Part shown: in pieces, positions 1 through 64,000 of the stretch | Layout: each line of letters opens with the position of its first letter | How positions within the stretch are numbered: position 1 is the first letter of the stretch | IMG/VR virus record: IMGVR_UViG_3300032236_001304 | Location: 24,443-88,442 of that record | Strand: one strand, 5' to 3' | Origin: a virus | Length of the DNA: 64,000 nt | Translations under genes and position numbers: made by a program | Notes under the pieces: model-generated | Database searches by the model: none | Told to the model about the DNA's origin: nothing | What the model saw: only the letters and a program-made list of their open reading frames with translations

Positions 1-1
1 A

Positions 2-481
2 AATCAAATTGGATTAAATAAAAGAATTTGTGTAGTTAATGTAAGAGAAACTCCATTGGTATTAGTTAATCCAGAAATTGTTGAAGAAGGACAAGATAAG
101 TTAATTTATTTTGAAGGTTGTTTATCTTTACCTAAAACTATGAAAAAACCTATTAAGACAGTTCGTTCTTATAGTGTTAAAGTAAAAGCAGATAATTTTC
201 CTGAAGTATTAGAATTTAAAACAGAAACTAGAAATCATAAAGATATTAATGAATTATTTAGTGATGTTGATTTATTAGAATCGGTTTGTGTTCAACATGA
301 AATTGACCATTTAAACGGAATTACAATTAGAGATAGACAATATACTGAAACTGTCCGTTTAACTTCATTTGCTAAATTGGGTAGAAATGAAAAACTTTTA
401 TTAAAGAAGGGCGAAGAAACACTTTCAGTTAAGAAAAAGAATTTATCAACTTACTTAGAACAAGGATGGGAGGTAGCATAA
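2..481 (+). CDS. def: Peptide deformylase (5'-truncated by window edge)
   Basis: EGCLS and QHEIDHLNG metal-binding motifs. The frame stays open back to position 2 (NQIGLNKRICVV, end of PDF motif 1), so the true start lies upstream of the window, not at 56. Confidence 0.95.
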   Translation, partial: NQIGLNKRICVVNVRETPLVLVNPEIVEEGQDKLIYFEGCLSLPKTMKKPIKTVRSYSVKVKADNFPEVLEFKTETRNHKDINELFSDVDLLESVCVQHEIDHLNGITIRDRQYTETVRLTSFAKLGRNEKLLLKKGEETLSVKKKNLSTYLEQGWEVA

Positions 482-482
482 T

Positions 483-755
483 ATGATAATAACAATATTA
501 ATATTACTTACACTTACATTGACCTACATCATTTGGAATCTTCTAAAGAAATTAGAAAAATTAGAAGAATTAGTAGAAGCACAGGATGTAAAATTACAAT
601 ATAATGTAGATAAACTTATTGCTATGTATATGGCAATGAAAGAGATTGATACCAATGGTGCATTTGAAAGTGATGATGAAGTTGGAACTATATTCAACGA
701 TTTAAAAGAAACTATTGAAAAAAACTTAAAAGAAATAGAAGAAACTAATGGGTAG
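483..755 (+). CDS. Small membrane-anchored coiled-coil protein, unknown function
   Basis: N-terminal hydrophobic stretch (MIITILILLTLTLTYIIW) followed by a charged helical region; abuts both neighbours. Confidence 0.7.
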   Translation: MIITILILLTLTLTYIIWNLLKKLEKLEELVEAQDVKLQYNVDKLIAMYMAMKEIDTNGAFESDDEVGTIFNDLKETIEKNLKEIEETNG

Positions 756-1476
756 AAAGAAAAAAGACACCCGTTATTTTACGGAGCAAACAGAAGCAGC
801 TATTATCGCATATAATAAATCCGATAATCAATTAGAAAGAAATAAATTATACGCTGAACATATTCATTATTCATTTTATAAGTTAGCGGAGAACGTATTA
901 AATACTTGGGGATTTACATACTTTGATGATGATAAAGAGGATATTAAACATGAAGTAATATCATTCCTATTAGAAAAAATACATAAGTTTGAAGAGGGTA
1001 AGGGTAAAGCATTTAGTTATTTTACTATTGCAGCTCGTAACTATCTTATATTAAATAATAATGCAAATTATAAAAGATTTAAAGCAACATCACAATTAAG
1101 TGTAATGCCAGATAGTTGGGATTTAGAAAATGATTTTAAACAAACGGCACACAATGAAGAATTTAAAACATTTAATGAACGAATGTTACAATATTGGGAT
1201 TTAAATCTTAATAGAGAATTTACAAAGAAAAGAGATATTCAAATTGCAGATGCTGTTTTAGAATTATTTAGAAGAGCAGAGTATATTGAGTCATTTAATA
1301 AAAAATCGTTATACTTATTGGTGAGAGAAATGACAGGTTATAAAACACACTATATAACTAAAGTTGTTTCTAAAATGAAAGAAACTCAAATGAAATTGTA
1401 TTATCAATTTTTAGATGAGGGGGATATTACACAAGAATCTAAAGATCCATTTTGGAAAAGAGTAATTGTTAAATGA
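748..1476 (+). CDS. Phage sigma factor, T4 gp55-like (late transcription)
   Basis: Region-2-like segment EDIKHEVISFLLEKIHKFEEGKGKAFSYFTIAARNYLI resembles the gp55-family 'F(A/S)YFT' motif; size and position before the structural genes fit. Confidence 0.7.
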   Translation: MGRKKKDTRYFTEQTEAAIIAYNKSDNQLERNKLYAEHIHYSFYKLAENVLNTWGFTYFDDDKEDIKHEVISFLLEKIHKFEEGKGKAFSYFTIAARNYLILNNNANYKRFKATSQLSVMPDSWDLENDFKQTAHNEEFKTFNERMLQYWDLNLNREFTKKRDIQIADAVLELFRRAEYIESFNKKSLYLLVREMTGYKTHYITKVVSKMKETQMKLYYQFLDEGDITQESKDPFWKRVIVK

Positions 1477-3167
1477 GAATATTAGGAATATCAGCTTTTT
1501 ATCACGATTCAGCTGCAGCACTTATTGTTGATGGTAAAGTATTTTCAGCACAAGAAGAAGAAAGATTTACAGGTATAAAACACGACCAAAGATTTCCCAT
1601 TAATTCTATTAAGTGGATTTTAAAACAAAATAAACTTAAGATTAATCAAATAGATAAGATTGTTTGGTACGAAGATCCTAAAAAGAAATATGAAAGATTT
1701 AAGGAACAATACCATAAATATTTTCCTAAAACTTGGAGATTAACTAAAAAATTATTAACTTGGAAATCTAATAATGATATTGATTCTATTATTAGAAATA
1801 CTTTAGGTTATAAAGGTAATATAGAATATGTAGAACATCATCTTTCTCATTTAGCATATTCATTTTATACATCACCATTTACCGATGCACATTTATTTTC
1901 CGTTGATGGAGTTGGTGAAAACGAAACAGCAGTATTAGGTTTAGGTTTAAAAGGTAAATACATCCAACAATTAGAAAGAAACTTTTTCCCACATTCATTG
2001 GGTTTATTATACGCATCAGTTACGGCATTTTTAGGATTCAAACCTAATAGTGGTGAATACAAAGTAATGGGATTGGCAGCATGGGGAAATGATAAAGATG
2101 TTTATAGAGAACAATTTGAAAAGCTAGCAAAACTAAACGGAAACACATTAGAATTGGATATGAAATATTTTTCATTCCATTATTCAGAAAGAGGTATGTT
2201 TACTTCTAAAATGGCTGAGTTATTTAATATTGCACCTAGAACACCCGAAAGTGAGATAGAGCCACAATATATGGACATTGCATTTTCCTTACAAGCGCAT
2301 TACGAAAGATTATTCTTTGCAATGTTAAATAAATTTCATTCACACTACCCAATGGATAATTTATGTTTAAGTGGTGGTTGTGCATATAATGGTTTAGCAA
2401 ATGGTAAGATAACACTAAATACTCCTTATAAGAATGTTTATGTACCACCTGCTCCTTCTGATGCAGGTAGTGCTATTGGTTGTGCATTGTATGTTTGGAA
2501 TAAAGATGTTACTAAAATCAATATGACAAACACAACACCCTATTTAGGACCACATTATACTCACGCTGATTATAGAAATGCAATTGAACAATTGGTCCCA
2601 AAGGATAAATGGGAAAACACTACTAATCCAATAACACTTACTAAAAAAGTTGCTAAATTAATTAATGATGGTGCAATTATAGGTTGGTTCAAAGGTAATA
2701 GTGAATTTGGACAAAGAGCATTAGGACATCGTTCTATTTTAGCTAACCCAACTATTCCAGATATTAAACCTAAAGTAAATAGAGTTATCAAAAAAAGAGA
2801 AGGTTTCCGACCATTTGCACCTATGGTAATTGCAGATGAAGCTAATAACTACTTTGAAATGTTAGGACAAGAAGTTCCTTATATGAATCAGGTATTTAAA
2901 GTTAAGGATGATTTTATTGCAGGTTTACCATCAATTACTCACGCCGATGGAACAGCAAGAGTTCAGACAGTAAAAAGAGAATTTAACACAGACATATATT
3001 TCTTACTTAAAGAATTTAAAAAATTAAGTGGATATCCTATTCTACTTAACACCTCATTTAATTTAAGAGGTCAAACAATGGTATTAGACCCTGTAACAGC
3101 TATTAAAACATTTTACGATTGTGAAATGGATTATTTGGTGTTGGGTAGTTATATCATTAGTAAGTAA
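1473..3167 (+). CDS. Carbamoyltransferase, NodU/CmcH/TobZ family
   Basis: ILGISAFYHDSAAAL, EEERF, EHHLSH, DGVGE, GEYKVMGLA, LSGGCAYN, DAGSAIG, EFGQRALGHRS, REGFRPFAP, LNTSFN: complete Kae1-like plus YrdC-like architecture. Confidence 0.95.
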   Translation: MRILGISAFYHDSAAALIVDGKVFSAQEEERFTGIKHDQRFPINSIKWILKQNKLKINQIDKIVWYEDPKKKYERFKEQYHKYFPKTWRLTKKLLTWKSNNDIDSIIRNTLGYKGNIEYVEHHLSHLAYSFYTSPFTDAHLFSVDGVGENETAVLGLGLKGKYIQQLERNFFPHSLGLLYASVTAFLGFKPNSGEYKVMGLAAWGNDKDVYREQFEKLAKLNGNTLELDMKYFSFHYSERGMFTSKMAELFNIAPRTPESEIEPQYMDIAFSLQAHYERLFFAMLNKFHSHYPMDNLCLSGGCAYNGLANGKITLNTPYKNVYVPPAPSDAGSAIGCALYVWNKDVTKINMTNTTPYLGPHYTHADYRNAIEQLVPKDKWENTTNPITLTKKVAKLINDGAIIGWFKGNSEFGQRALGHRSILANPTIPDIKPKVNRVIKKREGFRPFAPMVIADEANNYFEMLGQEVPYMNQVFKVKDDFIAGLPSITHADGTARVQTVKREFNTDIYFLLKEFKKLSGYPILLNTSFNLRGQTMVLDPVTAIKTFYDCEMDYLVLGSYIISK

Positions 3168-3183
3168 GTTTTTAATTACACAA

Positions 3184-3191
3184 TATTTATA
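3184..3191 (+). promoter_or_regulatory. TATTTATA box, candidate late promoter
   Basis: Exact motif in a short intergenic gap 10 nt before ATG 3202; recurs before many genes in this window. Confidence 0.6.
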
Positions 3192-3201
3192 AAAAAGATT
3201 T

Positions 3202-3624
3202 ATGGCAAATGTAGACATGAATTTTCCTTTATTTAAGGGAAAAACATTTAGTGATTTGTTGGGAGATATTTATGAGAACCAACAAAGTAAAAAGAAAAAC
3301 ATTTCAGGTCTTATCGAAGAAATGAGAAAGTTGGTAACTAAACCATCCGATGTAATTACTATTGGTCCTATTATTACTCAATTGATAGAAGCTAGTATTA
3401 GTAATGATGACCACCTTATTAAAATTGCAAACATAGCACAAAAATTGGTATTAGCAAACACTAAGAAGGCAGGTGATGAAGGGTGGTTAAGTGAAGATGA
3501 TAAAAAAGCATTGTTAGAAGAAATGGACACGGTTGCAAAAGAAATCACACAAAATACCGAAGATAAGATTGAAGATTTAGAATTTGAGATTGAAAACTTA
3601 AAAGAAACATTAGGAAATAAATAA
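3202..3624 (+). CDS. Hypothetical helical phage protein
   Basis: 140-aa ORF preceded by the TATTTATA box and coupled to the next gene by TAATG; no motif recognised. Confidence 0.7.
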   Translation: MANVDMNFPLFKGKTFSDLLGDIYENQQSKKKNISGLIEEMRKLVTKPSDVITIGPIITQLIEASISNDDHLIKIANIAQKLVLANTKKAGDEGWLSEDDKKALLEEMDTVAKEITQNTEDKIEDLEFEIENLKETLGNK

Positions 3625-4931
3625 TGGCAACTAGTAATTTTTTATCATCACAGATTATAAAAGGAGTAGGTGCAGCAAACACACCATTTGAGCAATTTGA
3701 TATTGGTGTAGTTCATACCGTTATATTAAAAGTTGATGATATTAAAAAAGATATATCCGATAATGATATAAATTATAAAGGATATTCTATTAGTGATTTT
3801 ATTACCAAAGATGGTTTATATTATGGTGCAATTTATTATAGATTAATTGGTGGTGGAGGAACGGAAGTTAATGAAAGTGATTTACCCCATGCTTTTCCAC
3901 TTAAAAGAGAATTTTTAGCATTACCCGTTAAGGATGAATTGGTAAAAATATATAAATCGGGAGGTAAAGATTATTATGAAAAAATTACACCCGAAAATTC
4001 ACCAAATTTTAATACGGCACCTGATTTGGTTATTTCAACTACAAAATTGACAAAAGAAGGCAGTGGTTCGGATAATACTTCAAAGGCAGATACATATGCG
4101 GAATCAAATGCTACAAATATACCAAATTCCGCAGCAAAGGGTGAAACAGAAACTATAAGAGCAGGTTTTAGTGGTAAGTACTTTAAAAAAAATATGAATA
4201 TTCACCAATTAGCAATGAATGAGGGTGATACCTTATTGCAGGGTAGATTTGGTAATAGTATTCGTTTTAGTGGTTATATACATGATGATAAAGATAATGG
4301 AACACAATATCCAGCTATATTAATTCGTAATGGTGAAAATTCGGATAATCAACAGAAAAAAATATATGATGTAGTAACCGAAGATATTAACAAAGATGGT
4401 ACATCAATTCAAATAACATCTGGAAAATATAAAACATTATTATCACCAACAGTTAAAGTTGCAAAACAAGCAAATGATCAATATCCATCATCGGACCAAT
4501 TAATAGGTGACCAATTAGTAGTTAATAGTGGTAGAGTAATTGTTTCATCAAAAACAGCTGAGACTTTTTTGTTCAGTAAGAAAAAATTTAGTATCTTTAC
4601 GGATGATGTTGTTACCATAGATACAGAAAAAGGTTATAAACTAATTTCTCAAAATGGAAATATTGAAATAAGTGCAAGACACAATAAAAATATTATATTT
4701 GGTGTTGCAACTGGTGGTAAGATTTTTCACGGTAGAGATGGTGCAGACCAACAAGCTATCTTAGGTAACAAATTGGTAGATTTATTAGGACAATTAATTG
4801 ATGCTATAAACGTAATGCAATTTCAAACTTTCTTTGGACCAACTTTTCCAGGACCTATGGATAAAGCAACTTTAAATACAATAAAAGCTCAATTAAAAAC
4901 TACATTATCTAAAAATAATTATTTGATATAA
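3624..4931 (+). CDS. Baseplate hub/central spike protein (gp5/gpV-like)
   Basis: OB-fold-like N-terminus (PLKREFLALPVKDELV), EGDTLLQGRFGNSIRF, beta-rich C-terminal half and LGNKLVDLLGQLIDAI tail; upstream of gp25/gp6-like genes. Confidence 0.6.
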   Translation: MATSNFLSSQIIKGVGAANTPFEQFDIGVVHTVILKVDDIKKDISDNDINYKGYSISDFITKDGLYYGAIYYRLIGGGGTEVNESDLPHAFPLKREFLALPVKDELVKIYKSGGKDYYEKITPENSPNFNTAPDLVISTTKLTKEGSGSDNTSKADTYAESNATNIPNSAAKGETETIRAGFSGKYFKKNMNIHQLAMNEGDTLLQGRFGNSIRFSGYIHDDKDNGTQYPAILIRNGENSDNQQKKIYDVVTEDINKDGTSIQITSGKYKTLLSPTVKVAKQANDQYPSSDQLIGDQLVVNSGRVIVSSKTAETFLFSKKKFSIFTDDVVTIDTEKGYKLISQNGNIEISARHNKNIIFGVATGGKIFHGRDGADQQAILGNKLVDLLGQLIDAINVMQFQTFFGPTFPGPMDKATLNTIKAQLKTTLSKNNYLI

Positions 4932-6046
4932 TGAGTTGGAGCCAGTTTAAAAAAGAAGTTGGAACAAAAATGAATTCGTATACATTTAAAGATGCTACGG
5001 AATTTGCGAAATACTTTACAAAAAAATATGATGAGGCGGTAAAACGAGGAACGGATAATATAACAAAAAATCCGGTTAAGAAAGGTAATATAGAAATGAT
5101 GGAAGCATCTATCATAAGTGGGATGTTACAAGGAATTGCAAGTACTAATCCGGCTATTTCAAAACAATCATATACTACGTTAGGTAATGGAGTTAAAGCA
5201 TATTGGACAGGTGCAGAATTACAAATTATTGCAACACCATTAATACCTGCACCAGGAACTATTGCAAATATAAAAACAACTAAGAATATTGTAACAAATC
5301 CAGGTAAGTTTTCAAAAGATGATATGGGGCCTGCAAAAAATACCGAAGTTTTTTTAAATACTTTTATTTCTTTGGCAGATGCACATTTAGCTACAATAAG
5401 TGGTATGGCAGAAACGATTTCACAATACCCACCACCTGCACCGCCAGGAAAAGGAATTGTAATGTGGGCAGGTTACAAAGTTCCAAAAGGTAATAGTGAT
5501 GAGGTAGAATTACCTTGGGATAGAATATTTAACGCAGGAAAAAATGCTCTTATTGCATATTTAAAAAAACAAAATGTTTCCGATGATGTTATTAAACAAG
5601 GATTTGGTGCGGGTTCAGGACTAATTAATGTAATTTACAATTTAAAAGATTATGTACACAATGATGTGGTAAATAGAGAAAATATTAATTATTTTGTAAG
5701 TAGAGAAACAAAACTATATTTTGATGGAATACTTATCAACACGTTTTTATCGGTAATAGATACGGGATTCAAAACATTATCGTTTAAAGATAGAATATTA
5801 TTCAAAGCAGGTAGAAACATACCATCAGTTAAAGTAAGAATTAAGTCCGCCGTTGGGTTTGCATTAGAAAATGTTTTTGATGGTATGTATGAGGAAGTTA
5901 TTATCATTCGTAAGGAAACTAATATAAAATATCCACCAGGGTATATAGCTGATTATCTTGATGCTTTAACTGGAATGAGTAATTATATAACATCACAAGA
6001 AACTCCATTACGTGAAGCAATATTTAATAAAATTATGTCGTTATAA
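4931..6046 (+). CDS. Putative virion/baseplate-associated protein
   Basis: 371-aa ORF coupled to the spike gene; Pro/Gly-rich centre (YPPPAPPGKG). Function inferred from context only. Confidence 0.5.
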   Translation: MSWSQFKKEVGTKMNSYTFKDATEFAKYFTKKYDEAVKRGTDNITKNPVKKGNIEMMEASIISGMLQGIASTNPAISKQSYTTLGNGVKAYWTGAELQIIATPLIPAPGTIANIKTTKNIVTNPGKFSKDDMGPAKNTEVFLNTFISLADAHLATISGMAETISQYPPPAPPGKGIVMWAGYKVPKGNSDEVELPWDRIFNAGKNALIAYLKKQNVSDDVIKQGFGAGSGLINVIYNLKDYVHNDVVNRENINYFVSRETKLYFDGILINTFLSVIDTGFKTLSFKDRILFKAGRNIPSVKVRIKSAVGFALENVFDGMYEEVIIIRKETNIKYPPGYIADYLDALTGMSNYITSQETPLREAIFNKIMSL

Positions 6047-6091
6047 TAAAATTATTTAAAACAAATACTTATATAAAGAAAACAAACAATT

Positions 6092-6568
6092 ATGGATCAA
6101 AAAGACTTAATTAAGGCATTAGTGAAAGTATTAAGAGAAGATATCAAAAAAACTCTTAAAGAAGAAATTCGTAAAGCCGTACATGAAGTGTTAAACGAAC
6201 AAGTTGAAACACCAAAACAAAAGGTGAATGAAGGTTACCAAATGAAATCAAAAGATGATGGTAGTTGGGGTACAATAGATTATTCACAAAGAGCAGCAGC
6301 TCCGGTTAGACCTATGATATCTCCAGCGGATTTAGGATATGGTGATGGGTTTGATAATTATATGCAGCCAGAAGTAACACCAGCTAGTAGTTGGGGTGGA
6401 AACGAAGAATATGGTTCATATATGCAAGGTCAACAAGAAGAACAAGGTATTCCGTTGCATGTTAAAGCACAAATGGCAGCACAAAGAAATCCACAGGCAG
6501 CAGCACCTGTGTTAAAAGCATTAAATAGAGATTATTCGGCATTAGTAAAAAAATTCAATAAGGGGTAA
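6092..6568 (+). CDS. Hypothetical protein (late gene)
   Basis: 158-aa ORF preceded by the variant box TACTTATA (6066-6073) and an A-rich leader. Confidence 0.65.
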   Translation: MDQKDLIKALVKVLREDIKKTLKEEIRKAVHEVLNEQVETPKQKVNEGYQMKSKDDGSWGTIDYSQRAAAPVRPMISPADLGYGDGFDNYMQPEVTPASSWGGNEEYGSYMQGQQEEQGIPLHVKAQMAAQRNPQAAAPVLKALNRDYSALVKKFNKG

Positions 6569-6573
6569 TGTAA

Positions 6574-6999
6574 GTGGCAATTCAATTAGAAAAAAAATTT
6601 GTAATTGATACACAAGATAAAAGTGTAGGATTAGCATTACCATTACGTGGAGCTGATACTGGGTATTTTGCTGTAAACTATACTACAAAAGACCAAGTTA
6701 AAACTAATATTAAAAATCTTATATTAACTGAACCTGGTGAAAGATTGGGTAATCCTAACTTTGGAACACCATTGAGAAAATATATTTTTGAACCTTATAT
6801 GGAGGGTGAATTTGAAATGCATATAGAAGATGCAATTACAACTGCAATTTCTACTTATATGCCATACGTTAATATTCAATCCATCATATTTGATAATAAT
6901 ACAACAAACAAAGATAAACATTTGGTTAATTTAGAATTAAAATATTCAATAAATTTTTCAGCAGTTCCGACTGTTGATACATTAACGGTAACACTATAA
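6574..6999 (+). CDS. Baseplate wedge subunit, gp25/gpW family
   Basis: NIKNLILTEPGERLGNPNFGTPLRKYIFEP matches the gp25/GPW signature; GTG start. Confidence 0.9.
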   Translation: MAIQLEKKFVIDTQDKSVGLALPLRGADTGYFAVNYTTKDQVKTNIKNLILTEPGERLGNPNFGTPLRKYIFEPYMEGEFEMHIEDAITTAISTYMPYVNIQSIIFDNNTTNKDKHLVNLELKYSINFSAVPTVDTLTVTL

Positions 7000-7000
7000 T

Positions 7001-9031
7001 ATGGCACTACAACCGATAGATAAAAGTTGGTCTTCAAATAAAAAAGACATTAAATATGTAAACAGAGATTTTGCATCTTTAAAGCAAGCATTAGTTGAAT
7101 TTACTAAAACATATTTCGCTAATACAAATAGTGATTTTACAGATGCATCTCCTGGTATGATGTTTATAGAGCAAGCTGCGTATGTAGGTGATGTTTTATC
7201 ATATTATACCGATGCTCAATTAAAAGAATCATTTATTAATGCAGCATCTAACTATAAAAACATTTTAAGCCACGCACAAAATTTTGGATATGTTCCTAAG
7301 ATTAGTAGACCGGCAACAACTACATTAACGGTGTATCAACAAGTTCCATCTATAAATGTAGCGGGTAATTATGAACCGGATTTTACATATTGTGTTAAGA
7401 TTAAAGAGGGAATGCAAGTTAAATCAAAATCAAATAACAATATTACATTTACAACAACAGATGTAGTAGATTTTGGAAATTCAATAAATAGAACAGTATC
7501 GGTACTTTCATTTGACCAATCTAATAATCCTAATTTTTATTTATTAACAAAGACTGTTCCAGCTATTAGTGCAACACTTGTAACTGAAACATTCCCATTA
7601 GGTTCATTTACACCAAACCCTACTTTTAATATTGTAGATTCAAACTTTATAAAAGTAGTTTCAATTTCAGATAATTCAAACAATTATTATGAAGTTCCAT
7701 ATTTGGCACAAGAAATGGTGTATATTAAAGAACCAAATGCGGCATTATACGATAGTACTTTAGTATCAGATTCGGATGTTACTCCTTACAATTTAAAGTT
7801 AATTAAAACTAATAGAAGATTTACTACAAGAGTAACCGATGTTGATACGATTCAATTAAGATTTGGAGCAGCAAGTGAAACTACGGCAGATGAAATGATT
7901 ATACCTAATACTAAAAATGTAGGATTAGGATTAAACAATTCAATTAGTAGATTAGAACAATCATTTGACCCTTCTAACTTTTTAAAGACATCCACATATG
8001 GTATTGCACCGTCTGGAACTAATAATCAATTGACGGTAAAATATTATAGTGGTGGTGGTATATCATCTAACGTAGCATCAAATGAATTACGAACAATATC
8101 TTTATTAGAATTTGATGAAGATTTATTAGCATTTAATACAATTACATCACCAACATATCAAACAGCAAAAGCATCAATAGCAGTGGATAATTTAGTTCCT
8201 GCAACTGGTGGTAGAGGTATTGAAACATTGGATGAAATTAGAGAAAATGCAATTGCAAATTTTGCATCACAAAATAGAGCAGTAACTAAACAAGATTACG
8301 AAGTTAGAGCATTATCGATGGATGCTGCCTTTGGTAGTATCGCTAAAGTATATGTAGAACAAGATTCTGCGGCAGATATCAATCCAACACAAAATGTATT
8401 GAGAGATCCACAAAGTAGATCTGAGTTTCTTAATATGACAAAATCTTTGGTAGGAAAGAGTGATACTGAAATACAAACTGCAATAGATTCTTTCTTAAAA
8501 TCCAAACATACTTTTAATGCAGATAATAACCCATTTGCAATCAATATGTACACATTGGGGTATAATTCTAACGGAAACCTTACAACGTTGAATAGCGCAA
8601 CTAAAAACAACCTTAAAACGTATTTAAACGATTATAGATTGATTACGGATGCTGTTAATATATTAGATGGATTTATTATTAATATAGGAGTAGAATTTGA
8701 AATAACAGTTTATTCTAATTATAATAAAAGAGAAGTAGTATTAAGTTGTTTACAATCGGTAACAAATTATTTTAATATTAATAATAGAAAAATAAATCAA
8801 CCTATAAACATTAGTGAATTAGAATTAGAAATTGCTAATGTAGATGGTGTAGCATCCGTACCTAAAGTAAATATTACAAATATATGTGGGGATGGAACGG
8901 ATAGTAGTTATTCTAAATATGTTTATGATATTACAGCAGCAACTAAGAATAAAATTGTATATCCTTCATTAGACCCTTCTATTTTTGAATTGAAGTTTCC
9001 ATCAACGGATATTAAAGGGAGAGCATTATAA
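7001..9031 (+). CDS. Baseplate wedge subunit, T4 gp6/P2 gpJ-like
   Basis: RDFASLKQAL...DFTDASPGMMFIEQAAYVGDVLSYYTD at the N-terminus and GGRGIETLDEIRENA...QNRAVTKQDY are typical gp6/baseplate J motifs. Confidence 0.9.
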   Translation: MALQPIDKSWSSNKKDIKYVNRDFASLKQALVEFTKTYFANTNSDFTDASPGMMFIEQAAYVGDVLSYYTDAQLKESFINAASNYKNILSHAQNFGYVPKISRPATTTLTVYQQVPSINVAGNYEPDFTYCVKIKEGMQVKSKSNNNITFTTTDVVDFGNSINRTVSVLSFDQSNNPNFYLLTKTVPAISATLVTETFPLGSFTPNPTFNIVDSNFIKVVSISDNSNNYYEVPYLAQEMVYIKEPNAALYDSTLVSDSDVTPYNLKLIKTNRRFTTRVTDVDTIQLRFGAASETTADEMIIPNTKNVGLGLNNSISRLEQSFDPSNFLKTSTYGIAPSGTNNQLTVKYYSGGGISSNVASNELRTISLLEFDEDLLAFNTITSPTYQTAKASIAVDNLVPATGGRGIETLDEIRENAIANFASQNRAVTKQDYEVRALSMDAAFGSIAKVYVEQDSAADINPTQNVLRDPQSRSEFLNMTKSLVGKSDTEIQTAIDSFLKSKHTFNADNNPFAINMYTLGYNSNGNLTTLNSATKNNLKTYLNDYRLITDAVNILDGFIINIGVEFEITVYSNYNKREVVLSCLQSVTNYFNINNRKINQPINISELELEIANVDGVASVPKVNITNICGDGTDSSYSKYVYDITAATKNKIVYPSLDPSIFELKFPSTDIKGRAL

Positions 9032-10116
9032 TGGTATTATTTTATACAGCATCACAAGATGCAACTATATATTTACAACAACCTTATCAAAACACTGGTA
9101 TTGATGAAATGTTGGAAATATCTAAACAATATTACGGTGATACATCTGATATGAGTAGAGTATTAATTCAATTTGATAATATTGAATTACCAAATGTTCC
9201 ATTTAGTGCATCATTACAATTAAAGATAACAAAGGCAGATGAAATTCCTGCTAGATTTAGTATTGAAGCATATCCAATTAGTGGTAGTTGGGAAATGGGT
9301 ACTGGTACTCGTTTTGATAATTTAACTACTAATGGTGCAACTTGGATGTATAGAAATGGAGATGATACAAATTCTAATTGGTATACACATATGGATGGTA
9401 TTACGGCATCATATGATCTGTATGTAGATGGTGATGCAAGTGGATGGGGTGGTAGTTGGTATACATCATCAGTAGTATCTCAATCTTTTAATTATAGATT
9501 AGATGATATTAATTTAGATGTTACTCAATTCTTTGAAAGATGGGCAGATAATGAATTAATTAATAATGGTATTATACTTAAATTTCCAAAAAGTGCAGAA
9601 ACTGATAATGTTGATTATGGTAGTATTAAAATATTCTCAAAAGAAACTAATACAATATATCAACCTAAATTAGTTATTACTTATTTAGAAGATGATGTGG
9701 TTAGTGGAAGTTTAACTACAATTACAGATTATGTAAATGCTAGTCAATATGATGTTCAATATAGAGTGTATTCTCCTAATTTAAAAACAACATATCACAA
9801 AGGACAAAAGATAACAATAAAAATAGATGCAAGAGAATTATATCCAATCAAACAATTTAATTCTACATTTGCATACCAAGTTAAATATTACTTACCATCA
9901 ACCGCATATTATAGTGTGATTGACACGGTAACAAAAGAAACCCTAATACCATACTCCGATGCAAGTAGAGTGGTACAAGGTGAATATAACAACTTAATTA
10001 AATTAAACTTTAGTAACTGGCCTATTGGTAGAAATTATACATTATTAATCAAATCAATCGATAGTGATGATAATGAACAAATTTTTGAAGTAGGTTCATT
10101 TGACATATACGAATAA
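9031..10116 (+). CDS. Virion structural protein (DNRLRE-like beta-sandwich)
   Basis: DATIY...NTG...SRVLIQFD, W-x-x-G, LDVT...W...NNGIILK, FSKE...PKLVITY pattern; lies inside the baseplate module. Confidence 0.55.
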   Translation: MVLFYTASQDATIYLQQPYQNTGIDEMLEISKQYYGDTSDMSRVLIQFDNIELPNVPFSASLQLKITKADEIPARFSIEAYPISGSWEMGTGTRFDNLTTNGATWMYRNGDDTNSNWYTHMDGITASYDLYVDGDASGWGGSWYTSSVVSQSFNYRLDDINLDVTQFFERWADNELINNGIILKFPKSAETDNVDYGSIKIFSKETNTIYQPKLVITYLEDDVVSGSLTTITDYVNASQYDVQYRVYSPNLKTTYHKGQKITIKIDARELYPIKQFNSTFAYQVKYYLPSTAYYSVIDTVTKETLIPYSDASRVVQGEYNNLIKLNFSNWPIGRNYTLLIKSIDSDDNEQIFEVGSFDIYE

Positions 10117-11180
10117 TGGCAATAGAAAAAAAATATATCAATCTTTCGGATACATCTAATGAAACTAATGTCGTTACTAAATTATATGTTGACCAATACA
10201 ATACATCTGAATTAATTAAATCGGTAGATACGAAAGTTACGGAATTAATTCAACCATTACCAAACGCAAATTTAGATTTAGTACCAAAGCCGGTTTATGA
10301 TGCAGAATTATCGCATAGTGCAGATTTACAAAAACAAGTTAATAATTTACAAAATGAAGTAACTGATTTAACTACACAGGTTCAATCATTAACAGCCGAT
10401 AGTAGTTCATTATATACATCAAATGATAATTTTAGGCTTATAAATGCAAAGTTAGAAAATTCCGTAGCATCAATTCAACAAACGGTATTAGAATTAAGAA
10501 CTAACTTAACTACATCATTAACTAAAGCGATTAATGAAGCAACAGAAAGAACTGCATTAGAAGCTGAAAATAATGGTTTGACTGCTCAAAAGAATGCATT
10601 AATTAAACAAATCGATACTTTAAATAATTTATTAGCACAAGCAAACGCAACAATACAAGTAGCACAACAACAATTAAGTGCAAAACAGCAAGCAATTGCG
10701 GCTGGTGGTGTTTCTACCGGTGAATTAGCTACTATTATATTTGATGCGGGTGATATTACTAAATCTAAATTAACCGCAATGATAAACCAAGATTATAATG
10801 GTGGACCTAACGGTGTTCAAAATAAGTTTACTAAACCTGGTGATAATAATGGAGAAGGGTATGTTACTTATTTTGATGTAGTTGCAGGACCTAAAGATAT
10901 TATAGTTGATACAAATGCAACGGGTGGATATACTATTGTTCCATGGAATTTTGGTGTTTCTTTACCGGTTACATTAAAAGCAAATGAAACAAAAAGATTT
11001 AATATGGTAGACCCTAACCAACAATGGTTAAATACATATCCTGGTAATGATGGTGGAAGTTTTTGGAAAGCATCTAAACCAACAGTATCTATGTTTACAT
11101 TTTCAGTTGTAGTTAAAGATATAGACCCTAATGGAAAAACCGAAAATAAAAACTTTACTGGTAAAATTTGGAAACACTAA
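10116..11180 (+). CDS. Virion protein with a long coiled coil and C-terminal beta domain
   Basis: Heptad-like Q/L/A-rich segment (about aa 65-195) followed by a Gly/Asn-rich beta region. Confidence 0.55.
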   Translation: MAIEKKYINLSDTSNETNVVTKLYVDQYNTSELIKSVDTKVTELIQPLPNANLDLVPKPVYDAELSHSADLQKQVNNLQNEVTDLTTQVQSLTADSSSLYTSNDNFRLINAKLENSVASIQQTVLELRTNLTTSLTKAINEATERTALEAENNGLTAQKNALIKQIDTLNNLLAQANATIQVAQQQLSAKQQAIAAGGVSTGELATIIFDAGDITKSKLTAMINQDYNGGPNGVQNKFTKPGDNNGEGYVTYFDVVAGPKDIIVDTNATGGYTIVPWNFGVSLPVTLKANETKRFNMVDPNQQWLNTYPGNDGGSFWKASKPTVSMFTFSVVVKDIDPNGKTENKNFTGKIWKH

Positions 11181-11183
11181 TAT

Positions 11184-12446
11184 ATGGCAATAAACGATTT
11201 TAAAAATATTGAAAACATTAATCTTAATTTAGATTCAACTGCTCAGTTAATCAATTCTAAAGATTTAAAGATATTCAAAACAAGTGCTAAAAACATTACT
11301 GATTTTGGAATGTCAAAGAATGATGTTATTGAGTTTAGAGTATATGATATTTCAAATAATTTATTAGAACAAACCGGTGGAATAAAAGTAAGATATATCC
11401 ATAAAAATGATTTATCAAAATATCTTAAAAGTGATGTTGATTCAAAAACACAAGAATTAATTTATGATATTGATGTTGAAAAATTAATTAGAGAAGCTGG
11501 ATATGGTAATGGTGAATTTAAAGTATCTTTTAATTTTTTAAAGAACTATGTAGGAAATGAGGATAAAAAACAAAGAGTTTGGATACATGAAGTTTCACCA
11601 AGTAGAACTGAAATAAGAATAATGCCTTTATTGAGCACAGATGATAGTTTAAATTCAAAAGTTATTCATAGATACAATTCTTTATTAGAAAAGGGAAATG
11701 AATTAAGAGAAAATATTTCTATTATAAAGAATGCAATAGATTCAATTCAAAATCAAATAAGTGATTTAATAGATAACTATTTTGTATCAAAACATGGTAA
11801 AGTTTGGTTAGATGTTGTATTAAGAGATTATAAATTTAATGATTTAAATTATACGGCATTTAAAGAAAAGATTTTTAATGATTTTAAAAATTCTGTGTAT
11901 TATCAATTAGATGGAAAAGAATATAATATTAATTCTGCAAATTATGGTAAAAACTCAATTAACCCATTTGATATAGATGAATTTTTATCTACATCAGATG
12001 TATTAGTATTATTACAAAATAGATTATTTGAATCAATTGAATATAGTGCATCTAAAATTGCACAATACGATATTCCACAAATAATAAAAGATTATACACA
12101 AACTAAAGTAGATTCACAATTGTTACAATCATTGTTAGATACAAATTACACAACTAAAAGTAATTTAACACAAAACAATAAATTAGGAACAATTAAACAA
12201 TCAACAGTTACTATTGATACTACACCTCCTGTTGAAAAGAAAAAAGAAGATGTGATTATACCAACACCACCAGCAGAACCTCCAACACCACCGCCACCTA
12301 CAAAGGGTGGAGTAAGTAGTGGAGCAGGTGCAGCTGGTAGTGGTAATGCTAGATATATACAAGATTACACAGCTGCCGATATTCATCAATTAGGTAGTAC
12401 TGGAGAAAGAGTTAATAAAGCTTTAGTACAAGATGTATATCAATAA
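11184..12446 (+). CDS. Putative baseplate-associated protein
   Basis: IHEVSPSRTEIRI motif; Pro-rich low-complexity C-terminus (PTPPAEPPTPPPPTKGG); structural module context. Confidence 0.55.
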   Translation: MAINDFKNIENINLNLDSTAQLINSKDLKIFKTSAKNITDFGMSKNDVIEFRVYDISNNLLEQTGGIKVRYIHKNDLSKYLKSDVDSKTQELIYDIDVEKLIREAGYGNGEFKVSFNFLKNYVGNEDKKQRVWIHEVSPSRTEIRIMPLLSTDDSLNSKVIHRYNSLLEKGNELRENISIIKNAIDSIQNQISDLIDNYFVSKHGKVWLDVVLRDYKFNDLNYTAFKEKIFNDFKNSVYYQLDGKEYNINSANYGKNSINPFDIDEFLSTSDVLVLLQNRLFESIEYSASKIAQYDIPQIIKDYTQTKVDSQLLQSLLDTNYTTKSNLTQNNKLGTIKQSTVTIDTTPPVEKKKEDVIIPTPPAEPPTPPPPTKGGVSSGAGAAGSGNARYIQDYTAADIHQLGSTGERVNKALVQDVYQ

Positions 12447-12460
12447 AAATTAAATAAAAA

Positions 12461-12468
12461 TATTTATA
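12461..12468 (+). promoter_or_regulatory. TATTTATA box, candidate late promoter
   Basis: Exact motif 4 nt before ATG 12473. Confidence 0.55.
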
Positions 12469-12472
12469 CTCA

Positions 12473-15400
12473 ATGGGATATTTAGAAAATTTGTATTCAA
12501 AAAATATGACGGGTGGTAACTACATTCCGTTTAATTCATTAGATATTTTTAATGAAACTATTAGTAGTGGAACTAGTGGTAATAGTGGTGGATATACACC
12601 TGCAGTCAAATCACCCGGAAACGATTTAAAAATATTTCTTACAAATACAAGTCAGTATAAAGGACAAATGACCTTTAATGTTCAAAATCAGAACTATAAT
12701 GAAGGTACATCGATTGCAATTGATTCAAACACAATTAATGATAGTTTATTAATTAAACCAATTGTAAATGATGGATATACATTAAAAAATTATTTTCAAT
12801 TTGTAAAAGGTTCTAATGGTAAGATTCTGTTTAATACTTACAATGGTAGAAATGAATTACAAGGAACTAAGCAATTAGAGTTACCCGATACACTTGATTT
12901 GGGATTTGATTTGGATGTAACACCTAAAATAGTTACAAAAACAACAGCTACTAAAATACAATCTGTTTTTTTAACTACTAATTATAATAATTCTACATTA
13001 AATAATGAATTAGAAGTAACTATTGGTTCAAATGATTTATCATCACCAAAAAAATTAAAAATAGGTGATTCGGTAGATATTTCAAATATTAACAATACAT
13101 CATCCGATTTAAATATTTCGGTTAGTGGATTATCATCGTTTAATTTAAAAAATATTAGATGGCAATATGCTAATAAATTTAGTAGTAATAGTGTATTTGA
13201 TATAAATGATTTTAATATATTAACAGGTGATACAACCGCGGTAATAAAAAATACAATATTCAATTCTAATATTGTATTATTAATAGAAGTAGTTCCTAAT
13301 ACTGCAAATTATCCTACACTAACATTAGATAAAAATACAATAACTACTAATATTGCGGAAAGTGTTTTTGCTAATAAGAGTGATTATTCAATTAATGTTG
13401 ATTGTAAAATAACAAAAGCTGATTCGGTAAAAATTAAAACGCCATATAGAGAATTTACACAAACTGTAAGTAATGGTATTTTTTTAGATTTACAAAATGA
13501 CTTTAAAAATAATGAAGGACAGTTTAAAGTATTATTGACACCATATTCAAATTTATATGGTGATGGAATTACACAATCAATATTAATAACAATTGGTAAA
13601 GTATTTGATACTCCAATTATAGATAAAATAGATTATCCAACAAATGTAACAATACCTGTTTATAGTTTTGGTGATACTAATTTTACAATACTTTTTGAAA
13701 GTACGTTAGCTAATAAAGTATTAATATATCATACAAAAGAAGATGATGTAAATTTATTTGGCAAATTTAACGCAAATGATAAAATAATATTAAACTATAA
13801 TTCTATTAAAGCATTTAATACAAATGCAACCTTAGATTTATTAATAGTTCCATATAATGGAAACATTAAAGGTGAAATAGAAAGAATTAGTATTTCATTT
13901 GATGATCCTGGATTTTATGTTTCTACACAAAATTTAAAAGATGAATTATTTAATGCAATTGCATCACAATTAAAACTTAATTTAAATAAATCAAGTTATT
14001 TAAATCATTTAACATCATTTGATGTAGATGATAAGCAAATTATTATTTCAAATTGGGATACTGATACTAATACCTTTACTAAATTTAAAACCGATGAATT
14101 AGGTAATCAAATTCCCGATGGTCAAATAAGTAAAACTATTGTATTAAAATTATATGAACCATTACCAACGAATATTAATAAAAATGATACTCTTTGGATT
14201 TCTGAATTAATGGCATTACCAATATTACAATCGGTTGTAATTAGTGGTAATAATGAAGATAATTGTATTCCATTAAGAGCTGCTAATTTTAATATTGAAG
14301 TTGATTTTGTTAAAGGACAATCTACCGGATTTGAGTCATATGATAGTTTAATATTAAGTGGTTCTACTACATCTCAACAATTAATAGACAAATATTTAAC
14401 TGAAAATTTTATTGATGTTAAAGGTATTAATATTAAGTATGCAAGTGGTTCTACTCCTACATTTGAAAATTTTGTAAAGTATAGTAGTGCAGTTGAAAGA
14501 TTAGCAAACTTTAGATATAAAAAAGAATTGGCTGAATGGTATGATGATAAAATCAATACATTATCAGATGTAGCTACATCAACTACTACTGCATTAAATT
14601 TAGATATTCAAAATTATATTACTAAAAAAACAAATTTAGTAACTGGATTTGATGGTTGGGAAACATATCTAACACAAAGTGTATTTACGGGTTCTTTTAA
14701 TAATAATATAGATGTATATAATAATTACTATACATTGGCAAGTGAATATGATAGAACTAACAATAATGCTTTAAAAAACAATTTACCATTACATATTATT
14801 GATGATAATAATAATTTAGATTATGTATTATTCTTAGATATGGTTGGTAATTATTTTGATATCTTGTGGGCATATATTAAAGGTATAAGTGACCAACGTA
14901 AAATATCAGAACAAAAGAGTGATGGTATAAGTGATGATTTGTTATATCAATATTTAAAATCATTTGGATGGGATGCTAAAAATTTAAATTCTAATAAACA
15001 ACTTTGGGATTATACATTTGGTTATAATAATGAAGGTGTTACTGGTTCATTTACATCTGATGTTCATTTGGGTGAAAATAATACATTAATTACACCTGAA
15101 GCAGCTAATTCACAAATTTGGAGAAGAATTGCAAATAACTTACCTTATTTATTAAAACATAAAGGTAGTATTAGAGGTATTAATGCATTACTTACTTGTT
15201 ATGGTATACCGGCATCTAATATTTCTATTATGGAGTTCGGTGGCCCTAATATACAAACCGTAGAAGATTCACCTAAATTTATATACGATAGTTTAACACA
15301 TAATTTAGTATTTGATAATGTAAGTGCTAGTTTAAATATTCCATTCAACGGAACACCTAAACCACAATCAATTGAGTTTAAATTTAAACCAAATGATTTT

Positions 15401-17257
15401 GAATCATATACATTTATAACAGGTAGTAATTTTAAAATAGGAATTGTAGCGAATAATTCAGGCGATGTAATTGGTAAAAAATATGGTTATTTAAAAATAA
15501 ACAATCAATTATTTGATAATATATCATATCCGTTTTACGATGGTAATTATCATAGTATATTAATTAACAAAAGTGGTAGTTCAATTACTACATATGTTAA
15601 AACAAATGATAAAGACAGAATTATACATAGTGCTGAGTGGAATGCTACTATTGTAGAAAGTGATTACGAAAATACAACTACATTATCATTCACAGGATTT
15701 AAAGGTCATTTAGAAGAGTTTAGATTATGGAATACTAACTTAAGTGAGAGTGTATTTGATAATCACGTAATAATGCCTGAGGCGATAAATGGTAATGATA
15801 TTTATGGTTCTACAAATGATTTATTATTAAGATTAGATTTTGAAAGACCACAGAGTTTATTTACTACTAGTTCAATTAATAATGTAGCACCTAATTTAAA
15901 CTATATAGATTCAGTAGAAACTATTGGTTTTGCAAGTGCATCTAATTATCCATGGAATTATGAAGTATTAGAAAGACAAGTATCTTTAACAATTCCTAAT
16001 AGTGGAGCAAGTAGATATTACACTAATAAAGTAAGATTAGAATCACAACAATTAGTAGGTAATTTATCTCCAACAAAAAGAGCAACTAAAAAAGCATTTG
16101 AAACATCTACAAAAGATTCTAATAGAGTAGGTTTATTTTTCTCACCTAATAAAGATTTGGATTTAGATATTGCAAAATCATTGGGTGGTGAATCATTTGA
16201 TGATTTTATCGGTGACCCTCAATATGAATATGGATATACAACTTATCCTGAATTAGATACTATACGAAACTATTATTTTGAAAGAGTAGGTGAACGAAAC
16301 TTATATGAGTTTATTCGTTTAATTAAATTCTATGATAAATCATTATTTGTTAATTTAAAAGAAATGTTGCCAGTTAGAGCAAATGCTACAACAGGTCTTT
16401 TAATAGCACCACATTTATTAGAAAGAAATAAAGTTAAAATAAATAGACCCAAAGTTGAAGCAGAGAGTTTAGAGGGTATTGTAAAAGAAACTCAAATTAC
16501 AGATTTAGTTGGTAATTATAATGTATTAGATAGTGAATTAGATTTAAGAGATACATTAAATAATATAAGTGCAATTAATGAAGATTTAGATGCGGAAATA
16601 AATGCAACTGATACCTACAATTTTGCTGCAGAAGATTTAACATATGAAGTTACAATTGATAATGATTTGGGAAATGTAGCTAGTGCAGAATGGGAAACGT
16701 ATGATGGAACAATTGATTATAATAGATATGCTGGAACGTTAACAACTGAATTTGAATTACTTGGTTCTGGGCAAGTTGTTGGTATGGGATTATATGATGA
16801 TTATGGATTTAATACTTATTTTACAAACGGATATGGAAAATATCATTATGAAGAAAATGGTTCATTTAAATCTAAAGGTGTAAGAGGATTTTTAGTAACT
16901 AGAAAACATACTTATTTATATCCAAGTGCAAGTATTAATGGTATTGTATCTACGGTGGCGACTTCATCTTTTTCACAAGATTTAATTATACAAGATTTTA
17001 GTTCTAGTTTAGGATTACAAGGAGATCCTAATATAATTAGTATCGTTACAGCAAGTGGATATTTACCATCTCATCATATTTATAAAGGTGAAAAACACAC
17101 TGGTATGCAGAATTTGTTTTACAATGGTTCTAAACAAACAAAATATACTACAATAGACGGTAAAGATGCAGTTGAAACATTTGTAACTAATCCAACTACA
17201 TTACGAGTTACTAAACAAGGTAGAAGTAATAACGAACCAATCTTAGAAGTTGATTAA
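12473..17257 (+). CDS. Large baseplate wedge/tail protein (gpI/gp7-like segment plus LamG-like domain)
   Basis: WRRIANNLPYLLKHKGSIRGINALLTCYG resembles the P2 gpI-type KG(T/S) motif; SIEFKFKP...YHSILI...FKGHLEEFRLWN is LamG-like; 1594 aa. Confidence 0.65.
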   Translation: MGYLENLYSKNMTGGNYIPFNSLDIFNETISSGTSGNSGGYTPAVKSPGNDLKIFLTNTSQYKGQMTFNVQNQNYNEGTSIAIDSNTINDSLLIKPIVNDGYTLKNYFQFVKGSNGKILFNTYNGRNELQGTKQLELPDTLDLGFDLDVTPKIVTKTTATKIQSVFLTTNYNNSTLNNELEVTIGSNDLSSPKKLKIGDSVDISNINNTSSDLNISVSGLSSFNLKNIRWQYANKFSSNSVFDINDFNILTGDTTAVIKNTIFNSNIVLLIEVVPNTANYPTLTLDKNTITTNIAESVFANKSDYSINVDCKITKADSVKIKTPYREFTQTVSNGIFLDLQNDFKNNEGQFKVLLTPYSNLYGDGITQSILITIGKVFDTPIIDKIDYPTNVTIPVYSFGDTNFTILFESTLANKVLIYHTKEDDVNLFGKFNANDKIILNYNSIKAFNTNATLDLLIVPYNGNIKGEIERISISFDDPGFYVSTQNLKDELFNAIASQLKLNLNKSSYLNHLTSFDVDDKQIIISNWDTDTNTFTKFKTDELGNQIPDGQISKTIVLKLYEPLPTNINKNDTLWISELMALPILQSVVISGNNEDNCIPLRAANFNIEVDFVKGQSTGFESYDSLILSGSTTSQQLIDKYLTENFIDVKGINIKYASGSTPTFENFVKYSSAVERLANFRYKKELAEWYDDKINTLSDVATSTTTALNLDIQNYITKKTNLVTGFDGWETYLTQSVFTGSFNNNIDVYNNYYTLASEYDRTNNNALKNNLPLHIIDDNNNLDYVLFLDMVGNYFDILWAYIKGISDQRKISEQKSDGISDDLLYQYLKSFGWDAKNLNSNKQLWDYTFGYNNEGVTGSFTSDVHLGENNTLITPEAANSQIWRRIANNLPYLLKHKGSIRGINALLTCYGIPASNISIMEFGGPNIQTVEDSPKFIYDSLTHNLVFDNVSASLNIPFNGTPKPQSIEFKFKPNDFESYTFITGSNFKIGIVANNSGDVIGKKYGYLKINNQLFDNISYPFYDGNYHSILINKSGSSITTYVKTNDKDRIIHSAEWNATIVESDYENTTTLSFTGFKGHLEEFRLWNTNLSESVFDNHVIMPEAINGNDIYGSTNDLLLRLDFERPQSLFTTSSINNVAPNLNYIDSVETIGFASASNYPWNYEVLERQVSLTIPNSGASRYYTNKVRLESQQLVGNLSPTKRATKKAFETSTKDSNRVGLFFSPNKDLDLDIAKSLGGESFDDFIGDPQYEYGYTTYPELDTIRNYYFERVGERNLYEFIRLIKFYDKSLFVNLKEMLPVRANATTGLLIAPHLLERNKVKINRPKVEAESLEGIVKETQITDLVGNYNVLDSELDLRDTLNNISAINEDLDAEINATDTYNFAAEDLTYEVTIDNDLGNVASAEWETYDGTIDYNRYAGTLTTEFELLGSGQVVGMGLYDDYGFNTYFTNGYGKYHYEENGSFKSKGVRGFLVTRKHTYLYPSASINGIVSTVATSSFSQDLIIQDFSSSLGLQGDPNIISIVTASGYLPSHHIYKGEKHTGMQNLFYNGSKQTKYTTIDGKDAVETFVTNPTTLRVTKQGRSNNEPILEVD

Positions 17258-17285
17258 AAATAATGTAAAGAAAAAATATTTTATA

Positions 17286-17293
17286 TATTTATA
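17286..17293 (+). promoter_or_regulatory. TATTTATA box, candidate late promoter
   Basis: Exact motif 20 nt before ATG 17314, followed by an A-rich leader. Confidence 0.6.
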
Positions 17294-17313
17294 AAAAGAA
17301 ATAACAAACTATT

Positions 17314-17937
17314 ATGGCATATTTAGATAACACAACGATTACAGTAGATGCTATCCTTACAAAAAAAGGAAGAGAAAAATTAGCAGCTGGTCAACCTTTA
17401 AACATTACACAATTTGCATTAGGTGATGATGAAATTGATTATAATTTATATGATGCAGCACATCCAAAAGGAAGTGCTTTTTATGATTATGCAATTTTAA
17501 AAACACCAATTTTAGAAGCATCTCCGGATGAAACACAAGCATTAAAATACAAATTAGTAACTTTACCAAAAGGTACAGTAAAAATACCTGTGGTTTCAAT
17601 TAATGTTGCATCTATTGCAGCAAAAACTACCGGTGGTAAATTCCCTATCACTCCTTCAACTTCACCAGCGGGTAATTTGAATGGTGGTTATACAGCAGTA
17701 TTAGGAAATAAAAATGCTGGTACTATTGTTGGTGAAGGTTTAGCAAATGTAACAACAACTTCAACTACATTTACAAATAGTGTAACTGCAACTGCTGAAG
17801 TAGTTAAAGGTATGACATTTACTTTCATTCCTAATAGTTCATTAACTTCTACATTAACAACAACATTAACTATATTTGGTAACGAAACTGGTGGTAGTAT
17901 TACTATTCCTGTAACCGTTACTTATGTAGCTGCATAA
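17314..17937 (+). CDS. Virion structural protein (tail-collar/fibre-attachment-like N-terminus)
   Basis: AILTKKGREKLAAGQPLNITQFALGD resembles the start of P2 gpH/DUF3751-type domains; Thr-rich Ig-like C-terminus. Confidence 0.6.
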   Translation: MAYLDNTTITVDAILTKKGREKLAAGQPLNITQFALGDDEIDYNLYDAAHPKGSAFYDYAILKTPILEASPDETQALKYKLVTLPKGTVKIPVVSINVASIAAKTTGGKFPITPSTSPAGNLNGGYTAVLGNKNAGTIVGEGLANVTTTSTTFTNSVTATAEVVKGMTFTFIPNSSLTSTLTTTLTIFGNETGGSITIPVTVTYVAA

Positions 17938-17954
17938 AATAATAAAAAACGAAT

Positions 17955-19187
17955 ATGGCAACTTTAGGTACAAATACCGGAACACAATTAACCAATGATT
18001 TAGCAACGTATCTTAACCAACAGAAACAAAATGCTAATGGTACATTAGATACAACTCAATTGGCGGCAATCATTAACAACTATCTTACAACAGGTGAGAA
18101 GTTAGTAATGGAAACAGGTACAACTACAAATTCAGTATATAAAGCATTTAACACAACTGATGTAGTACCTGCTAAAAATGAAATCGTAACAACTGGTATA
18201 TTTAGTAATGGTAGTGGTAGCTTAAGCCAATTTTTTACAAGTTCTACATCAAATGTAGCTGGTAATGGTTTAAAATTTTATTCTGGTTCAGTTACTTCAC
18301 CTTATTATTATAATGTATATGCATCATCTGCATCTACTGCTCCAGTTGAATTTTCAGTAGGATATGGTCATATTAGTGGTGCAGGTGTGCCAAATACAGC
18401 AGCAGATCCTAATTCAACTTTAGCTACTAAAGCTACTTATTTTCAATATAGAGCGTTATTAACTGATACTGGTGAAAATTATTTTACATTTTATTCTGGT
18501 AGTACATTAGATGGATATTCATCAAACGATATTTATTTTATTAATTTAAGTAGAGCAAATTACAGAGAAAGAATGGATGCAGGTAACTGGGAAATTCATT
18601 TGAGTGGCTCTAAAGGTATTTATACATTCATAGACAATAGTGGTGAAAAATTCAACACAGTAAATAGTGGTACAAACGAATTTAATATCGTAAGTGGTAC
18701 ATTGAATTTAGGAACTACAAATCCAGCAACAATTGCTTCAGTTACAGCATCTAATGGACAAGGATTTGGTAAATTCTATCCTGATTATGGTATTTTAGTA
18801 TTCAACCCAACTGCATTAAGTGCTAGTGTTGGTGGTGAATTAGGTGGTTCTACTCAATCTTCTTCATATGATTATTCACAAAACGATTTCTTAAATGCAA
18901 TTAGTGGTGGTGCATATTTTGAAGCAAGAAGAATTGAAAACGTATCAACTGCACACTATTTTGTAAGAGTTAATAACAGAGAATTCAATTTTTCAAATAA
19001 CCCTACTTATACTGATGCTACTGGTTCATTTATTGAGCCTACTTTTACAACAGATCCTTTAACTTATATTACAACCGTTGGATTGTTTAACGATGCAAAC
19101 GAAATGATTGCAGTTGCTAAAACATCTCAACCAATAGCTAAATCTTTCAGTAAAGAATTATTATTGAAAGTTAAATTAGATTTCTAA
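17955..19187 (+). CDS. Virion structural protein (baseplate/tail), probably abundant
   Basis: Ser/Gly/Thr-rich; C-terminal EFNFSNNP...YITTVGLFNDANEMIAVAKTSQPIAK; followed by a terminator hairpin. Confidence 0.65.
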   Translation: MATLGTNTGTQLTNDLATYLNQQKQNANGTLDTTQLAAIINNYLTTGEKLVMETGTTTNSVYKAFNTTDVVPAKNEIVTTGIFSNGSGSLSQFFTSSTSNVAGNGLKFYSGSVTSPYYYNVYASSASTAPVEFSVGYGHISGAGVPNTAADPNSTLATKATYFQYRALLTDTGENYFTFYSGSTLDGYSSNDIYFINLSRANYRERMDAGNWEIHLSGSKGIYTFIDNSGEKFNTVNSGTNEFNIVSGTLNLGTTNPATIASVTASNGQGFGKFYPDYGILVFNPTALSASVGGELGGSTQSSSYDYSQNDFLNAISGGAYFEARRIENVSTAHYFVRVNNREFNFSNNPTYTDATGSFIEPTFTTDPLTYITTVGLFNDANEMIAVAKTSQPIAKSFSKELLLKVKLDF

Positions 19188-19234
19188 AATATTGTTTGAA
19201 AGTATCGTAGAACAAAAATCAAACAACATAAACT

Positions 19235-19266
19235 AACCCAACCTTAAAAAAGTTGGGTTTTTGTTT
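19235..19266 (+). terminator. Rho-independent terminator
   Basis: Stem AACCCAAC (19235-19242) / GTTGGGTT (19252-19259), 9-nt loop, then TTTGTTT; lies downstream of the gene ending at 19187. Confidence 0.8.
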
Positions 19267-19273
19267 AATAAGA

Positions 19274-19281
19274 TATTTATA
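19274..19281 (+). promoter_or_regulatory. TATTTATA box, candidate late promoter
   Basis: Exact motif directly after the terminator and 7 nt before ATG 19289, where transcription would need to restart. Confidence 0.65.
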
Positions 19282-19288
19282 ATAGATT

Positions 19289-20341
19289 ATGTTAAAACAC
19301 ATTCAAAAATCCGATATTAATTTACGACCATTTAAGGTTTATAAATCGTTTGGTGCAAATGAAACGGATTATCCAGTAGCAATTGCAGAAGAATCTAGTG
19401 ATTTAGGATATACTGATGATACTATTTTAGAAAGAAAGACATTATATCATAGAATAAAAACTATGTATTATAATGGTGATAATGCATTAAATCCATTTTT
19501 ATCATACGGAACATTTAAACCAACTTATAGTAATTTAGAATCTGCAAAACAACGTTCTTTAAAAGATAGAGCATTGGTTTTAAAAATTCCACAAATTAAA
19601 TTTGGTGAAGAAATAAAACCAGGTTCGATTAATTTATTAAATAATGATTTAAATGAAATAATATATGATGATTCATATGGTAATTTAAGTTCAAATTATA
19701 ATTCATATGAATTATTAAAGTTTGATATAGAAAATGCAGATTTTTGGTTTTACGATGCTGATTCACAGATTGTTAAAACTAAAATAATATATTGTGATGT
19801 TGAAGTGGGAGAATTATTAATAGCAACTTTAAATTCTATACAAGAAACTGTTTTTATATTATTAAGAGTAGATGTAGAACTTGCAAAAATTTCATTTTTA
19901 GGAACATTTAAACATACTGATTTAAATTTATCTATTATTGGAAATGTTATTTATTCACATGGTGTTATTATATTAACAAGAGACACCGGTATAAATGAAG
20001 CAAGAGAAAATTCATTACAACAATATACGTTAGAATATAAATCTACGAATACTATTTATGAAAATGAAATATTATTAGTAGTAGGTGAGGATGAATTTAA
20101 TGTATCTACAAATAAAAGTTCACAAATAGAAATAGATGGTTCAATGTTCCAATCTCCATTATTTGCAGAATATGAGTATAGTTCATCCGTAGATCCAATT
20201 GGTTCTTATTTAGCACCTTATATAACCACCATTGGTTTATATGATGAGAATATGGATATGGTAGCAATTGCTAAGTTGGCAACACCTGTAAAATCGACAC
20301 CAGACCTACCTGTAAATTTCTTAGTAAGATTTGATACTTAA
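19289..20341 (+). CDS. Virion structural protein, paralogous C-terminus to 17955..19187
   Basis: EFNVSTN...PYITTIGLYDENMDMVAIAKLATPVK...VRFD aligns with the C-terminus of the upstream gene. Confidence 0.65.
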   Translation: MLKHIQKSDINLRPFKVYKSFGANETDYPVAIAEESSDLGYTDDTILERKTLYHRIKTMYYNGDNALNPFLSYGTFKPTYSNLESAKQRSLKDRALVLKIPQIKFGEEIKPGSINLLNNDLNEIIYDDSYGNLSSNYNSYELLKFDIENADFWFYDADSQIVKTKIIYCDVEVGELLIATLNSIQETVFILLRVDVELAKISFLGTFKHTDLNLSIIGNVIYSHGVIILTRDTGINEARENSLQQYTLEYKSTNTIYENEILLVVGEDEFNVSTNKSSQIEIDGSMFQSPLFAEYEYSSSVDPIGSYLAPYITTIGLYDENMDMVAIAKLATPVKSTPDLPVNFLVRFDT

Positions 20342-20344
20342 TAT

Positions 20345-21046
20345 ATGATTAAAATTTATTATCATGTTTTTGCAAAAAATGGTGTTATTGATATTTTAAA
20401 TGAACACTTTGAATTAATTGAAAAATATTTTAATTTTGAATACGAATTAAACATTGGAATTTGTTACGATACTGAAAATAATTTACCAGAAGTTACTGAG
20501 TATTTAAATAATAAAAAATGTATAATAAGAAATACAGCGTCTGCAAAGGATTTGACTTCTGAATGGGTTACTTTAAATTTAATAGAGGGTGATAAACCTA
20601 CATTTGCAGATGATGATATTATTTTATATTTACATACAAAAGGAATTACAAGAATTAATGATGACTTGTATGATAATGTTTGTTCTTGGAGACAAATGTT
20701 AAATTATTTTTTATTAGAAAGGATTAATGATATATTAGTAATTTTTAATAATACAGATTATAATATGTATTGTATTAGTAAACATAGTTATAATTCCGAA
20801 TTAGAACCTGAACATTTTCATATGAATGGTAATTTTTGTGCATTAAAAGGTAAATATGTTAAAACCATAGATACCACATTAGGTAACAGATCTGCAAAAA
20901 ATGATGTTGAAAATAGATTTTGGCAAATGGGGTTGGATAGAAATCTATATGAAGCATATCCATTAAGAGGTAATATTGATTTTTATCATAGTTACTTTAA
21001 AAGAAAAGATTATGAAATAAAAGGAAAAACTATTATATTTATATAA
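20345..21046 (+). CDS. Putative glycosyltransferase-like protein (HTKG motif)
   Basis: IYYH at the N-terminus, E-x-x-TL, ILYLHTKG, WRQML, HMNGNF: pattern seen in GT-A-like proteins of polysaccharide loci. Confidence 0.45.
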   Translation: MIKIYYHVFAKNGVIDILNEHFELIEKYFNFEYELNIGICYDTENNLPEVTEYLNNKKCIIRNTASAKDLTSEWVTLNLIEGDKPTFADDDIILYLHTKGITRINDDLYDNVCSWRQMLNYFLLERINDILVIFNNTDYNMYCISKHSYNSELEPEHFHMNGNFCALKGKYVKTIDTTLGNRSAKNDVENRFWQMGLDRNLYEAYPLRGNIDFYHSYFKRKDYEIKGKTIIFI

Positions 21047-21057
21047 AACAAAACACA

Positions 21058-21270
21058 ATGGCAATTATAGACACATACAATAAAAGTGGAATAGCAGCAA
21101 AAATTGATAATAATGCTAAAACAGCAGGATTTAAGGCTAACGAACAACAAGGTGATCCTTCACAATTTGATTTAAGTGCAACTACTTTAGATAAAAAAGA
21201 TTTAAACGGAAATGCAACCGCTCCTTATACTCCTAAGAAGACGTATGAAGATGTTACTCCTAGAAAATAA
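21058..21270 (+). CDS. Small hypothetical protein (late gene)
   Basis: 70-aa ORF preceded by TATTTATA (21036-21043) and an A-rich leader. Confidence 0.65.
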   Translation: MAIIDTYNKSGIAAKIDNNAKTAGFKANEQQGDPSQFDLSATTLDKKDLNGNATAPYTPKKTYEDVTPRK

Positions 21271-21272
21271 TA

Positions 21273-21677
21273 ATGGCAAAAAAAGTTACAAAAAAAGGTT
21301 GGGTAGCAAAAAAGAATGGTTTTAAAAGTGGTTTAGAAGATACCGTTTCCCAACAAATAGAAAGTAAAGGAATTAAAGTAGAATATGAAACAGAGGAAGT
21401 TAAATATATCATCCCTGCTTCACCTCACACTTATCATCCTGATTTTAAGTTACCTAATGGTATCAGGGTAGAAACGAAAGGTAGATTTGTATTAGCTGAT
21501 AGAAAGAAACATATATTAGTTAAAGAACAAAATCCTCAATTAGATATTCGTTTCGTATTTACCAATTCAAAGAACAAAATCAACAAAAAATCCAAAACTA
21601 CCTATGCAGATTGGTGTGAAAAGAATGGATTTAAGTATGCCGATAAGGTAATACCAGACGAATGGTTTACCGAATAA
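21273..21677 (+). CDS. Endonuclease I / Holliday junction resolvase, T7 gp3 family
   Basis: FKSGLE, YIIPASPHTYHPDF-x-LPNGI-x-VETKG-x-F...DRKKH-x-L-x-KEQ-x-P-x-LDIRFVF...SKTTYADWCEK closely follow T7 endonuclease I. Confidence 0.93.
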   Translation: MAKKVTKKGWVAKKNGFKSGLEDTVSQQIESKGIKVEYETEEVKYIIPASPHTYHPDFKLPNGIRVETKGRFVLADRKKHILVKEQNPQLDIRFVFTNSKNKINKKSKTTYADWCEKNGFKYADKVIPDEWFTE

Positions 21678-21709
21678 TTTGGTAAATTCAACTATTTTCC
21701 GTATATTTG
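21678..21709 (+). promoter_or_regulatory. Bacteroidota-type primary-sigma promoter (-33 TTTG / -7 TAnnTTTG)
   Basis: TTTG 21678-21681, 20-nt spacer, TATATTTG 21702-21709: exact match to the Bacteroides/Flavobacterium consensus, filling the gap before the primase. Confidence 0.8.
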
Positions 21710-21713
21710 ATAT

Positions 21714-22715
21714 ATGGAGATAATACAACTATTTGATAAATACATTGGACCAAGCAAAGCTCTTAAGAAAAATGAGCATGCATATCATTGTCCTTTCTGT
21801 CATCATCACAAACCAAAACTACAAATAAACGATAAAACCCATAAGTTCCATTGTTGGACTTGTAATGCGGGTGGTAATCTTATGTATTTGGGTAAAAAAA
21901 TTGGAATGGGTGAATTAGACCTAACTGATTTATATGCTAGATGTGGAATGAGTGAAGAGGTTAGACAGAAATTAAAAGAAGATTGGGGTGGTTCTATTAA
22001 AGAATTATTAGATAAAATTACAGCAGAACAAGAAGAAGAACAAGCTGAAAACACATCACAATTATTTTTACCACCTGAATTTAAATCAGCATTAGAACTA
22101 AAAATAGATAAGAAAAATCCAATTGAAGGACATGCAATAAAATATCTTAAAGAAAGAGGTATAACTAAAAAACATATCATTAGATATAACATTGGATTTT
22201 GTCAAAAAGGATTATATGCAGGTAGAGTTATTATTCCATCATATGATAGTAGAAATCAATTAAATTATTTTATAGCAAGAAGTATATTTCCTGATGAGAA
22301 ACAAAAATACAAAAATCCTCCTGTTTCTAAAGATGTTATAGTATTTTCTAATCAAATTGACTGGAAACAACCTATCACTTTATGTGAGGGAGTATTTGAT
22401 GCAATTGCTTTGAAAAGAAATGCTATTCCATTATTAGGTAAATTTGTTCAAAAAACCTTAATGGGTGCTATTAAAAATACTAACCCAGATGTGTATATTT
22501 GTTTAGATTCGGATGCACAAGAAGATGCAATGGTATTATATAACAAAATAAAACCATATGTAAAGTCGGTGAAAAACATTAAGTTAGATGGTAAGGATGC
22601 GGGTGAAAATAGTTTCCAAAATATTTTGAAATATCAGAAAAATTCCGTAACTTTAAGTTGGGAAAGCGTATTAAGAGAAAAACTATATAATATAAGTTCT
22701 TCTATATTAAAATAA
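21714..22715 (+). CDS. DNA primase (zinc-binding plus TOPRIM domains)
   Basis: CPFC...HCWTC zinc finger, YLKERGI, GRVIIP, KYKNP, CEGVFDA and LDSD TOPRIM motifs. Confidence 0.92.
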   Translation: MEIIQLFDKYIGPSKALKKNEHAYHCPFCHHHKPKLQINDKTHKFHCWTCNAGGNLMYLGKKIGMGELDLTDLYARCGMSEEVRQKLKEDWGGSIKELLDKITAEQEEEQAENTSQLFLPPEFKSALELKIDKKNPIEGHAIKYLKERGITKKHIIRYNIGFCQKGLYAGRVIIPSYDSRNQLNYFIARSIFPDEKQKYKNPPVSKDVIVFSNQIDWKQPITLCEGVFDAIALKRNAIPLLGKFVQKTLMGAIKNTNPDVYICLDSDAQEDAMVLYNKIKPYVKSVKNIKLDGKDAGENSFQNILKYQKNSVTLSWESVLREKLYNISSSILK

Positions 22716-22722
22716 ACAATAA

Positions 22723-25700
22723 ATGAATAAATTAAAAAGAATTTATCACATTGCAGACATTCACATTAGAAATCTAAAAAGACACCAGGAATATAGAGAG
22801 GTATTTGATAGATTATTTAATGACATAAAAAACAGGGGAACTGAAGATTCCCTTATTTATTTAGCGGGGGATTTGGCTCACGCAAAATTAGAAATGTCAC
22901 CGGAGCTTCTTAACGAAATAAATTATTTTCTTAAGAAATGTTGTGAATTATGTCCTACCATATTAATCGCTGGTAATCATGATTGTAATTTGAATAATGC
23001 TGGTAGATTAGATGTATTGAGTCCAATTGTAGAAGCATTAGATTTACCTAATTTAACTTATTTAAGAAATACTCAAAGTTATACCTATGGGGGTGTAAGA
23101 TTTGATACTTTCTCTATTTTTGATGAGAAAGAAAATTGGGTATTTGAACCATTAACATCTGATACTAAAAATATTGCATTGTTTCATGGACCTGTATTAG
23201 ATGCAACTACTGATGTTGGTTATACAATTTCATCTCGTCATTTTACATCAGAAATGTTTGATGGATATGATTTAGCCCTATTAGGTGATATCCATAAAAG
23301 ACAAACTATGATTTCACCTAAAGGTTGTAAAGTAGTTTATCCAGGTTCTTTGATTCAACAAAATCATGGTGAAGCATTAGATAAACATGGTTATGCTATT
23401 TGGAATATGGATGATTTATCAGTTGAATATGTAGATGTTCAAAATGATTATGGTTATTATACTTTACATGTTGAGAATGGTATAGTACCTGATGTAACTG
23501 ATATGCCTCAGAAACCTCGTCTTAGAGTGTTTGTATCTAAAACCGATGCAGCAGATATTAAGAGAGTTACTACTGAAATTAAAAAGAAATATAAAGTAGA
23601 TGAGTTTACTATTACTCGTACCGACACTTTAGCTCGTTTAAGGACGGGTAATAAGGATGGTAAGTTGAATGTAGGTAATGTGAACGATCCTCAATACCAA
23701 GCTGGTCTTATTAAAGATTACTTAGGTAGAAACTATATGTTGGATGATGAAACATTGGGTAAGATTGAGGACTTGAACAATAAACTAAACAAAAGATTAA
23801 ATGATGATGATTTAGTTAAGAACATAGCTTGGAAACCAATTCGTTTTGAGTTTGATAATATGTTCAGTTATGGAGAAGATAATATCGTTAACTTTGAAAA
23901 TATGAAAGGGTTAATGGGTGTGTTCGCTCCAAACGCAAGTGGTAAATCTTCTTTGTTTGATGCATTATCATTTTGTATATTTGATAAGAGTAGTAGAGCT
24001 TTCAAAGCAGCTAACATTCTAAACAATCGTAAAACATCATTTAATTGTAAGTTAGAGTTCGATATCAATGATGAAAGATTTTTTATTGAAAGAACCGCTA
24101 AAACAAGTAAGAAAGGTGATTCAGTTAAATGTGATGTAAACTTTTGGAAAATAGAAGGTGATGAAATTGTAAACCTAAATGGTGATGAACGTAGAGGAAC
24201 TGATAAAGTAATTGAATCTTATTTAGGTAAATATGAAGATTTTGTTTTAACTGCATTATCTTTACAAGGAAACAATTCTCTATTCATTGATAAATCTCAA
24301 TCAGAAAGAAAGGATTTATTAGCTCAATTTATGGGTATTAATGTCTTTGATAAGTTATATGACTTAGCAAGTGAAGATATTAAAGAAGTTCAGGTTTTAT
24401 TAAGAAATTTTAAGAGAACAGATTTTACATCAGAGTTGGCAACAGCAGAAAGTAAATTAGAATTATTAAAAGATGATTACGAAGAATTTGAAATTGAGAA
24501 AGAACGTTATGAAGATAGACAAGATGAATTAAATGAACAAATAACTAATTTATCAGCTCAATTAGTTCCTATGGATGGTAATTTAGATATTAATGATTTG
24601 AATACCAAAAAACAACAATTACAAAATAGTTTAGAGGAATTAAAAGAATTAAGTATTACCAAAGCTACAACTCTTAGTGATATTGTTGCTAAGGTAGTAG
24701 AACTAAAAAAATTATTAGCTGAAAAAGAAAATCCTAATGGTGTTAATATAGAAGTTGTATATTCTAATTATCAAAAAGAACAAAAAGCATTAGTTGAAGC
24801 AACTAAAGTATATGATAATGCAAAATTACATTTAAGTTTAGCAAAAGAAAAGATTAAACATTTGGATAATCATGAATATGACCCTAATTGTAAATTTTGT
24901 TGTGATAATACTTTTGTAAAAGATGCAATGAATGCAAAAAACACATTACCTCAAATACAAGAGATAGTAAATCAAGCTATAATAGATTGTACTGGTATTC
25001 AACAAACATTGGATACTATGGAAGGTATAGAGGAACAATACAAAGAAGTAACGGAATTAAAAGCTAAAATACACAAAGGAGTACAAGCACATACAAATAA
25101 AACTTTAGAATTTAGTGGTATGGTTACTCAAAAAGAGTTATACGAAGCACAATTAACAGCAGTTGATTTAGATATTGAAAGATACTATGCCAACGAAGCA
25201 AACATTCAAAACAATGATTCTTTAGAGGAACAAATTGATATTAAGAAACAAGAATTAGCTGGAGTTAGTAAAGACCTAAGAGAGATAGCAACTAGATTAT
25301 TAGAGTTAAATGGGCAGATAGTTCAAACACAATCTTACATTACATCAGTTACCGATAAGATGGCTGAAGCAAAAGATTTAGAAGAAAAGTTCCAAATCTA
25401 CGAATACTATTTAGATGCAGTTAAAAGAGATGGTGTTTCATATGAATTGATTGCAAAGGCTCTACCAGTGATAGAAGGTGAGGTAAATAACATCTTACAA
25501 CAAATTGTAGAGTTCGGTATCGTTTTTGATATGAGTGGTAAGAATGTGAACGCTAGGATTGTTTATGAGGATCAGCATTGGCCATTAGAAATGTGTAGTG
25601 GTATGGAAAAGTTCGTTAGTGGATTGGCAATTAGAGTTGCACTTATTAATGTATGTAACTTACCTCGTCCAAACTTTTTAGTAATTGATGAAGGATTTGG

Positions 25701-25869
25701 AACATTAGATAGTGATAACTTACAATCTATCTTTATGATGTTTGATTATCTTAAAACACAATTTGATTTCATTAATATCATTTCTCACTTGGATGCAATG
25801 CGAGATGTAGTAGATACATTAGTTGAAATTAAAAAAATAGATGGGTTCTCACAAATACAATATAAATAA
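22723..25869 (+). CDS. Fused Mre11/SbcD nuclease - Rad50/SbcC ATPase (gp47-gp46 fusion)
   Basis: N-terminus: ADIH, AGD, AGNHD, LFHG, LGDIH, YPGS phosphoesterase motifs. C-terminus: Walker A APNASGKSS, Q-loop SLQG, coiled coil with CKFC zinc hook, signature CSGMEK, Walker B VIDEGFGTLD, ISH. No stop between them. Confidence 0.93.
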   Translation: MNKLKRIYHIADIHIRNLKRHQEYREVFDRLFNDIKNRGTEDSLIYLAGDLAHAKLEMSPELLNEINYFLKKCCELCPTILIAGNHDCNLNNAGRLDVLSPIVEALDLPNLTYLRNTQSYTYGGVRFDTFSIFDEKENWVFEPLTSDTKNIALFHGPVLDATTDVGYTISSRHFTSEMFDGYDLALLGDIHKRQTMISPKGCKVVYPGSLIQQNHGEALDKHGYAIWNMDDLSVEYVDVQNDYGYYTLHVENGIVPDVTDMPQKPRLRVFVSKTDAADIKRVTTEIKKKYKVDEFTITRTDTLARLRTGNKDGKLNVGNVNDPQYQAGLIKDYLGRNYMLDDETLGKIEDLNNKLNKRLNDDDLVKNIAWKPIRFEFDNMFSYGEDNIVNFENMKGLMGVFAPNASGKSSLFDALSFCIFDKSSRAFKAANILNNRKTSFNCKLEFDINDERFFIERTAKTSKKGDSVKCDVNFWKIEGDEIVNLNGDERRGTDKVIESYLGKYEDFVLTALSLQGNNSLFIDKSQSERKDLLAQFMGINVFDKLYDLASEDIKEVQVLLRNFKRTDFTSELATAESKLELLKDDYEEFEIEKERYEDRQDELNEQITNLSAQLVPMDGNLDINDLNTKKQQLQNSLEELKELSITKATTLSDIVAKVVELKKLLAEKENPNGVNIEVVYSNYQKEQKALVEATKVYDNAKLHLSLAKEKIKHLDNHEYDPNCKFCCDNTFVKDAMNAKNTLPQIQEIVNQAIIDCTGIQQTLDTMEGIEEQYKEVTELKAKIHKGVQAHTNKTLEFSGMVTQKELYEAQLTAVDLDIERYYANEANIQNNDSLEEQIDIKKQELAGVSKDLREIATRLLELNGQIVQTQSYITSVTDKMAEAKDLEEKFQIYEYYLDAVKRDGVSYELIAKALPVIEGEVNNILQQIVEFGIVFDMSGKNVNARIVYEDQHWPLEMCSGMEKFVSGLAIRVALINVCNLPRPNFLVIDEGFGTLDSDNLQSIFMMFDYLKTQFDFINIISHLDAMRDVVDTLVEIKKIDGFSQIQYK

Positions 25870-25889
25870 TATTTATATTAAATACTACT

Positions 25890-26549
25890 ATGTTTAATCA
25901 AAACTTATTTGATGAATTAAAAACCAAAGGGTTTTTAGAACTTAAATTAGAAAATTTATTTCCAGATAGATTTGCAAAATTTGTAGAAATTTCTACAAAA
26001 TTAAAAAAAACAAATTTTATTAATGCATGTCATACTGGGATAGATAATAATTGGTCACATAATGTACCATTTAATGAATTAGAAAAAATTAAAGAAAGAG
26101 GATTGAATAGTAATTCAATTTGGCAATTTTGGTTTTTTGATGGAAATTTAAATTTATACATTTCACATGAAGATATTATATTTTTAAAAAAATTAATTAC
26201 TGATATTCGTGATATTATTTATCCATTAGATGTTTTAAACGCCGATGGTAGAAACGATGGTAATATAGAATTAACACTATATAATAAAGGTTGTTTTGTA
26301 GGTCCACATGAGGATGGTAATGGTGGAGATAAATTATGTAATCTTTTAATTTATTTAAATGAAGATTATGAAGAAGGATTTGGTGGAGAAATTGTAATAA
26401 ATGATAATATAATAAAACCATTATTAGGAAATATAGTAGTATTAGATTTCTTATATGTAAATCCAACACATTCTGTTAACACAATAGTAAAAGATGGGTT
26501 TAATAGATTTGCATTAATCACACCATTCTTTAAAAATGAATATTTATAA
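25890..26549 (+). CDS. 2OG-Fe(II) oxygenase (prolyl-hydroxylase-like)
   Basis: Y...HED, LIYLN...GGE, HSV, R: HxD...H iron triad plus 2OG-binding Arg; preceded by TATTTATA (25870-25877). Confidence 0.85.
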   Translation: MFNQNLFDELKTKGFLELKLENLFPDRFAKFVEISTKLKKTNFINACHTGIDNNWSHNVPFNELEKIKERGLNSNSIWQFWFFDGNLNLYISHEDIIFLKKLITDIRDIIYPLDVLNADGRNDGNIELTLYNKGCFVGPHEDGNGGDKLCNLLIYLNEDYEEGFGGEIVINDNIIKPLLGNIVVLDFLYVNPTHSVNTIVKDGFNRFALITPFFKNEYL

Positions 26550-26567
26550 AAAAGAATATTCAATAAA

Positions 26568-29500
26568 ATGGCCGTTGATATAAAAGTTGCTCCGGATGAG
26601 AAATTAGAATTAGTACAAACATACGTTACAGATACTAATCCAAATTCAGATTACTTTGTTATAAGTGAACTACCTGATACATTTTCAGGTGGTAAAAATG
26701 CATTCTTAATAGCAGGTTCAGATAAATTATTAAGCAACACAGAAATAAAAATTCAAGTTAGAGATGCAGCAGGTAACGTTTGTTATATAGAGTTTTCAAA
26801 TGGTTTACCAACTGAGTATTATGAAGGAAATTCTAAAGTAGTAGCAGTATATGTATACCCTACTTTAACTGCATTTGGTCCAGCAACAATTACAATATTA
26901 GGTCAATTAAAAGATACGCCTCCTGAATGGAATGGGTTATATAGTGTAAAATGGCAAAGACAGGTTAATATAAATCCTGCATTAGCTAACACAACAAGAG
27001 TAAGATTATACAAAAGACCTGCGGTTTCAATTAAAGAATTATTACAACCACTTTATTCAATTGTAAGTGGAAGTAAAGTAGCATCATTAGTTACTCAATC
27101 ATTTGCATCAATTACGGTAAATCAATTAGAAACATTTGCTGGTGATGTAAAAAGAGTAAAGGTATATAGAACATCGGCGGGTGATATATCTGATTATGAA
27201 TTAATACAAGATATTTCAATAGAAGCTAAAAATCTTTTAACTACATATGCGTTGAGTGGTAGTGTAGTAGGAAATGCGGGTTTATTTGGTCCTGATAGTT
27301 TAAGTAAAGTTTGGAATACCGGTTCTTTATATGCAACATTAAATTCGACATATGTAACAGATGGGTTAGAATTAACAGGTAGTGGATATTTTAAATATAC
27401 ATCATCATTAAATTTATTAAGTTCAAATACATATGAATTAGAATTAGATACATTTTATACAGGTTCAACTGCTACAAATTTAGTAGCATATATTAGTGGT
27501 ACTCAAAATGGAGTAATTCCAATTACTACATTTAGTGGTTCAACTCCAACTAAAAACTTTGGAACAACTACAATACCATTTACAATTCCAAATGATGAAC
27601 CAACGGCAAGTTTATATCTTTCACAATCAAGTGGAATTAACCAATGGCATGTTGGAAACATATCATTAAACCTTTCACAAGATACAGCATTTTCACCAAA
27701 CGAAGTTAGTTTTATTACATCAATGCCGACAGTATTGGGTAACGAAACATTTAATTTTAAATTTGAATTATATGATGTAAACAATAATTATGTACCAGTT
27801 GCAGTGACAGCAAGTGCATTATTTAACGGTGGTAATAACAATATTGGTGGAACATTATTAATAGTTAGTTCATCAACATCAGCATCAAATGCATATACAT
27901 CAGCATCTATATTAGCATTATCACAATCGGTAAGTGGAACAATTGGTATAGTAACTGGTAGTGTATCATTTGTAAGTACATCGGTTTCATCATCATTATC
28001 ACAATCGTTTGGTGCAACTGCAGCAGCTAGTGCAAGTTTACAAAGTTCATCTTTATATATTAGTGCATCGGTTAGCGGCACTATTTCAAATGTTTCTCAA
28101 AGTGCAAGTTCATCATTATCATTAGTTTCTCAAAGTGTTAGTAAAAGTATTGCATCTATAAGTGCATCGGCTGCAAGTGCATCTAATTTTAACTATGCAT
28201 ATACAACGTATTTAGATGGAAATATTTTTACAGATTCAACCGGTAAATTAATTAAAACGCCGGCGACATCATCTACTCAAAATGGATTATATACAGGACA
28301 ACAATACTTAGGATTTTATAGTGGAAGTAGTTGGAAAACCTATATGGCTAACAATGGTAATTTCTATTTAACATCATCGGTAGCAGGTGGTGGTTTTATG
28401 GCATGGAATGCAGCTGCAGCAAATTTGGCAATAGCAGGAAATATAACAATATTAGGTGGAGATGCAGCAACAACTGCATCAGTAACTACTGCTGTAAATA
28501 ATGGTACTGCCTCATTAAGTCAATCATTAGCACCAAATATATTTACAGATTCAAATGGTAAAATTGTAAGACCTCCAACAAATCCTGCTTCAAATTATGG
28601 TTTATTTTTAGCGAGTGATCATTTAGGATTTTATAGTGCAAGTGCAACCGATGGTGGGACTTGGAAAACTTATATGGATAATAGCGGAAAATTTTATTTG
28701 ACAGGTTCTGCTTCAAACTATCTTAAATGGGATGGCAGTGTATTAACAATAGCTGGTGCAATTAATATTGTTGGTGGACAAGCAGCAACTGATATTGCAA
28801 ACGCAGCATCATCTGGTTCAAATGCATTATCATATGCAGTTGCAAATAATGCAACTGCATCTGCAGCAGCCGCATCACAAGCAGCAACTGCAGCATCAAC
28901 GGCAGCAAACTACGCACTTATAAATGCAAATACATCATCGATATCTGCAGCAGCTACAGCAGCTGGTTTTGCACTTATAAATGCAAATACTGCATCTATA
29001 TTTACAGACTCAACCGGAAAAATAAATAAAACACCTGCAACCGGTTCACAAACTGGATTATTTTTAGGTGATTCATATTTGGGTTATTACAATGGTAGTA
29101 ATTGGAAAACCTATATGCAAAATAATGGTAATTTTTATTTAAGTGGAACAAATGGATATTTAAGTTGGAATGCAGGAGCAGATACATTAGGAATTAAAGG
29201 TGATATTATTGCAACAAATATTACCGCAACAACAACGGGAAATATAGCGGGTTGGAATATAGATGGTAGTAGATTTTACAAATCAGTAACTAACGTTGGA
29301 TTACTTGAAATTAAATCTTCTGATAATACAATTTCAATGTATGATACTGCTAATAATTTAAAATTACAAATAAATCCGACTAATACTCAACCTACTATAA
29401 CAATACCAAGTAATACAACAACAATTGGTGCAGTTCAAGGAACATTCAAAATTCCACCTGGCGTATATACAAATAGTCAATATTATTCTGAAACAGTTGC

Positions 29501-30557
29501 ATCATTTACATTAACGGGTGCATTAAATGAAGTATTCGTAGATGATATAGGTCCTAAATTTTATGATAGTGCACTTAGTGCAGCAGATAATGCAATGAAT
29601 TACTTTGGTAACTATTGGAGATACTTAAAAGTACAAGGTGTTAAATATTATTTGTATTTACAATTAATAAATCAATCAACAGGACAAGCAAGACAATATA
29701 CTATTGCATATATTCAATGTGATTTACCATATAATCCAGCAGATGGTGCATCAAATTATAAAAATGGTTCTTTAACTACATCACCTGCACTATTTTCAAA
29801 TTTAGCAGCTGGAAATTATACATTAGGATTAATACATTATGCGGAAGCTACTCAAATAGCTAATCCATATGTACCATCTTCTCCAGGTGATGGTATAACA
29901 GTTTATCCATGGACATCTACTCAAAATGGTGTTCTTAATGTAACGTATGGTTCATCAAACGCATATTCTGTATTAAACGCGGGTGGATTATCTTTGTATC
30001 AAGGTTCTCAGAATTATGTAAAAGCAGTTTCACCGGGAAGTGGTACGGATGCATATTTTACAGTTAAAGGAAGAACTAGTTTTATAAATTCAGTAACCAT
30101 CGGTGGTACATTGAATGCAAACTTTAAACAATTCCAAATTACACATCCATTAGATAAAAATAAATGGTTATTTCACTCAGCAATAGAAGCACCAAGAGCG
30201 GATTTGATTTATAGAGGAACAATTGAATTATTAAATGGAAGTGGTAGTGTTAATATAGATAGTCAATCTAAAATGATGGATGGTACTTTTGTTGCATTAA
30301 CAAAAAATAGACAATTATTTTTACAAAACAATGTTAGTTTTGATAAAGTAATTGGAACAATAGATGGTGCAATTGTAAATGTAATTTGTGAAAATAAAAA
30401 TTCAAATGATAAAATTGGTTGGATGGTAGTAGCAGAAAGAAATGATACTGAAATTTTAGCATCTAAATTATATAATACAAGTGGTAGCTATATACCAGAA
30501 CGATATAAAGATTCTGTTTTTACAGAAAATTATACAATTGATAGTGGTTCAATTTAA
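26568..30557 (+). CDS. Tail fibre / receptor-binding protein
   Basis: 1329 aa; Ser/Ala-rich shafts, three internal repeats, GNIAGWNI motif and a C-terminal KQFQITHPL...LFHSAIEAP...YRG domain typical of phage fibres; TATTTATA at 26541-26548. Confidence 0.8.
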   Translation: MAVDIKVAPDEKLELVQTYVTDTNPNSDYFVISELPDTFSGGKNAFLIAGSDKLLSNTEIKIQVRDAAGNVCYIEFSNGLPTEYYEGNSKVVAVYVYPTLTAFGPATITILGQLKDTPPEWNGLYSVKWQRQVNINPALANTTRVRLYKRPAVSIKELLQPLYSIVSGSKVASLVTQSFASITVNQLETFAGDVKRVKVYRTSAGDISDYELIQDISIEAKNLLTTYALSGSVVGNAGLFGPDSLSKVWNTGSLYATLNSTYVTDGLELTGSGYFKYTSSLNLLSSNTYELELDTFYTGSTATNLVAYISGTQNGVIPITTFSGSTPTKNFGTTTIPFTIPNDEPTASLYLSQSSGINQWHVGNISLNLSQDTAFSPNEVSFITSMPTVLGNETFNFKFELYDVNNNYVPVAVTASALFNGGNNNIGGTLLIVSSSTSASNAYTSASILALSQSVSGTIGIVTGSVSFVSTSVSSSLSQSFGATAAASASLQSSSLYISASVSGTISNVSQSASSSLSLVSQSVSKSIASISASAASASNFNYAYTTYLDGNIFTDSTGKLIKTPATSSTQNGLYTGQQYLGFYSGSSWKTYMANNGNFYLTSSVAGGGFMAWNAAAANLAIAGNITILGGDAATTASVTTAVNNGTASLSQSLAPNIFTDSNGKIVRPPTNPASNYGLFLASDHLGFYSASATDGGTWKTYMDNSGKFYLTGSASNYLKWDGSVLTIAGAINIVGGQAATDIANAASSGSNALSYAVANNATASAAAASQAATAASTAANYALINANTSSISAAATAAGFALINANTASIFTDSTGKINKTPATGSQTGLFLGDSYLGYYNGSNWKTYMQNNGNFYLSGTNGYLSWNAGADTLGIKGDIIATNITATTTGNIAGWNIDGSRFYKSVTNVGLLEIKSSDNTISMYDTANNLKLQINPTNTQPTITIPSNTTTIGAVQGTFKIPPGVYTNSQYYSETVASFTLTGALNEVFVDDIGPKFYDSALSAADNAMNYFGNYWRYLKVQGVKYYLYLQLINQSTGQARQYTIAYIQCDLPYNPADGASNYKNGSLTTSPALFSNLAAGNYTLGLIHYAEATQIANPYVPSSPGDGITVYPWTSTQNGVLNVTYGSSNAYSVLNAGGLSLYQGSQNYVKAVSPGSGTDAYFTVKGRTSFINSVTIGGTLNANFKQFQITHPLDKNKWLFHSAIEAPRADLIYRGTIELLNGSGSVNIDSQSKMMDGTFVALTKNRQLFLQNNVSFDKVIGTIDGAIVNVICENKNSNDKIGWMVVAERNDTEILASKLYNTSGSYIPERYKDSVFTENYTIDSGSI
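28224..29145 (+). repeat. Three ~50-aa repeat modules in the tail fibre
   Basis: IFTDS(T/N)GK...GL(Y/F)...LG(F/Y)Y...WKTYM-x-N-x-G-x-FYL starting at 28224, 28539 and 28998; also a 20-bp direct repeat GCACTTATAAATGCAAATAC at 28914 and 28971. Confidence 0.9.
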
Positions 30558-30567
30558 AATAAAATAA

Positions 30568-31581
30568 ATGTTTGATTTATTAGTTACAACCGGAGCAGGT
30601 AATGTTCCGATGGGTGGAAGTGATATATGGGTAAATAATTTTTTAGAAAATGTAGTACCATTTTTAAATTACGATACTGTATTATTAATTGATGGTAGAA
30701 TGCCTAATGGATTTGATCCTGATTCTATTCCGTGTCAATTTTGTTTTTCAAAAGAACAACCTCTATTAGTAGAACCGCTTTTAAGAAATTGTAGAAGAAT
30801 ACATTTTTTACATAACAATTATTATCGTAGAGATGAATTATGGGAATATAAACATAAATTTCATACAATATTTTGTCACGCTTACATCAAAGAAATTATA
30901 AACACTAATGTAGATTTAGGATTAGATAGAGTATACTTACCTACTACAATGGATTTACAATGGGAACAGGATGTAATGAATCAATGTAAACAAATTGTTT
31001 GGATTGGGTGTAATGATGGTTTGGTACAAAAAGATTTTAAAAATAAAACAATACAAATACCAAATTATTATGAGTTTCAAATCCGTAATGAATATAATTG
31101 GAATACAGATAAAATAGGATATGCAGCACGTAGTGAGACAAGAAAGTGTTTTCATTTTTTAGATAAACATAAAGGATACGTTTGTACAGACTGGATGGGA
31201 TATGAAAATTTAAAAGAAGGATTAAATTTAGATTTGAAAAAGGTAAGATTTTATCCATATAATTTGGATAATCACAAAAATTTCTTTAACTTAGACTTTA
31301 CGATATTTCACGGTTGTTATGTAAACGAACCTTTTGGTTATTCTATATTTAACGCAGTAGATTATGGTAAGCTTCCAATACTAAACAAATATTGGATGCC
31401 AAGAATACCATACAAATATAGAGCATCAACAAAAGAAGAATTTAATAAAATGTATGAAATAATGTGTAATGATTTTGAAGTTGAAAGACAATATCAATTC
31501 AAACTATTAAAAGAAGCATTATCTATATATGATAATAAAAATGAATGGATAATGAAAATAGTTAATCTGTTAAATAAATGA
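30568..31581 (+). CDS. Glycosyltransferase, GT-B fold (GT4-like)
   Basis: N-terminal GG (MGGSDIW), YAAR-x-E-x-RK and EPFGYSIFNA-x-x-x-G-x-LP, a variant of the GT4 E-x-FG...EA motif. Confidence 0.7.
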   Translation: MFDLLVTTGAGNVPMGGSDIWVNNFLENVVPFLNYDTVLLIDGRMPNGFDPDSIPCQFCFSKEQPLLVEPLLRNCRRIHFLHNNYYRRDELWEYKHKFHTIFCHAYIKEIINTNVDLGLDRVYLPTTMDLQWEQDVMNQCKQIVWIGCNDGLVQKDFKNKTIQIPNYYEFQIRNEYNWNTDKIGYAARSETRKCFHFLDKHKGYVCTDWMGYENLKEGLNLDLKKVRFYPYNLDNHKNFFNLDFTIFHGCYVNEPFGYSIFNAVDYGKLPILNKYWMPRIPYKYRASTKEEFNKMYEIMCNDFEVERQYQFKLLKEALSIYDNKNEWIMKIVNLLNK

Positions 31582-32315
31582 AAAAAAAATTATTAGTTGT
31601 AGGATGTTCATATTCCGCAAAAGCAAAACATAATGAATATATTGTATGGTCGGATTTTTTAGAACAGGATTTAGATATAGAAATAGATAATTTTGCAGAA
31701 CATGGAGCTAGTAATATTTTAATACGAAGAATATTACAAACAAAATTAGCAGAAAAAAAATATGATTATGTAATTGTTCAATGGAGTACAATTGATAGAT
31801 GGGATTATCCTAAAACAACATATCCAACGTACCACCCATTTGGTTCAGATACATCGGCATCAGGATATAAAGATGCTTTTTATATGCACTATTATAATAG
31901 TTATGGAGCAATTATGGATACATTAGATAATATTATTTTAGCACAATATATGTTAGAAAAATACAATACACCATATACAATGATTTCAATGGGTAATTTA
32001 TTTGAAATGGAAGCTTCAATAGAAGCAATTAAAATATTATTAACCAATAAAGGAGATTATACTACAATTAAAACTAATAATATTTTAAATAATACACCCA
32101 ATAATTCAGATTATGATAATATTAGTTCAGTATTAAAACTTATAGATTTTTCTAAATTTAATTTTACAACAATTCCAAATAATTATTTTGGTGGAGGAAT
32201 GATTGAATTTTTATTAGAAAAAGGAGATGCACCACAATTTAAATTTCATTATAATACTGAACAACATAAAATTTTTTCGGATGAATTTATAAAACCAATT
32301 TTACAAAAAATATAA
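31578..32315 (+). CDS. SGNH/GDSL-like protein (paralog 1)
   Basis: VVGCSYS block I, GASN, VQWS-x-x-x-R, C-terminal HY. Confidence 0.6.
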   Translation: MKKKLLVVGCSYSAKAKHNEYIVWSDFLEQDLDIEIDNFAEHGASNILIRRILQTKLAEKKYDYVIVQWSTIDRWDYPKTTYPTYHPFGSDTSASGYKDAFYMHYYNSYGAIMDTLDNIILAQYMLEKYNTPYTMISMGNLFEMEASIEAIKILLTNKGDYTTIKTNNILNNTPNNSDYDNISSVLKLIDFSKFNFTTIPNNYFGGGMIEFLLEKGDAPQFKFHYNTEQHKIFSDEFIKPILQKI

Positions 32316-32322
32316 TATAAAA

Positions 32323-33159
32323 ATGGAAGAAAATAAATTATATATAATAACCGGTGGGGATTCGTTTAGTACGAATACACAAAATATGGATAATATGCAT
32401 TCATTGAGAGCATTATTAACATCAACAAATATAAACTATTTTAATCATTTAGAATATGATTATAGATCAAATGGAATTAATGCAGAATTTTTTAATTTAG
32501 GTTACCCATCGGCAGGAAATCATTATATTTTAGATACCGTAAAAGATAAAGTTAATGAATTATTATCAAATGGAATTGAAGCAAAGAATATTATAGTTTT
32601 TACTCAATTTACATATTTTATGAGAAATTTAGAATCATTAGATACTGAAAAAATTATAAAAAAAGAACATATTGCAGATTATTATCAATTACACCAAATA
32701 AATTATTCAAAAGATGAAATATATAATATTGTATATAAACATTTAACTGATATACTTGATTTTGGTAAATGGTTAGATGAGAAAAAAGATATTAAATTCA
32801 AATTCTTTTTTCCACATGATGTATTTAATGTTAAAAATAATATATTACAATTATTATTAAATAGAAATGAAAAAATAAAACAAAAAATATTAGAATTAAA
32901 ACCATATTTTTTGTATAATGATCCAAATACATTAGCGGGAATATACGAAAATTATATCAAAAGTAATCATGATAATATATGGTCAGCATATGTATCTAAT
33001 ACCGATTTACATTATAATTCAATTGTATATTATTATTGGTATATAGAAAAAATAAAACCATTTATATTTCCACAAGAAAATGTTAAACATATAATAGAAG
33101 AAGAAGAATTAGAACAACAAAAAGAAGAACTTAAAAGAATTTTTTTAAAAAAATTATAA
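32323..33159 (+). CDS. SGNH/GDSL-like protein (paralog 2)
   Basis: GGDSFS, NLG-x-x-SAGN, QFT-x-x-x-R, DLHY. Confidence 0.6.
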   Translation: MEENKLYIITGGDSFSTNTQNMDNMHSLRALLTSTNINYFNHLEYDYRSNGINAEFFNLGYPSAGNHYILDTVKDKVNELLSNGIEAKNIIVFTQFTYFMRNLESLDTEKIIKKEHIADYYQLHQINYSKDEIYNIVYKHLTDILDFGKWLDEKKDIKFKFFFPHDVFNVKNNILQLLLNRNEKIKQKILELKPYFLYNDPNTLAGIYENYIKSNHDNIWSAYVSNTDLHYNSIVYYYWYIEKIKPFIFPQENVKHIIEEEELEQQKEELKRIFLKKL

Positions 33160-33915
33160 ATGATAACAAATAAAGATTACATTAAAGAATTTATTTCTAA
33201 TAATCAAGAAATAGATGATTACGGAGACCAGGTTTTATTAAGTGTTCCATATCGATGGTCACACGGTGCTACAGATGACCATTTAGGTGACGGTTTAATT
33301 ATATATTCACTTATTCAATATATGAGAGCAAAGGTATGTGTTTGTTTAGGAAGTGGTGGCGGATTTATACCAAGAATTATGACACAGGCTAGATATGATT
33401 TATGGAATCAAAATATATTTGAAGGTAATGGTGATTTTAATCATGGTGATATTGGATGTACTTATATTGTAGATGCTGCAAATGGAATCGGTGGTAATGT
33501 AAATTGGTTAAAAGAAGAATCATTCTTTAGAAGAACATTTTGGCCTAGAATTATAAACGATACAACCGCAAATGCATTTCATAATTACTTTGTATTGAAT
33601 GATATTAAGATAGATTATTTACATATTGATGCAGGGCATAGTTATGAAAATGTAAAAGAAGATTTTGATTTATACTCTCAATTGATGAGTGAAAATGGAA
33701 TCATTTCTATACATGATACTGACCCTAATTATGCAGATAAATACATAGTGACAAATGAAGTTAAAGATAGGGGTGATTTTGATGATTGGAATGGACCAAT
33801 TCAATTAGCAAAAGAAATAGATACTACAAAATGGGAGGTATTTAATTTATTTAATTTTGGTATATTAAAAAATAAACCAGCATCAACTGGATTAACATTG
33901 GTAAGAAAAAAATGA
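33160..33915 (+). CDS. Class I SAM-dependent methyltransferase (Methyltransf_24-like)
   Basis: LGSGGG motif I, IDYLHIDAGHSYENVKEDF and GIISIHD. Confidence 0.85.
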   Translation: MITNKDYIKEFISNNQEIDDYGDQVLLSVPYRWSHGATDDHLGDGLIIYSLIQYMRAKVCVCLGSGGGFIPRIMTQARYDLWNQNIFEGNGDFNHGDIGCTYIVDAANGIGGNVNWLKEESFFRRTFWPRIINDTTANAFHNYFVLNDIKIDYLHIDAGHSYENVKEDFDLYSQLMSENGIISIHDTDPNYADKYIVTNEVKDRGDFDDWNGPIQLAKEIDTTKWEVFNLFNFGILKNKPASTGLTLVRKK

Positions 33916-34760
33916 TAAGATTAGTTACAGTAACAGGTAGTAGAACAAACACATTAAAACATATGTTAAATCACTATAAAAATATGGTGGATGAAATGTA
34001 TGTTGTTGTATATGAATGGGATGGATTTAGTACATATGATGAAGTAGAAAAAATTGTAAAAGAATTTCCAACTGCACAAATTATAAAAAGAACAACTAAA
34101 GAAAAGTTTAATTGGGAATATGTAACTTACTTATATAATCAAACTAAAATGTTATTTCCTAACGATTGGTGGATTATTTCGGATGATGATGAATTTCAAG
34201 TGTATTCAAAAGTAATTTCAGATATTATAAAAATATGTGATGAAAGTGGATATGAATTTGTAACCGGCGGATTTGTAGATAGAATAGGTAAGAACGGTAC
34301 ATTTGCTGAAATAAAAGAAGATTCTAATCTATGGGAGTTATTTCCAATGGTGGGATTTTTTAGATATCCTTTAAGTGGAGCATGTCCTAATAAAGTAACG
34401 ATGTGTAAAGGATATATAGAACTTACTCCTGGTCAACATTATGCAAAAATAGATGGACAAACCACTTGGAAATGGCAAGGATGGAATCATCCACTAAGAT
34501 TTCCAACAACTCAAAACTTTACACAAGTACATCATTTTAAATGGGATAGTACAGTCTTAGATAGATTACAGGATGTTGCAAATGTTGGGCAAGTATATTC
34601 TTACTCAAAAGAATATCAAGAAATGTACGATGCTATAAAACTAAATAATTTTAAAATTGATATTTATGATGAGAGATTTTTAATGGAAGAAGTTAAAACA
34701 CCAACATATTGGTCATACAAAAATTGGAACAAACTTTCTAAAATAATACTCTCCATTTAA
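33912..34760 (+). CDS. Glycosyltransferase, GT-A fold (GT2-like)
   Basis: LKHMLNHY, WWIISDDDEF (DxD), GGFVDR, GQH, HHFKW. Confidence 0.7.
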   Translation: MIRLVTVTGSRTNTLKHMLNHYKNMVDEMYVVVYEWDGFSTYDEVEKIVKEFPTAQIIKRTTKEKFNWEYVTYLYNQTKMLFPNDWWIISDDDEFQVYSKVISDIIKICDESGYEFVTGGFVDRIGKNGTFAEIKEDSNLWELFPMVGFFRYPLSGACPNKVTMCKGYIELTPGQHYAKIDGQTTWKWQGWNHPLRFPTTQNFTQVHHFKWDSTVLDRLQDVANVGQVYSYSKEYQEMYDAIKLNNFKIDIYDERFLMEEVKTPTYWSYKNWNKLSKIILSI

Positions 34761-34792
34761 TTTGGTTTTTTAAATAAAATTTGTTACATTTA
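34761..34792 (+). promoter_or_regulatory. Bacteroidota-type promoter (one mismatch)
   Basis: TTTG 34761-34764, 20-nt spacer, TACATTTA 34785-34792, then ATG at 34796; same geometry and AATTTGGT context as the primase promoter. Confidence 0.6.
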
Positions 34793-34795
34793 AGT

Positions 34796-36277
34796 ATGGT
34801 TAATCATAAATTAGCAATCATTGTACCATATAGAGATAGACGTGATCATTTAGATACGTTTATTCCACATATGAAGGAATTTCTTAAAGATAAAGGAATT
34901 GCTTACAAAATATTTGTCATTGAACAATCTGATGATAAACCTTTTAATTATGGAAAACTTTGTAATGCAGCATTTAGTTTAATAAAAGATGATTTTGATT
35001 ATTTTTGTTTTCATGATGTAGACCAATTACCAATTAATGATAGTTGTGATTATTCATATAAAGAATATCCAGTACATTTAGCAACTAGAGCTTCTGCACA
35101 TAATGATAGATTACCTTACTTACAATATTTTGGTGGTGCAGTTATTTTTACTAAAGAAGATTTTGAAAAAATTAATGGTTATTCAAATGAATACTATGGA
35201 TGGGGATATGGTGATATAGATTTAATATTTAGATGTTCTCAAAAAGAATTAGATGTAGATTATGTGTATGCATATCCAAAAGTAAATAGTGAATATGAAA
35301 TTGGTGAAATGGAAGAAACGGATTCATTAAAATCAGAAAAAATACATTCAATAAAATTTGATGGAGAAACATTTTTAGAAATTAAACCAAACAAATTTTT
35401 AAAAAGTTTAACATCAGATAGTTTTACCGTTTCAATGTGGATTAAACCAGAAGATAATTTATTGAAACAACAATACATTTTAAGTTGGCCGGGATTTAAT
35501 TCAGGTGTATCATTAAATTTAGATAATCAATTAATTTTCAATTTTTGGAACTCACAAAAAATTTATTATTACAATTATAAAAAAATTAAACCAAACGAAT
35601 GGAATCATTTAATTGTTAATGTAAACTTCGATGATAATAAATTAAAAATGTGGTTAAATGGAATTGAATTACAACCAAACAAAGATGCATCGGTTAATTT
35701 TAAAACACCATTATTTGATTATTCGGAATCAAACATTTATATAGGATGTGGTTCAATTAATAAAGAATTTTATACAGGTGAATTAAGTAATCTTTATATG
35801 TTTGATTATACTTTAACACCAGGTGAAATAGAAAAATTATATTTGAATGGATTATATTTAAACAAATTTTTACAAACAAAATTTGAACCTGTGGTAAGAT
35901 ATGAATTTGATAACTTTTATAAACAATATTTTATAGATAAAAGCAAAACCCATAATCACGCTAAAGTATTTGGAAAAGCAGGAACAGATTATTTAAAATT
36001 AGTATCAGAAGTAACAATAGAAAAAGTATCAGAAATTCCAATACCACATAGAGTAGCAGGTGAATATCAATCATTAGAGCACGATGGTGATTTAGATATC
36101 AAAGATAAGTTTAATGGATTTGATCCTGATACATTAGAAAATAAAAAGATTTTCTTTGATGATATATTTTCAAAAAGATTTTCTACGGATAAAATAGGAT
36201 TGAGTTCTCTTAAATTTAAATTAATTGAAAATGAAGAATTTGATAATAAAACAAATTGGATTAAAGTAATATTATAA
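34796..36277 (+). CDS. GT7 (beta-1,4-galactosyltransferase-like) glycosyltransferase with inserted LamG domain, paralog 1
   Basis: IVPYRDR, EQ...FNYGKLCN, FHDVD, YFGG, INGYSNEYYGWGYGDID, then LamG (FTVSMWIKP...WNHL...YIG...GEL), then the GT7 tail. Start moved to ATG 34796 because the longer TTG start overlaps the promoter. Confidence 0.88.
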   Translation: MVNHKLAIIVPYRDRRDHLDTFIPHMKEFLKDKGIAYKIFVIEQSDDKPFNYGKLCNAAFSLIKDDFDYFCFHDVDQLPINDSCDYSYKEYPVHLATRASAHNDRLPYLQYFGGAVIFTKEDFEKINGYSNEYYGWGYGDIDLIFRCSQKELDVDYVYAYPKVNSEYEIGEMEETDSLKSEKIHSIKFDGETFLEIKPNKFLKSLTSDSFTVSMWIKPEDNLLKQQYILSWPGFNSGVSLNLDNQLIFNFWNSQKIYYYNYKKIKPNEWNHLIVNVNFDDNKLKMWLNGIELQPNKDASVNFKTPLFDYSESNIYIGCGSINKEFYTGELSNLYMFDYTLTPGEIEKLYLNGLYLNKFLQTKFEPVVRYEFDNFYKQYFIDKSKTHNHAKVFGKAGTDYLKLVSEVTIEKVSEIPIPHRVAGEYQSLEHDGDLDIKDKFNGFDPDTLENKKIFFDDIFSKRFSTDKIGLSSLKFKLIENEEFDNKTNWIKVIL

Positions 36278-36287
36278 AATAAAGTAT

Positions 36288-36554
36288 ATGGCAAAAGAAG
36301 TAAAAACCGATAACTTAAGTATCGAAGAAAGAACAGTTTTGGCTTTAGAAAGACAAGCAAAAGCATATGAAAGAATGGCTGGTGCACAAGAAGACTTAGC
36401 TGATTGGTTTCATGGATTCGATAGAAAGACTTGGACTGAAAAGTTAGAGTGGTACTTACATGAGTTCTATCAAATTATGAAAACTAAGCAAGTAGGTGGT
36501 TCTATATCTAGACCTGATAGAGGTTATGAGAGAGAAGCAGATGAGCAAAAATAA
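36288..36554 (+). CDS. Small helical hypothetical protein
   Basis: 88-aa ORF filling the gap between GT7 paralogs 1 and 2. Confidence 0.65.
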   Translation: MAKEVKTDNLSIEERTVLALERQAKAYERMAGAQEDLADWFHGFDRKTWTEKLEWYLHEFYQIMKTKQVGGSISRPDRGYEREADEQK

Positions 36555-37962
36555 AAAACTAGCAGTTGTAGTTCCTTATAGAGATAGGAAATCACATTTA
36601 GATATTTTCATAGAATATATGGAAACCTATTTAAATGAATATGATTATTCTATTTACATCATCGAACAAAATGATGACAGACCTTTTAATAGAGGTAAAC
36701 TTCTTAACATTGGTGCAAAGGTAGCAATGAAAGAGGGATGTGATTATTTTGCGTTTCATGATGTTGATATGTTACCACAACCTGGTGTTGATTATTCCTT
36801 TGCAGATGTTCCTACACATTTATCTACCGAATTAGATGGTGATGTTCCATTTTTAGATTACTTTGGTGGAGTTACATTATTTAACGTACAGGATTTTAAA
36901 ATCATTAACGGATATTCAAATGAGTATTGGGGTTGGGGATTTGAAGATGATGACCTATTATATAGATGTATTGGTAAAGGATTATCATTAGAAACTAAAA
37001 AGATAGGATTACCAGAAAAAGAATTTTTAATTAACTATTTTAAATTTAATGGTTCATCATCTTACATTAGAATACCATACAAAAATATGAGTTCGGTATT
37101 TAGTGGTGATTTTACTATTTCAATGAAAATAAAACCGGAAGATTGTAAAATAAATCAAAACGTAGAGTTTGATGAATATTATGCAGTATCAATTCCAGGT
37201 AGAAATACAGGTATATCATACACATCATTTAAAAGATATAAATCAGAAATTTGGGATAAGGAAGGCAATTCAAACTCAATTCAATCAGATATATTAGGAG
37301 AAGTTTGGTCACATTTAGTTATGGTTAAAGTTGATGATAAATTATCATTTTACCTTAATGGTGAATTAATTGAAGAAAAGGAAATTGGATTGGAAATATT
37401 TAATTACACTACCGATTATTTTTATATTGGTGTAGGTAATCCAAATGAAGAAATAAATAAATTTTATTTTAAAGGATTAATTTCAGAATTTGCAGTTTGG
37501 AACATTGGATTAGATGATAACAATGTAAAGGAAATATATGAAAACTCGTATTATAAATCAATTCTAAATGATTATAGAAGATATAATAAATCTAAATATT
37601 TAAAATGTTATTATGATTTTAAAAACTTTAGAGATAATGTAATTCAGGATTTGAGTGGTAATAAAAATAATGGTTTTATTTATAACTGTGAAGATGGTTA
37701 TTTGATTAATAAATTTGAAACTGAAATTGTAGTTCCAACAAGAAGAGATGGAAAATTCAAAACACTTAAACATAAATCAAATTCAACAATTGGTAATAGT
37801 TGGGTTCATTATGAAACAAGAAAAAACCAAAAGAGATTTTATAATGAAATGAAAGGAAACATTGTAGATTTGAATATAGATGGGTTAAATAGTTGTAGAT
37901 ATAAATTAATAGATGAAGAACAACTTACTAACAAAACTAAATTAATTAAAGTAGAATTATAA
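36541..37962 (+). CDS. GT7 glycosyltransferase with inserted LamG domain, paralog 2
   Basis: VVPYRDR, FNRGKLLN, FHDVD, YFGG, NGYSNEYWGWGFEDDDL, LamG, DGLNS tail. Start at 36541 (MSKNKKLAVV) by alignment with the paralogs. Confidence 0.9.
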   Translation: MSKNKKLAVVVPYRDRKSHLDIFIEYMETYLNEYDYSIYIIEQNDDRPFNRGKLLNIGAKVAMKEGCDYFAFHDVDMLPQPGVDYSFADVPTHLSTELDGDVPFLDYFGGVTLFNVQDFKIINGYSNEYWGWGFEDDDLLYRCIGKGLSLETKKIGLPEKEFLINYFKFNGSSSYIRIPYKNMSSVFSGDFTISMKIKPEDCKINQNVEFDEYYAVSIPGRNTGISYTSFKRYKSEIWDKEGNSNSIQSDILGEVWSHLVMVKVDDKLSFYLNGELIEEKEIGLEIFNYTTDYFYIGVGNPNEEINKFYFKGLISEFAVWNIGLDDNNVKEIYENSYYKSILNDYRRYNKSKYLKCYYDFKNFRDNVIQDLSGNKNNGFIYNCEDGYLINKFETEIVVPTRRDGKFKTLKHKSNSTIGNSWVHYETRKNQKRFYNEMKGNIVDLNIDGLNSCRYKLIDEEQLTNKTKLIKVEL

Positions 37963-39410
37963 TGCACAAATTAGGAGTATGTGTACCATATAGAAATAGA
38001 GAAGCTCATTTAAAAGAGTTTTCACCAAGAGTTCATAAATTCTTAAAGGAGCAAGGTATTGAACATAAAATTTATTTTGCACATCAATGTGATGATAAAT
38101 TGTTCAATAGAGGTAAAATGAAAAACATTGCAGCAAAACACGCATTTGATGATGGGTGTGATTATATTGTATGGCACGATATAGATATGGTACCAGAAGA
38201 TGAGTCTTGTGATTATAGCTTCAATCCTGAGAACCCTAAACATTTAGCTGTAAGAATATCTCAAACAGATTATAACCTCAAATATGAGGAGTATTTTGGT
38301 GGTGCAGTACTATTCACAAAAGAACAAGTTGAAGCAACTAATGGTTATTCAAATGATTATTGGGATTGGGGTATGGAAGATGATGATTTATTTTGGAGAT
38401 GTGTATTGACAGGAAACGCAGAACAACATTATTTATCAGAACAATTTAAAAATCAAAAATATGGTTATTTCAATGGTAAAGATAGTTTTGTAAAAATTGA
38501 ACCTAGTAGGAGTATTAGAAATCTTTGTTCACGTTCTCATTCAGTTTCAATGTTAGTTAGAGCACATCAACAAGAAGAAAAAGTTCCTATTTATTTAATT
38601 GGTGATGAAGATAGAAGATTTTGTGAATATCCAATACTTCGTAGACCAGGACATGATTGGGGTATATCTTATAACAATAGTAGAGCATTTACTACAATGT
38701 TATGGAACAACGAAAGAAACTTTTTATACCTTTGGGCAAAAAGATACGAACAACAATGGACATGGGTTACATTGACGGTAGATGATGATAATAAAGAAAT
38801 TTCACTTTATATCAATGGAAAAAAGAGCGATGCCAGATTTGGTACAGGATTATCCTCTCCGTTGATTTACGAGGGGTTTTTAAAGAGGTATGGTACTGAA
38901 GCTTACTATTTAGGTACAACAACTTCGGTAGGTGAAAATGAGGTTAATAAGTGGTTTAAAGGTGATATTGCAAAAGTAATGATGTGGGATAGATGTTTAG
39001 ACGAAGATGAAATTTTGGATTTTCCTAACGATGCAGTATTAGAATATGATTTTGAAAACATAACGGATAATATTTTAGAAGATTTGAGTGGTAATGAAAA
39101 TAATGGTATAATTCATAATGTTGAAATTAAAGAAGAAGATATTTTGAAAGTTCACAATACTATCTTACCTTTCCGTAGAGATGGTAAGTTTGAATGTTTA
39201 CCACATCAAACGGAAGGATTGATTAGTGTAGGTGGTGTAGATAAATGGGCAAAGGGTGAAACAACTGCAAGAAATGAAAGAAGATATATTTTAGAAATGC
39301 AGCAGGGTAAGTATAATTGGAAAAATGATGGAATGAATAGTTTAGAATATGAACTAATATCAGTAGATGATATTGGTAACAATTCTGTAATAATAAATTG
39401 TAAAGCATAA
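37962..39410 (+). CDS. GT7 glycosyltransferase with inserted LamG domain, paralog 3
   Basis: CVPYRNR, FNRGKMKN, WHDID, YFGG, NGYSNDYWDWGMEDDDL, LamG, DGMNSLEY tail. Confidence 0.9.
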   Translation: MHKLGVCVPYRNREAHLKEFSPRVHKFLKEQGIEHKIYFAHQCDDKLFNRGKMKNIAAKHAFDDGCDYIVWHDIDMVPEDESCDYSFNPENPKHLAVRISQTDYNLKYEEYFGGAVLFTKEQVEATNGYSNDYWDWGMEDDDLFWRCVLTGNAEQHYLSEQFKNQKYGYFNGKDSFVKIEPSRSIRNLCSRSHSVSMLVRAHQQEEKVPIYLIGDEDRRFCEYPILRRPGHDWGISYNNSRAFTTMLWNNERNFLYLWAKRYEQQWTWVTLTVDDDNKEISLYINGKKSDARFGTGLSSPLIYEGFLKRYGTEAYYLGTTTSVGENEVNKWFKGDIAKVMMWDRCLDEDEILDFPNDAVLEYDFENITDNILEDLSGNENNGIIHNVEIKEEDILKVHNTILPFRRDGKFECLPHQTEGLISVGGVDKWAKGETTARNERRYILEMQQGKYNWKNDGMNSLEYELISVDDIGNNSVIINCKA

Positions 39411-40807
39411 TGGGACAGTACGAAAAATTTGAAAAGGTAAGAAGACAACTAAATGATGTAGGTGCAGGATTTTGTTTAGCAAAATGGATGCAGGTAACAT
39501 TACATTTACATATTGGACATAACCATAGTTGTCACCATCCACAAACACATAAAATATCAACTACGGAAATCGATAGAGATCCTTCGGCTCTACATAATAC
39601 TCGTTACAAAAAAGAACGTAGGAGAGAAATGCTAGAAGGAAAGAAACCAACTGAATGTGATTATTGTTGGGGTGTTGAGGATAATTCAAACCAATTTAGT
39701 GATAGACATTTTAAAAGTGCTGAACCATGGGCTTATCCACATTTAGATAAGATTAAAGATATGCATTGGAGAGATAATATCAATCCATCTTATGTAGAAG
39801 TTTCATTTAGTAATGCTTGTAATTTTAAATGTTCATATTGTGCACCACCATTTAGTTCAAAATGGATGGACGAAATAGAACAATATGGTGCATATCCAAC
39901 ATCTGATAAATTTAATGGATTAGACCATTTTAAACATAGTGGTAGGATACCGATTCCACAAAACGAACATAATCCATATGTAGAAGCATTTTGGGAATGG
40001 TGGCCGGAGTTATACCAAGATTTACATACATTTAGAATTACAGGTGGAGAACCTATGATGCATAAAGATACTATGAAAGTATTAGATTATATTATTGATT
40101 CACCAAATCCTAATAGAAATTTATGTTTAAGTATTAATTCTAATTTAGGAGTACCTGAAAGTTTATATCAAAAATTCAGAGAAAAATTTAAAATTATTTC
40201 TGAAAGAGAATTAGTTAAAGAATTAATTATTTTTACAAGTTGTGATGGCTATGGTGAGCAAGCTGAATATATTAGAAATGGAATGGTGTATAATCAATTG
40301 ATGGATAGAATAGATGATTTATTATTTTATATTCCAAGATTAACAATTGATATTATGAGTACCTATAATATCTTATCAGTACCTTCATACAAAAAATTAA
40401 TAAATGATGTGTATGATTTAAAAGCAAAACATACTAACGCAATTAGATATTACAAACAACCACTTTTATTAGATGCATCATATCTTCGTTTTCCAAATCA
40501 TCAATCTATTACATTATTAGACCAAAAAGAATGGGAAAGTGAGTTTTTTGAACAAGCACAACTTATGGATTTTTATGATTTAACTAGAACTGACCAAAAT
40601 ACATTTGGTTATAGTGATGTAGAAGTAGTTAAGATTAGAAGAATATATGATTATTTTATGGGTGATGTAGATGAATATGCAAGAGAACATCATAGAAAAG
40701 ATTTTTATAAATTCTTTAGTGAACATGATAAACGTAGAGGAACAGATTTTTGTAAAACATATCCTGAATTAGCAGATTTTTATCACAAATGTAAAGAAAT
40801 TAGATAA
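39410..40807 (+). CDS. Radical SAM enzyme with N-terminal twitch-like Cys cluster (paralog 1)
   Basis: CNFKCSYC (CxxxCxxC), ITGGEP, NSNL; N-terminal FC...SCHH...ECDYCW. Confidence 0.9.
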   Translation: MGQYEKFEKVRRQLNDVGAGFCLAKWMQVTLHLHIGHNHSCHHPQTHKISTTEIDRDPSALHNTRYKKERRREMLEGKKPTECDYCWGVEDNSNQFSDRHFKSAEPWAYPHLDKIKDMHWRDNINPSYVEVSFSNACNFKCSYCAPPFSSKWMDEIEQYGAYPTSDKFNGLDHFKHSGRIPIPQNEHNPYVEAFWEWWPELYQDLHTFRITGGEPMMHKDTMKVLDYIIDSPNPNRNLCLSINSNLGVPESLYQKFREKFKIISERELVKELIIFTSCDGYGEQAEYIRNGMVYNQLMDRIDDLLFYIPRLTIDIMSTYNILSVPSYKKLINDVYDLKAKHTNAIRYYKQPLLLDASYLRFPNHQSITLLDQKEWESEFFEQAQLMDFYDLTRTDQNTFGYSDVEVVKIRRIYDYFMGDVDEYAREHHRKDFYKFFSEHDKRRGTDFCKTYPELADFYHKCKEIR

Positions 40808-41610
40808 TGACAAACGAATTAATAGAATTTAAAGATAATTTTTTAGTAAACTTTTTTGAAGAAACAAGATATAATACATCCAAAAAACCAGGATTATTAA
40901 AGAATTTATTTCAAAATGATTTAACGGTATATGCTCGTTTTAAAATGAGTAATATGAAAAAAGAACGTACTGCAATTTTTGCTAAGCAAGGTTGTCATAG
41001 TGGTGCTTATTTTGAAAATCAAGATGGTAATATGAAATTTCGTTGTACAATTTTTACAGCGGAACCTGATAGTGGTAATTATTCTGACCATTTTCAAATG
41101 ATAGAATATTACCCAAAGGAAGAAGAATTATTTAATGAACACTATGTAATATATCAGTTAGACCATACAAATAAATTATTAAAAACTTGTTTTGATGGTG
41201 AATGGAAAGAAATGAAATGGGAAGGTGAAGTATGTGATTATACAAATGTTCCTTTTTGGGTAGGGGCAGGTGGTCCTTGGTATGATGACCCTTCATTTCA
41301 TTGGATGTTTGAAGGATACTTTTATGATTTTTCTATATTTAATAATGTACTTAGTGAAGATGATTGTAATTTAATTATTGATAATAAAGAAAATTATTTA
41401 GATAATATAGAATTAAAAGATAAATGTGTTACATCATTAGATTTTACAAAATGGAATCGTTTTAAAGTATGGGATAAAACAGGTAATGGTAATTTTGGTT
41501 TTATTGATGAATGGCATTTTATAAATGTACAAGAAAGATTAAATGAATTATTAGCTGGGAATAAATTAAAAAGTTCAACTATTGCAAATATTAAGCAAAC
41601 ATTGATTTAA
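40807..41610 (+). CDS. Stand-alone LamG/concanavalin A-like protein
   Basis: LTVYARFK, FWVG, FEG-x-x-x-DFSIFNNVLS, DKTGNGNFG: same pattern as the LamG inserts in the GT7 genes. Confidence 0.65.
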   Translation: MTNELIEFKDNFLVNFFEETRYNTSKKPGLLKNLFQNDLTVYARFKMSNMKKERTAIFAKQGCHSGAYFENQDGNMKFRCTIFTAEPDSGNYSDHFQMIEYYPKEEELFNEHYVIYQLDHTNKLLKTCFDGEWKEMKWEGEVCDYTNVPFWVGAGGPWYDDPSFHWMFEGYFYDFSIFNNVLSEDDCNLIIDNKENYLDNIELKDKCVTSLDFTKWNRFKVWDKTGNGNFGFIDEWHFINVQERLNELLAGNKLKSSTIANIKQTLI

Positions 41611-41616
41611 ATTGTT

Positions 41617-42435
41617 ATGGAAAAAAGAATTGACATTTTTGGATGTTCATTTAGTTGTGACCCAATGGGAAATCCTTGGATTGGATGGCCCTATTATTTA
41701 AATGAATATGAACCTAACATTAAAAATTTTAATTGGGCAAAATCAGGAATTGGTAATACCGAATTAAAAGATAATATTATAACATATATTGAAGAAATGG
41801 AAGGACGTAACGGTAGTACTGATTTATTATTAATACAATGGTCAGCATTTAGTAGATGTTACGGAACATCATTTGATGAAGTAATAAAACATCATGGTAA
41901 ACAATTAGAAAAATATTATTTAAAAGATTGGGAACATAGTGATGGTAAACGTCCTGGTGAAATTCATTTAGATAATTTAAGTTACGAAATAACAAAAAAT
42001 AATTTAGAATCAATTTTAGAATTACAAACTTATTTACAAAATAAAAATATAGATTATAAAATGTGGTTTGGATGGCAGCAAGTTTATCCAGAACAAATTG
42101 AACAATTTGGACTAACAGAATTATTAAATAAAATAAAAGAAGATAAAAATTTAATTTTATTTAAACAAAATGAATGTTATGATTATGAATTAGAAGAATA
42201 TGGATTATTAAGTAAATCACATTATGCATTAACTCTTAAAAAATTATTCGGATTAGATAAAGGTAATTATTTTCATCCTGCAACTGAGTGGGGTGGAATG
42301 ACAGAATTTATAAGAATGGAATTAGAAGATGGAAAATATGTTTCAAAAAATGATATGCATCCATCTACAAAAGCACAAAAATATTTCTTCGAACAAATTA
42401 TTAAAAATATTATTAAAGAAAAATTCAATATATGA
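41617..42435 (+). CDS. SGNH/GDSL-like protein (paralog 3)
   Basis: FGCSFS, AKSGIGN, IQWS-x-x-x-R, DMHPS. Confidence 0.65.
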   Translation: MEKRIDIFGCSFSCDPMGNPWIGWPYYLNEYEPNIKNFNWAKSGIGNTELKDNIITYIEEMEGRNGSTDLLLIQWSAFSRCYGTSFDEVIKHHGKQLEKYYLKDWEHSDGKRPGEIHLDNLSYEITKNNLESILELQTYLQNKNIDYKMWFGWQQVYPEQIEQFGLTELLNKIKEDKNLILFKQNECYDYELEEYGLLSKSHYALTLKKLFGLDKGNYFHPATEWGGMTEFIRMELEDGKYVSKNDMHPSTKAQKYFFEQIIKNIIKEKFNI

Positions 42436-43400
42436 AAATTTTAATCACAGGTGGAGCAGGTTATTTAGGTTCAGTAATAACTAAAAAAATGTTAGATGCA
42501 GGACATGAAGTAACTGTATTAGATAATTTATCATTTAAACAATTATCACCATTACAATTTACATCAAATCCAAATTATAATTTTATTTATGGTGATGTTA
42601 GAAATGAAAGATTATTAGAACATTTGGTGGGTATAAATGATGTAATAATTCCATTGGCAGCAATTGTAGGATTTCCAGCGTGTAAAGCAGATCCTAAATT
42701 AGCATGGGAAGTAAATTTTAATCAAATAGAAACTATATTAAAATCAATTACTGATACTCATATGATTTTATATCCAAATACAAATAGTGGATATGGTATT
42801 GGTGAAGGACAAACGGAATGCAACGAAAGCTCTCCATTAAATCCAATTTCAGTTTATGGTGAAAGCAAATGTGCAGCTGAAAAATTGTTATTAGAAAGTA
42901 GTTCTGCTATTTGTTTCCGTTTAGCAACTGTGTTTGGAACCTCATCCAGAATGAGAACTGATTTATTAGTTAATGAGTTTGTTTATAAAGCAATGACAGA
43001 TAAATACATTACTGTATTTGAAAAGAATTTTAAAAGAAATTTTATCCATATTCAAGATGTAGCAAATGTATTTTTGTTTGCTATGGATAGATATGAAACT
43101 ATGAAACATCAAGTATATAATGTAGGATTAAGTAACGCTAATTTAAATAAACAAGAATTATTAGAAAAAATACAAGAATATATTCCTGATTTTGCAATTA
43201 GTTATTCTGATTTTTACGAAGACCCGGATAAAAGAGATTATATTGTTTCAAATTCAAAAATAGAAGGTATTGGTTGGAAACCGGAATATAGTTTAGATGA
43301 TGGTATTAAAGAATTGATGAAAACATATCAGGTCTTAATTCCAAAAATGACATCTGAATTTAGAAACGGATTTCCATTAGGTTACGCACAAACATTTTAA
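42432..43400 (+). CDS. NAD-dependent NDP-sugar epimerase/dehydratase (extended SDR)
   Basis: ITGGAGYLG, LAAIVG, YGESK (YxxxK), FRLATVFG-x-S-x-RMR-x-DL. Confidence 0.92.
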   Translation: MKILITGGAGYLGSVITKKMLDAGHEVTVLDNLSFKQLSPLQFTSNPNYNFIYGDVRNERLLEHLVGINDVIIPLAAIVGFPACKADPKLAWEVNFNQIETILKSITDTHMILYPNTNSGYGIGEGQTECNESSPLNPISVYGESKCAAEKLLLESSSAICFRLATVFGTSSRMRTDLLVNEFVYKAMTDKYITVFEKNFKRNFIHIQDVANVFLFAMDRYETMKHQVYNVGLSNANLNKQELLEKIQEYIPDFAISYSDFYEDPDKRDYIVSNSKIEGIGWKPEYSLDDGIKELMKTYQVLIPKMTSEFRNGFPLGYAQTF

Positions 43401-43401
43401 C

Positions 43402-44958
43402 ATGGCAGGATTTGTATTTGCAAAAAAATGGGATGAAACATATCAAGAGTATAGAGATAGAGCAATAAATCCAATTTCTCCATCATTTTGTGGAGCTAAA
43501 TGGTATAATGCTACTATATGGTTAAATATGGGACAAACCACATCTTGTCATCATCCACAACCACATAAGATTCCACTAAGAGAATTAGAACGTTCACCTA
43601 AAGCATTGCATAATACTCAATATAAAAAATTGGTTAGAAAAGAAATGTTAGAAGGAGTTAGACCTAAAGAATGTGAGTATTGTTGGAAGATTGAAGATTT
43701 AGGACCTGATAAAGTAAGTGATAGAGTTTATAAATCAGTTATTTATTCAGATGAAGAATTGGTTAGTGCACAGAAAAATTATAGTTGGAATAAAGATGTT
43801 GACTTAAAAACATTAGAAATTAGTTTTGATGCTAATTGTAACTTTGCTTGCTCATATTGTAATTCATCATTCAGTACAACCTGGCAATCCGATATTAAAA
43901 CAAATGGTGCATACCAAAATTTAATTACTGATGGTGGTGGTGCATTTCAACACGCTGGAGATGATGCAATGATATATGGTAAAGACCAAATTGATAATCC
44001 ATATTTAGAAGCATTTTGGAAATGGTGGGAAGGTGATTTACAAACATCATTAAGAGAATTAAGAGTAACAGGTGGTGAACCTACTATGAGTAAAGGGTTT
44101 TGGAAGTTAATGGATTGGTGGACAAATAATAAACAATGTGATGTAAACTTCGCAGTTAATTCAAATTTAGGACAAAGTAAATTATTAGTAGATAGATTAA
44201 TTAATGCAACTCATAATTTTAAACATTTTTCATTATACACAAGTTGTGAATCAATTGGAGAGCACGCTGAATATATTAGAGATGGTTTAAAGTGGGAAGT
44301 ATGGAAAGAAAATGCAGAAAGAATGATTAGGGATGGTAATTTAAAAACATTTAATGTAATGATGACAATTAATGCATTATGTTTATTTAGTATTACTGAT
44401 TGTTTAGAATTTATACATGGATTAAGAAATAAATACAAAGATAAAACAGATGTATTAATTACTTTAAATATATTAAGATTTCCATCTTTTCAATCAGCAA
44501 CTACTTTACCTGAAAATATTAAATTAGAAAGAGCACAACATTTGCAAAATTGGGCAGAAAATTTAATTAAAGAAAATAAAGAAAATAATTTATATACCGA
44601 AGATGCATTGTGGGGATTAGTAAATCAAATTTATAGATTATGTGAATATCTTAGAGAAGTTACACAAGGACATAGATTTGCAAGTGATTTGGAAAGTAGA
44701 GAAAAGGATTTTAAATCATTCTATTCTCAATATGATATTCGTAGAAATAAAAACTTTGTAGAAACATTTCCTGAATTAACAGACTGGTATAATTCAATTG
44801 AAGCAACTAAATTAGAACAAGTAATTGAAATACAACAGGCGGCAGATAATGGTGTATATACAAAAGAATATATGGAAAAGGCATTAGAGGATAGTGTTGT
44901 AAATAATAAATTAGAAAACGAAATATTAGAATATTTAGAACCAAAAAAATTAATATAA
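43402..44958 (+). CDS. Radical SAM enzyme with N-terminal twitch-like Cys cluster (paralog 2)
   Basis: CNFACSYC, VTGGEP, NSNLG; FCGAKW...SCHHP...ECEYCW; clearly paralogous to 39410..40807. Confidence 0.9.
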   Translation: MAGFVFAKKWDETYQEYRDRAINPISPSFCGAKWYNATIWLNMGQTTSCHHPQPHKIPLRELERSPKALHNTQYKKLVRKEMLEGVRPKECEYCWKIEDLGPDKVSDRVYKSVIYSDEELVSAQKNYSWNKDVDLKTLEISFDANCNFACSYCNSSFSTTWQSDIKTNGAYQNLITDGGGAFQHAGDDAMIYGKDQIDNPYLEAFWKWWEGDLQTSLRELRVTGGEPTMSKGFWKLMDWWTNNKQCDVNFAVNSNLGQSKLLVDRLINATHNFKHFSLYTSCESIGEHAEYIRDGLKWEVWKENAERMIRDGNLKTFNVMMTINALCLFSITDCLEFIHGLRNKYKDKTDVLITLNILRFPSFQSATTLPENIKLERAQHLQNWAENLIKENKENNLYTEDALWGLVNQIYRLCEYLREVTQGHRFASDLESREKDFKSFYSQYDIRRNKNFVETFPELTDWYNSIEATKLEQVIEIQQAADNGVYTKEYMEKALEDSVVNNKLENEILEYLEPKKLI

Positions 44959-45494
44959 TGAATAATAAATGGGATGCGTTCAAAGTAACTCCATCAAAAA
45001 AATTTGGAATGGAAGTTCCAATTTTTACACCTTCAATTTATAGAGAATATAGAGGTGAAATATTTACAACCTTTCATTCGGAAGAACATCCTGTAATGAT
45101 AAGAATAGGTGAAGGACACTCAATACATGGTAGATTCTCAAAATCATATAAAGGTGTATTACGAGGTTTACATTATGATAATAAGACTTGGAAATTAGTT
45201 CAAGCGGCAGTTGGAGATATTTACCTAATTGTTTTGGATATGCGAAAAGAAAGTCCCACATTTGGTGAATGGGAATCTTTTATGATAACCGAAAAAGATA
45301 GAAACCAGGTATTAGTTCCACCCGGTTTTGCAAATGGACACTATGCACTTACTGATTGTATGTTTCACTATAATTTATTTTACAAAGATGGTTATGTGGA
45401 TGCAGATGAGCAAGGTGTAGTTAAGTGGAATGACCCGGAATATCAAATGGAATGGCCAACAACAAATCCAATATTACAAAAAAGAGATAGATAA
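44958..45494 (+). CDS. rmlC: dTDP-4-dehydrorhamnose 3,5-epimerase-like (RmlC cupin)
   Basis: S-x-KGVLRGLHY, KLV, D-x-RKESPTFGEW, LVPPGFANGH, WNDP...WP. Confidence 0.88.
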   Translation: MNNKWDAFKVTPSKKFGMEVPIFTPSIYREYRGEIFTTFHSEEHPVMIRIGEGHSIHGRFSKSYKGVLRGLHYDNKTWKLVQAAVGDIYLIVLDMRKESPTFGEWESFMITEKDRNQVLVPPGFANGHYALTDCMFHYNLFYKDGYVDADEQGVVKWNDPEYQMEWPTTNPILQKRDR

Positions 45495-46639
45495 TGAATA
45501 TAGGTGCATTTTTTAGAGGAAATCCAATACCATTACAAAAAGTTTCCGACTTACTTTGGATGTTTAAAAATACAAAATACAGTGAATATTTTTATAATGA
45601 TTTTAATTGGCAAATCGCATTAGAAACATTAGCCAAAACACATAATATAAATCTATGGCCAGGTATTGTACATGATGTTAATTTTTTATGGGATTGTTCT
45701 AATGATAGTGAAGTTTTAAATTTAATTGAATTAAATCCAACTAAAAAATTTTATGAATTATCACCATTAAATTTAGATCATCATAATCCAAAGAAACCAA
45801 ATCATAAAAACTTACCAAATTTATTTTATTTAGTTTCAGAAATCACAGATGAAATGGATTGTATATTTGATTTATCATTATTATTAAATCGATATGTATA
45901 TCATCAAGATTGGAATTTTCATTACTATTTAAGAGAAACTTTTAATTTAATATCACAAAAAGATTATAGAATGGATTTCTCATTGTATTTACCATTCAAA
46001 CCAAATAGAATAAAATACTCAAGATATTTTTATAAAAAGTACGATAAATTATTTTATTCAATAAATAATTTCCATATTTTAAACATTAAAAATAAAAATA
46101 TTCATACAAATTATAATTCAGAACTAAGCCAACAATATAGAAGAATGGAAGAAGAATATGATGAAGATTTGGAATTTTTCTATAATTTAGAACCTGAATA
46201 TATAACAAATGATTTTTCGGATGGTAATGGGGGATTAGATTATAAAATTAATTTTAGAAAATTTACATCATCTACAATAAAAAGTGATATATCAATTTTA
46301 ATGGAAACATGGGATGGTCATAAAAATGATATGCAAAAAAACTTAGTAACTGAAAAAACATATGATATGTTAGCAATAGGTAAACCATTTATAGCTATGT
46401 GTCCAGTTACAGATGATTTTTTAAACAAATTTGGATTTATAAATTATAAAACATTAAGTATATTTTCAAATTATAATACTGAATTAGAAATAATAGATTA
46501 TATTTTAACAGCAGATGAAACTACCTACCAAATTATAAAAACAGAATTATATTTGGCAGCAAATGAAAATATGAAAATATTTGATACATATGTAAAGAAT
46601 AATACATTTATAGAAAATATAATAAATGAACATAAATAA
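45494..46639 (+). CDS. Uncharacterised GT10-like (ET...TEK...PF) protein, paralog 1
   Basis: ISILMET...LVTEKTY...GKPFI...L-x-x-FGF in the C-terminal half, shared with three downstream ORFs. Confidence 0.5.
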   Translation: MNIGAFFRGNPIPLQKVSDLLWMFKNTKYSEYFYNDFNWQIALETLAKTHNINLWPGIVHDVNFLWDCSNDSEVLNLIELNPTKKFYELSPLNLDHHNPKKPNHKNLPNLFYLVSEITDEMDCIFDLSLLLNRYVYHQDWNFHYYLRETFNLISQKDYRMDFSLYLPFKPNRIKYSRYFYKKYDKLFYSINNFHILNIKNKNIHTNYNSELSQQYRRMEEEYDEDLEFFYNLEPEYITNDFSDGNGGLDYKINFRKFTSSTIKSDISILMETWDGHKNDMQKNLVTEKTYDMLAIGKPFIAMCPVTDDFLNKFGFINYKTLSIFSNYNTELEIIDYILTADETTYQIIKTELYLAANENMKIFDTYVKNNTFIENIINEHK

Positions 46640-47321
46640 GTTATATACAAAACAAATAGAACCTATTAATCATTGGTCTTTTGATAAATTTATAGATTAC
46701 GAATTAACAACTAAATTAAAAGAAGAACTTACTACTTTATTTGATTTTCGTAAAAATGAATTTAAATTTTTTGATAGAAACGGTTCAGCTATGTATGAAT
46801 GGTGTAACTACAATCAAAAAGATACTCCAATTGCATATAACTTGATTTCATATTTACATTCAACAGAATTTGTAAGATGGTTAGAAGAAACAACAAATCT
46901 TAATGGATTAATACCTGATATTCATTTACATGGTGCAGGTTATATGAGATGTGGTGTTGGTGATAGTTTAAAAATACATACTGATTTTAATTGGAATGGT
47001 ACTATTAAATTAAACAGAGTTTTAACGTTGGTAATATACCTTAATAAAGGATGGCAAATTGAATGGAATGGTGATATACAATTTTGGGATAAACAAAATA
47101 AAGAATGTATTAAAAATTATTTTCCAAATTGGGGTAATGCGGTAATATGGGAATATGATGAATTAGGATTTCACGGACATCCTAATCCTTTAAATTGTCC
47201 AGAAGGTGAATATAGAGATGGATTTAGATTATTTTATTATACATCAAATTCTACAAATGAAAATCCACATAGAAGTTTGTATTGGTTTGATGGTGAAAAA
47301 GCAATAGATGAAATTAAATAA
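46626..47321 (+). CDS. 2OG-Fe(II) oxygenase
   Basis: LHGAG, IHTDFN (HxD), VIYLN-x-x-W, FHGHP, R-x-x-x-x-LFYYT. Confidence 0.88.
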   Translation: MNINKLYTKQIEPINHWSFDKFIDYELTTKLKEELTTLFDFRKNEFKFFDRNGSAMYEWCNYNQKDTPIAYNLISYLHSTEFVRWLEETTNLNGLIPDIHLHGAGYMRCGVGDSLKIHTDFNWNGTIKLNRVLTLVIYLNKGWQIEWNGDIQFWDKQNKECIKNYFPNWGNAVIWEYDELGFHGHPNPLNCPEGEYRDGFRLFYYTSNSTNENPHRSLYWFDGEKAIDEIK

Positions 47322-47937
47322 TGATTGGGATTATGTATTAGAGTTTGAACAACTTATTGCAAATTATTGTGGTTCAAAATATGCAGTAGCTTGTGATAGT
47401 AATTCAAATGCAATTAAATTGGTATTAGAATATCTTAATATAAAAGATACAAAAATTGAAATACCAAAAAATACTTACGCATCTGTTCCTATGCAAATTA
47501 TTCATAGTGGTAATATACCGGTATTCAAAGATTTACATTGGAGTGGAAAATATCAATTGGGATATACTGGAATATATGATGCCGCATGTGCTTTTTATAA
47601 AAATATGTATTACGATACTTTAGATGAATCATATATGATATTATCGTTTCATCATAGAAAGATACTTAATATAGGAAAAGGTGGAATTATTTTGACAAAT
47701 GATAAAAATTTCGTAAATTGGTGTAGACCTATGATATACGATGGAAGACACATTGATAAAATGTATAATGAAGATGAATTAGAATGTATAGGTTATCATA
47801 TGTATATGACACCAGAAGATGCCAAAATAGGAATTGATATTTTTAATAAAAAAATTAAAGACTTTAATGAAGATTGTGGCTCATACGAAACATATAATGA
47901 TTTAACAAACCAACCCGTATTTAAAAAATATTTATGA
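47308..47937 (+). CDS. DegT/DnrJ/EryC1/StrS-family PLP enzyme, shortened
   Basis: FEQ-x-IA-x-Y-x-G-x-KYAVA-x-x-S-x-S-x-A, TY-x-SV, YDAA, SFHHRK (PLP lysine), G-x-GG; only 209 aa. Confidence 0.8.
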   Translation: MKLNNDWDYVLEFEQLIANYCGSKYAVACDSNSNAIKLVLEYLNIKDTKIEIPKNTYASVPMQIIHSGNIPVFKDLHWSGKYQLGYTGIYDAACAFYKNMYYDTLDESYMILSFHHRKILNIGKGGIILTNDKNFVNWCRPMIYDGRHIDKMYNEDELECIGYHMYMTPEDAKIGIDIFNKKIKDFNEDCGSYETYNDLTNQPVFKKYL

Positions 47938-48569
47938 TAAATTATTTACACCATTATCCAGTTGTAGCAGAAGCTCGTTACACAAAGGAAGACTTAATTA
48001 AGTACGAAAGAATGATTGCAGACCATTGGGAAGCAGGTAAGATTAAAGGACCTGTACATTTAAGTGGTGGCAATGAAGATGAATTAATTCAAATAGGTAA
48101 AAGAATTAAAGAAACAGATTGGGTATTCTCAACATGGCGTTCTCACTACCATGCACTAATCAAAGGTGTTGACCCAAAATGGTTAGAAGAAGAAATATTA
48201 GCAGGTAGAAGTATTACTATTATTAGTGAGGAACAAAGATTTTACGCAAGTGCAATTGTAGGAGCAATCATACCTATTGCAGTTGGGGTAGCAATGGCAA
48301 ATAAGAGGGATGGTAAAGATGATAAAGTATTTTGTTTCATAGGTGATATGGCATTTGAGACTGGTGGATTTTATGAAATGCACAAATATGCAGAACGATA
48401 CGATTTACCTATTGTATTTGTAGTAGAAGATAATGGTGTATCAACCAACACTCCAACTGAAGCAACTTGGAATGGTGAAAAAAGACATATACCATCAGAA
48501 AAAGTTATTTGGTATTCATATGAAAAACAATGGCCGCATTACGGAACAGGTAAATGGGTAATATTTTAG
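47934..48569 (+). CDS. TPP-dependent enzyme, E1-alpha-like subunit
   Basis: HLS-x-G-x-E, STWRSHYH, AIVG, GD-x-A-x-E-x-G...EDN TPP-binding motif; compact at 211 aa. Confidence 0.88.
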   Translation: MINYLHHYPVVAEARYTKEDLIKYERMIADHWEAGKIKGPVHLSGGNEDELIQIGKRIKETDWVFSTWRSHYHALIKGVDPKWLEEEILAGRSITIISEEQRFYASAIVGAIIPIAVGVAMANKRDGKDDKVFCFIGDMAFETGGFYEMHKYAERYDLPIVFVVEDNGVSTNTPTEATWNGEKRHIPSEKVIWYSYEKQWPHYGTGKWVIF

Positions 48570-49804
48570 AAAACAATAAATCTTTTTGTTTAGCTCCTTG
48601 GATACATTCTTATATATCCCCACAAGGATTACGTCAGATATGTTGTGTAGCAGAACATAACTTTGGTAAAAATGTGCCATTAGAAGATATGTGGAATAGT
48701 GATGAAATGAAAAATATTCGTAAAAGAATGTTAGAGGGAGAAACATTATCCGAATGTAATAGATGCAATGATAGTTCAATTAATCCATATTCTTATAGAA
48801 AATATTTTAATACAGAATATATTACTAAAATAGATGAAGCTATATTAAATACTGATATAGACGGTAATTTTAATGGATTACCTAAAACATTTGATTATAG
48901 AACAAATGTATGTAATTTTAAATGTAAAATGTGTACTGAAGAATTTTCAACACAAATACAGGGTGAAAAAATAAATAATGGATTGAATTTACAATTCAAC
49001 ATTTTAAATACAGAAGAAAAAGAAAAAAGTTTAGAAATAATTAATAATGAATTTAGTAATGATGAAATTCTTAAAAATGTTTTAGAAATTTATTGGGCAG
49101 GTGGTGAACCTATGTATTGGAAAACACATTGGGAAACATTAGATAGATTAATTGAAAAAGGATATGCTAAAAATGTAACACTTAGATATCATAGTAATTT
49201 ATCTACAATAGAGTATAAGGAAAAATTATTAACAGATTATTTTGAACATTTTAAAGATATACAATTTTACAGTAGTTTAGATGGAACAGGTAATATTGGT
49301 GAATGGATTAGAAGTAATTTAAATTTTGAAAAATGGAAAATAAATTTTTCAAAATTAATTCAATATAGAAATACACATAGTAATATAAAAATTAAATTAT
49401 CAATTGCAGTTACAACTGCAACTTTATTTGATTTTGAAAATTTATATGAATTATGTAAAGAGTTTGATGTAGAACCTGATTTTCAAACATGTTATGCTAC
49501 AAATGCTACTAATTTATTATCACCAAAGTCATTTCCAAAAGAATATATTAAAAACATATGTTTTAAATTTTTAGATGTACATATAAATGATAATGATTAT
49601 ATTATTATTAAATTTAGAAATTATGTTGATTTTTTATTAAAAGAAACGTTTTTTGAAAAAGATTTTGATTATAAATCAAATATAAAATATGGATTGACTC
49701 AAATAAATTATTTAGAATTAAATAGACCACATTCAAATATAACATTTGAAGATATATTAAAATATGATAGTAAAATATATAATTTTTATAAAAACATAAA
49801 ATGA
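48554..49804 (+). CDS. Radical SAM enzyme with N-terminal twitch-like Cys cluster (paralog 3)
   Basis: FCLAPW...CC...WNS...ECNRC, then CNFKCKMC, WAGGEP, SLDG, EWIR. Confidence 0.9.
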   Translation: MGNILENNKSFCLAPWIHSYISPQGLRQICCVAEHNFGKNVPLEDMWNSDEMKNIRKRMLEGETLSECNRCNDSSINPYSYRKYFNTEYITKIDEAILNTDIDGNFNGLPKTFDYRTNVCNFKCKMCTEEFSTQIQGEKINNGLNLQFNILNTEEKEKSLEIINNEFSNDEILKNVLEIYWAGGEPMYWKTHWETLDRLIEKGYAKNVTLRYHSNLSTIEYKEKLLTDYFEHFKDIQFYSSLDGTGNIGEWIRSNLNFEKWKINFSKLIQYRNTHSNIKIKLSIAVTTATLFDFENLYELCKEFDVEPDFQTCYATNATNLLSPKSFPKEYIKNICFKFLDVHINDNDYIIIKFRNYVDFLLKETFFEKDFDYKSNIKYGLTQINYLELNRPHSNITFEDILKYDSKIYNFYKNIK

Positions 49805-51294
49805 AAAAAATAAATTTTATATATGAATACGAGCAAGATGGTGTTATATTTCCAAACGGATTAACTAAGGAAGCATATAATAGTACATTAGAACAAATAG
49901 AATTACATAATGTGTCTACCTATGATTTTTTTGTTACAAAGAAATTAACAGATCATCATAATGTTATAAATTTATCATCTAGATATCCAGATAAAACTTT
50001 TAATATTTTTTACACAAGAACAATTAATGAAAATATATTAGAAAACGTTACTAAAATTAATGATAAAAAATATTCATTTGAAAAAGATAATAATGAATAT
50101 GAAATAGAATTAGTACAATTTAATAATTTAAAAAAAGGTGAAAATAATTATTATATAATAAATTTGTTTGGAAATGAAAGTTTTTTATTTCAATATCCAT
50201 CTATAACGGTCACTAATTTAGAAGAAAAACAAACAAATAACAATAATATTTTTAATTTTAATCCGGCCATAATTGAACAAATTAAAAATAAAAATTTAAA
50301 ACTTATTATATGTACTTTTCATGAAGGTGGTGTTCATTATAATAGTTTTTTAGAAGCAATATATACATCATGTAAATTATTAGAATTAAATCCAAATGAT
50401 ATATCATATGTAAATGCAGATGCAAATATAAATTTACATCATACGGCTTATTGTGAAACACACAATATTAACAATAAAATAAACACATATTTTGTAGATT
50501 ATTTATTTAGTGATGCATGTAATCAATATTCAAATAATGATTATGATGTAGACGTATTAAATTATGAAGGTGAAAGAGAAAAGAATTTTTTAATATTTAA
50601 TCGTTCAGTATTTAAAGACCATAGATTTTGGTATTTATCTCAATTACAAAAAAATGGAATATTAGATAATTGTTTATTTTCTATGATATTTCCGTATGAT
50701 AGAGAAATTGAATATGGACAAGATACATATAGAGGATTTCCAACATTTGCAACCGAAGAAGAGTTTGAAGAAAATAAAAAATGGATGCAAGAAATTAAAA
50801 ATATGGGAGTTGTTAAAATAGATGATATAGATACGTTTGAAGATTCAACATATTATGCAAATGGAAAAAGAGTTCATTATGGGTGGATTGATTGGGTAAA
50901 ACCAACGTTTGATCCATCGTTTTTAAGAACGTATATGACATTACTTACAGAATCGGCATTTACAACATGCCAAGTGTCAGAAAAAGGAGTAAAAGCATTA
51001 CGTTATTATCATCCATTTATTGCAGTAGCCGGTCCATATTATTTACGAATGTTAAGAGAAAAAGGATTTAAAACATTTAGTAAATATTTTGATGAAAGTT
51101 ATGATGAAATTGAAGATCATGGTGAAAGAATGAAAGCGGTAATTAAACTTACAAATGAATTAAATGATTCAAAAAAATTACACAAAATATTTATGAATAG
51201 TAAAGAAGAAGTAATACATAATTCAATGTTATGTAGAAAGTTTTCATCACAAGATTCTATAAAAACACTTTTTAATAAAATATTTTCAATATAA
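49801..51294 (+). CDS. Uncharacterised GT10-like protein, paralog 2
   Basis: HEG, FLIFNR...HR, LLTES...VSEK...HPFI...LREKGFKTF...DESYD-x-IED. Confidence 0.55.
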   Translation: MKKINFIYEYEQDGVIFPNGLTKEAYNSTLEQIELHNVSTYDFFVTKKLTDHHNVINLSSRYPDKTFNIFYTRTINENILENVTKINDKKYSFEKDNNEYEIELVQFNNLKKGENNYYIINLFGNESFLFQYPSITVTNLEEKQTNNNNIFNFNPAIIEQIKNKNLKLIICTFHEGGVHYNSFLEAIYTSCKLLELNPNDISYVNADANINLHHTAYCETHNINNKINTYFVDYLFSDACNQYSNNDYDVDVLNYEGEREKNFLIFNRSVFKDHRFWYLSQLQKNGILDNCLFSMIFPYDREIEYGQDTYRGFPTFATEEEFEENKKWMQEIKNMGVVKIDDIDTFEDSTYYANGKRVHYGWIDWVKPTFDPSFLRTYMTLLTESAFTTCQVSEKGVKALRYYHPFIAVAGPYYLRMLREKGFKTFSKYFDESYDEIEDHGERMKAVIKLTNELNDSKKLHKIFMNSKEEVIHNSMLCRKFSSQDSIKTLFNKIFSI

Positions 51295-52553
51295 TGAAAC
51301 AAAAAATTAATTTTTATTTTGATGATTTTTTTGATGATTTTACACCTGTACCAAACGGTGAAACAAAAGATAGTAAATTATTTGATTTTAGTATACCAGA
51401 TTATCATCAAATGGTTAAATCATCAAACTCACAAACAAATTTTAATGAGTTTTTAAATAATAGATTTACTAAAGATGGTAAAAATTATATTTACTACGAT
51501 TCAAATTATGAAATTTCATATTCAAATGAATTAAAAGAAGATGCTAAAAATTTATATTTGATAATGCCTAAAATGCATTTTTATGGATTAGATTCATATT
51601 TAGATTTTTATCAAACAAAATTAGAACAAGGATTTTTATTATTATTTGCATCTTTTCATGAAATTGGTGATTATAATAATTTTTATAATTGGATAAATAA
51701 TAATCAATATAAAGATAATATTATAATAATATCAATAGCTAGTAATTTACAATCGGTTGTAAATTGTAGATGTATATTTTTTCCATTTTTATTATATGAT
51801 TTTGGTAATGATTTTACATTTAATGATACAGAAAATACAGTATGTATTGAAGATGATTATTTAAATACATCAAAAGAAAAATTATTTGTAAGTTGGAATA
51901 AAAATACAAGAAGATTTCATAGGTTAATTTTTTATGAATTTTTAAAGTTAAATAATTTATTAAATAATTACGTTTCATTTTTAGATTTTCCTGAAAAAGA
52001 ATTATATTTGCATTATTTAACAGATCCAAATTATAGTACAGTAAGTTCTTATTTAAAAGATTATATAGAAAATGGAGCAGATCGAATTGATTTAGATTTA
52101 CATGGTATACCTAATAGTGAAGTACAATCATATGTTACAAATAGAAATAATCGAAAAGAATTTTATGCAAAATCATATTTCACAATTGTTACAGAAACAA
52201 ATTTTTATGAAAAATTTAATGTACTTACTGAAAAAATATTAAGACCTTTAGCAAATTTTCATCCATTTATAATAATAGGACCAGTAGGTTCTTATCAAAT
52301 TTTAAAACAGGTTGGATTTAAAATTCCAAAAATAATAGATTATGAATTAATTGATGAAACACATAATCCAAATTTAAGATTAATTAGAATATTCAAAGAA
52401 ATAAAAAAACTAATATCTTATTTGGAAACAAACGGAAAATTACCTAACTTTGATATAGAAGACTTATATCATAACCAAAATTTATTATTAAATACAAATA
52501 AAATAAATGGTTGGACAACTTTATATAGTCGAATATATAATATAATTAATTAA
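51294..52553 (+). CDS. Uncharacterised GT10-like protein, paralog 3
   Basis: FHE, FVSWNK...HR, IVTETNF...LTEKILRP...HPFI...GFK. Confidence 0.55.
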   Translation: MKQKINFYFDDFFDDFTPVPNGETKDSKLFDFSIPDYHQMVKSSNSQTNFNEFLNNRFTKDGKNYIYYDSNYEISYSNELKEDAKNLYLIMPKMHFYGLDSYLDFYQTKLEQGFLLLFASFHEIGDYNNFYNWINNNQYKDNIIIISIASNLQSVVNCRCIFFPFLLYDFGNDFTFNDTENTVCIEDDYLNTSKEKLFVSWNKNTRRFHRLIFYEFLKLNNLLNNYVSFLDFPEKELYLHYLTDPNYSTVSSYLKDYIENGADRIDLDLHGIPNSEVQSYVTNRNNRKEFYAKSYFTIVTETNFYEKFNVLTEKILRPLANFHPFIIIGPVGSYQILKQVGFKIPKIIDYELIDETHNPNLRLIRIFKEIKKLISYLETNGKLPNFDIEDLYHNQNLLLNTNKINGWTTLYSRIYNIIN

Positions 52554-52561
52554 TAAAAATA

Positions 52562-53506
52562 ATGAATAAAACAGTTTTAATAACAGGATGCAGTGGGTTA
52601 GTAGGAACTCATTTAACAAATATTTGTATATCTCGTGGATATAAAGTAATAGGAACGGATATTAAAAAATCTACAAATATAATAGAAGCTAAAAATTTTG
52701 TATTTGCATTTAGAGATTTAACCAAAGATGGTGAAATAGAAAAATTATTAGAGCAATATCAACCAGATGCAGTATTTAATTGTTTTGGTATTAAAGGTTC
52801 ACCTTTAAAAGCAAAAAATGAACCTGTTGATTTTCTATATCCATCATTTAAAATAAATACAGAACTTATTAATCAATGTTCAAAACGAGATATTTGGTTA
52901 GTATTTGTTAGTTCAGTTGGAGTATACGCTCCTGCAGAAAAATTTGTAGAAGATAGTGTATGGAAAACCCTCCCATCAGAAGCAGACTGGTTTCCTAGTT
53001 GGAGTAAGAGAATGGGTGAAATTTTATTAGAAGCATATAAGATTCAATACGGATATAAAAAATGGACAATCATAAGACCAGCAAACATATTTGGTGAATA
53101 TGATGACTTTAGTGGTAATGGTACAGTTATAGGAACTATGTGCAAAAAAGTATATGAAGCTACCGATTATTTAGATGTGTGGGGTGATGGAACACCAACT
53201 AGAGATTTTGTTTATGCAGCAGATGTTGCTGAGGCATTATTAAAAGCATGGGAAGATAAAATACATGATGTTGTAAATTTTGGTTCTGGTGAAACAATTA
53301 CTATTGAATCTATGATTAGAGCTTTATTAAAAATAGCACAAAAAGAAAATATTGATTTAGTATTTGATAATACAAAACCAAATGGTGATATGTGTAGACA
53401 AATGGATATTACAAAACAAAAAAAATATGATTTATTACCAATTCGTTCATTTGAATGTGGATTAGGAACAACATATGATTATTACATAAAAACATTAAAA
53501 AAATAA
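52562..53506 (+). CDS. NDP-sugar epimerase/reductase (GDP-L-fucose synthase-like extended SDR)
   Basis: ITGCSGLVG, SSVGVY, RPANIFG-x-x-D, VWGDGTPTRDFVY, KPNG; the catalytic YxxxK appears as PSWSK. Confidence 0.8.
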   Translation: MNKTVLITGCSGLVGTHLTNICISRGYKVIGTDIKKSTNIIEAKNFVFAFRDLTKDGEIEKLLEQYQPDAVFNCFGIKGSPLKAKNEPVDFLYPSFKINTELINQCSKRDIWLVFVSSVGVYAPAEKFVEDSVWKTLPSEADWFPSWSKRMGEILLEAYKIQYGYKKWTIIRPANIFGEYDDFSGNGTVIGTMCKKVYEATDYLDVWGDGTPTRDFVYAADVAEALLKAWEDKIHDVVNFGSGETITIESMIRALLKIAQKENIDLVFDNTKPNGDMCRQMDITKQKKYDLLPIRSFECGLGTTYDYYIKTLKK

Positions 53507-53507
53507 T

Positions 53508-54485
53508 ATGATAAATAAAGATGCAAAAATACTAATAACGGGTGGTTCTGGATTAGTAGGTCAAAACTTAACAAACCGATTACACAAGGAGGGTTACATA
53601 AACATTAGAGTTAATTTACACAAAAGAGGTGTAAGAAATCCAATTGAAGGAGTGGAGTATGTTCACTTTGATTTGAAAACATACGAAGGTTGTTTAGATG
53701 CAACTAAAGGAGTAGATGTAGTTTACCATTGTGCAGCAAGTACATCAAACGCAGTAGACACAGTAGTTGACCCTTTAGCACATGTTACACCAAACGTAGC
53801 AATGAACAATTTTTTAATTGATGCCAGTTGGAGAAATAAGGTTCAACATTACATCTTTTTATCATCTAATACAGTCTATCCACCAAAAGGAGATAAGCCA
53901 GTAGTGGAGACCGATTTCCTATTTGATGAACCATATCCTGTTTATTTCCCTGTGGGTTGGATGAAAAGATACGCAGAAGTTCAATGTGAGTTATATGCAA
54001 AGTATTTACCCGTTAAAATGAAATGCACGGTGATTAGACCTGCAAACTTATTTGGACCACATGATAAATATGATTTCAATAAGTGTCATGTGACTCCTGC
54101 AACAATTAGAAAAGTAGCAGATAAGATGGATCCAATTCCAGTGTGGGGTGATGGTAGTGAGTTGAGAGATTTATTATACATTGAAGATTTTGTGCAAGCA
54201 TTACAAATTGTAATGGAAAAAGAAAAAGAAGATTACCAAGTTTATAATATTGGTTCTAACAGAGTGTATTCAGTATTGGAAGTATTAGAAGCAATGAAAA
54301 GAATTGCAAACTTTGATGCACCAACTGAATTTATTAAGGGTAAACCTTCAATGATTCCGACTCGTAAAATTGATTCATTTAAGATTTATGATAACTTAGG
54401 ATGGCAAGCAACTACATCATTAGAAGATGGTTTAGCAAATGCATATGAATGGTATTTAGAACATAAAGATGAGTTTAATAATTAA
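53508..54485 (+). CDS. NDP-sugar epimerase/reductase (GDP-L-fucose synthase-like extended SDR)
   Basis: ITGGSGLVG, SSNTVYP, RPANLFGPHD, HV-x-PA-x-IRK, VWGDGSELRDLLY; YxxxK appears as VGWMK. Confidence 0.85.
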   Translation: MINKDAKILITGGSGLVGQNLTNRLHKEGYINIRVNLHKRGVRNPIEGVEYVHFDLKTYEGCLDATKGVDVVYHCAASTSNAVDTVVDPLAHVTPNVAMNNFLIDASWRNKVQHYIFLSSNTVYPPKGDKPVVETDFLFDEPYPVYFPVGWMKRYAEVQCELYAKYLPVKMKCTVIRPANLFGPHDKYDFNKCHVTPATIRKVADKMDPIPVWGDGSELRDLLYIEDFVQALQIVMEKEKEDYQVYNIGSNRVYSVLEVLEAMKRIANFDAPTEFIKGKPSMIPTRKIDSFKIYDNLGWQATTSLEDGLANAYEWYLEHKDEFNN

Positions 54486-55309
54486 TGAAAGGTATTTTAT
54501 TCATAGGTGATAGTTTTACTTGGGGACAAGGATTACATTATTATTCCGAATTAAATAATGTAGAATACATAACCCAAGAAATGCCAACATTTAGTATAGA
54601 ACACTTAACTAAAGCACATATTGATTTTAAAAATACATTAAGATTTCCAAGATTAGTAGCAAATCATTTTAATACATTTGAAATAACACGTGACGGAAAT
54701 GGTGGAGATGAAGATATATTAATTGAATATGGTAATTGGATTTTAAGTGAAGAATGTATTAATGGTAATCAAAGAATATTTAAAGATGATATATCATATC
54801 TTATATATCAAACAACCAGTCCATTTAGAAATGAATACTCTTTTGTATTAAACGGTGAGACGATAAAAATATCAAAACAAACAATAGATGAATATTTTAC
54901 AGGAATGATGGATAAACAACATTTAGTTGAAAAAATATTAAAACATATTTCTATTGAGTATAATAATGATATTGATGCATTTTTTGATAATCATATAAGA
55001 TTAAATTTAATTAGAATAAAAGAATTATTATTAAAATTTGAAAATGTTGGTATAAAAACTTACATATTAAATTGGTTACATTATTATGATAAATTTATTA
55101 AAGATGATAATTGGTTATTAGAAAAAACAATTAATATAGAATATAACAACGAAACTTTTTCTTGTTTTCAAGACGCTATTAACAAATATAGGGAATTAGG
55201 ATTATCAGGTGATACATCACTACCACCAAATCAAGATGGGCATCTTAGTAAACTTGGAAATAGATTAATTGCAGATTCAATTATTAAAAAAATACAAAAT
55301 AATATATGA
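54485..55309 (+). CDS. SGNH/GDSL-like protein (paralog 4)
   Basis: IGDSFTWGQGL, NGG, QTT-x-x-x-R, DGHLS-x-x-G-x-x-x-IADS. Confidence 0.7.
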   Translation: MKGILFIGDSFTWGQGLHYYSELNNVEYITQEMPTFSIEHLTKAHIDFKNTLRFPRLVANHFNTFEITRDGNGGDEDILIEYGNWILSEECINGNQRIFKDDISYLIYQTTSPFRNEYSFVLNGETIKISKQTIDEYFTGMMDKQHLVEKILKHISIEYNNDIDAFFDNHIRLNLIRIKELLLKFENVGIKTYILNWLHYYDKFIKDDNWLLEKTINIEYNNETFSCFQDAINKYRELGLSGDTSLPPNQDGHLSKLGNRLIADSIIKKIQNNI

Positions 55310-55367
55310 AAGGAATTATATTTGCAGGAGATAGTTTTACTTGGGGACAAGGATTACATTATTATTC
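54509..55367 (+). repeat. 38-bp exact direct repeat in the 5' ends of tandem SGNH genes
   Basis: GATAGTTTTACTTGGGGACAAGGATTACATTATTATTC at 54509-54546 and 55330-55367; a partial copy (AAGGATTACATTATTATTC) lies near 58060. Confidence 0.9.
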
Positions 55368-56169
55368 AGAATTACCAAACATAAATTCTGAAAATTTTCA
55401 ATTTGATATTAATTTATTAACTGAAGCACATTTACAATATATTAAACGAAATAGATTTCCAAGATTAGTGGCAGACCAATTTGATACATTTGAAGTAGTT
55501 AGAAAATTAAATGGTGGTGGAAGTTACGATATTATTGAATTTTTAGAAAATTTTGAAACATATAGAGATAGTGATAATTTAAATACCAAATCTTTTTCAT
55601 ATAGCGATATAGATTATGTTGTATTTCAATTTACCGAAACATATAGAGGACAATTATGTTTTTTAGATGATGAGGGAAAATATGGATGGATTAGTGCAGA
55701 TCAAAATGGCAATGGAGTGCATCCACCCCATTTTTTAAATTATTTAGAAAAATATTATAATTCTAATCCAAAATTATTTTTAGAAGATTATCCAAATATT
55801 TTATGTAAAAAAGTTGAAACCTTATTAAAAAATATTGAAGAAAAAGGTATAAAAACAATGGTAATTTCTTGGAGAAAAGATATAAAAGAAGCATTGTATA
55901 ATAATCCATTTTTAAAAGAAAGATTATTAAGTTTTAAACTTCATAATACAGAAGTTGATACTTTAGAAGATTTTGAACATGTTAGAGATGATAATTCATC
56001 AGGATATACAATACATACTGATTTATCATTAATAAATAAATTTGGCAAAATGATAGGAGATGGTCATGTTTCAAAAAGAGGAATTAAAATAATAGCAGAT
56101 TCAGTAATTAAAAAAATAGAAGAATATGAGCAGCCCACAATACACCCCATACAAAGACGCATTATCTAA
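55306..56169 (+). CDS. SGNH/GDSL-like protein (paralog 5)
   Basis: AGDSFTWGQGL, NGG, QFT-x-x-x-R, DGHVS-x-x-G-x-x-x-IADS. Confidence 0.7.
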   Translation: MKGIIFAGDSFTWGQGLHYYSELPNINSENFQFDINLLTEAHLQYIKRNRFPRLVADQFDTFEVVRKLNGGGSYDIIEFLENFETYRDSDNLNTKSFSYSDIDYVVFQFTETYRGQLCFLDDEGKYGWISADQNGNGVHPPHFLNYLEKYYNSNPKLFLEDYPNILCKKVETLLKNIEEKGIKTMVISWRKDIKEALYNNPFLKERLLSFKLHNTEVDTLEDFEHVRDDNSSGYTIHTDLSLINKFGKMIGDGHVSKRGIKIIADSVIKKIEEYEQPTIHPIQRRII

Positions 56170-56671
56170 TGCAATGACTAATTTAGCAGAATTAGAAGAT
56201 TCTGTTTTTATTGGACAGCAAATTGTTTATCAAGGTAATCCTATGAGTACAACATTAGGTGGTGTACCAAAAGATAAAATGATTGAAGTTCCAGTAATGG
56301 AAGAATCTCAAATGGGAATGAGTTTAGGAATGGCAATGGCAGGTAAAAGAGTTGTTACATTTTATCCTCGTTGGGATTTCATTATATGTGCTACAAACCA
56401 ATTAGTAAATCACGTTGATAAGATTGGATTAATGAGTGATGGTAAATGGAAACCAAACTTAATTATCAGATTGGGTAAAGGAAGTGATAAACCATTAGAT
56501 CCAGGTCATCAACACAGAGGTAACTATTTTGAAGAATTTAAATCAATGTGTAAAAATATTGAATTTCATGATTTAAAAACACCTACTGATATTGAATTAG
56601 CTTACAAATATGCAACAAAAGAAGGTGGAATTCATGTATTAGTAGAATATCCAGAATTATATTATGCTTAA
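56126..56671 (+). CDS. TPP-dependent enzyme, E1-beta/transketolase pyrimidine-binding subunit
   Basis: FIGQ, IEVPVMEESQMGMSLGMA, F-x-x-x-A-x-NQLVN, GHQH; 181 aa, lacking the transketolase C-terminal domain. Confidence 0.85.
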   Translation: MSSPQYTPYKDALSNAMTNLAELEDSVFIGQQIVYQGNPMSTTLGGVPKDKMIEVPVMEESQMGMSLGMAMAGKRVVTFYPRWDFIICATNQLVNHVDKIGLMSDGKWKPNLIIRLGKGSDKPLDPGHQHRGNYFEEFKSMCKNIEFHDLKTPTDIELAYKYATKEGGIHVLVEYPELYYA

Positions 56672-58016
56672 TTTATTGTATGATAAATGGGTATTAACTG
56701 TAAATTTTCCAAATTGCATATCTAAAGAAGTTTCAAATTATATAGAATTTGAATATCTTAAAGATCATTTAGAAGATTATAATTATACAGATGCATCTTT
56801 TAGATTAGGAGATATATTTGCGCAAAAACATAATAGTTGGCAAAATAATTTAGGATTTAAAAGACATAGTCCAAATATAAATTATATTACTTATAATGAA
56901 TCTACACAACTAGAAAATTGGATATATCCAATAGAACCATGGGGACATATAATGTATTCATTGAATTTATATTCTGAAGTAGAATATGCTAATTTTTTTG
57001 AATTAATACCTAAAAAAATAATTAAAGATATAAATAATGATAAAGGATTAATTGTTATAAATTATGCACATGAAGGGTGGATTAGTGATTTTTCATTAAA
57101 AGGATTTTATATGGGTATTAAAAATACCGGTATAAAAATTGATAATGTTGTATTAATGTTAAACGATTATAATTTAATTGATAAAATTAAAAAATTTAAA
57201 GAAGATTATAATATTAATAGTTTTCCAAAAATAATTAATTATTGTTATTATTTAACTGCATCTTCAAAACATTTTTATGATAAATACAAAGATAGTAATT
57301 TAAAAGCAAAAAACTATTTAGTAGATAAACCATTTAAATTTTTATGTTTAAATAGAAGATTAGAAACACATCGAGTAAAAATATTAACAGAATTATATGA
57401 TGAACTTAAAGATAATAGTTTAATATCATTTGATAAAACACTTATTACAAATGATGTTATTAATATGTTTGATGAAAACGCAGAAATAAAATATAAATTT
57501 GATAAATTACCAGAAAAAAGTATAGCAGATACTATTGATATTGCAGGAGCAAATGGTTATGCACATGAAGATTATTTAATTTATGCAGATAGTAAAATAA
57601 GTATAGTTACCGAAACTTCTTTTTATGATACAAATTCTTTTATAAGTGAAAAAGTATGGAAACCATTATTTCAATTTCATCCATTTATAATTGTAGGAAA
57701 ACCACATTTATTAAAATATCTTAAAGAAATTGGATTTAAAACATTTGATTGGTTATTTAATGAAGAATATGATAATATTGAAGATGACAATAAAAGAATG
57801 GATTTTATAATAAATGAAATTAAAAAAGTAAATAACTTAAGTAATGATGAAATTAATAATATTATTTACAAAAATTTTGATATATTAGAACATAATCATA
57901 ATCTATTAATAGAATTGGGTAGTAAAAGAGATGATATTGAAAAATTTATTTCTGAAAAAATTATAAAAAATAATTATACTTACATAGACATTTATAAAGA
58001 ATTAAATAAAATTTAA
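56664..58016 (+). CDS. Uncharacterised GT10-like protein, paralog 4
   Basis: HEG, FLCLNRR-x-x-x-HR, IVTETSF...ISEKVWKP...HPFI-x-x-G...LKEIGFKTF...EEYD-x-IED. Confidence 0.55.
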   Translation: MLNLLYDKWVLTVNFPNCISKEVSNYIEFEYLKDHLEDYNYTDASFRLGDIFAQKHNSWQNNLGFKRHSPNINYITYNESTQLENWIYPIEPWGHIMYSLNLYSEVEYANFFELIPKKIIKDINNDKGLIVINYAHEGWISDFSLKGFYMGIKNTGIKIDNVVLMLNDYNLIDKIKKFKEDYNINSFPKIINYCYYLTASSKHFYDKYKDSNLKAKNYLVDKPFKFLCLNRRLETHRVKILTELYDELKDNSLISFDKTLITNDVINMFDENAEIKYKFDKLPEKSIADTIDIAGANGYAHEDYLIYADSKISIVTETSFYDTNSFISEKVWKPLFQFHPFIIVGKPHLLKYLKEIGFKTFDWLFNEEYDNIEDDNKRMDFIINEIKKVNNLSNDEINNIIYKNFDILEHNHNLLIELGSKRDDIEKFISEKIIKNNYTYIDIYKELNKI

Positions 58017-58925
58017 ATGAAAGGAATTATATTTTCGGGTTGTTCATTCACATGGGGAGAAGGATTACATTATTATTCTGATACTAAAAATTTAATGTTT
58101 AGTAAAAATCAATTTTTTGATATAAGAGATTATTCTGATTCTCATATTAAATTTAAAGATGCTAATAGATTTGCAAGATTAGTTGCAAATAATTTTGATT
58201 CTTGGGAAGTTGTTAATGCATATAATGGTGGTGGTATTTCTACTAATATAGATTCGTTACAAAGAAAATTTGGAATTGAACCATACAATAATCTATATGA
58301 AATTAAATATAATATAAATGATATATCTGCTCTTATATTTCAAATAACAGACCCACTTAGAGGACCGTTTTATATAGAATCTAAAAAAATAAAAAATAAA
58401 ATATATTCATTTGACACAATAAATGTAACTGATATTGATTCTAATAATGATTTATTAGCAGTTTGTGAAGAATTTGGTGTGGAAAATTTTGAAGAAATAT
58501 TAATAGAACAACATTATGAAAAAATAAAAAAATTTTTATCTTATTTTGAAAGTAAAAATATTGTAACAAAAGTAATATGTTGGCAAAAAGAAGTAGCAGA
58601 AGAATTTTTAAAATATGATTTTTTAAAAGATAGATGGATAACAATTAATTATAAAAATGAAAATATGAATTCATTTGAAGAATTATATAATAGTAATGAG
58701 TTATTTAATAATCAAGGATATTTTTGGAAAAAATATAAAGTTCAATTTAATGATTTACATTTATCTACATTTGGACACCGAATAGTAGCAGAATCTATTA
58801 TTGATAATTTAGAAAATGATATTAATTTTATTAAATTACATTATAATATAACAAATAATAAATTTAATAAAGTACAAATATTTGAAGGAGCTCAATCTGG
58901 TGAAAAAAGAAACAAACTTATATAA
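58017..58925 (+). CDS. SGNH/GDSL-like protein (paralog 6)
   Basis: SGCSFTWGEGL, NGG, QIT-x-x-x-R, DLHLS-x-x-GH-x-x-VAES. Confidence 0.7.
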   Translation: MKGIIFSGCSFTWGEGLHYYSDTKNLMFSKNQFFDIRDYSDSHIKFKDANRFARLVANNFDSWEVVNAYNGGGISTNIDSLQRKFGIEPYNNLYEIKYNINDISALIFQITDPLRGPFYIESKKIKNKIYSFDTINVTDIDSNNDLLAVCEEFGVENFEEILIEQHYEKIKKFLSYFESKNIVTKVICWQKEVAEEFLKYDFLKDRWITINYKNENMNSFEELYNSNELFNNQGYFWKKYKVQFNDLHLSTFGHRIVAESIIDNLENDINFIKLHYNITNNKFNKVQIFEGAQSGEKRNKLI

Positions 58926-58963
58926 AAAGGTTATATTTATAAATAATTAATAAAATACATATT

Positions 58964-59083
58964 ATGATACCGTTTTTTACAAAATTAAAAAAGTTATACA
59001 AAACTTGGAAATTAAAAAGAGAGTTCAAAAAGAAAATAAAAGAACTTAGAAAAAGAGATCCATTCATCTATAAGAATGTTTAA
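58964..59083 (+). CDS. 39-aa basic microprotein (absent from the ORF track)
   Basis: Manual translation: MIPFFTKLKKLYKTWKLKREFKKKIKELRKRDPFIYKNV*. Has its own TATTTATA box (58934-58941) and fills the largest apparent intergenic gap in the window. Confidence 0.7.
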   Translation: MIPFFTKLKKLYKTWKLKREFKKKIKELRKRDPFIYKNV

Positions 59084-59098
59084 TGTATATTTATACTT

Positions 59099-62000
59099 AT
59101 GGAATTAGCTAATTTTATTGTAAATGAATTATTAAACGATACCAAATTTGATATTGTTGATAAATTATTGTCCGAAGAAGGACTAAATGGTATAAAGGAA
59201 GAAAATCCAGATTATAGACCTGATGCAATAGATTATGATAATATATTGAGTCATGAATTTTCTGACCCTTCTACTGGTAGAAAATTTACAATTAGACAAG
59301 GTTTACATTTAGACCCTACGGATTTTGCACACCAAGAAGCAAGAAGAATATTCAAAGTATTAGCAGCAAAGAATCATATACAAGCACCTGGTAACATTGG
59401 AACAGGACAACAATCACCAAAATCGGATAAAAAAAATCAACTTAATTTATCATTAGGTGTAGCATATGGTGAGGGTATAGATTTAGATGAAACTAGTGCA
59501 AGAGGTAGTGGGTACGATGAAAAAACGTTAGATAAATTAATTAAAAATCCGGATACCGGAGAAATGATTAAAGTTCGTTCAGCATTAAATTATCCAAAAG
59601 ATAACGGTGCATATAAAGCAGCAATGTCTTTAGTTAGGAAAGTAAATGCAAAATCTCCACATAAAAAGGCAGGTGGTCAAAAACATCCAGTTGATATAAA
59701 AAAAGATCCAGCATCAAGAGCACATACACAAGGTAATCCTCCACAAAAACAACAACCACCAAACGCAAGTGAACCAATTAGTATAGCAAAAAGATTTGGT
59801 GCTGCAACTCAAGATGGTTCAAATACACAAAACGGAACACATAGTACAAATAAAACACAAAAACCATTAGAAAAACCATTAAGTTCTCCTAATGATATTG
59901 ATAGACCGGTTGAACCAAAAGAACCAACTAAAGGAATCCAACCAACAAAAAGTACAACTGATGCAAATAATGATGGTAATGGTAAAGTTAATACAACTGC
60001 AAATCAAAATCCAAAAATAACAAGTAGAAACATTAAACATAATATAGGTAAATGGTCGCCGGCAGAACAAAGATTATTTAAAACAGGACAACATAGGGCA
60101 GATTCTCCATTAAGAACTCATATAGGACAAACTATTAATCAAACAATGGATAAAATCATTCCATCGGTAAAAGATGAAATGCAACATTTTGGACATACTT
60201 ATGAATTTGCAGGTGAAGGATTAGCATCTTTATTTGATGGAAAACCGGTTAATGAAAAACAAAAAGATTCAATTAAAAAATTAGCACAAATACTTTCAGT
60301 TAATGCAATTAAATCTATTGATAATAAAAATACAAATAGTAAAGCATTAATGCAACATCTTGGTAAACATTTAGCAGCCAATATGGCAGATGTAATGGTA
60401 ACCGATGGAATAGGAAAAGTAATACAAAATTCAGGAAATGAATTAGATGGTAATAATGATAAATTTATAGAATGGTTTGGATTGTTATTTGCACAACAAA
60501 TGAAAGATGGTAAAATACCATTAGATGTTTGGGATAGTGCAATACAAGATTATAATAGAGATAAAGAAGATGGTAAATTAGATGGTGATACAAACTCTGT
60601 TCAGAATGAAATCATAAGTGAATATAGTGATAGTAGTGATATAGGATTGGGTATGAGTTTTGGTGATTATGATGCTAATATGGGAAACTATGTTGGTGGA
60701 AATATGACAGTATCGGATATTTCAGCAAATGCAAATAGTGCGAATTCTACAACTGGAACAGAACATAACGGAACTTGGGATCAATTTGATAACCAAAATT
60801 ATTATACTGATAAATTACCAGGATGGCAAGTAATTGGACATTTAAGTAATACTTTACCTGATGAAGTTAAACAAAGAGTATTGCCTATATTCAATCACGG
60901 TGGTGAAGAAAACGGACCAGCTGCACACACAATACAAAAAATAGTTGCACCGAATTTAATTAAATATGAAAGTTTTGAAAGAACAGATAAAGATTTAATT
61001 ATGGAAGGTGGGGCAGCAGGGCATTTGGCACATCCATTTGAAGATGAAGATTTGACCTTTGGTGATATGAAAGAAATGATTAAACGAGGTCTTATTGGTG
61101 GATTAGATAAAGAAGCACCGGTTACTGAAAAATTAGATGGACAAAACATTGCATTTAGTGTTAGAGATGGTAAAGTAGTATTTGGTAGAAACAAAGGACA
61201 TGTTAGAGATAGTGGTAAGAACGCATTAGATACTAAAGGAATATATAATCAATTCAAAGGTAGGGGTGGTATTGAAAAAGCATTCGTAGGTGCATCGGAA
61301 GATTTACAAGCAGCAGTTAAAAAACTGTCACCAACACAAATTAAAAAAATGTTTGGTAATGGTTCTAAATTTATGAGTTTGGAAATTATACTTCCTGAAA
61401 CTCAAAATGTAATACCATATGGAAAAACTGTATTGGTAATGCATGGAACAATTGAATATAATAAAGAAGGTGAAGCAATTGGACGTTCTACTGAAGATGC
61501 CGATGAATTTGCAAGGGCAGTTCAAAAAGTAGGTGCAGATAGACAAAAAACATTTGGTATTGAAGGACCTAAAACAATTGCATTTAGTGATGATAATAAA
61601 AAATATGCAGATAAATTAAAACAATATAATTCGGAATTAGATAAAGCAGCAAAAGAATTTAAATTAAATGATAAATCTAAATTAGAAGATTATCGTAGAG
61701 CATGGTTTGCAAACGAATTAGATAATCAAGGTATTAAATTTACAGCAGCAGAAAAGAAAGGTTTAATAGATAGATTTGCCGACGGTAATAAATCATTTGG
61801 TAGTAAATCTTTTACAGATGATACAAAAAAAGAATGGTTCAAAAATTATGAATCTACTAAATTGGTTAAAGCACAAAAACAAATGATTAAACCAATTGAA
61901 AATGTGTTCTTAAATGCTGGGGCAGATTCATTAAAAAGAGTAACAAACTTTTTATCAGCAAACAGTCCAAGAGCAGCTAATGCACTTAGAAAAGAAACAT

Positions 62001-63061
62001 TAGATTCTATTAAGGGTATTAAAGATAGTAAAGATGTAGATAAAATTGCAAAATTACAAGTTGAATTAGAAAGATTACATAATATTGGAATGGATAAAGT
62101 AGTTCCATCGGAAGGTGTTGTGTTTCAATATAATGGTAAACCTTACAAATTTACAGGAGCATTTGCACCTATAAATCAAATCAACGGAACATTCAAATTT
62201 GATAAACCTAAAAAGGGTGATGTTAAAAAAGATGATAGTGTGGCAGAAATACCAAAGGTTAATAAGAAAGAAGTGGCAATCTTTACTGGTAGATTCCAAC
62301 CATTCCACGCCGGTCATTATAGTATTTATAAAGCATTGGTTGATAAGTTTGGTAAAGATAATGTTTATATAGCATCATCAAATACACAAGACCCGGTTAA
62401 ATCTCCATTTCCATTCAAAGATAAAAAAGAAATAATGCATACTATGTTTGATATACCTACTAATAAAATAGTTAAGGTAAAAAATCCATATGCACCAAAT
62501 GAAATATTAGAAAAATTACCAAAAGATACTCCATATGTAACTGCGGTATCACAAAAAGATGCAGAAAGATTAGAAGGAAGTGGTAAATATTTTAAAAACT
62601 ATGATAAAGTTGATGCTAATAAAAGAAAAGGATATGAGGATGAGGGGTATTATATTGTAGCACCTGAAATGCAATTAAAAGTAAATGGTAAAAATATTAG
62701 TGGAACTCAATTAAGAGCAACATTTGGTGACCCTAAACTTAGTTTAGCAGATAAGAAAAAAATATTTACACAAATTTACCCTAAGTTTGATAAAGATGTG
62801 TTTGCTAGAATTGTAGTAACAACTAAAAATGCAGAAAAAGCCAAAGGGGATAACACAAAATTAAAAACAACTGAACCACAAAAATCTAAAGTAAATACAG
62901 ATATTAAGAACAATAAAAAAGTTCAAAAAGTATTACAACAAAAAATTAAAAATCCAGAAACTGGTAGAATGATTTTAGTTAAAACTGCTTTAGGGTATGA
63001 AAAGGGTGTTAAAGTTAGAAGAAGTGCAATGCAGTTAGTAAAAAATGCAATGAGTAAATAA
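59099..63061 (+). CDS. Multidomain protein: low-complexity N-terminus, ligase-like KxDG domain and HxGH nucleotidyltransferase
   Basis: GGAAGHLAHPFED...VTEKLDGQN (61127)...SEGVVF...YKFTG (ligase-type motifs); FTGRFQPFHAGH (62288) and ISGTQLR (cytidylyl/NMN-adenylyltransferase fold); TATTTATA at 59088-59095. Confidence 0.75.
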   Translation: MELANFIVNELLNDTKFDIVDKLLSEEGLNGIKEENPDYRPDAIDYDNILSHEFSDPSTGRKFTIRQGLHLDPTDFAHQEARRIFKVLAAKNHIQAPGNIGTGQQSPKSDKKNQLNLSLGVAYGEGIDLDETSARGSGYDEKTLDKLIKNPDTGEMIKVRSALNYPKDNGAYKAAMSLVRKVNAKSPHKKAGGQKHPVDIKKDPASRAHTQGNPPQKQQPPNASEPISIAKRFGAATQDGSNTQNGTHSTNKTQKPLEKPLSSPNDIDRPVEPKEPTKGIQPTKSTTDANNDGNGKVNTTANQNPKITSRNIKHNIGKWSPAEQRLFKTGQHRADSPLRTHIGQTINQTMDKIIPSVKDEMQHFGHTYEFAGEGLASLFDGKPVNEKQKDSIKKLAQILSVNAIKSIDNKNTNSKALMQHLGKHLAANMADVMVTDGIGKVIQNSGNELDGNNDKFIEWFGLLFAQQMKDGKIPLDVWDSAIQDYNRDKEDGKLDGDTNSVQNEIISEYSDSSDIGLGMSFGDYDANMGNYVGGNMTVSDISANANSANSTTGTEHNGTWDQFDNQNYYTDKLPGWQVIGHLSNTLPDEVKQRVLPIFNHGGEENGPAAHTIQKIVAPNLIKYESFERTDKDLIMEGGAAGHLAHPFEDEDLTFGDMKEMIKRGLIGGLDKEAPVTEKLDGQNIAFSVRDGKVVFGRNKGHVRDSGKNALDTKGIYNQFKGRGGIEKAFVGASEDLQAAVKKLSPTQIKKMFGNGSKFMSLEIILPETQNVIPYGKTVLVMHGTIEYNKEGEAIGRSTEDADEFARAVQKVGADRQKTFGIEGPKTIAFSDDNKKYADKLKQYNSELDKAAKEFKLNDKSKLEDYRRAWFANELDNQGIKFTAAEKKGLIDRFADGNKSFGSKSFTDDTKKEWFKNYESTKLVKAQKQMIKPIENVFLNAGADSLKRVTNFLSANSPRAANALRKETLDSIKGIKDSKDVDKIAKLQVELERLHNIGMDKVVPSEGVVFQYNGKPYKFTGAFAPINQINGTFKFDKPKKGDVKKDDSVAEIPKVNKKEVAIFTGRFQPFHAGHYSIYKALVDKFGKDNVYIASSNTQDPVKSPFPFKDKKEIMHTMFDIPTNKIVKVKNPYAPNEILEKLPKDTPYVTAVSQKDAERLEGSGKYFKNYDKVDANKRKGYEDEGYYIVAPEMQLKVNGKNISGTQLRATFGDPKLSLADKKKIFTQIYPKFDKDVFARIVVTTKNAEKAKGDNTKLKTTEPQKSKVNTDIKNNKKVQKVLQQKIKNPETGRMILVKTALGYEKGVKVRRSAMQLVKNAMSK

Positions 63062-63105
63062 TTCGTTAGGATAAAAAAATATATATTTATATATAAAGTT
63101 ACAAT

Positions 63106-63768
63106 ATGATTATAAAGAGTAAAGGTAATAAAGATAAGAAACCCTGGATACACCCAAGTCGTAAAAAGATATTAGATACTATGAAAGGTATTGATAGTGG
63201 AAACGCTACATTGGGTTGGGAAGCAAAAAAAGTTAAGAGAGAAGTTGGTGATAGATGGACAGATGCAGATGGTAAAGAATGGGAACAACATGATGGATTT
63301 GTAATGAGAGTTACCCAATATGATGAAGCTAGAGCTTATTTAGATAAACTTAATACTTGTAAATCAAAAGAGTGTAAAACATTTAAAATTACTCCGGCTC
63401 ACAAAAAAATAATAAAAAAGACTGGTTATTGTATAGACTGTTTAGTAGAAAGAGAAGCTAAAATGAGAGAAGCAGGTTTATATCAAAACTATGAATTTTG
63501 GAAATTAAACTCAAATACATTAGGTCAAATGCAAGAAGACTTAAAACAATTTGAACAGGCTAGAAAAGATGCAGATACCATTCCTTCATTTGTAAATGCA
63601 GATGGTAGTATTGAAAGATGGAGTTTTGATGGTGATATGGAAAAAGTAAAAAAAGATTTAGAATCAGATATAGAAGGTCTAAAAGAATTAATAATCAAAT
63701 TTCAAACCGCAGTAGATGAGGATTGGAATATAATAAAGGAGAAATATAATGAAATTTTCAACAATTAA
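63106..63768 (+). CDS. Hypothetical phage protein with a putative zinc-binding motif
   Basis: GDRWTDADGKEWEQ, then CKSKEC...GYCIDC and a coiled-coil C-terminus; TATTTATA at 63084-63091. Confidence 0.65.
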   Translation: MIIKSKGNKDKKPWIHPSRKKILDTMKGIDSGNATLGWEAKKVKREVGDRWTDADGKEWEQHDGFVMRVTQYDEARAYLDKLNTCKSKECKTFKITPAHKKIIKKTGYCIDCLVEREAKMREAGLYQNYEFWKLNSNTLGQMQEDLKQFEQARKDADTIPSFVNADGSIERWSFDGDMEKVKKDLESDIEGLKELIIKFQTAVDEDWNIIKEKYNEIFNN

Positions 63769-64000
63769 GAACATAGTATTAGTAGCATTAATTGCATTAT
63801 TTTTATACCAATTAAAAGGTGGTAAGATTAATATTGGTAAAACAATTATGGTTGCAGGAAAACCATATGAAGTTATCAAAGAAATACATGATACAACGGA
63901 AGTAACAAAAACAAAAGTAGTTACAAAGAAAGGTGCAGATATTGTACATGAAACAATTAAAGAAGTACAAATTCCAGCAGTAGTAGATACGACAGCATTG
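63749..64000 (+). CDS. Membrane-anchored protein, 3'-truncated by window edge
   Basis: Manual translation MKFSTIKNIVLVALIALFLYQLKGGKINIGKTIMVAGKPYEVIKEIHDTTEVTKTKVV... is open to the window end; N-terminal TM or signal segment. Confidence 0.65.
   Translation, partial: MKFSTIKNIVLVALIALFLYQLKGGKINIGKTIMVAGKPYEVIKEIHDTTEVTKTKVVTKKGADIVHETIKEVQIPAVVDTTAL

Follow-up and report, generated by a model that had tools for sequence, protein, structure and literature searches.

The general O-glycosylation motif of the Bacteroidota, D-(S/T)-(A/I/L/V/M/T), is a minimal three-residue Ser/Thr sequon carried by many unrelated proteins, and the GtfA/GtfB enzymes glycosylate serine-rich-repeat adhesins on Ser-x-Ser-type acceptor tracts. 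Trimeric phage fibre shafts are built of repeat units of the beta-helix or beta-spiral type. A phage-encoded system has been described for mycobacteriophages, whose glycosyltransferases act in the cytoplasm on structural proteins of the same phage; glycans are reported on the C-terminal ends of capsid and tail-tube subunits (Freeman et al. 2023, as cited in PMC12619734). No other established precedent is known for the mechanism proposed here. We compare these systems with a 64,000-nt stretch of viral DNA (the window; Table 1), in which a sequence-only reading had noticed that virion proteins appear enriched in the tripeptide [ST][GASQ]S and had taken it for a candidate acceptor motif of the phage's own glycosylation island.

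Table 1. Features of the window considered in the text; refined sites are matches to [ST][GAQ]S, and the first definition is [ST][GASQ]S
Position (nt)	Strand	Feature	Evidence or motif sites
7001..9031	+	Baseplate wedge (gp6/J-like)	PHROG 219, E 5.9e-21
9031..10116	+	Post-wedge baseplate-periphery protein, 361 aa	6 refined sites, 7 by the first definition
12473..17257	+	Giant fibre/baseplate protein, 1594 aa	12 refined sites, 16 by the first definition
17314..17937	+	Fibre-module protein, 207 aa, Thr-rich	No motif site
17955..19187	+	Fibre-module protein, 410 aa	9 refined sites
26568..30557	+	Tail-fibre-like protein, 1329 aa, directly upstream of the island	37 refined sites
30568..58925	+	Glycan synthesis and tailoring island	Pfam matches
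33160		Island: methyltransferase	Pfam
33912		Island: GT2-like	Pfam
34781..39410	+	Three tandem GT7 (N+C) and Laminin_G_3 fusions	Glyco_transf_7N, E 5.7e-24, 1.8e-22, 3.6e-19
39410, 43402, 48554		Island: radical SAM	Pfam
42432, 52562, 53508		Island: epimerases	Pfam
44958		Island: RmlC	Pfam
46626		Island: 2OG oxygenase	Pfam
47308		Island: short DegT	Pfam
47934, 56126		Island: TPP-enzyme pieces	Pfam

Every tetrapeptide listed in the sequence-only reading was found at the ORF named for it. We counted [ST][GASQ]S in the 55 non-overlapping plus-strand ORFs against 1,000 whole-protein shuffles, and four ORFs stood out: 9031 (7 versus 1.36 expected, z = 5.1), 12473 (16 versus 4.84, z = 5.2), 17955 (11 versus 2.87, z = 5.3), and 26568 (45 versus 12.56, z = 10.0). 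The remaining 51 held no more than expected, trivial single matches aside. This comparison with shuffled proteins, which had been suggested along with the motif, reveals an excess beyond amino acid composition that holds within 40-, 20-, and 10-residue blocks, under dipeptide-preserving shuffles (z = 2.6, 3.0, 3.3, and 6.9 for the four ORFs; p ≤ 0.009), and with the Ser/Ala tract of ORF 26568 masked (52 versus 11.9 in the four ORFs, z = 12.3). The sites are written in mixed Ser codons with no slippage signature (6 versus 4.6), and the motif is under protein-level selection.

Enriched residues in the window proteins are limited to Ser or Thr at the first position, Gly, Ala, or Gln at the second, and Ser at the third. 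Ser shows no excess in the middle (15 versus 12.1), so the motif is better written [ST][GAQ]S, and the definition first proposed stands for Gly, Ala, and Gln but not for Ser. With shuffles that keep local composition, the refined motif occurs 64 times in the four ORFs against 16.3 expected. Gly is its commonest middle residue, and both Ala (25 versus 7.0) and Gln (12 versus 3.2) are in excess there. The rule is asymmetric: T-x-S is 3-fold overrepresented (33 versus 10.5), whereas S-x-T (13 versus 10.4) and T-x-T (10 versus 10.0) are not, and neither Thr, Asn, or Asp at the third position nor Asn or Asp at the first shows any enrichment in the window proteins. Most refined sites have hydrophobic flanks, giving hydrophobic-[ST]-[GAQ]-S-hydrophobic, and the identical rule emerges independently in Flavobacterium phage immuto and Microcystis phage Mel-JY01.

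The proteins that carry the motif share no BLAST homology and differ in architecture, comprising a globular carbohydrate-binding-module (CBM)-like fold, shafts, and the Ser/Ala tract, with sites distributed over whole proteins rather than on one face or terminus. They form a limited set of exposed virion proteins: a post-wedge CBM-like protein, a giant fibre protein, fibre proteins of 340 to 450 aa, and a distal tail fibre, joined in relatives by some head-block proteins. The AF2 model of the post-wedge protein (ORF 9031; pLDDT 93.4) predicts an N-terminal CBM-like beta-sandwich followed by a second beta-sandwich, with Foldseek matches to chondroitin- and alginate-binding CBMs (TM 0.65 to 0.68 on target). 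Its modelled site contexts are mixed (following strands or a helix, within strands, and in a linker) and show no single conformation, the most conserved site lying in the predicted interdomain linker; judged by predicted secondary structure, 57% of family instances map to coil against 52% of the model. The giant ORF 12473 has no sequence match in Pfam, PHROG, or PDB, and ORF 17955 gave a poor AF2 model (pLDDT 44.7), which puts two SGS sites at putative hairpin turns. ORF 26568 combines a conserved N-terminal anchor of ∼430 aa with a swappable distal part; residues 1 to 160 and 831 to 1220 hold no site, and 12 of its 37 sites lie in the Ser/Ala tract (residues 426 to 545). Because these 12 and others elsewhere sit in low-complexity sequence or repeat-like modules, the description of the contexts as non-repetitive is true only of the rest. 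In fibrous proteins the motif forms part of periodic units, V-[ST]-G-S-hydrophobic-x (hexapeptide-like) and [ST]-A-S-Y-A-x-x runs, and runs spaced at 6 to 7 residues occur in the immuto tail spike and in head-block fibre-like ORFs of immuto and of a second relative, G012.

Virion proteins at large are not enriched, contrary to what had been suggested: in the window the excess is confined to the four ORFs above and does not extend to the wedge protein 7001 (0 versus 2.8) or to ORFs 10116, 11184, 17314, and 19289. The wedge is Ser/Thr-rich yet motif-free and can therefore be used as an internal negative control; seven wedge-position proteins of the clade, pooled, likewise contain none (0 versus 9.4, with 0 of 1,000 shuffles as low), and seven pooled orthologous-position proteins of the 207-aa family also lack it (0 versus 4.2, p = 0.018). 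The scarcity in enzymes seen by eye is borne out by the island ORFs (3 versus 5.5). None of 30 T4 proteins is enriched, with gp12, gp34, gp36, gp37, and fibritin lacking any excess, and the outgroup phages LR756511 (pooled, 13 versus 11.9) and CM1 (28 versus 20.5) are flat.

The same grammar recurs gene for gene across a clade of ∼160- to 220-kb aquatic myoviruses that includes immuto and Mel-JY01, part of which likely infects Flavobacteriia. The post-wedge family comprises 945 clusters, and in 111 representatives the motif is 4.6-fold enriched (636 versus 138.7) while S-x-T stands at 0.78 times expectation. Its hot spots have site-specific preferences, S-[Q/G/E]-S-W (Trp in 97 of 101), [ST]-Q-S-F, and T-G-S-L, with Glu tolerated at one of them, which look like local structural constraints. 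There is also an excess at nonconserved positions (143 versus 38.7; singleton columns 51 of 101), although misalignment in variable loops could inflate it. Syntenic counterparts of ORF 12473 (orthologous position, 1193 to 1625 aa) are enriched in G001, G002, G003, G005, G011, G012, immuto, and Mel-JY01, and of 16 distinct homologues of ORF 17955 (the window's included), 14 reach z = 4.4 to 6.4, with five sites retained in 11 to 15 of the 16. More distant homologues are present in immuto, Mel-JY01, RM378, and LR756508. Genome-wide, 7 of 133 ORFs in immuto and 10 of 140 in G012 are enriched, all identifiable ones being structural, and the remaining ORFs pool flat (87 versus 80.2 and 50 versus 55.5). 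LR756508 is the one clade member without the motif, its placement left unresolved by the wedge tree: it has the homologous module at like divergence (26% versus 27 to 28% identity), with no motif at five of seven hot spots where aligned and gaps at the other two.

It is extremely improbable that the motif arises by chance or from composition in Ser/Thr/Gly-rich proteins encoded by low-GC DNA, compounded by post hoc choice. The proteins are Ser/Thr-rich, the 120-residue tract of ORF 26568 is 36% Ser, and the motif was picked by eye, but SGS comes first in an unbiased tripeptide scan, and the excess that survives 10-residue block and dipeptide shuffles and tract masking is replicated in data outside the motif's definition, namely immuto, Mel-JY01, the 111 post-wedge representatives, and 76 viral contigs (547 versus 99.5); the shuffle, masking, and replication controls together rule this explanation out. 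We regard as very unlikely the narrower proposal that the motif is an acceptor read directly by the window's island enzymes, such as the GT7-LamG proteins, which have no tblastn match among 50,697 cultured-phage records. The island adjoins ORF 26568, the most motif-rich gene, and all 12 loci compared, with GT7 identities as low as 32%, retain this adjacency and the order giant protein, ∼330-aa protein, methyltransferase, GT2, GT7-LamG; LamG-type domains could also bind a protein or glycan substrate. Four motif-enriched genomes, however, have no GT7 domain at all (immuto, Mel-JY01, G012, which is complete with terminal repeats, and G011, 80% complete; three of the four are complete), and their orthologous fibre modules show the same motif with the same asymmetry, equally enriched (in G012, 16 versus 4.2, 9 versus 1.8, 11 versus 3.1, 16 versus 4.9, and 55 versus 12.3), which speaks against a sequon of this island and against the co-occurrence that had been expected. 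The island-adjacent giants of G002 (4 versus 10.4) and G003 (5 versus 9.6), moreover, are depleted in the motif and not homologous to ORF 26568. Post-wedge sites are nominally more numerous in GT7-bearing genomes (4 to 10, n = 9) than in GT7-less ones (4 to 6, n = 4), but the ranges overlap and are confounded by phylogeny. The motif is independent of the window's GT7-LamG island, which is accessory with respect to it, and an initiating role for the island is close to refuted.

A purely structural explanation is quite possible, though we lean against it: [ST]-[GA]-S plus a hydrophobic residue would be a lineage-specific block from which the beta-rich domains of fibres and baseplates are built, either the end of a strand with its tight turn or a shaft repeat that includes small residues. 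It would be inherited, reused by domain shuffling, and unmodified. The periodic hexapeptide- and heptad-like runs of the immuto tail spike and head-block fibre-like ORFs, the strong position specificity of the post-wedge hot spots with their invariant Trp or Phe neighbour, the five retained sites of the ORF 17955 homologues, and the hairpin turns predicted in the weak model of that protein all fit such a block, which could spread by tail-fibre mosaicism. Generic turn statistics would, however, predict the Thr, Asn, and Asp that are not enriched, Ala and Gln are not turn formers yet are enriched in the middle, and the confident ORF 9031 model predicts no one consistent conformation. The module is kept without the motif in LR756508, so the motif is not required by the fold, and it is shared by unrelated proteins while absent from the Ser/Thr-rich wedge and not in excess in T4 or outgroup fibres. 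We consider improbable a different recognition function: a non-glycan modification such as phosphorylation or acylation, a docking signal for an assembly chaperone or for a partner in fibre attachment, or a surface element through which receptor-binding proteins touch polysaccharide. Such a function would account equally well for the asymmetric rule, the occurrence in virion-surface proteins of unrelated sequence, and the on/off distribution, and Ser-rich loops of the predicted CBM-like domain could contact host glycans. The spread of sites over whole proteins counts against it, no conserved kinase, acyltransferase, or chaperone candidate was identified (the search was not systematic), and sugar gene clusters are the sole conspicuous modification machinery seen in these genomes.

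The GT7-less genomes still carry glycosylation genes, and since all of them have another glycosyltransferase cluster, the sequon may be served there by different enzymes. This cluster is a triad distinct from the GT7-LamG island, consisting of a GT-B protein (∼480 aa), a GT-B-like protein (∼440 aa), and a small GT2 (∼210 aa), with orthology between immuto and G012 over the full length at 46 to 56% identity. It is syntenic in five of five motif-positive complete or near-complete genomes and present in none of four motif-negative ones, a contrast among nine genomes that may reflect a single phylogenetic split; LR756508 lacks the small-GT2 orthologue. The triad enzymes match only the generic Glycos_transf_1 and Glycos_transf_2 families, with no known protein O-glycosyltransferase family and nothing specific in NCBIfam, and such clusters could instead serve DNA, host-surface, or other targets. 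No triad was seen in the window's record, a fragment ∼41% complete; a core cluster of this phage would be in the portion that the record lacks.

We hypothesize that the motif is an acceptor for clade-wide, phage-encoded glycosylation, a reading that we find plausible, if short of an even chance. The motif would be both recognition and acceptor site of a conserved cytoplasmic O-glycosylation system, with the triad as the best candidate for adding the first sugar to Ser/Thr of fibre and baseplate proteins before assembly or in its course. The glycan would then be elaborated or diversified by variable accessory islands, GT7-LamG with rare-sugar pathways in the window and an amino-dideoxy-sugar set in immuto. 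Such an arrangement of core triad and accessory island would explain why an accessory island sits beside a distal fibre gene. In favor of the acceptor reading we weigh the specificity and asymmetry of the motif, its mixed Ser codons, unrelated carriers, and mixed contexts, the on/off distribution with flat T4 and outgroups, LR756508, the triad co-occurrence, and the excess at nonconserved positions; against it stand the generic triad families, the hot-spot preferences, the periodic units, the slight excess in coil, a co-occurrence resting on nine genomes, possible misalignment, and the window record without a triad. The fuller scenario, in which this widespread clade carries a coat of O-glycans, attached at hydrophobic-[ST]-[GAQ]-S, on exposed proteins of the fibre and baseplate periphery and on some of the head, begun by the GT-B/GT-B-like/GT2 core and diversified by strain through swappable islands (here 28 kb with three GT7-LamG proteins, radical-SAM enzymes, and branched- or amino-sugar pathways), is more speculative and as a whole rather unlikely. 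If true, the sequon would be previously undescribed, and the system would amount to a viral equivalent of O-antigen variation, displayed on the virion.

In contrast to the C-terminal glycans reported for mycobacteriophages in the citing article, the candidate sites predicted here are tripeptides inside the chain, dispersed through fibre and baseplate-periphery proteins, and the hosts are Bacteroidota or Cyanobacteria. The N-glycosylation sequon N-x-S/T is at expectation in the four ORFs (66 versus 65.6). Like the general Bacteroidota sequon, the window motif is a three-residue Ser/Thr pattern on unrelated proteins, but it has no Asp, and D-(S/T)-(A/I/L/V/M/T) shows no significant excess in the four ORFs (21 versus 14.7, z = 1.8); nor can a host system confined to a single phylum account for a grammar that a cyanophage also has. 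The Ser/Ala tract of ORF 26568 recalls GtfA/GtfB substrates, as does a triad that places a catalytic GT-B beside a weaker-scoring GT-B-like protein, followed by more glycosyltransferases, although the two immuto GT-B proteins have no GtfA/GtfB family match in the NCBIfam results and, unlike in serine-rich-repeat adhesins, most sites are isolated tripeptides in folded domains and not long repeats. The GT7-type catalytic domains of the island and the preference for Gly in the middle resemble proteoglycan synthesis by B4GALT7, yet in the motif the invariant Ser comes after the Gly, not before it, its occurrence is independent of GT7 genes, and proteoglycan-type Ser-Gly sites are at expectation in the four ORFs (SG-x-G, 2 versus 2.3; acid-flanked SG, 6 versus 7.0). 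The 6- to 7-residue spacing with hydrophobic flanks in fibrous segments is like that of fibre-shaft repeats, but the motif is also abundant, in mixed contexts, in a protein with a globular CBM-like fold, and the T4 fibre proteins show no excess of it.

Sites matching [ST][GASQ]S were counted against 1000 whole-protein shuffles in 55 window ORFs, of which 4 stand out (9031, 12473, 17955 and 26568, named by start position; see the table), and all the tetrapeptides listed for them by the sequence-only reading were found in place. The excess holds in 40-, 20- and 10-residue block shuffles and in dipeptide-preserving shuffles (z 2.6-6.9, p <= 0.009), so that composition alone does not explain the counts; a compositional or chance artefact can be discounted almost entirely. 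The remaining 84 ORFs of the contig, pooled, gave 18 sites vs 23.0 expected (pairs below are likewise observed vs shuffle-expected), and the rarity noted for the island enzymes was borne out (pooled island ORFs, 3 vs 5.5). The description of the carriers as virion proteins proved too broad, as some carry the motif but the Ser/Thr-rich wedge has none, and their globular, non-repetitive contexts were recovered only in part, that of 26568 being partly repetitive. Residues 161-830 of 26568 hold 33 motif sites, and residues 1-160 and 831-1220 hold none.

Motif-bearing ORFs, comparison genes and sugar loci (sites, [ST][GASQ]S or its refinement, observed vs shuffle-expected)
Feature	Record	Position	Sites	Remark
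Baseplate wedge	Window	7001-9031		PHROG 219, E 5.9e-21
Post-wedge protein, 361 aa	Window	9031-10116	7 vs 1.36	
Giant protein, 1594 aa	Window	From 12473	16 vs 4.84	
Fibre-module protein, 410 aa	Window	17955-19187	11 vs 2.87	
Mre11-Rad50-type fusion	Window	22723-25869		
Tail-fibre-like protein, 1329 aa	Window	26568-30557	45 vs 12.56	
Sugar island	Window	30568-58925		Pfam
Wedge	G001, G002, G003, G005		0	
Post-wedge protein	G001, G002, G003, G005		4-10 vs 0.9-2.1	
Giant protein	G001, G002, G003, G005		9-21 vs 3.4-4.3	
~210-280-aa protein	G001, G002, G003, G005		0	
Next two fibre-module ORFs (324-513 aa)	G001, G002, G003, G005		Enriched	
Glycosyltransferase triad	immuto MW353176	49.1-52.9 kb		
Glycosyltransferase triad	G005:C1	120.8-124.6 kb		
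Glycosyltransferase triad	G012:C1	122.0-125.4 kb		
Glycosyltransferase triad	G011:C1	73.8-77.5 kb		
Glycosyltransferase triad	Mel-JY01 PP395634	84.4-87.0 kb		
Motif-rich fibre-like ORF	immuto MW353176	135,031-136,152	14 vs 2.0	Head-morphogenesis block
Motif-rich fibre-like ORF	G012:C1	108,616-109,641	16 vs 3.4	

A position-by-position scan of the four ORFs with block-20 shuffles showed that only S (46 vs 18.5) and T (33 vs 10.5) are enriched at position 1, only G (27 vs 6.7), A (25 vs 7.0) and Q (12 vs 3.2) at position 2, and only S (79 vs 29.0) at position 3, where Thr is not (23 vs 20.3). The middle position proposed from sequence alone thus stands for G, A and Q but not for Ser (15 vs 12.1), and sites of the refined motif [ST][GAQ]S number 64 vs 16.3, or 45 vs 7.1 when preceded by a hydrophobic residue. 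The rule is asymmetric (T-x-S 33 vs 10.5, S-x-T 13 vs 10.4, T-x-T 10 vs 10.0), SGS ranks first among tripeptides in an unbiased ranking, and an unbiased scan of Flavobacterium phage immuto and Microcystis phage Mel-JY01 recovered the same asymmetric rule. Previously described sequons do not fit: in the four ORFs N-x-S/T (66 vs 65.6) and SG-x-G (2 vs 2.3) show no excess, and D-[ST]-[AILVMT] gives 21 vs 14.7.

A DNA-level cause was rejected, as the motif codons are mixed and near background, and the signature of trinucleotide slippage is absent (6 vs 4.6 among 64 sites). Paralogy or internal repeats were rejected as the main cause, with no similarity among the four ORFs by blastp at 1e-3, and a low-complexity tract is not the source, since masking the 36%-Ser residues 426-545 of 26568 leaves 52 vs 11.9. 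The sole blastp match links the C-terminus of 17955 (residues 353-394) to residues 301-334 of its neighbour 19289-20341 (42 residues, 36% identity, E 1e-4); this shared segment may serve both proteins for attachment or for recognition by a chaperone. A generic tail-fibre property was also rejected, given that T4 and the outgroups LR756511 and CM1, which share only the wedge N-terminus with the window, are all flat. No enrichment was seen in any of 30 T4 proteins, structural or control (rows summed, 21 vs 34.5; gp34 4 vs 4.0, gp37 6 vs 4.4, gp12 3 vs 1.9, fibritin 0 vs 1.6), and the baseplate neighbourhoods of LR756511 (13 vs 11.9) and CM1 (28 vs 20.5) show no excess.

The window makes up the 3' portion of one viral contig of 88,442 bases rated about 41% complete, has a G+C content of about 28% (0.22-0.34 along its length) and carries nearly all its genes on the + strand. 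The complete genomes of relatives run to 158-216 kb, so that the contig probably falls short of the full phage genome by ~100 kb or more; the absent part would include any core glycosyltransferase cluster and probably head genes too. No Pfam or PHROG function was found for the four carriers, and PDB sequence and profile searches with them (and with one alignment) gave nothing useful and no sequence relative. The island encodes three GT7(N+C)-Laminin_G_3 fusions, one GT2-like protein, one methyltransferase, three radical-SAM proteins, three NDP-sugar epimerase/dehydratases, RmlC, a 2OG oxygenase, a short DegT and two TPP-enzyme pieces. The DegT-type ORF (47308-47937) has 209 aa, far below normal aminotransferase size, and shares 35% identity with a 214-aa 'WecE' ORF of immuto (56,691-57,335); because this short form is conserved across distant phages, it is not a local truncation.

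The sequence-only reading suggested that the motif could be the acceptor sequon of this island, and its distribution among relatives makes that very unlikely. GT7-LamG homologues occur on 12 viral contigs, with identity down to 32%, always in the order giant Ser-rich protein, ~330-aa ORF, methyltransferase, GT2 and GT7-LamG, and none was found among 50,697 cultured-phage records. The distant island-bearing genomes G001, G002, G003 and G005 do repeat the motif pattern gene for gene, and the fibre modules of immuto and Mel-JY01 show synteny with that of the window. Co-occurrence with the island nevertheless breaks down, as four genomes that lack GT7 domains (immuto, Mel-JY01, G012, which is complete at 158 kb with terminal repeats, and G011, which is 80% complete) are all enriched: immuto in its post-wedge protein (6 vs 0.9) and tail spike (54 vs 14.6), Mel-JY01 in five proteins (6 vs 0.9, 13 vs 3.4, 8 vs 2.0, 10 vs 1.8, 9 vs 1.4), G012 in five (16 vs 4.2, 9 vs 1.8, 11 vs 3.1, 16 vs 4.9, 55 vs 12.3) and G011 in four (27 vs 8.9, 8 vs 2.3, 11 vs 2.2, 40 vs 15.9). 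The island-adjacent giants of G002 (4 vs 10.4) and G003 (5 vs 9.6) are depleted, and together these results decouple the motif from the GT7 island. Island-adjacent giants (26568-30557 and those of loci L023-L033) have a common N-terminal anchor of ~430 residues (39-87% identity) and unrelated distal parts; this swapping is classic tail-fibre mosaicism. GT7 matches in three relatives (G008:C1:23242-24938, G013:C1:33689-35328 and G016:C1:23121-23369) contain one in-frame TAA in an otherwise open frame of ~470-500 aa and could be pseudogenes, assembly errors or cases of recoding.

Genome-wide, 7 of 133 immuto ORFs and 10 of 140 G012 ORFs are enriched, and the remainder, pooled, are flat (87 vs 80.2 and 50 vs 55.5). 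Beyond the fibre module, the identifiable carriers in these two genomes are a small tail-fibre-like protein and, mildly, the G012 major head protein; the others have no assigned function, two in immuto lie in the head-morphogenesis block, and no enzyme-family match came up for any of these carriers. The motif-rich fibre-like ORFs of immuto and G012 listed in the table, between which no homology was detected, could encode head fibres or whiskers. The G012 ORF with 55 sites vs 12.3 (G012:C1:49584-52844, - strand; 1086 aa, 19% Ser) occupies the wedge-gene position of other clade genomes; its sole match is PHROG 21397 (unknown function), and its branch in the wedge tree is very long.

The excess persists within families. 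Homologues of 17955 on 22 viral contigs keep it: 14 of 16 distinct sequences, the window's included, reach z 4.4-6.4 and the other 2 about 2, with five motif sites conserved and the remaining sites turning over. The 945 clusters of the post-wedge family yielded 111 full-length representatives with 636 sites vs 138.7 (T-x-S 317 vs 60.6, S-x-T 0.78x, T-x-T 0.74x), 86% of them with z > 2; post-wedge proteins on 76 viral contigs total 547 vs 99.5. An AF2 model of the post-wedge protein from a 101-sequence alignment (pLDDT 93.4, pTM 0.90) predicts a CBM-like beta-sandwich followed by a second beta-sandwich, its best PDB matches being chondroitin- and alginate-binding CBMs and its BFVD matches CBM96/FN3-type phage proteins; the model of 17955 (11 sequences, pLDDT 44.7) is usable as a hint only. 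Seven hot spots, each with the motif in 23-78 of the 101 sequences, are spread over the post-wedge model, following strands or a helix, lying within strands or occupying the linker between the two domains; in its secondary structure 57% of instances lie in coil vs 52% coil overall. Individual hot spots prefer S-[Q/G/E]-S-W, [ST]-Q-S-F or T-G-S-L, and position 3 at the linker is Ser in 84 sequences vs Thr in 3. Variable columns of this family hold 143 sites vs 38.7, a count to which misalignment may contribute, 51 of 101 columns being singletons; the 17955-family sequences are too alike to inform such a count.

Phages lacking GT7 can still carry sugar genes: Mel-JY01 encodes glycosyltransferases, and immuto has an ~11-kb island of its own (49-60 kb), in which at least five glycosyltransferases are accompanied by two WecE-type aminotransferases, a NeuD/PglB/VioB-type acetyltransferase, a methyltransferase and an epimerase. 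In family surveys of nine records, each of the five motif-positive genomes that are complete or nearly so (immuto, Mel-JY01, G005, G011 and G012) proved to hold a conserved triad of syntenic glycosyltransferase genes: a GT-B (~480 aa), a GT-B-like protein (~440 aa) that falls short of the Pfam cut-off and a small GT2 (~210 aa). Phages of both Bacteroidota and Cyanobacteria have this triad. Immuto and G012 copies share 46-56% identity over their full length, G005 has the triad and the GT7 island together, and the triad is absent from T4, CM1, LR756511 and LR756508. The most telling of these is LR756508, a 484-kb uncultured phage, which has a homologous wedge-to-fibre module without the serine motif (LR756508.1, 104.7-116 kb) and is a natural comparison partner in structural or biochemical studies. 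Its wedge is 38% identical to that of the window, and its post-wedge protein (26% identity) is as close to the window's as are those of immuto and Mel-JY01 (27-28%); the excess is nearly gone (1 vs 0.4, 5 vs 2.2, 3 vs 1.3), and the aligned post-wedge protein has no motif at 5 of the 7 hot spots and gaps at the other 2. A search for further motif-negative relatives gave three short contigs only. The wedge tree, which included the G012 ORF that is no simple wedge orthologue, is a polytomy with long branches that does not separate a basal from a nested LR756508, and the co-occurrence of triad and motif may therefore be a single event.

Two readings fit the motif, structural and recognition-site. 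It is possible that the motif is a structural element of fibre and baseplate proteins, as its short periodic runs in fibrous proteins and the site-specific preferences at the hot spots would suggest; it would then serve as a compact signature by which exposed proteins of these kinds can be recognised in a clade that Pfam and PHROGs leave without matches. The recognition-site reading draws on the strict preference for Ser over Thr, Asn or Asp at position 3, on the enrichment of Ala and Gln at position 2 and on the mixed local contexts; in addition, unrelated proteins use the motif next to Ser/Thr-rich proteins without any, the motif is lineage-specific, the folds of LR756508 do without it, and it co-occurs with a conserved glycosyltransferase cluster. 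The reading that we tentatively put first, narrowly ahead of the structural one, is a candidate acceptor of clade-wide phage glycosylation; some of these features would also suit another recognition function, which we consider unlikely.

As an acceptor site, the motif would give phage virion proteins their first defined glycosylation sequon, and no earlier case would be on receptor-binding fibres; glycans there could alter host range, protect the fibres against proteases and lectins of the host or the environment, or imitate host surfaces. Such a site would also explain what uncultured aquatic phages do with their large, puzzling sugar islands and allow sequence-based prediction of glycosylated virion proteins across hundreds of metagenomic phage families, the post-wedge proteins alone forming 945 clusters. 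The question is directly testable, because two phages in culture, immuto (grown on Flavobacterium sp. LMO8) and Mel-JY01 (grown on Microcystis), share the motif grammar. Full-text literature searches found neither an acceptor motif described for phage fibre glycosylation nor a motif of this kind. An analogy with GtfA/GtfB is not supported, as the GT-B proteins of the triad give no match to the GtfA/GtfB family models. PMC12619734 describes a lineage of large aquatic phages for which Flavobacteriia are the predicted hosts and whose core genes include four groups of glycosyltransferases; it gives mycobacteriophage virion glycosylation as precedent.
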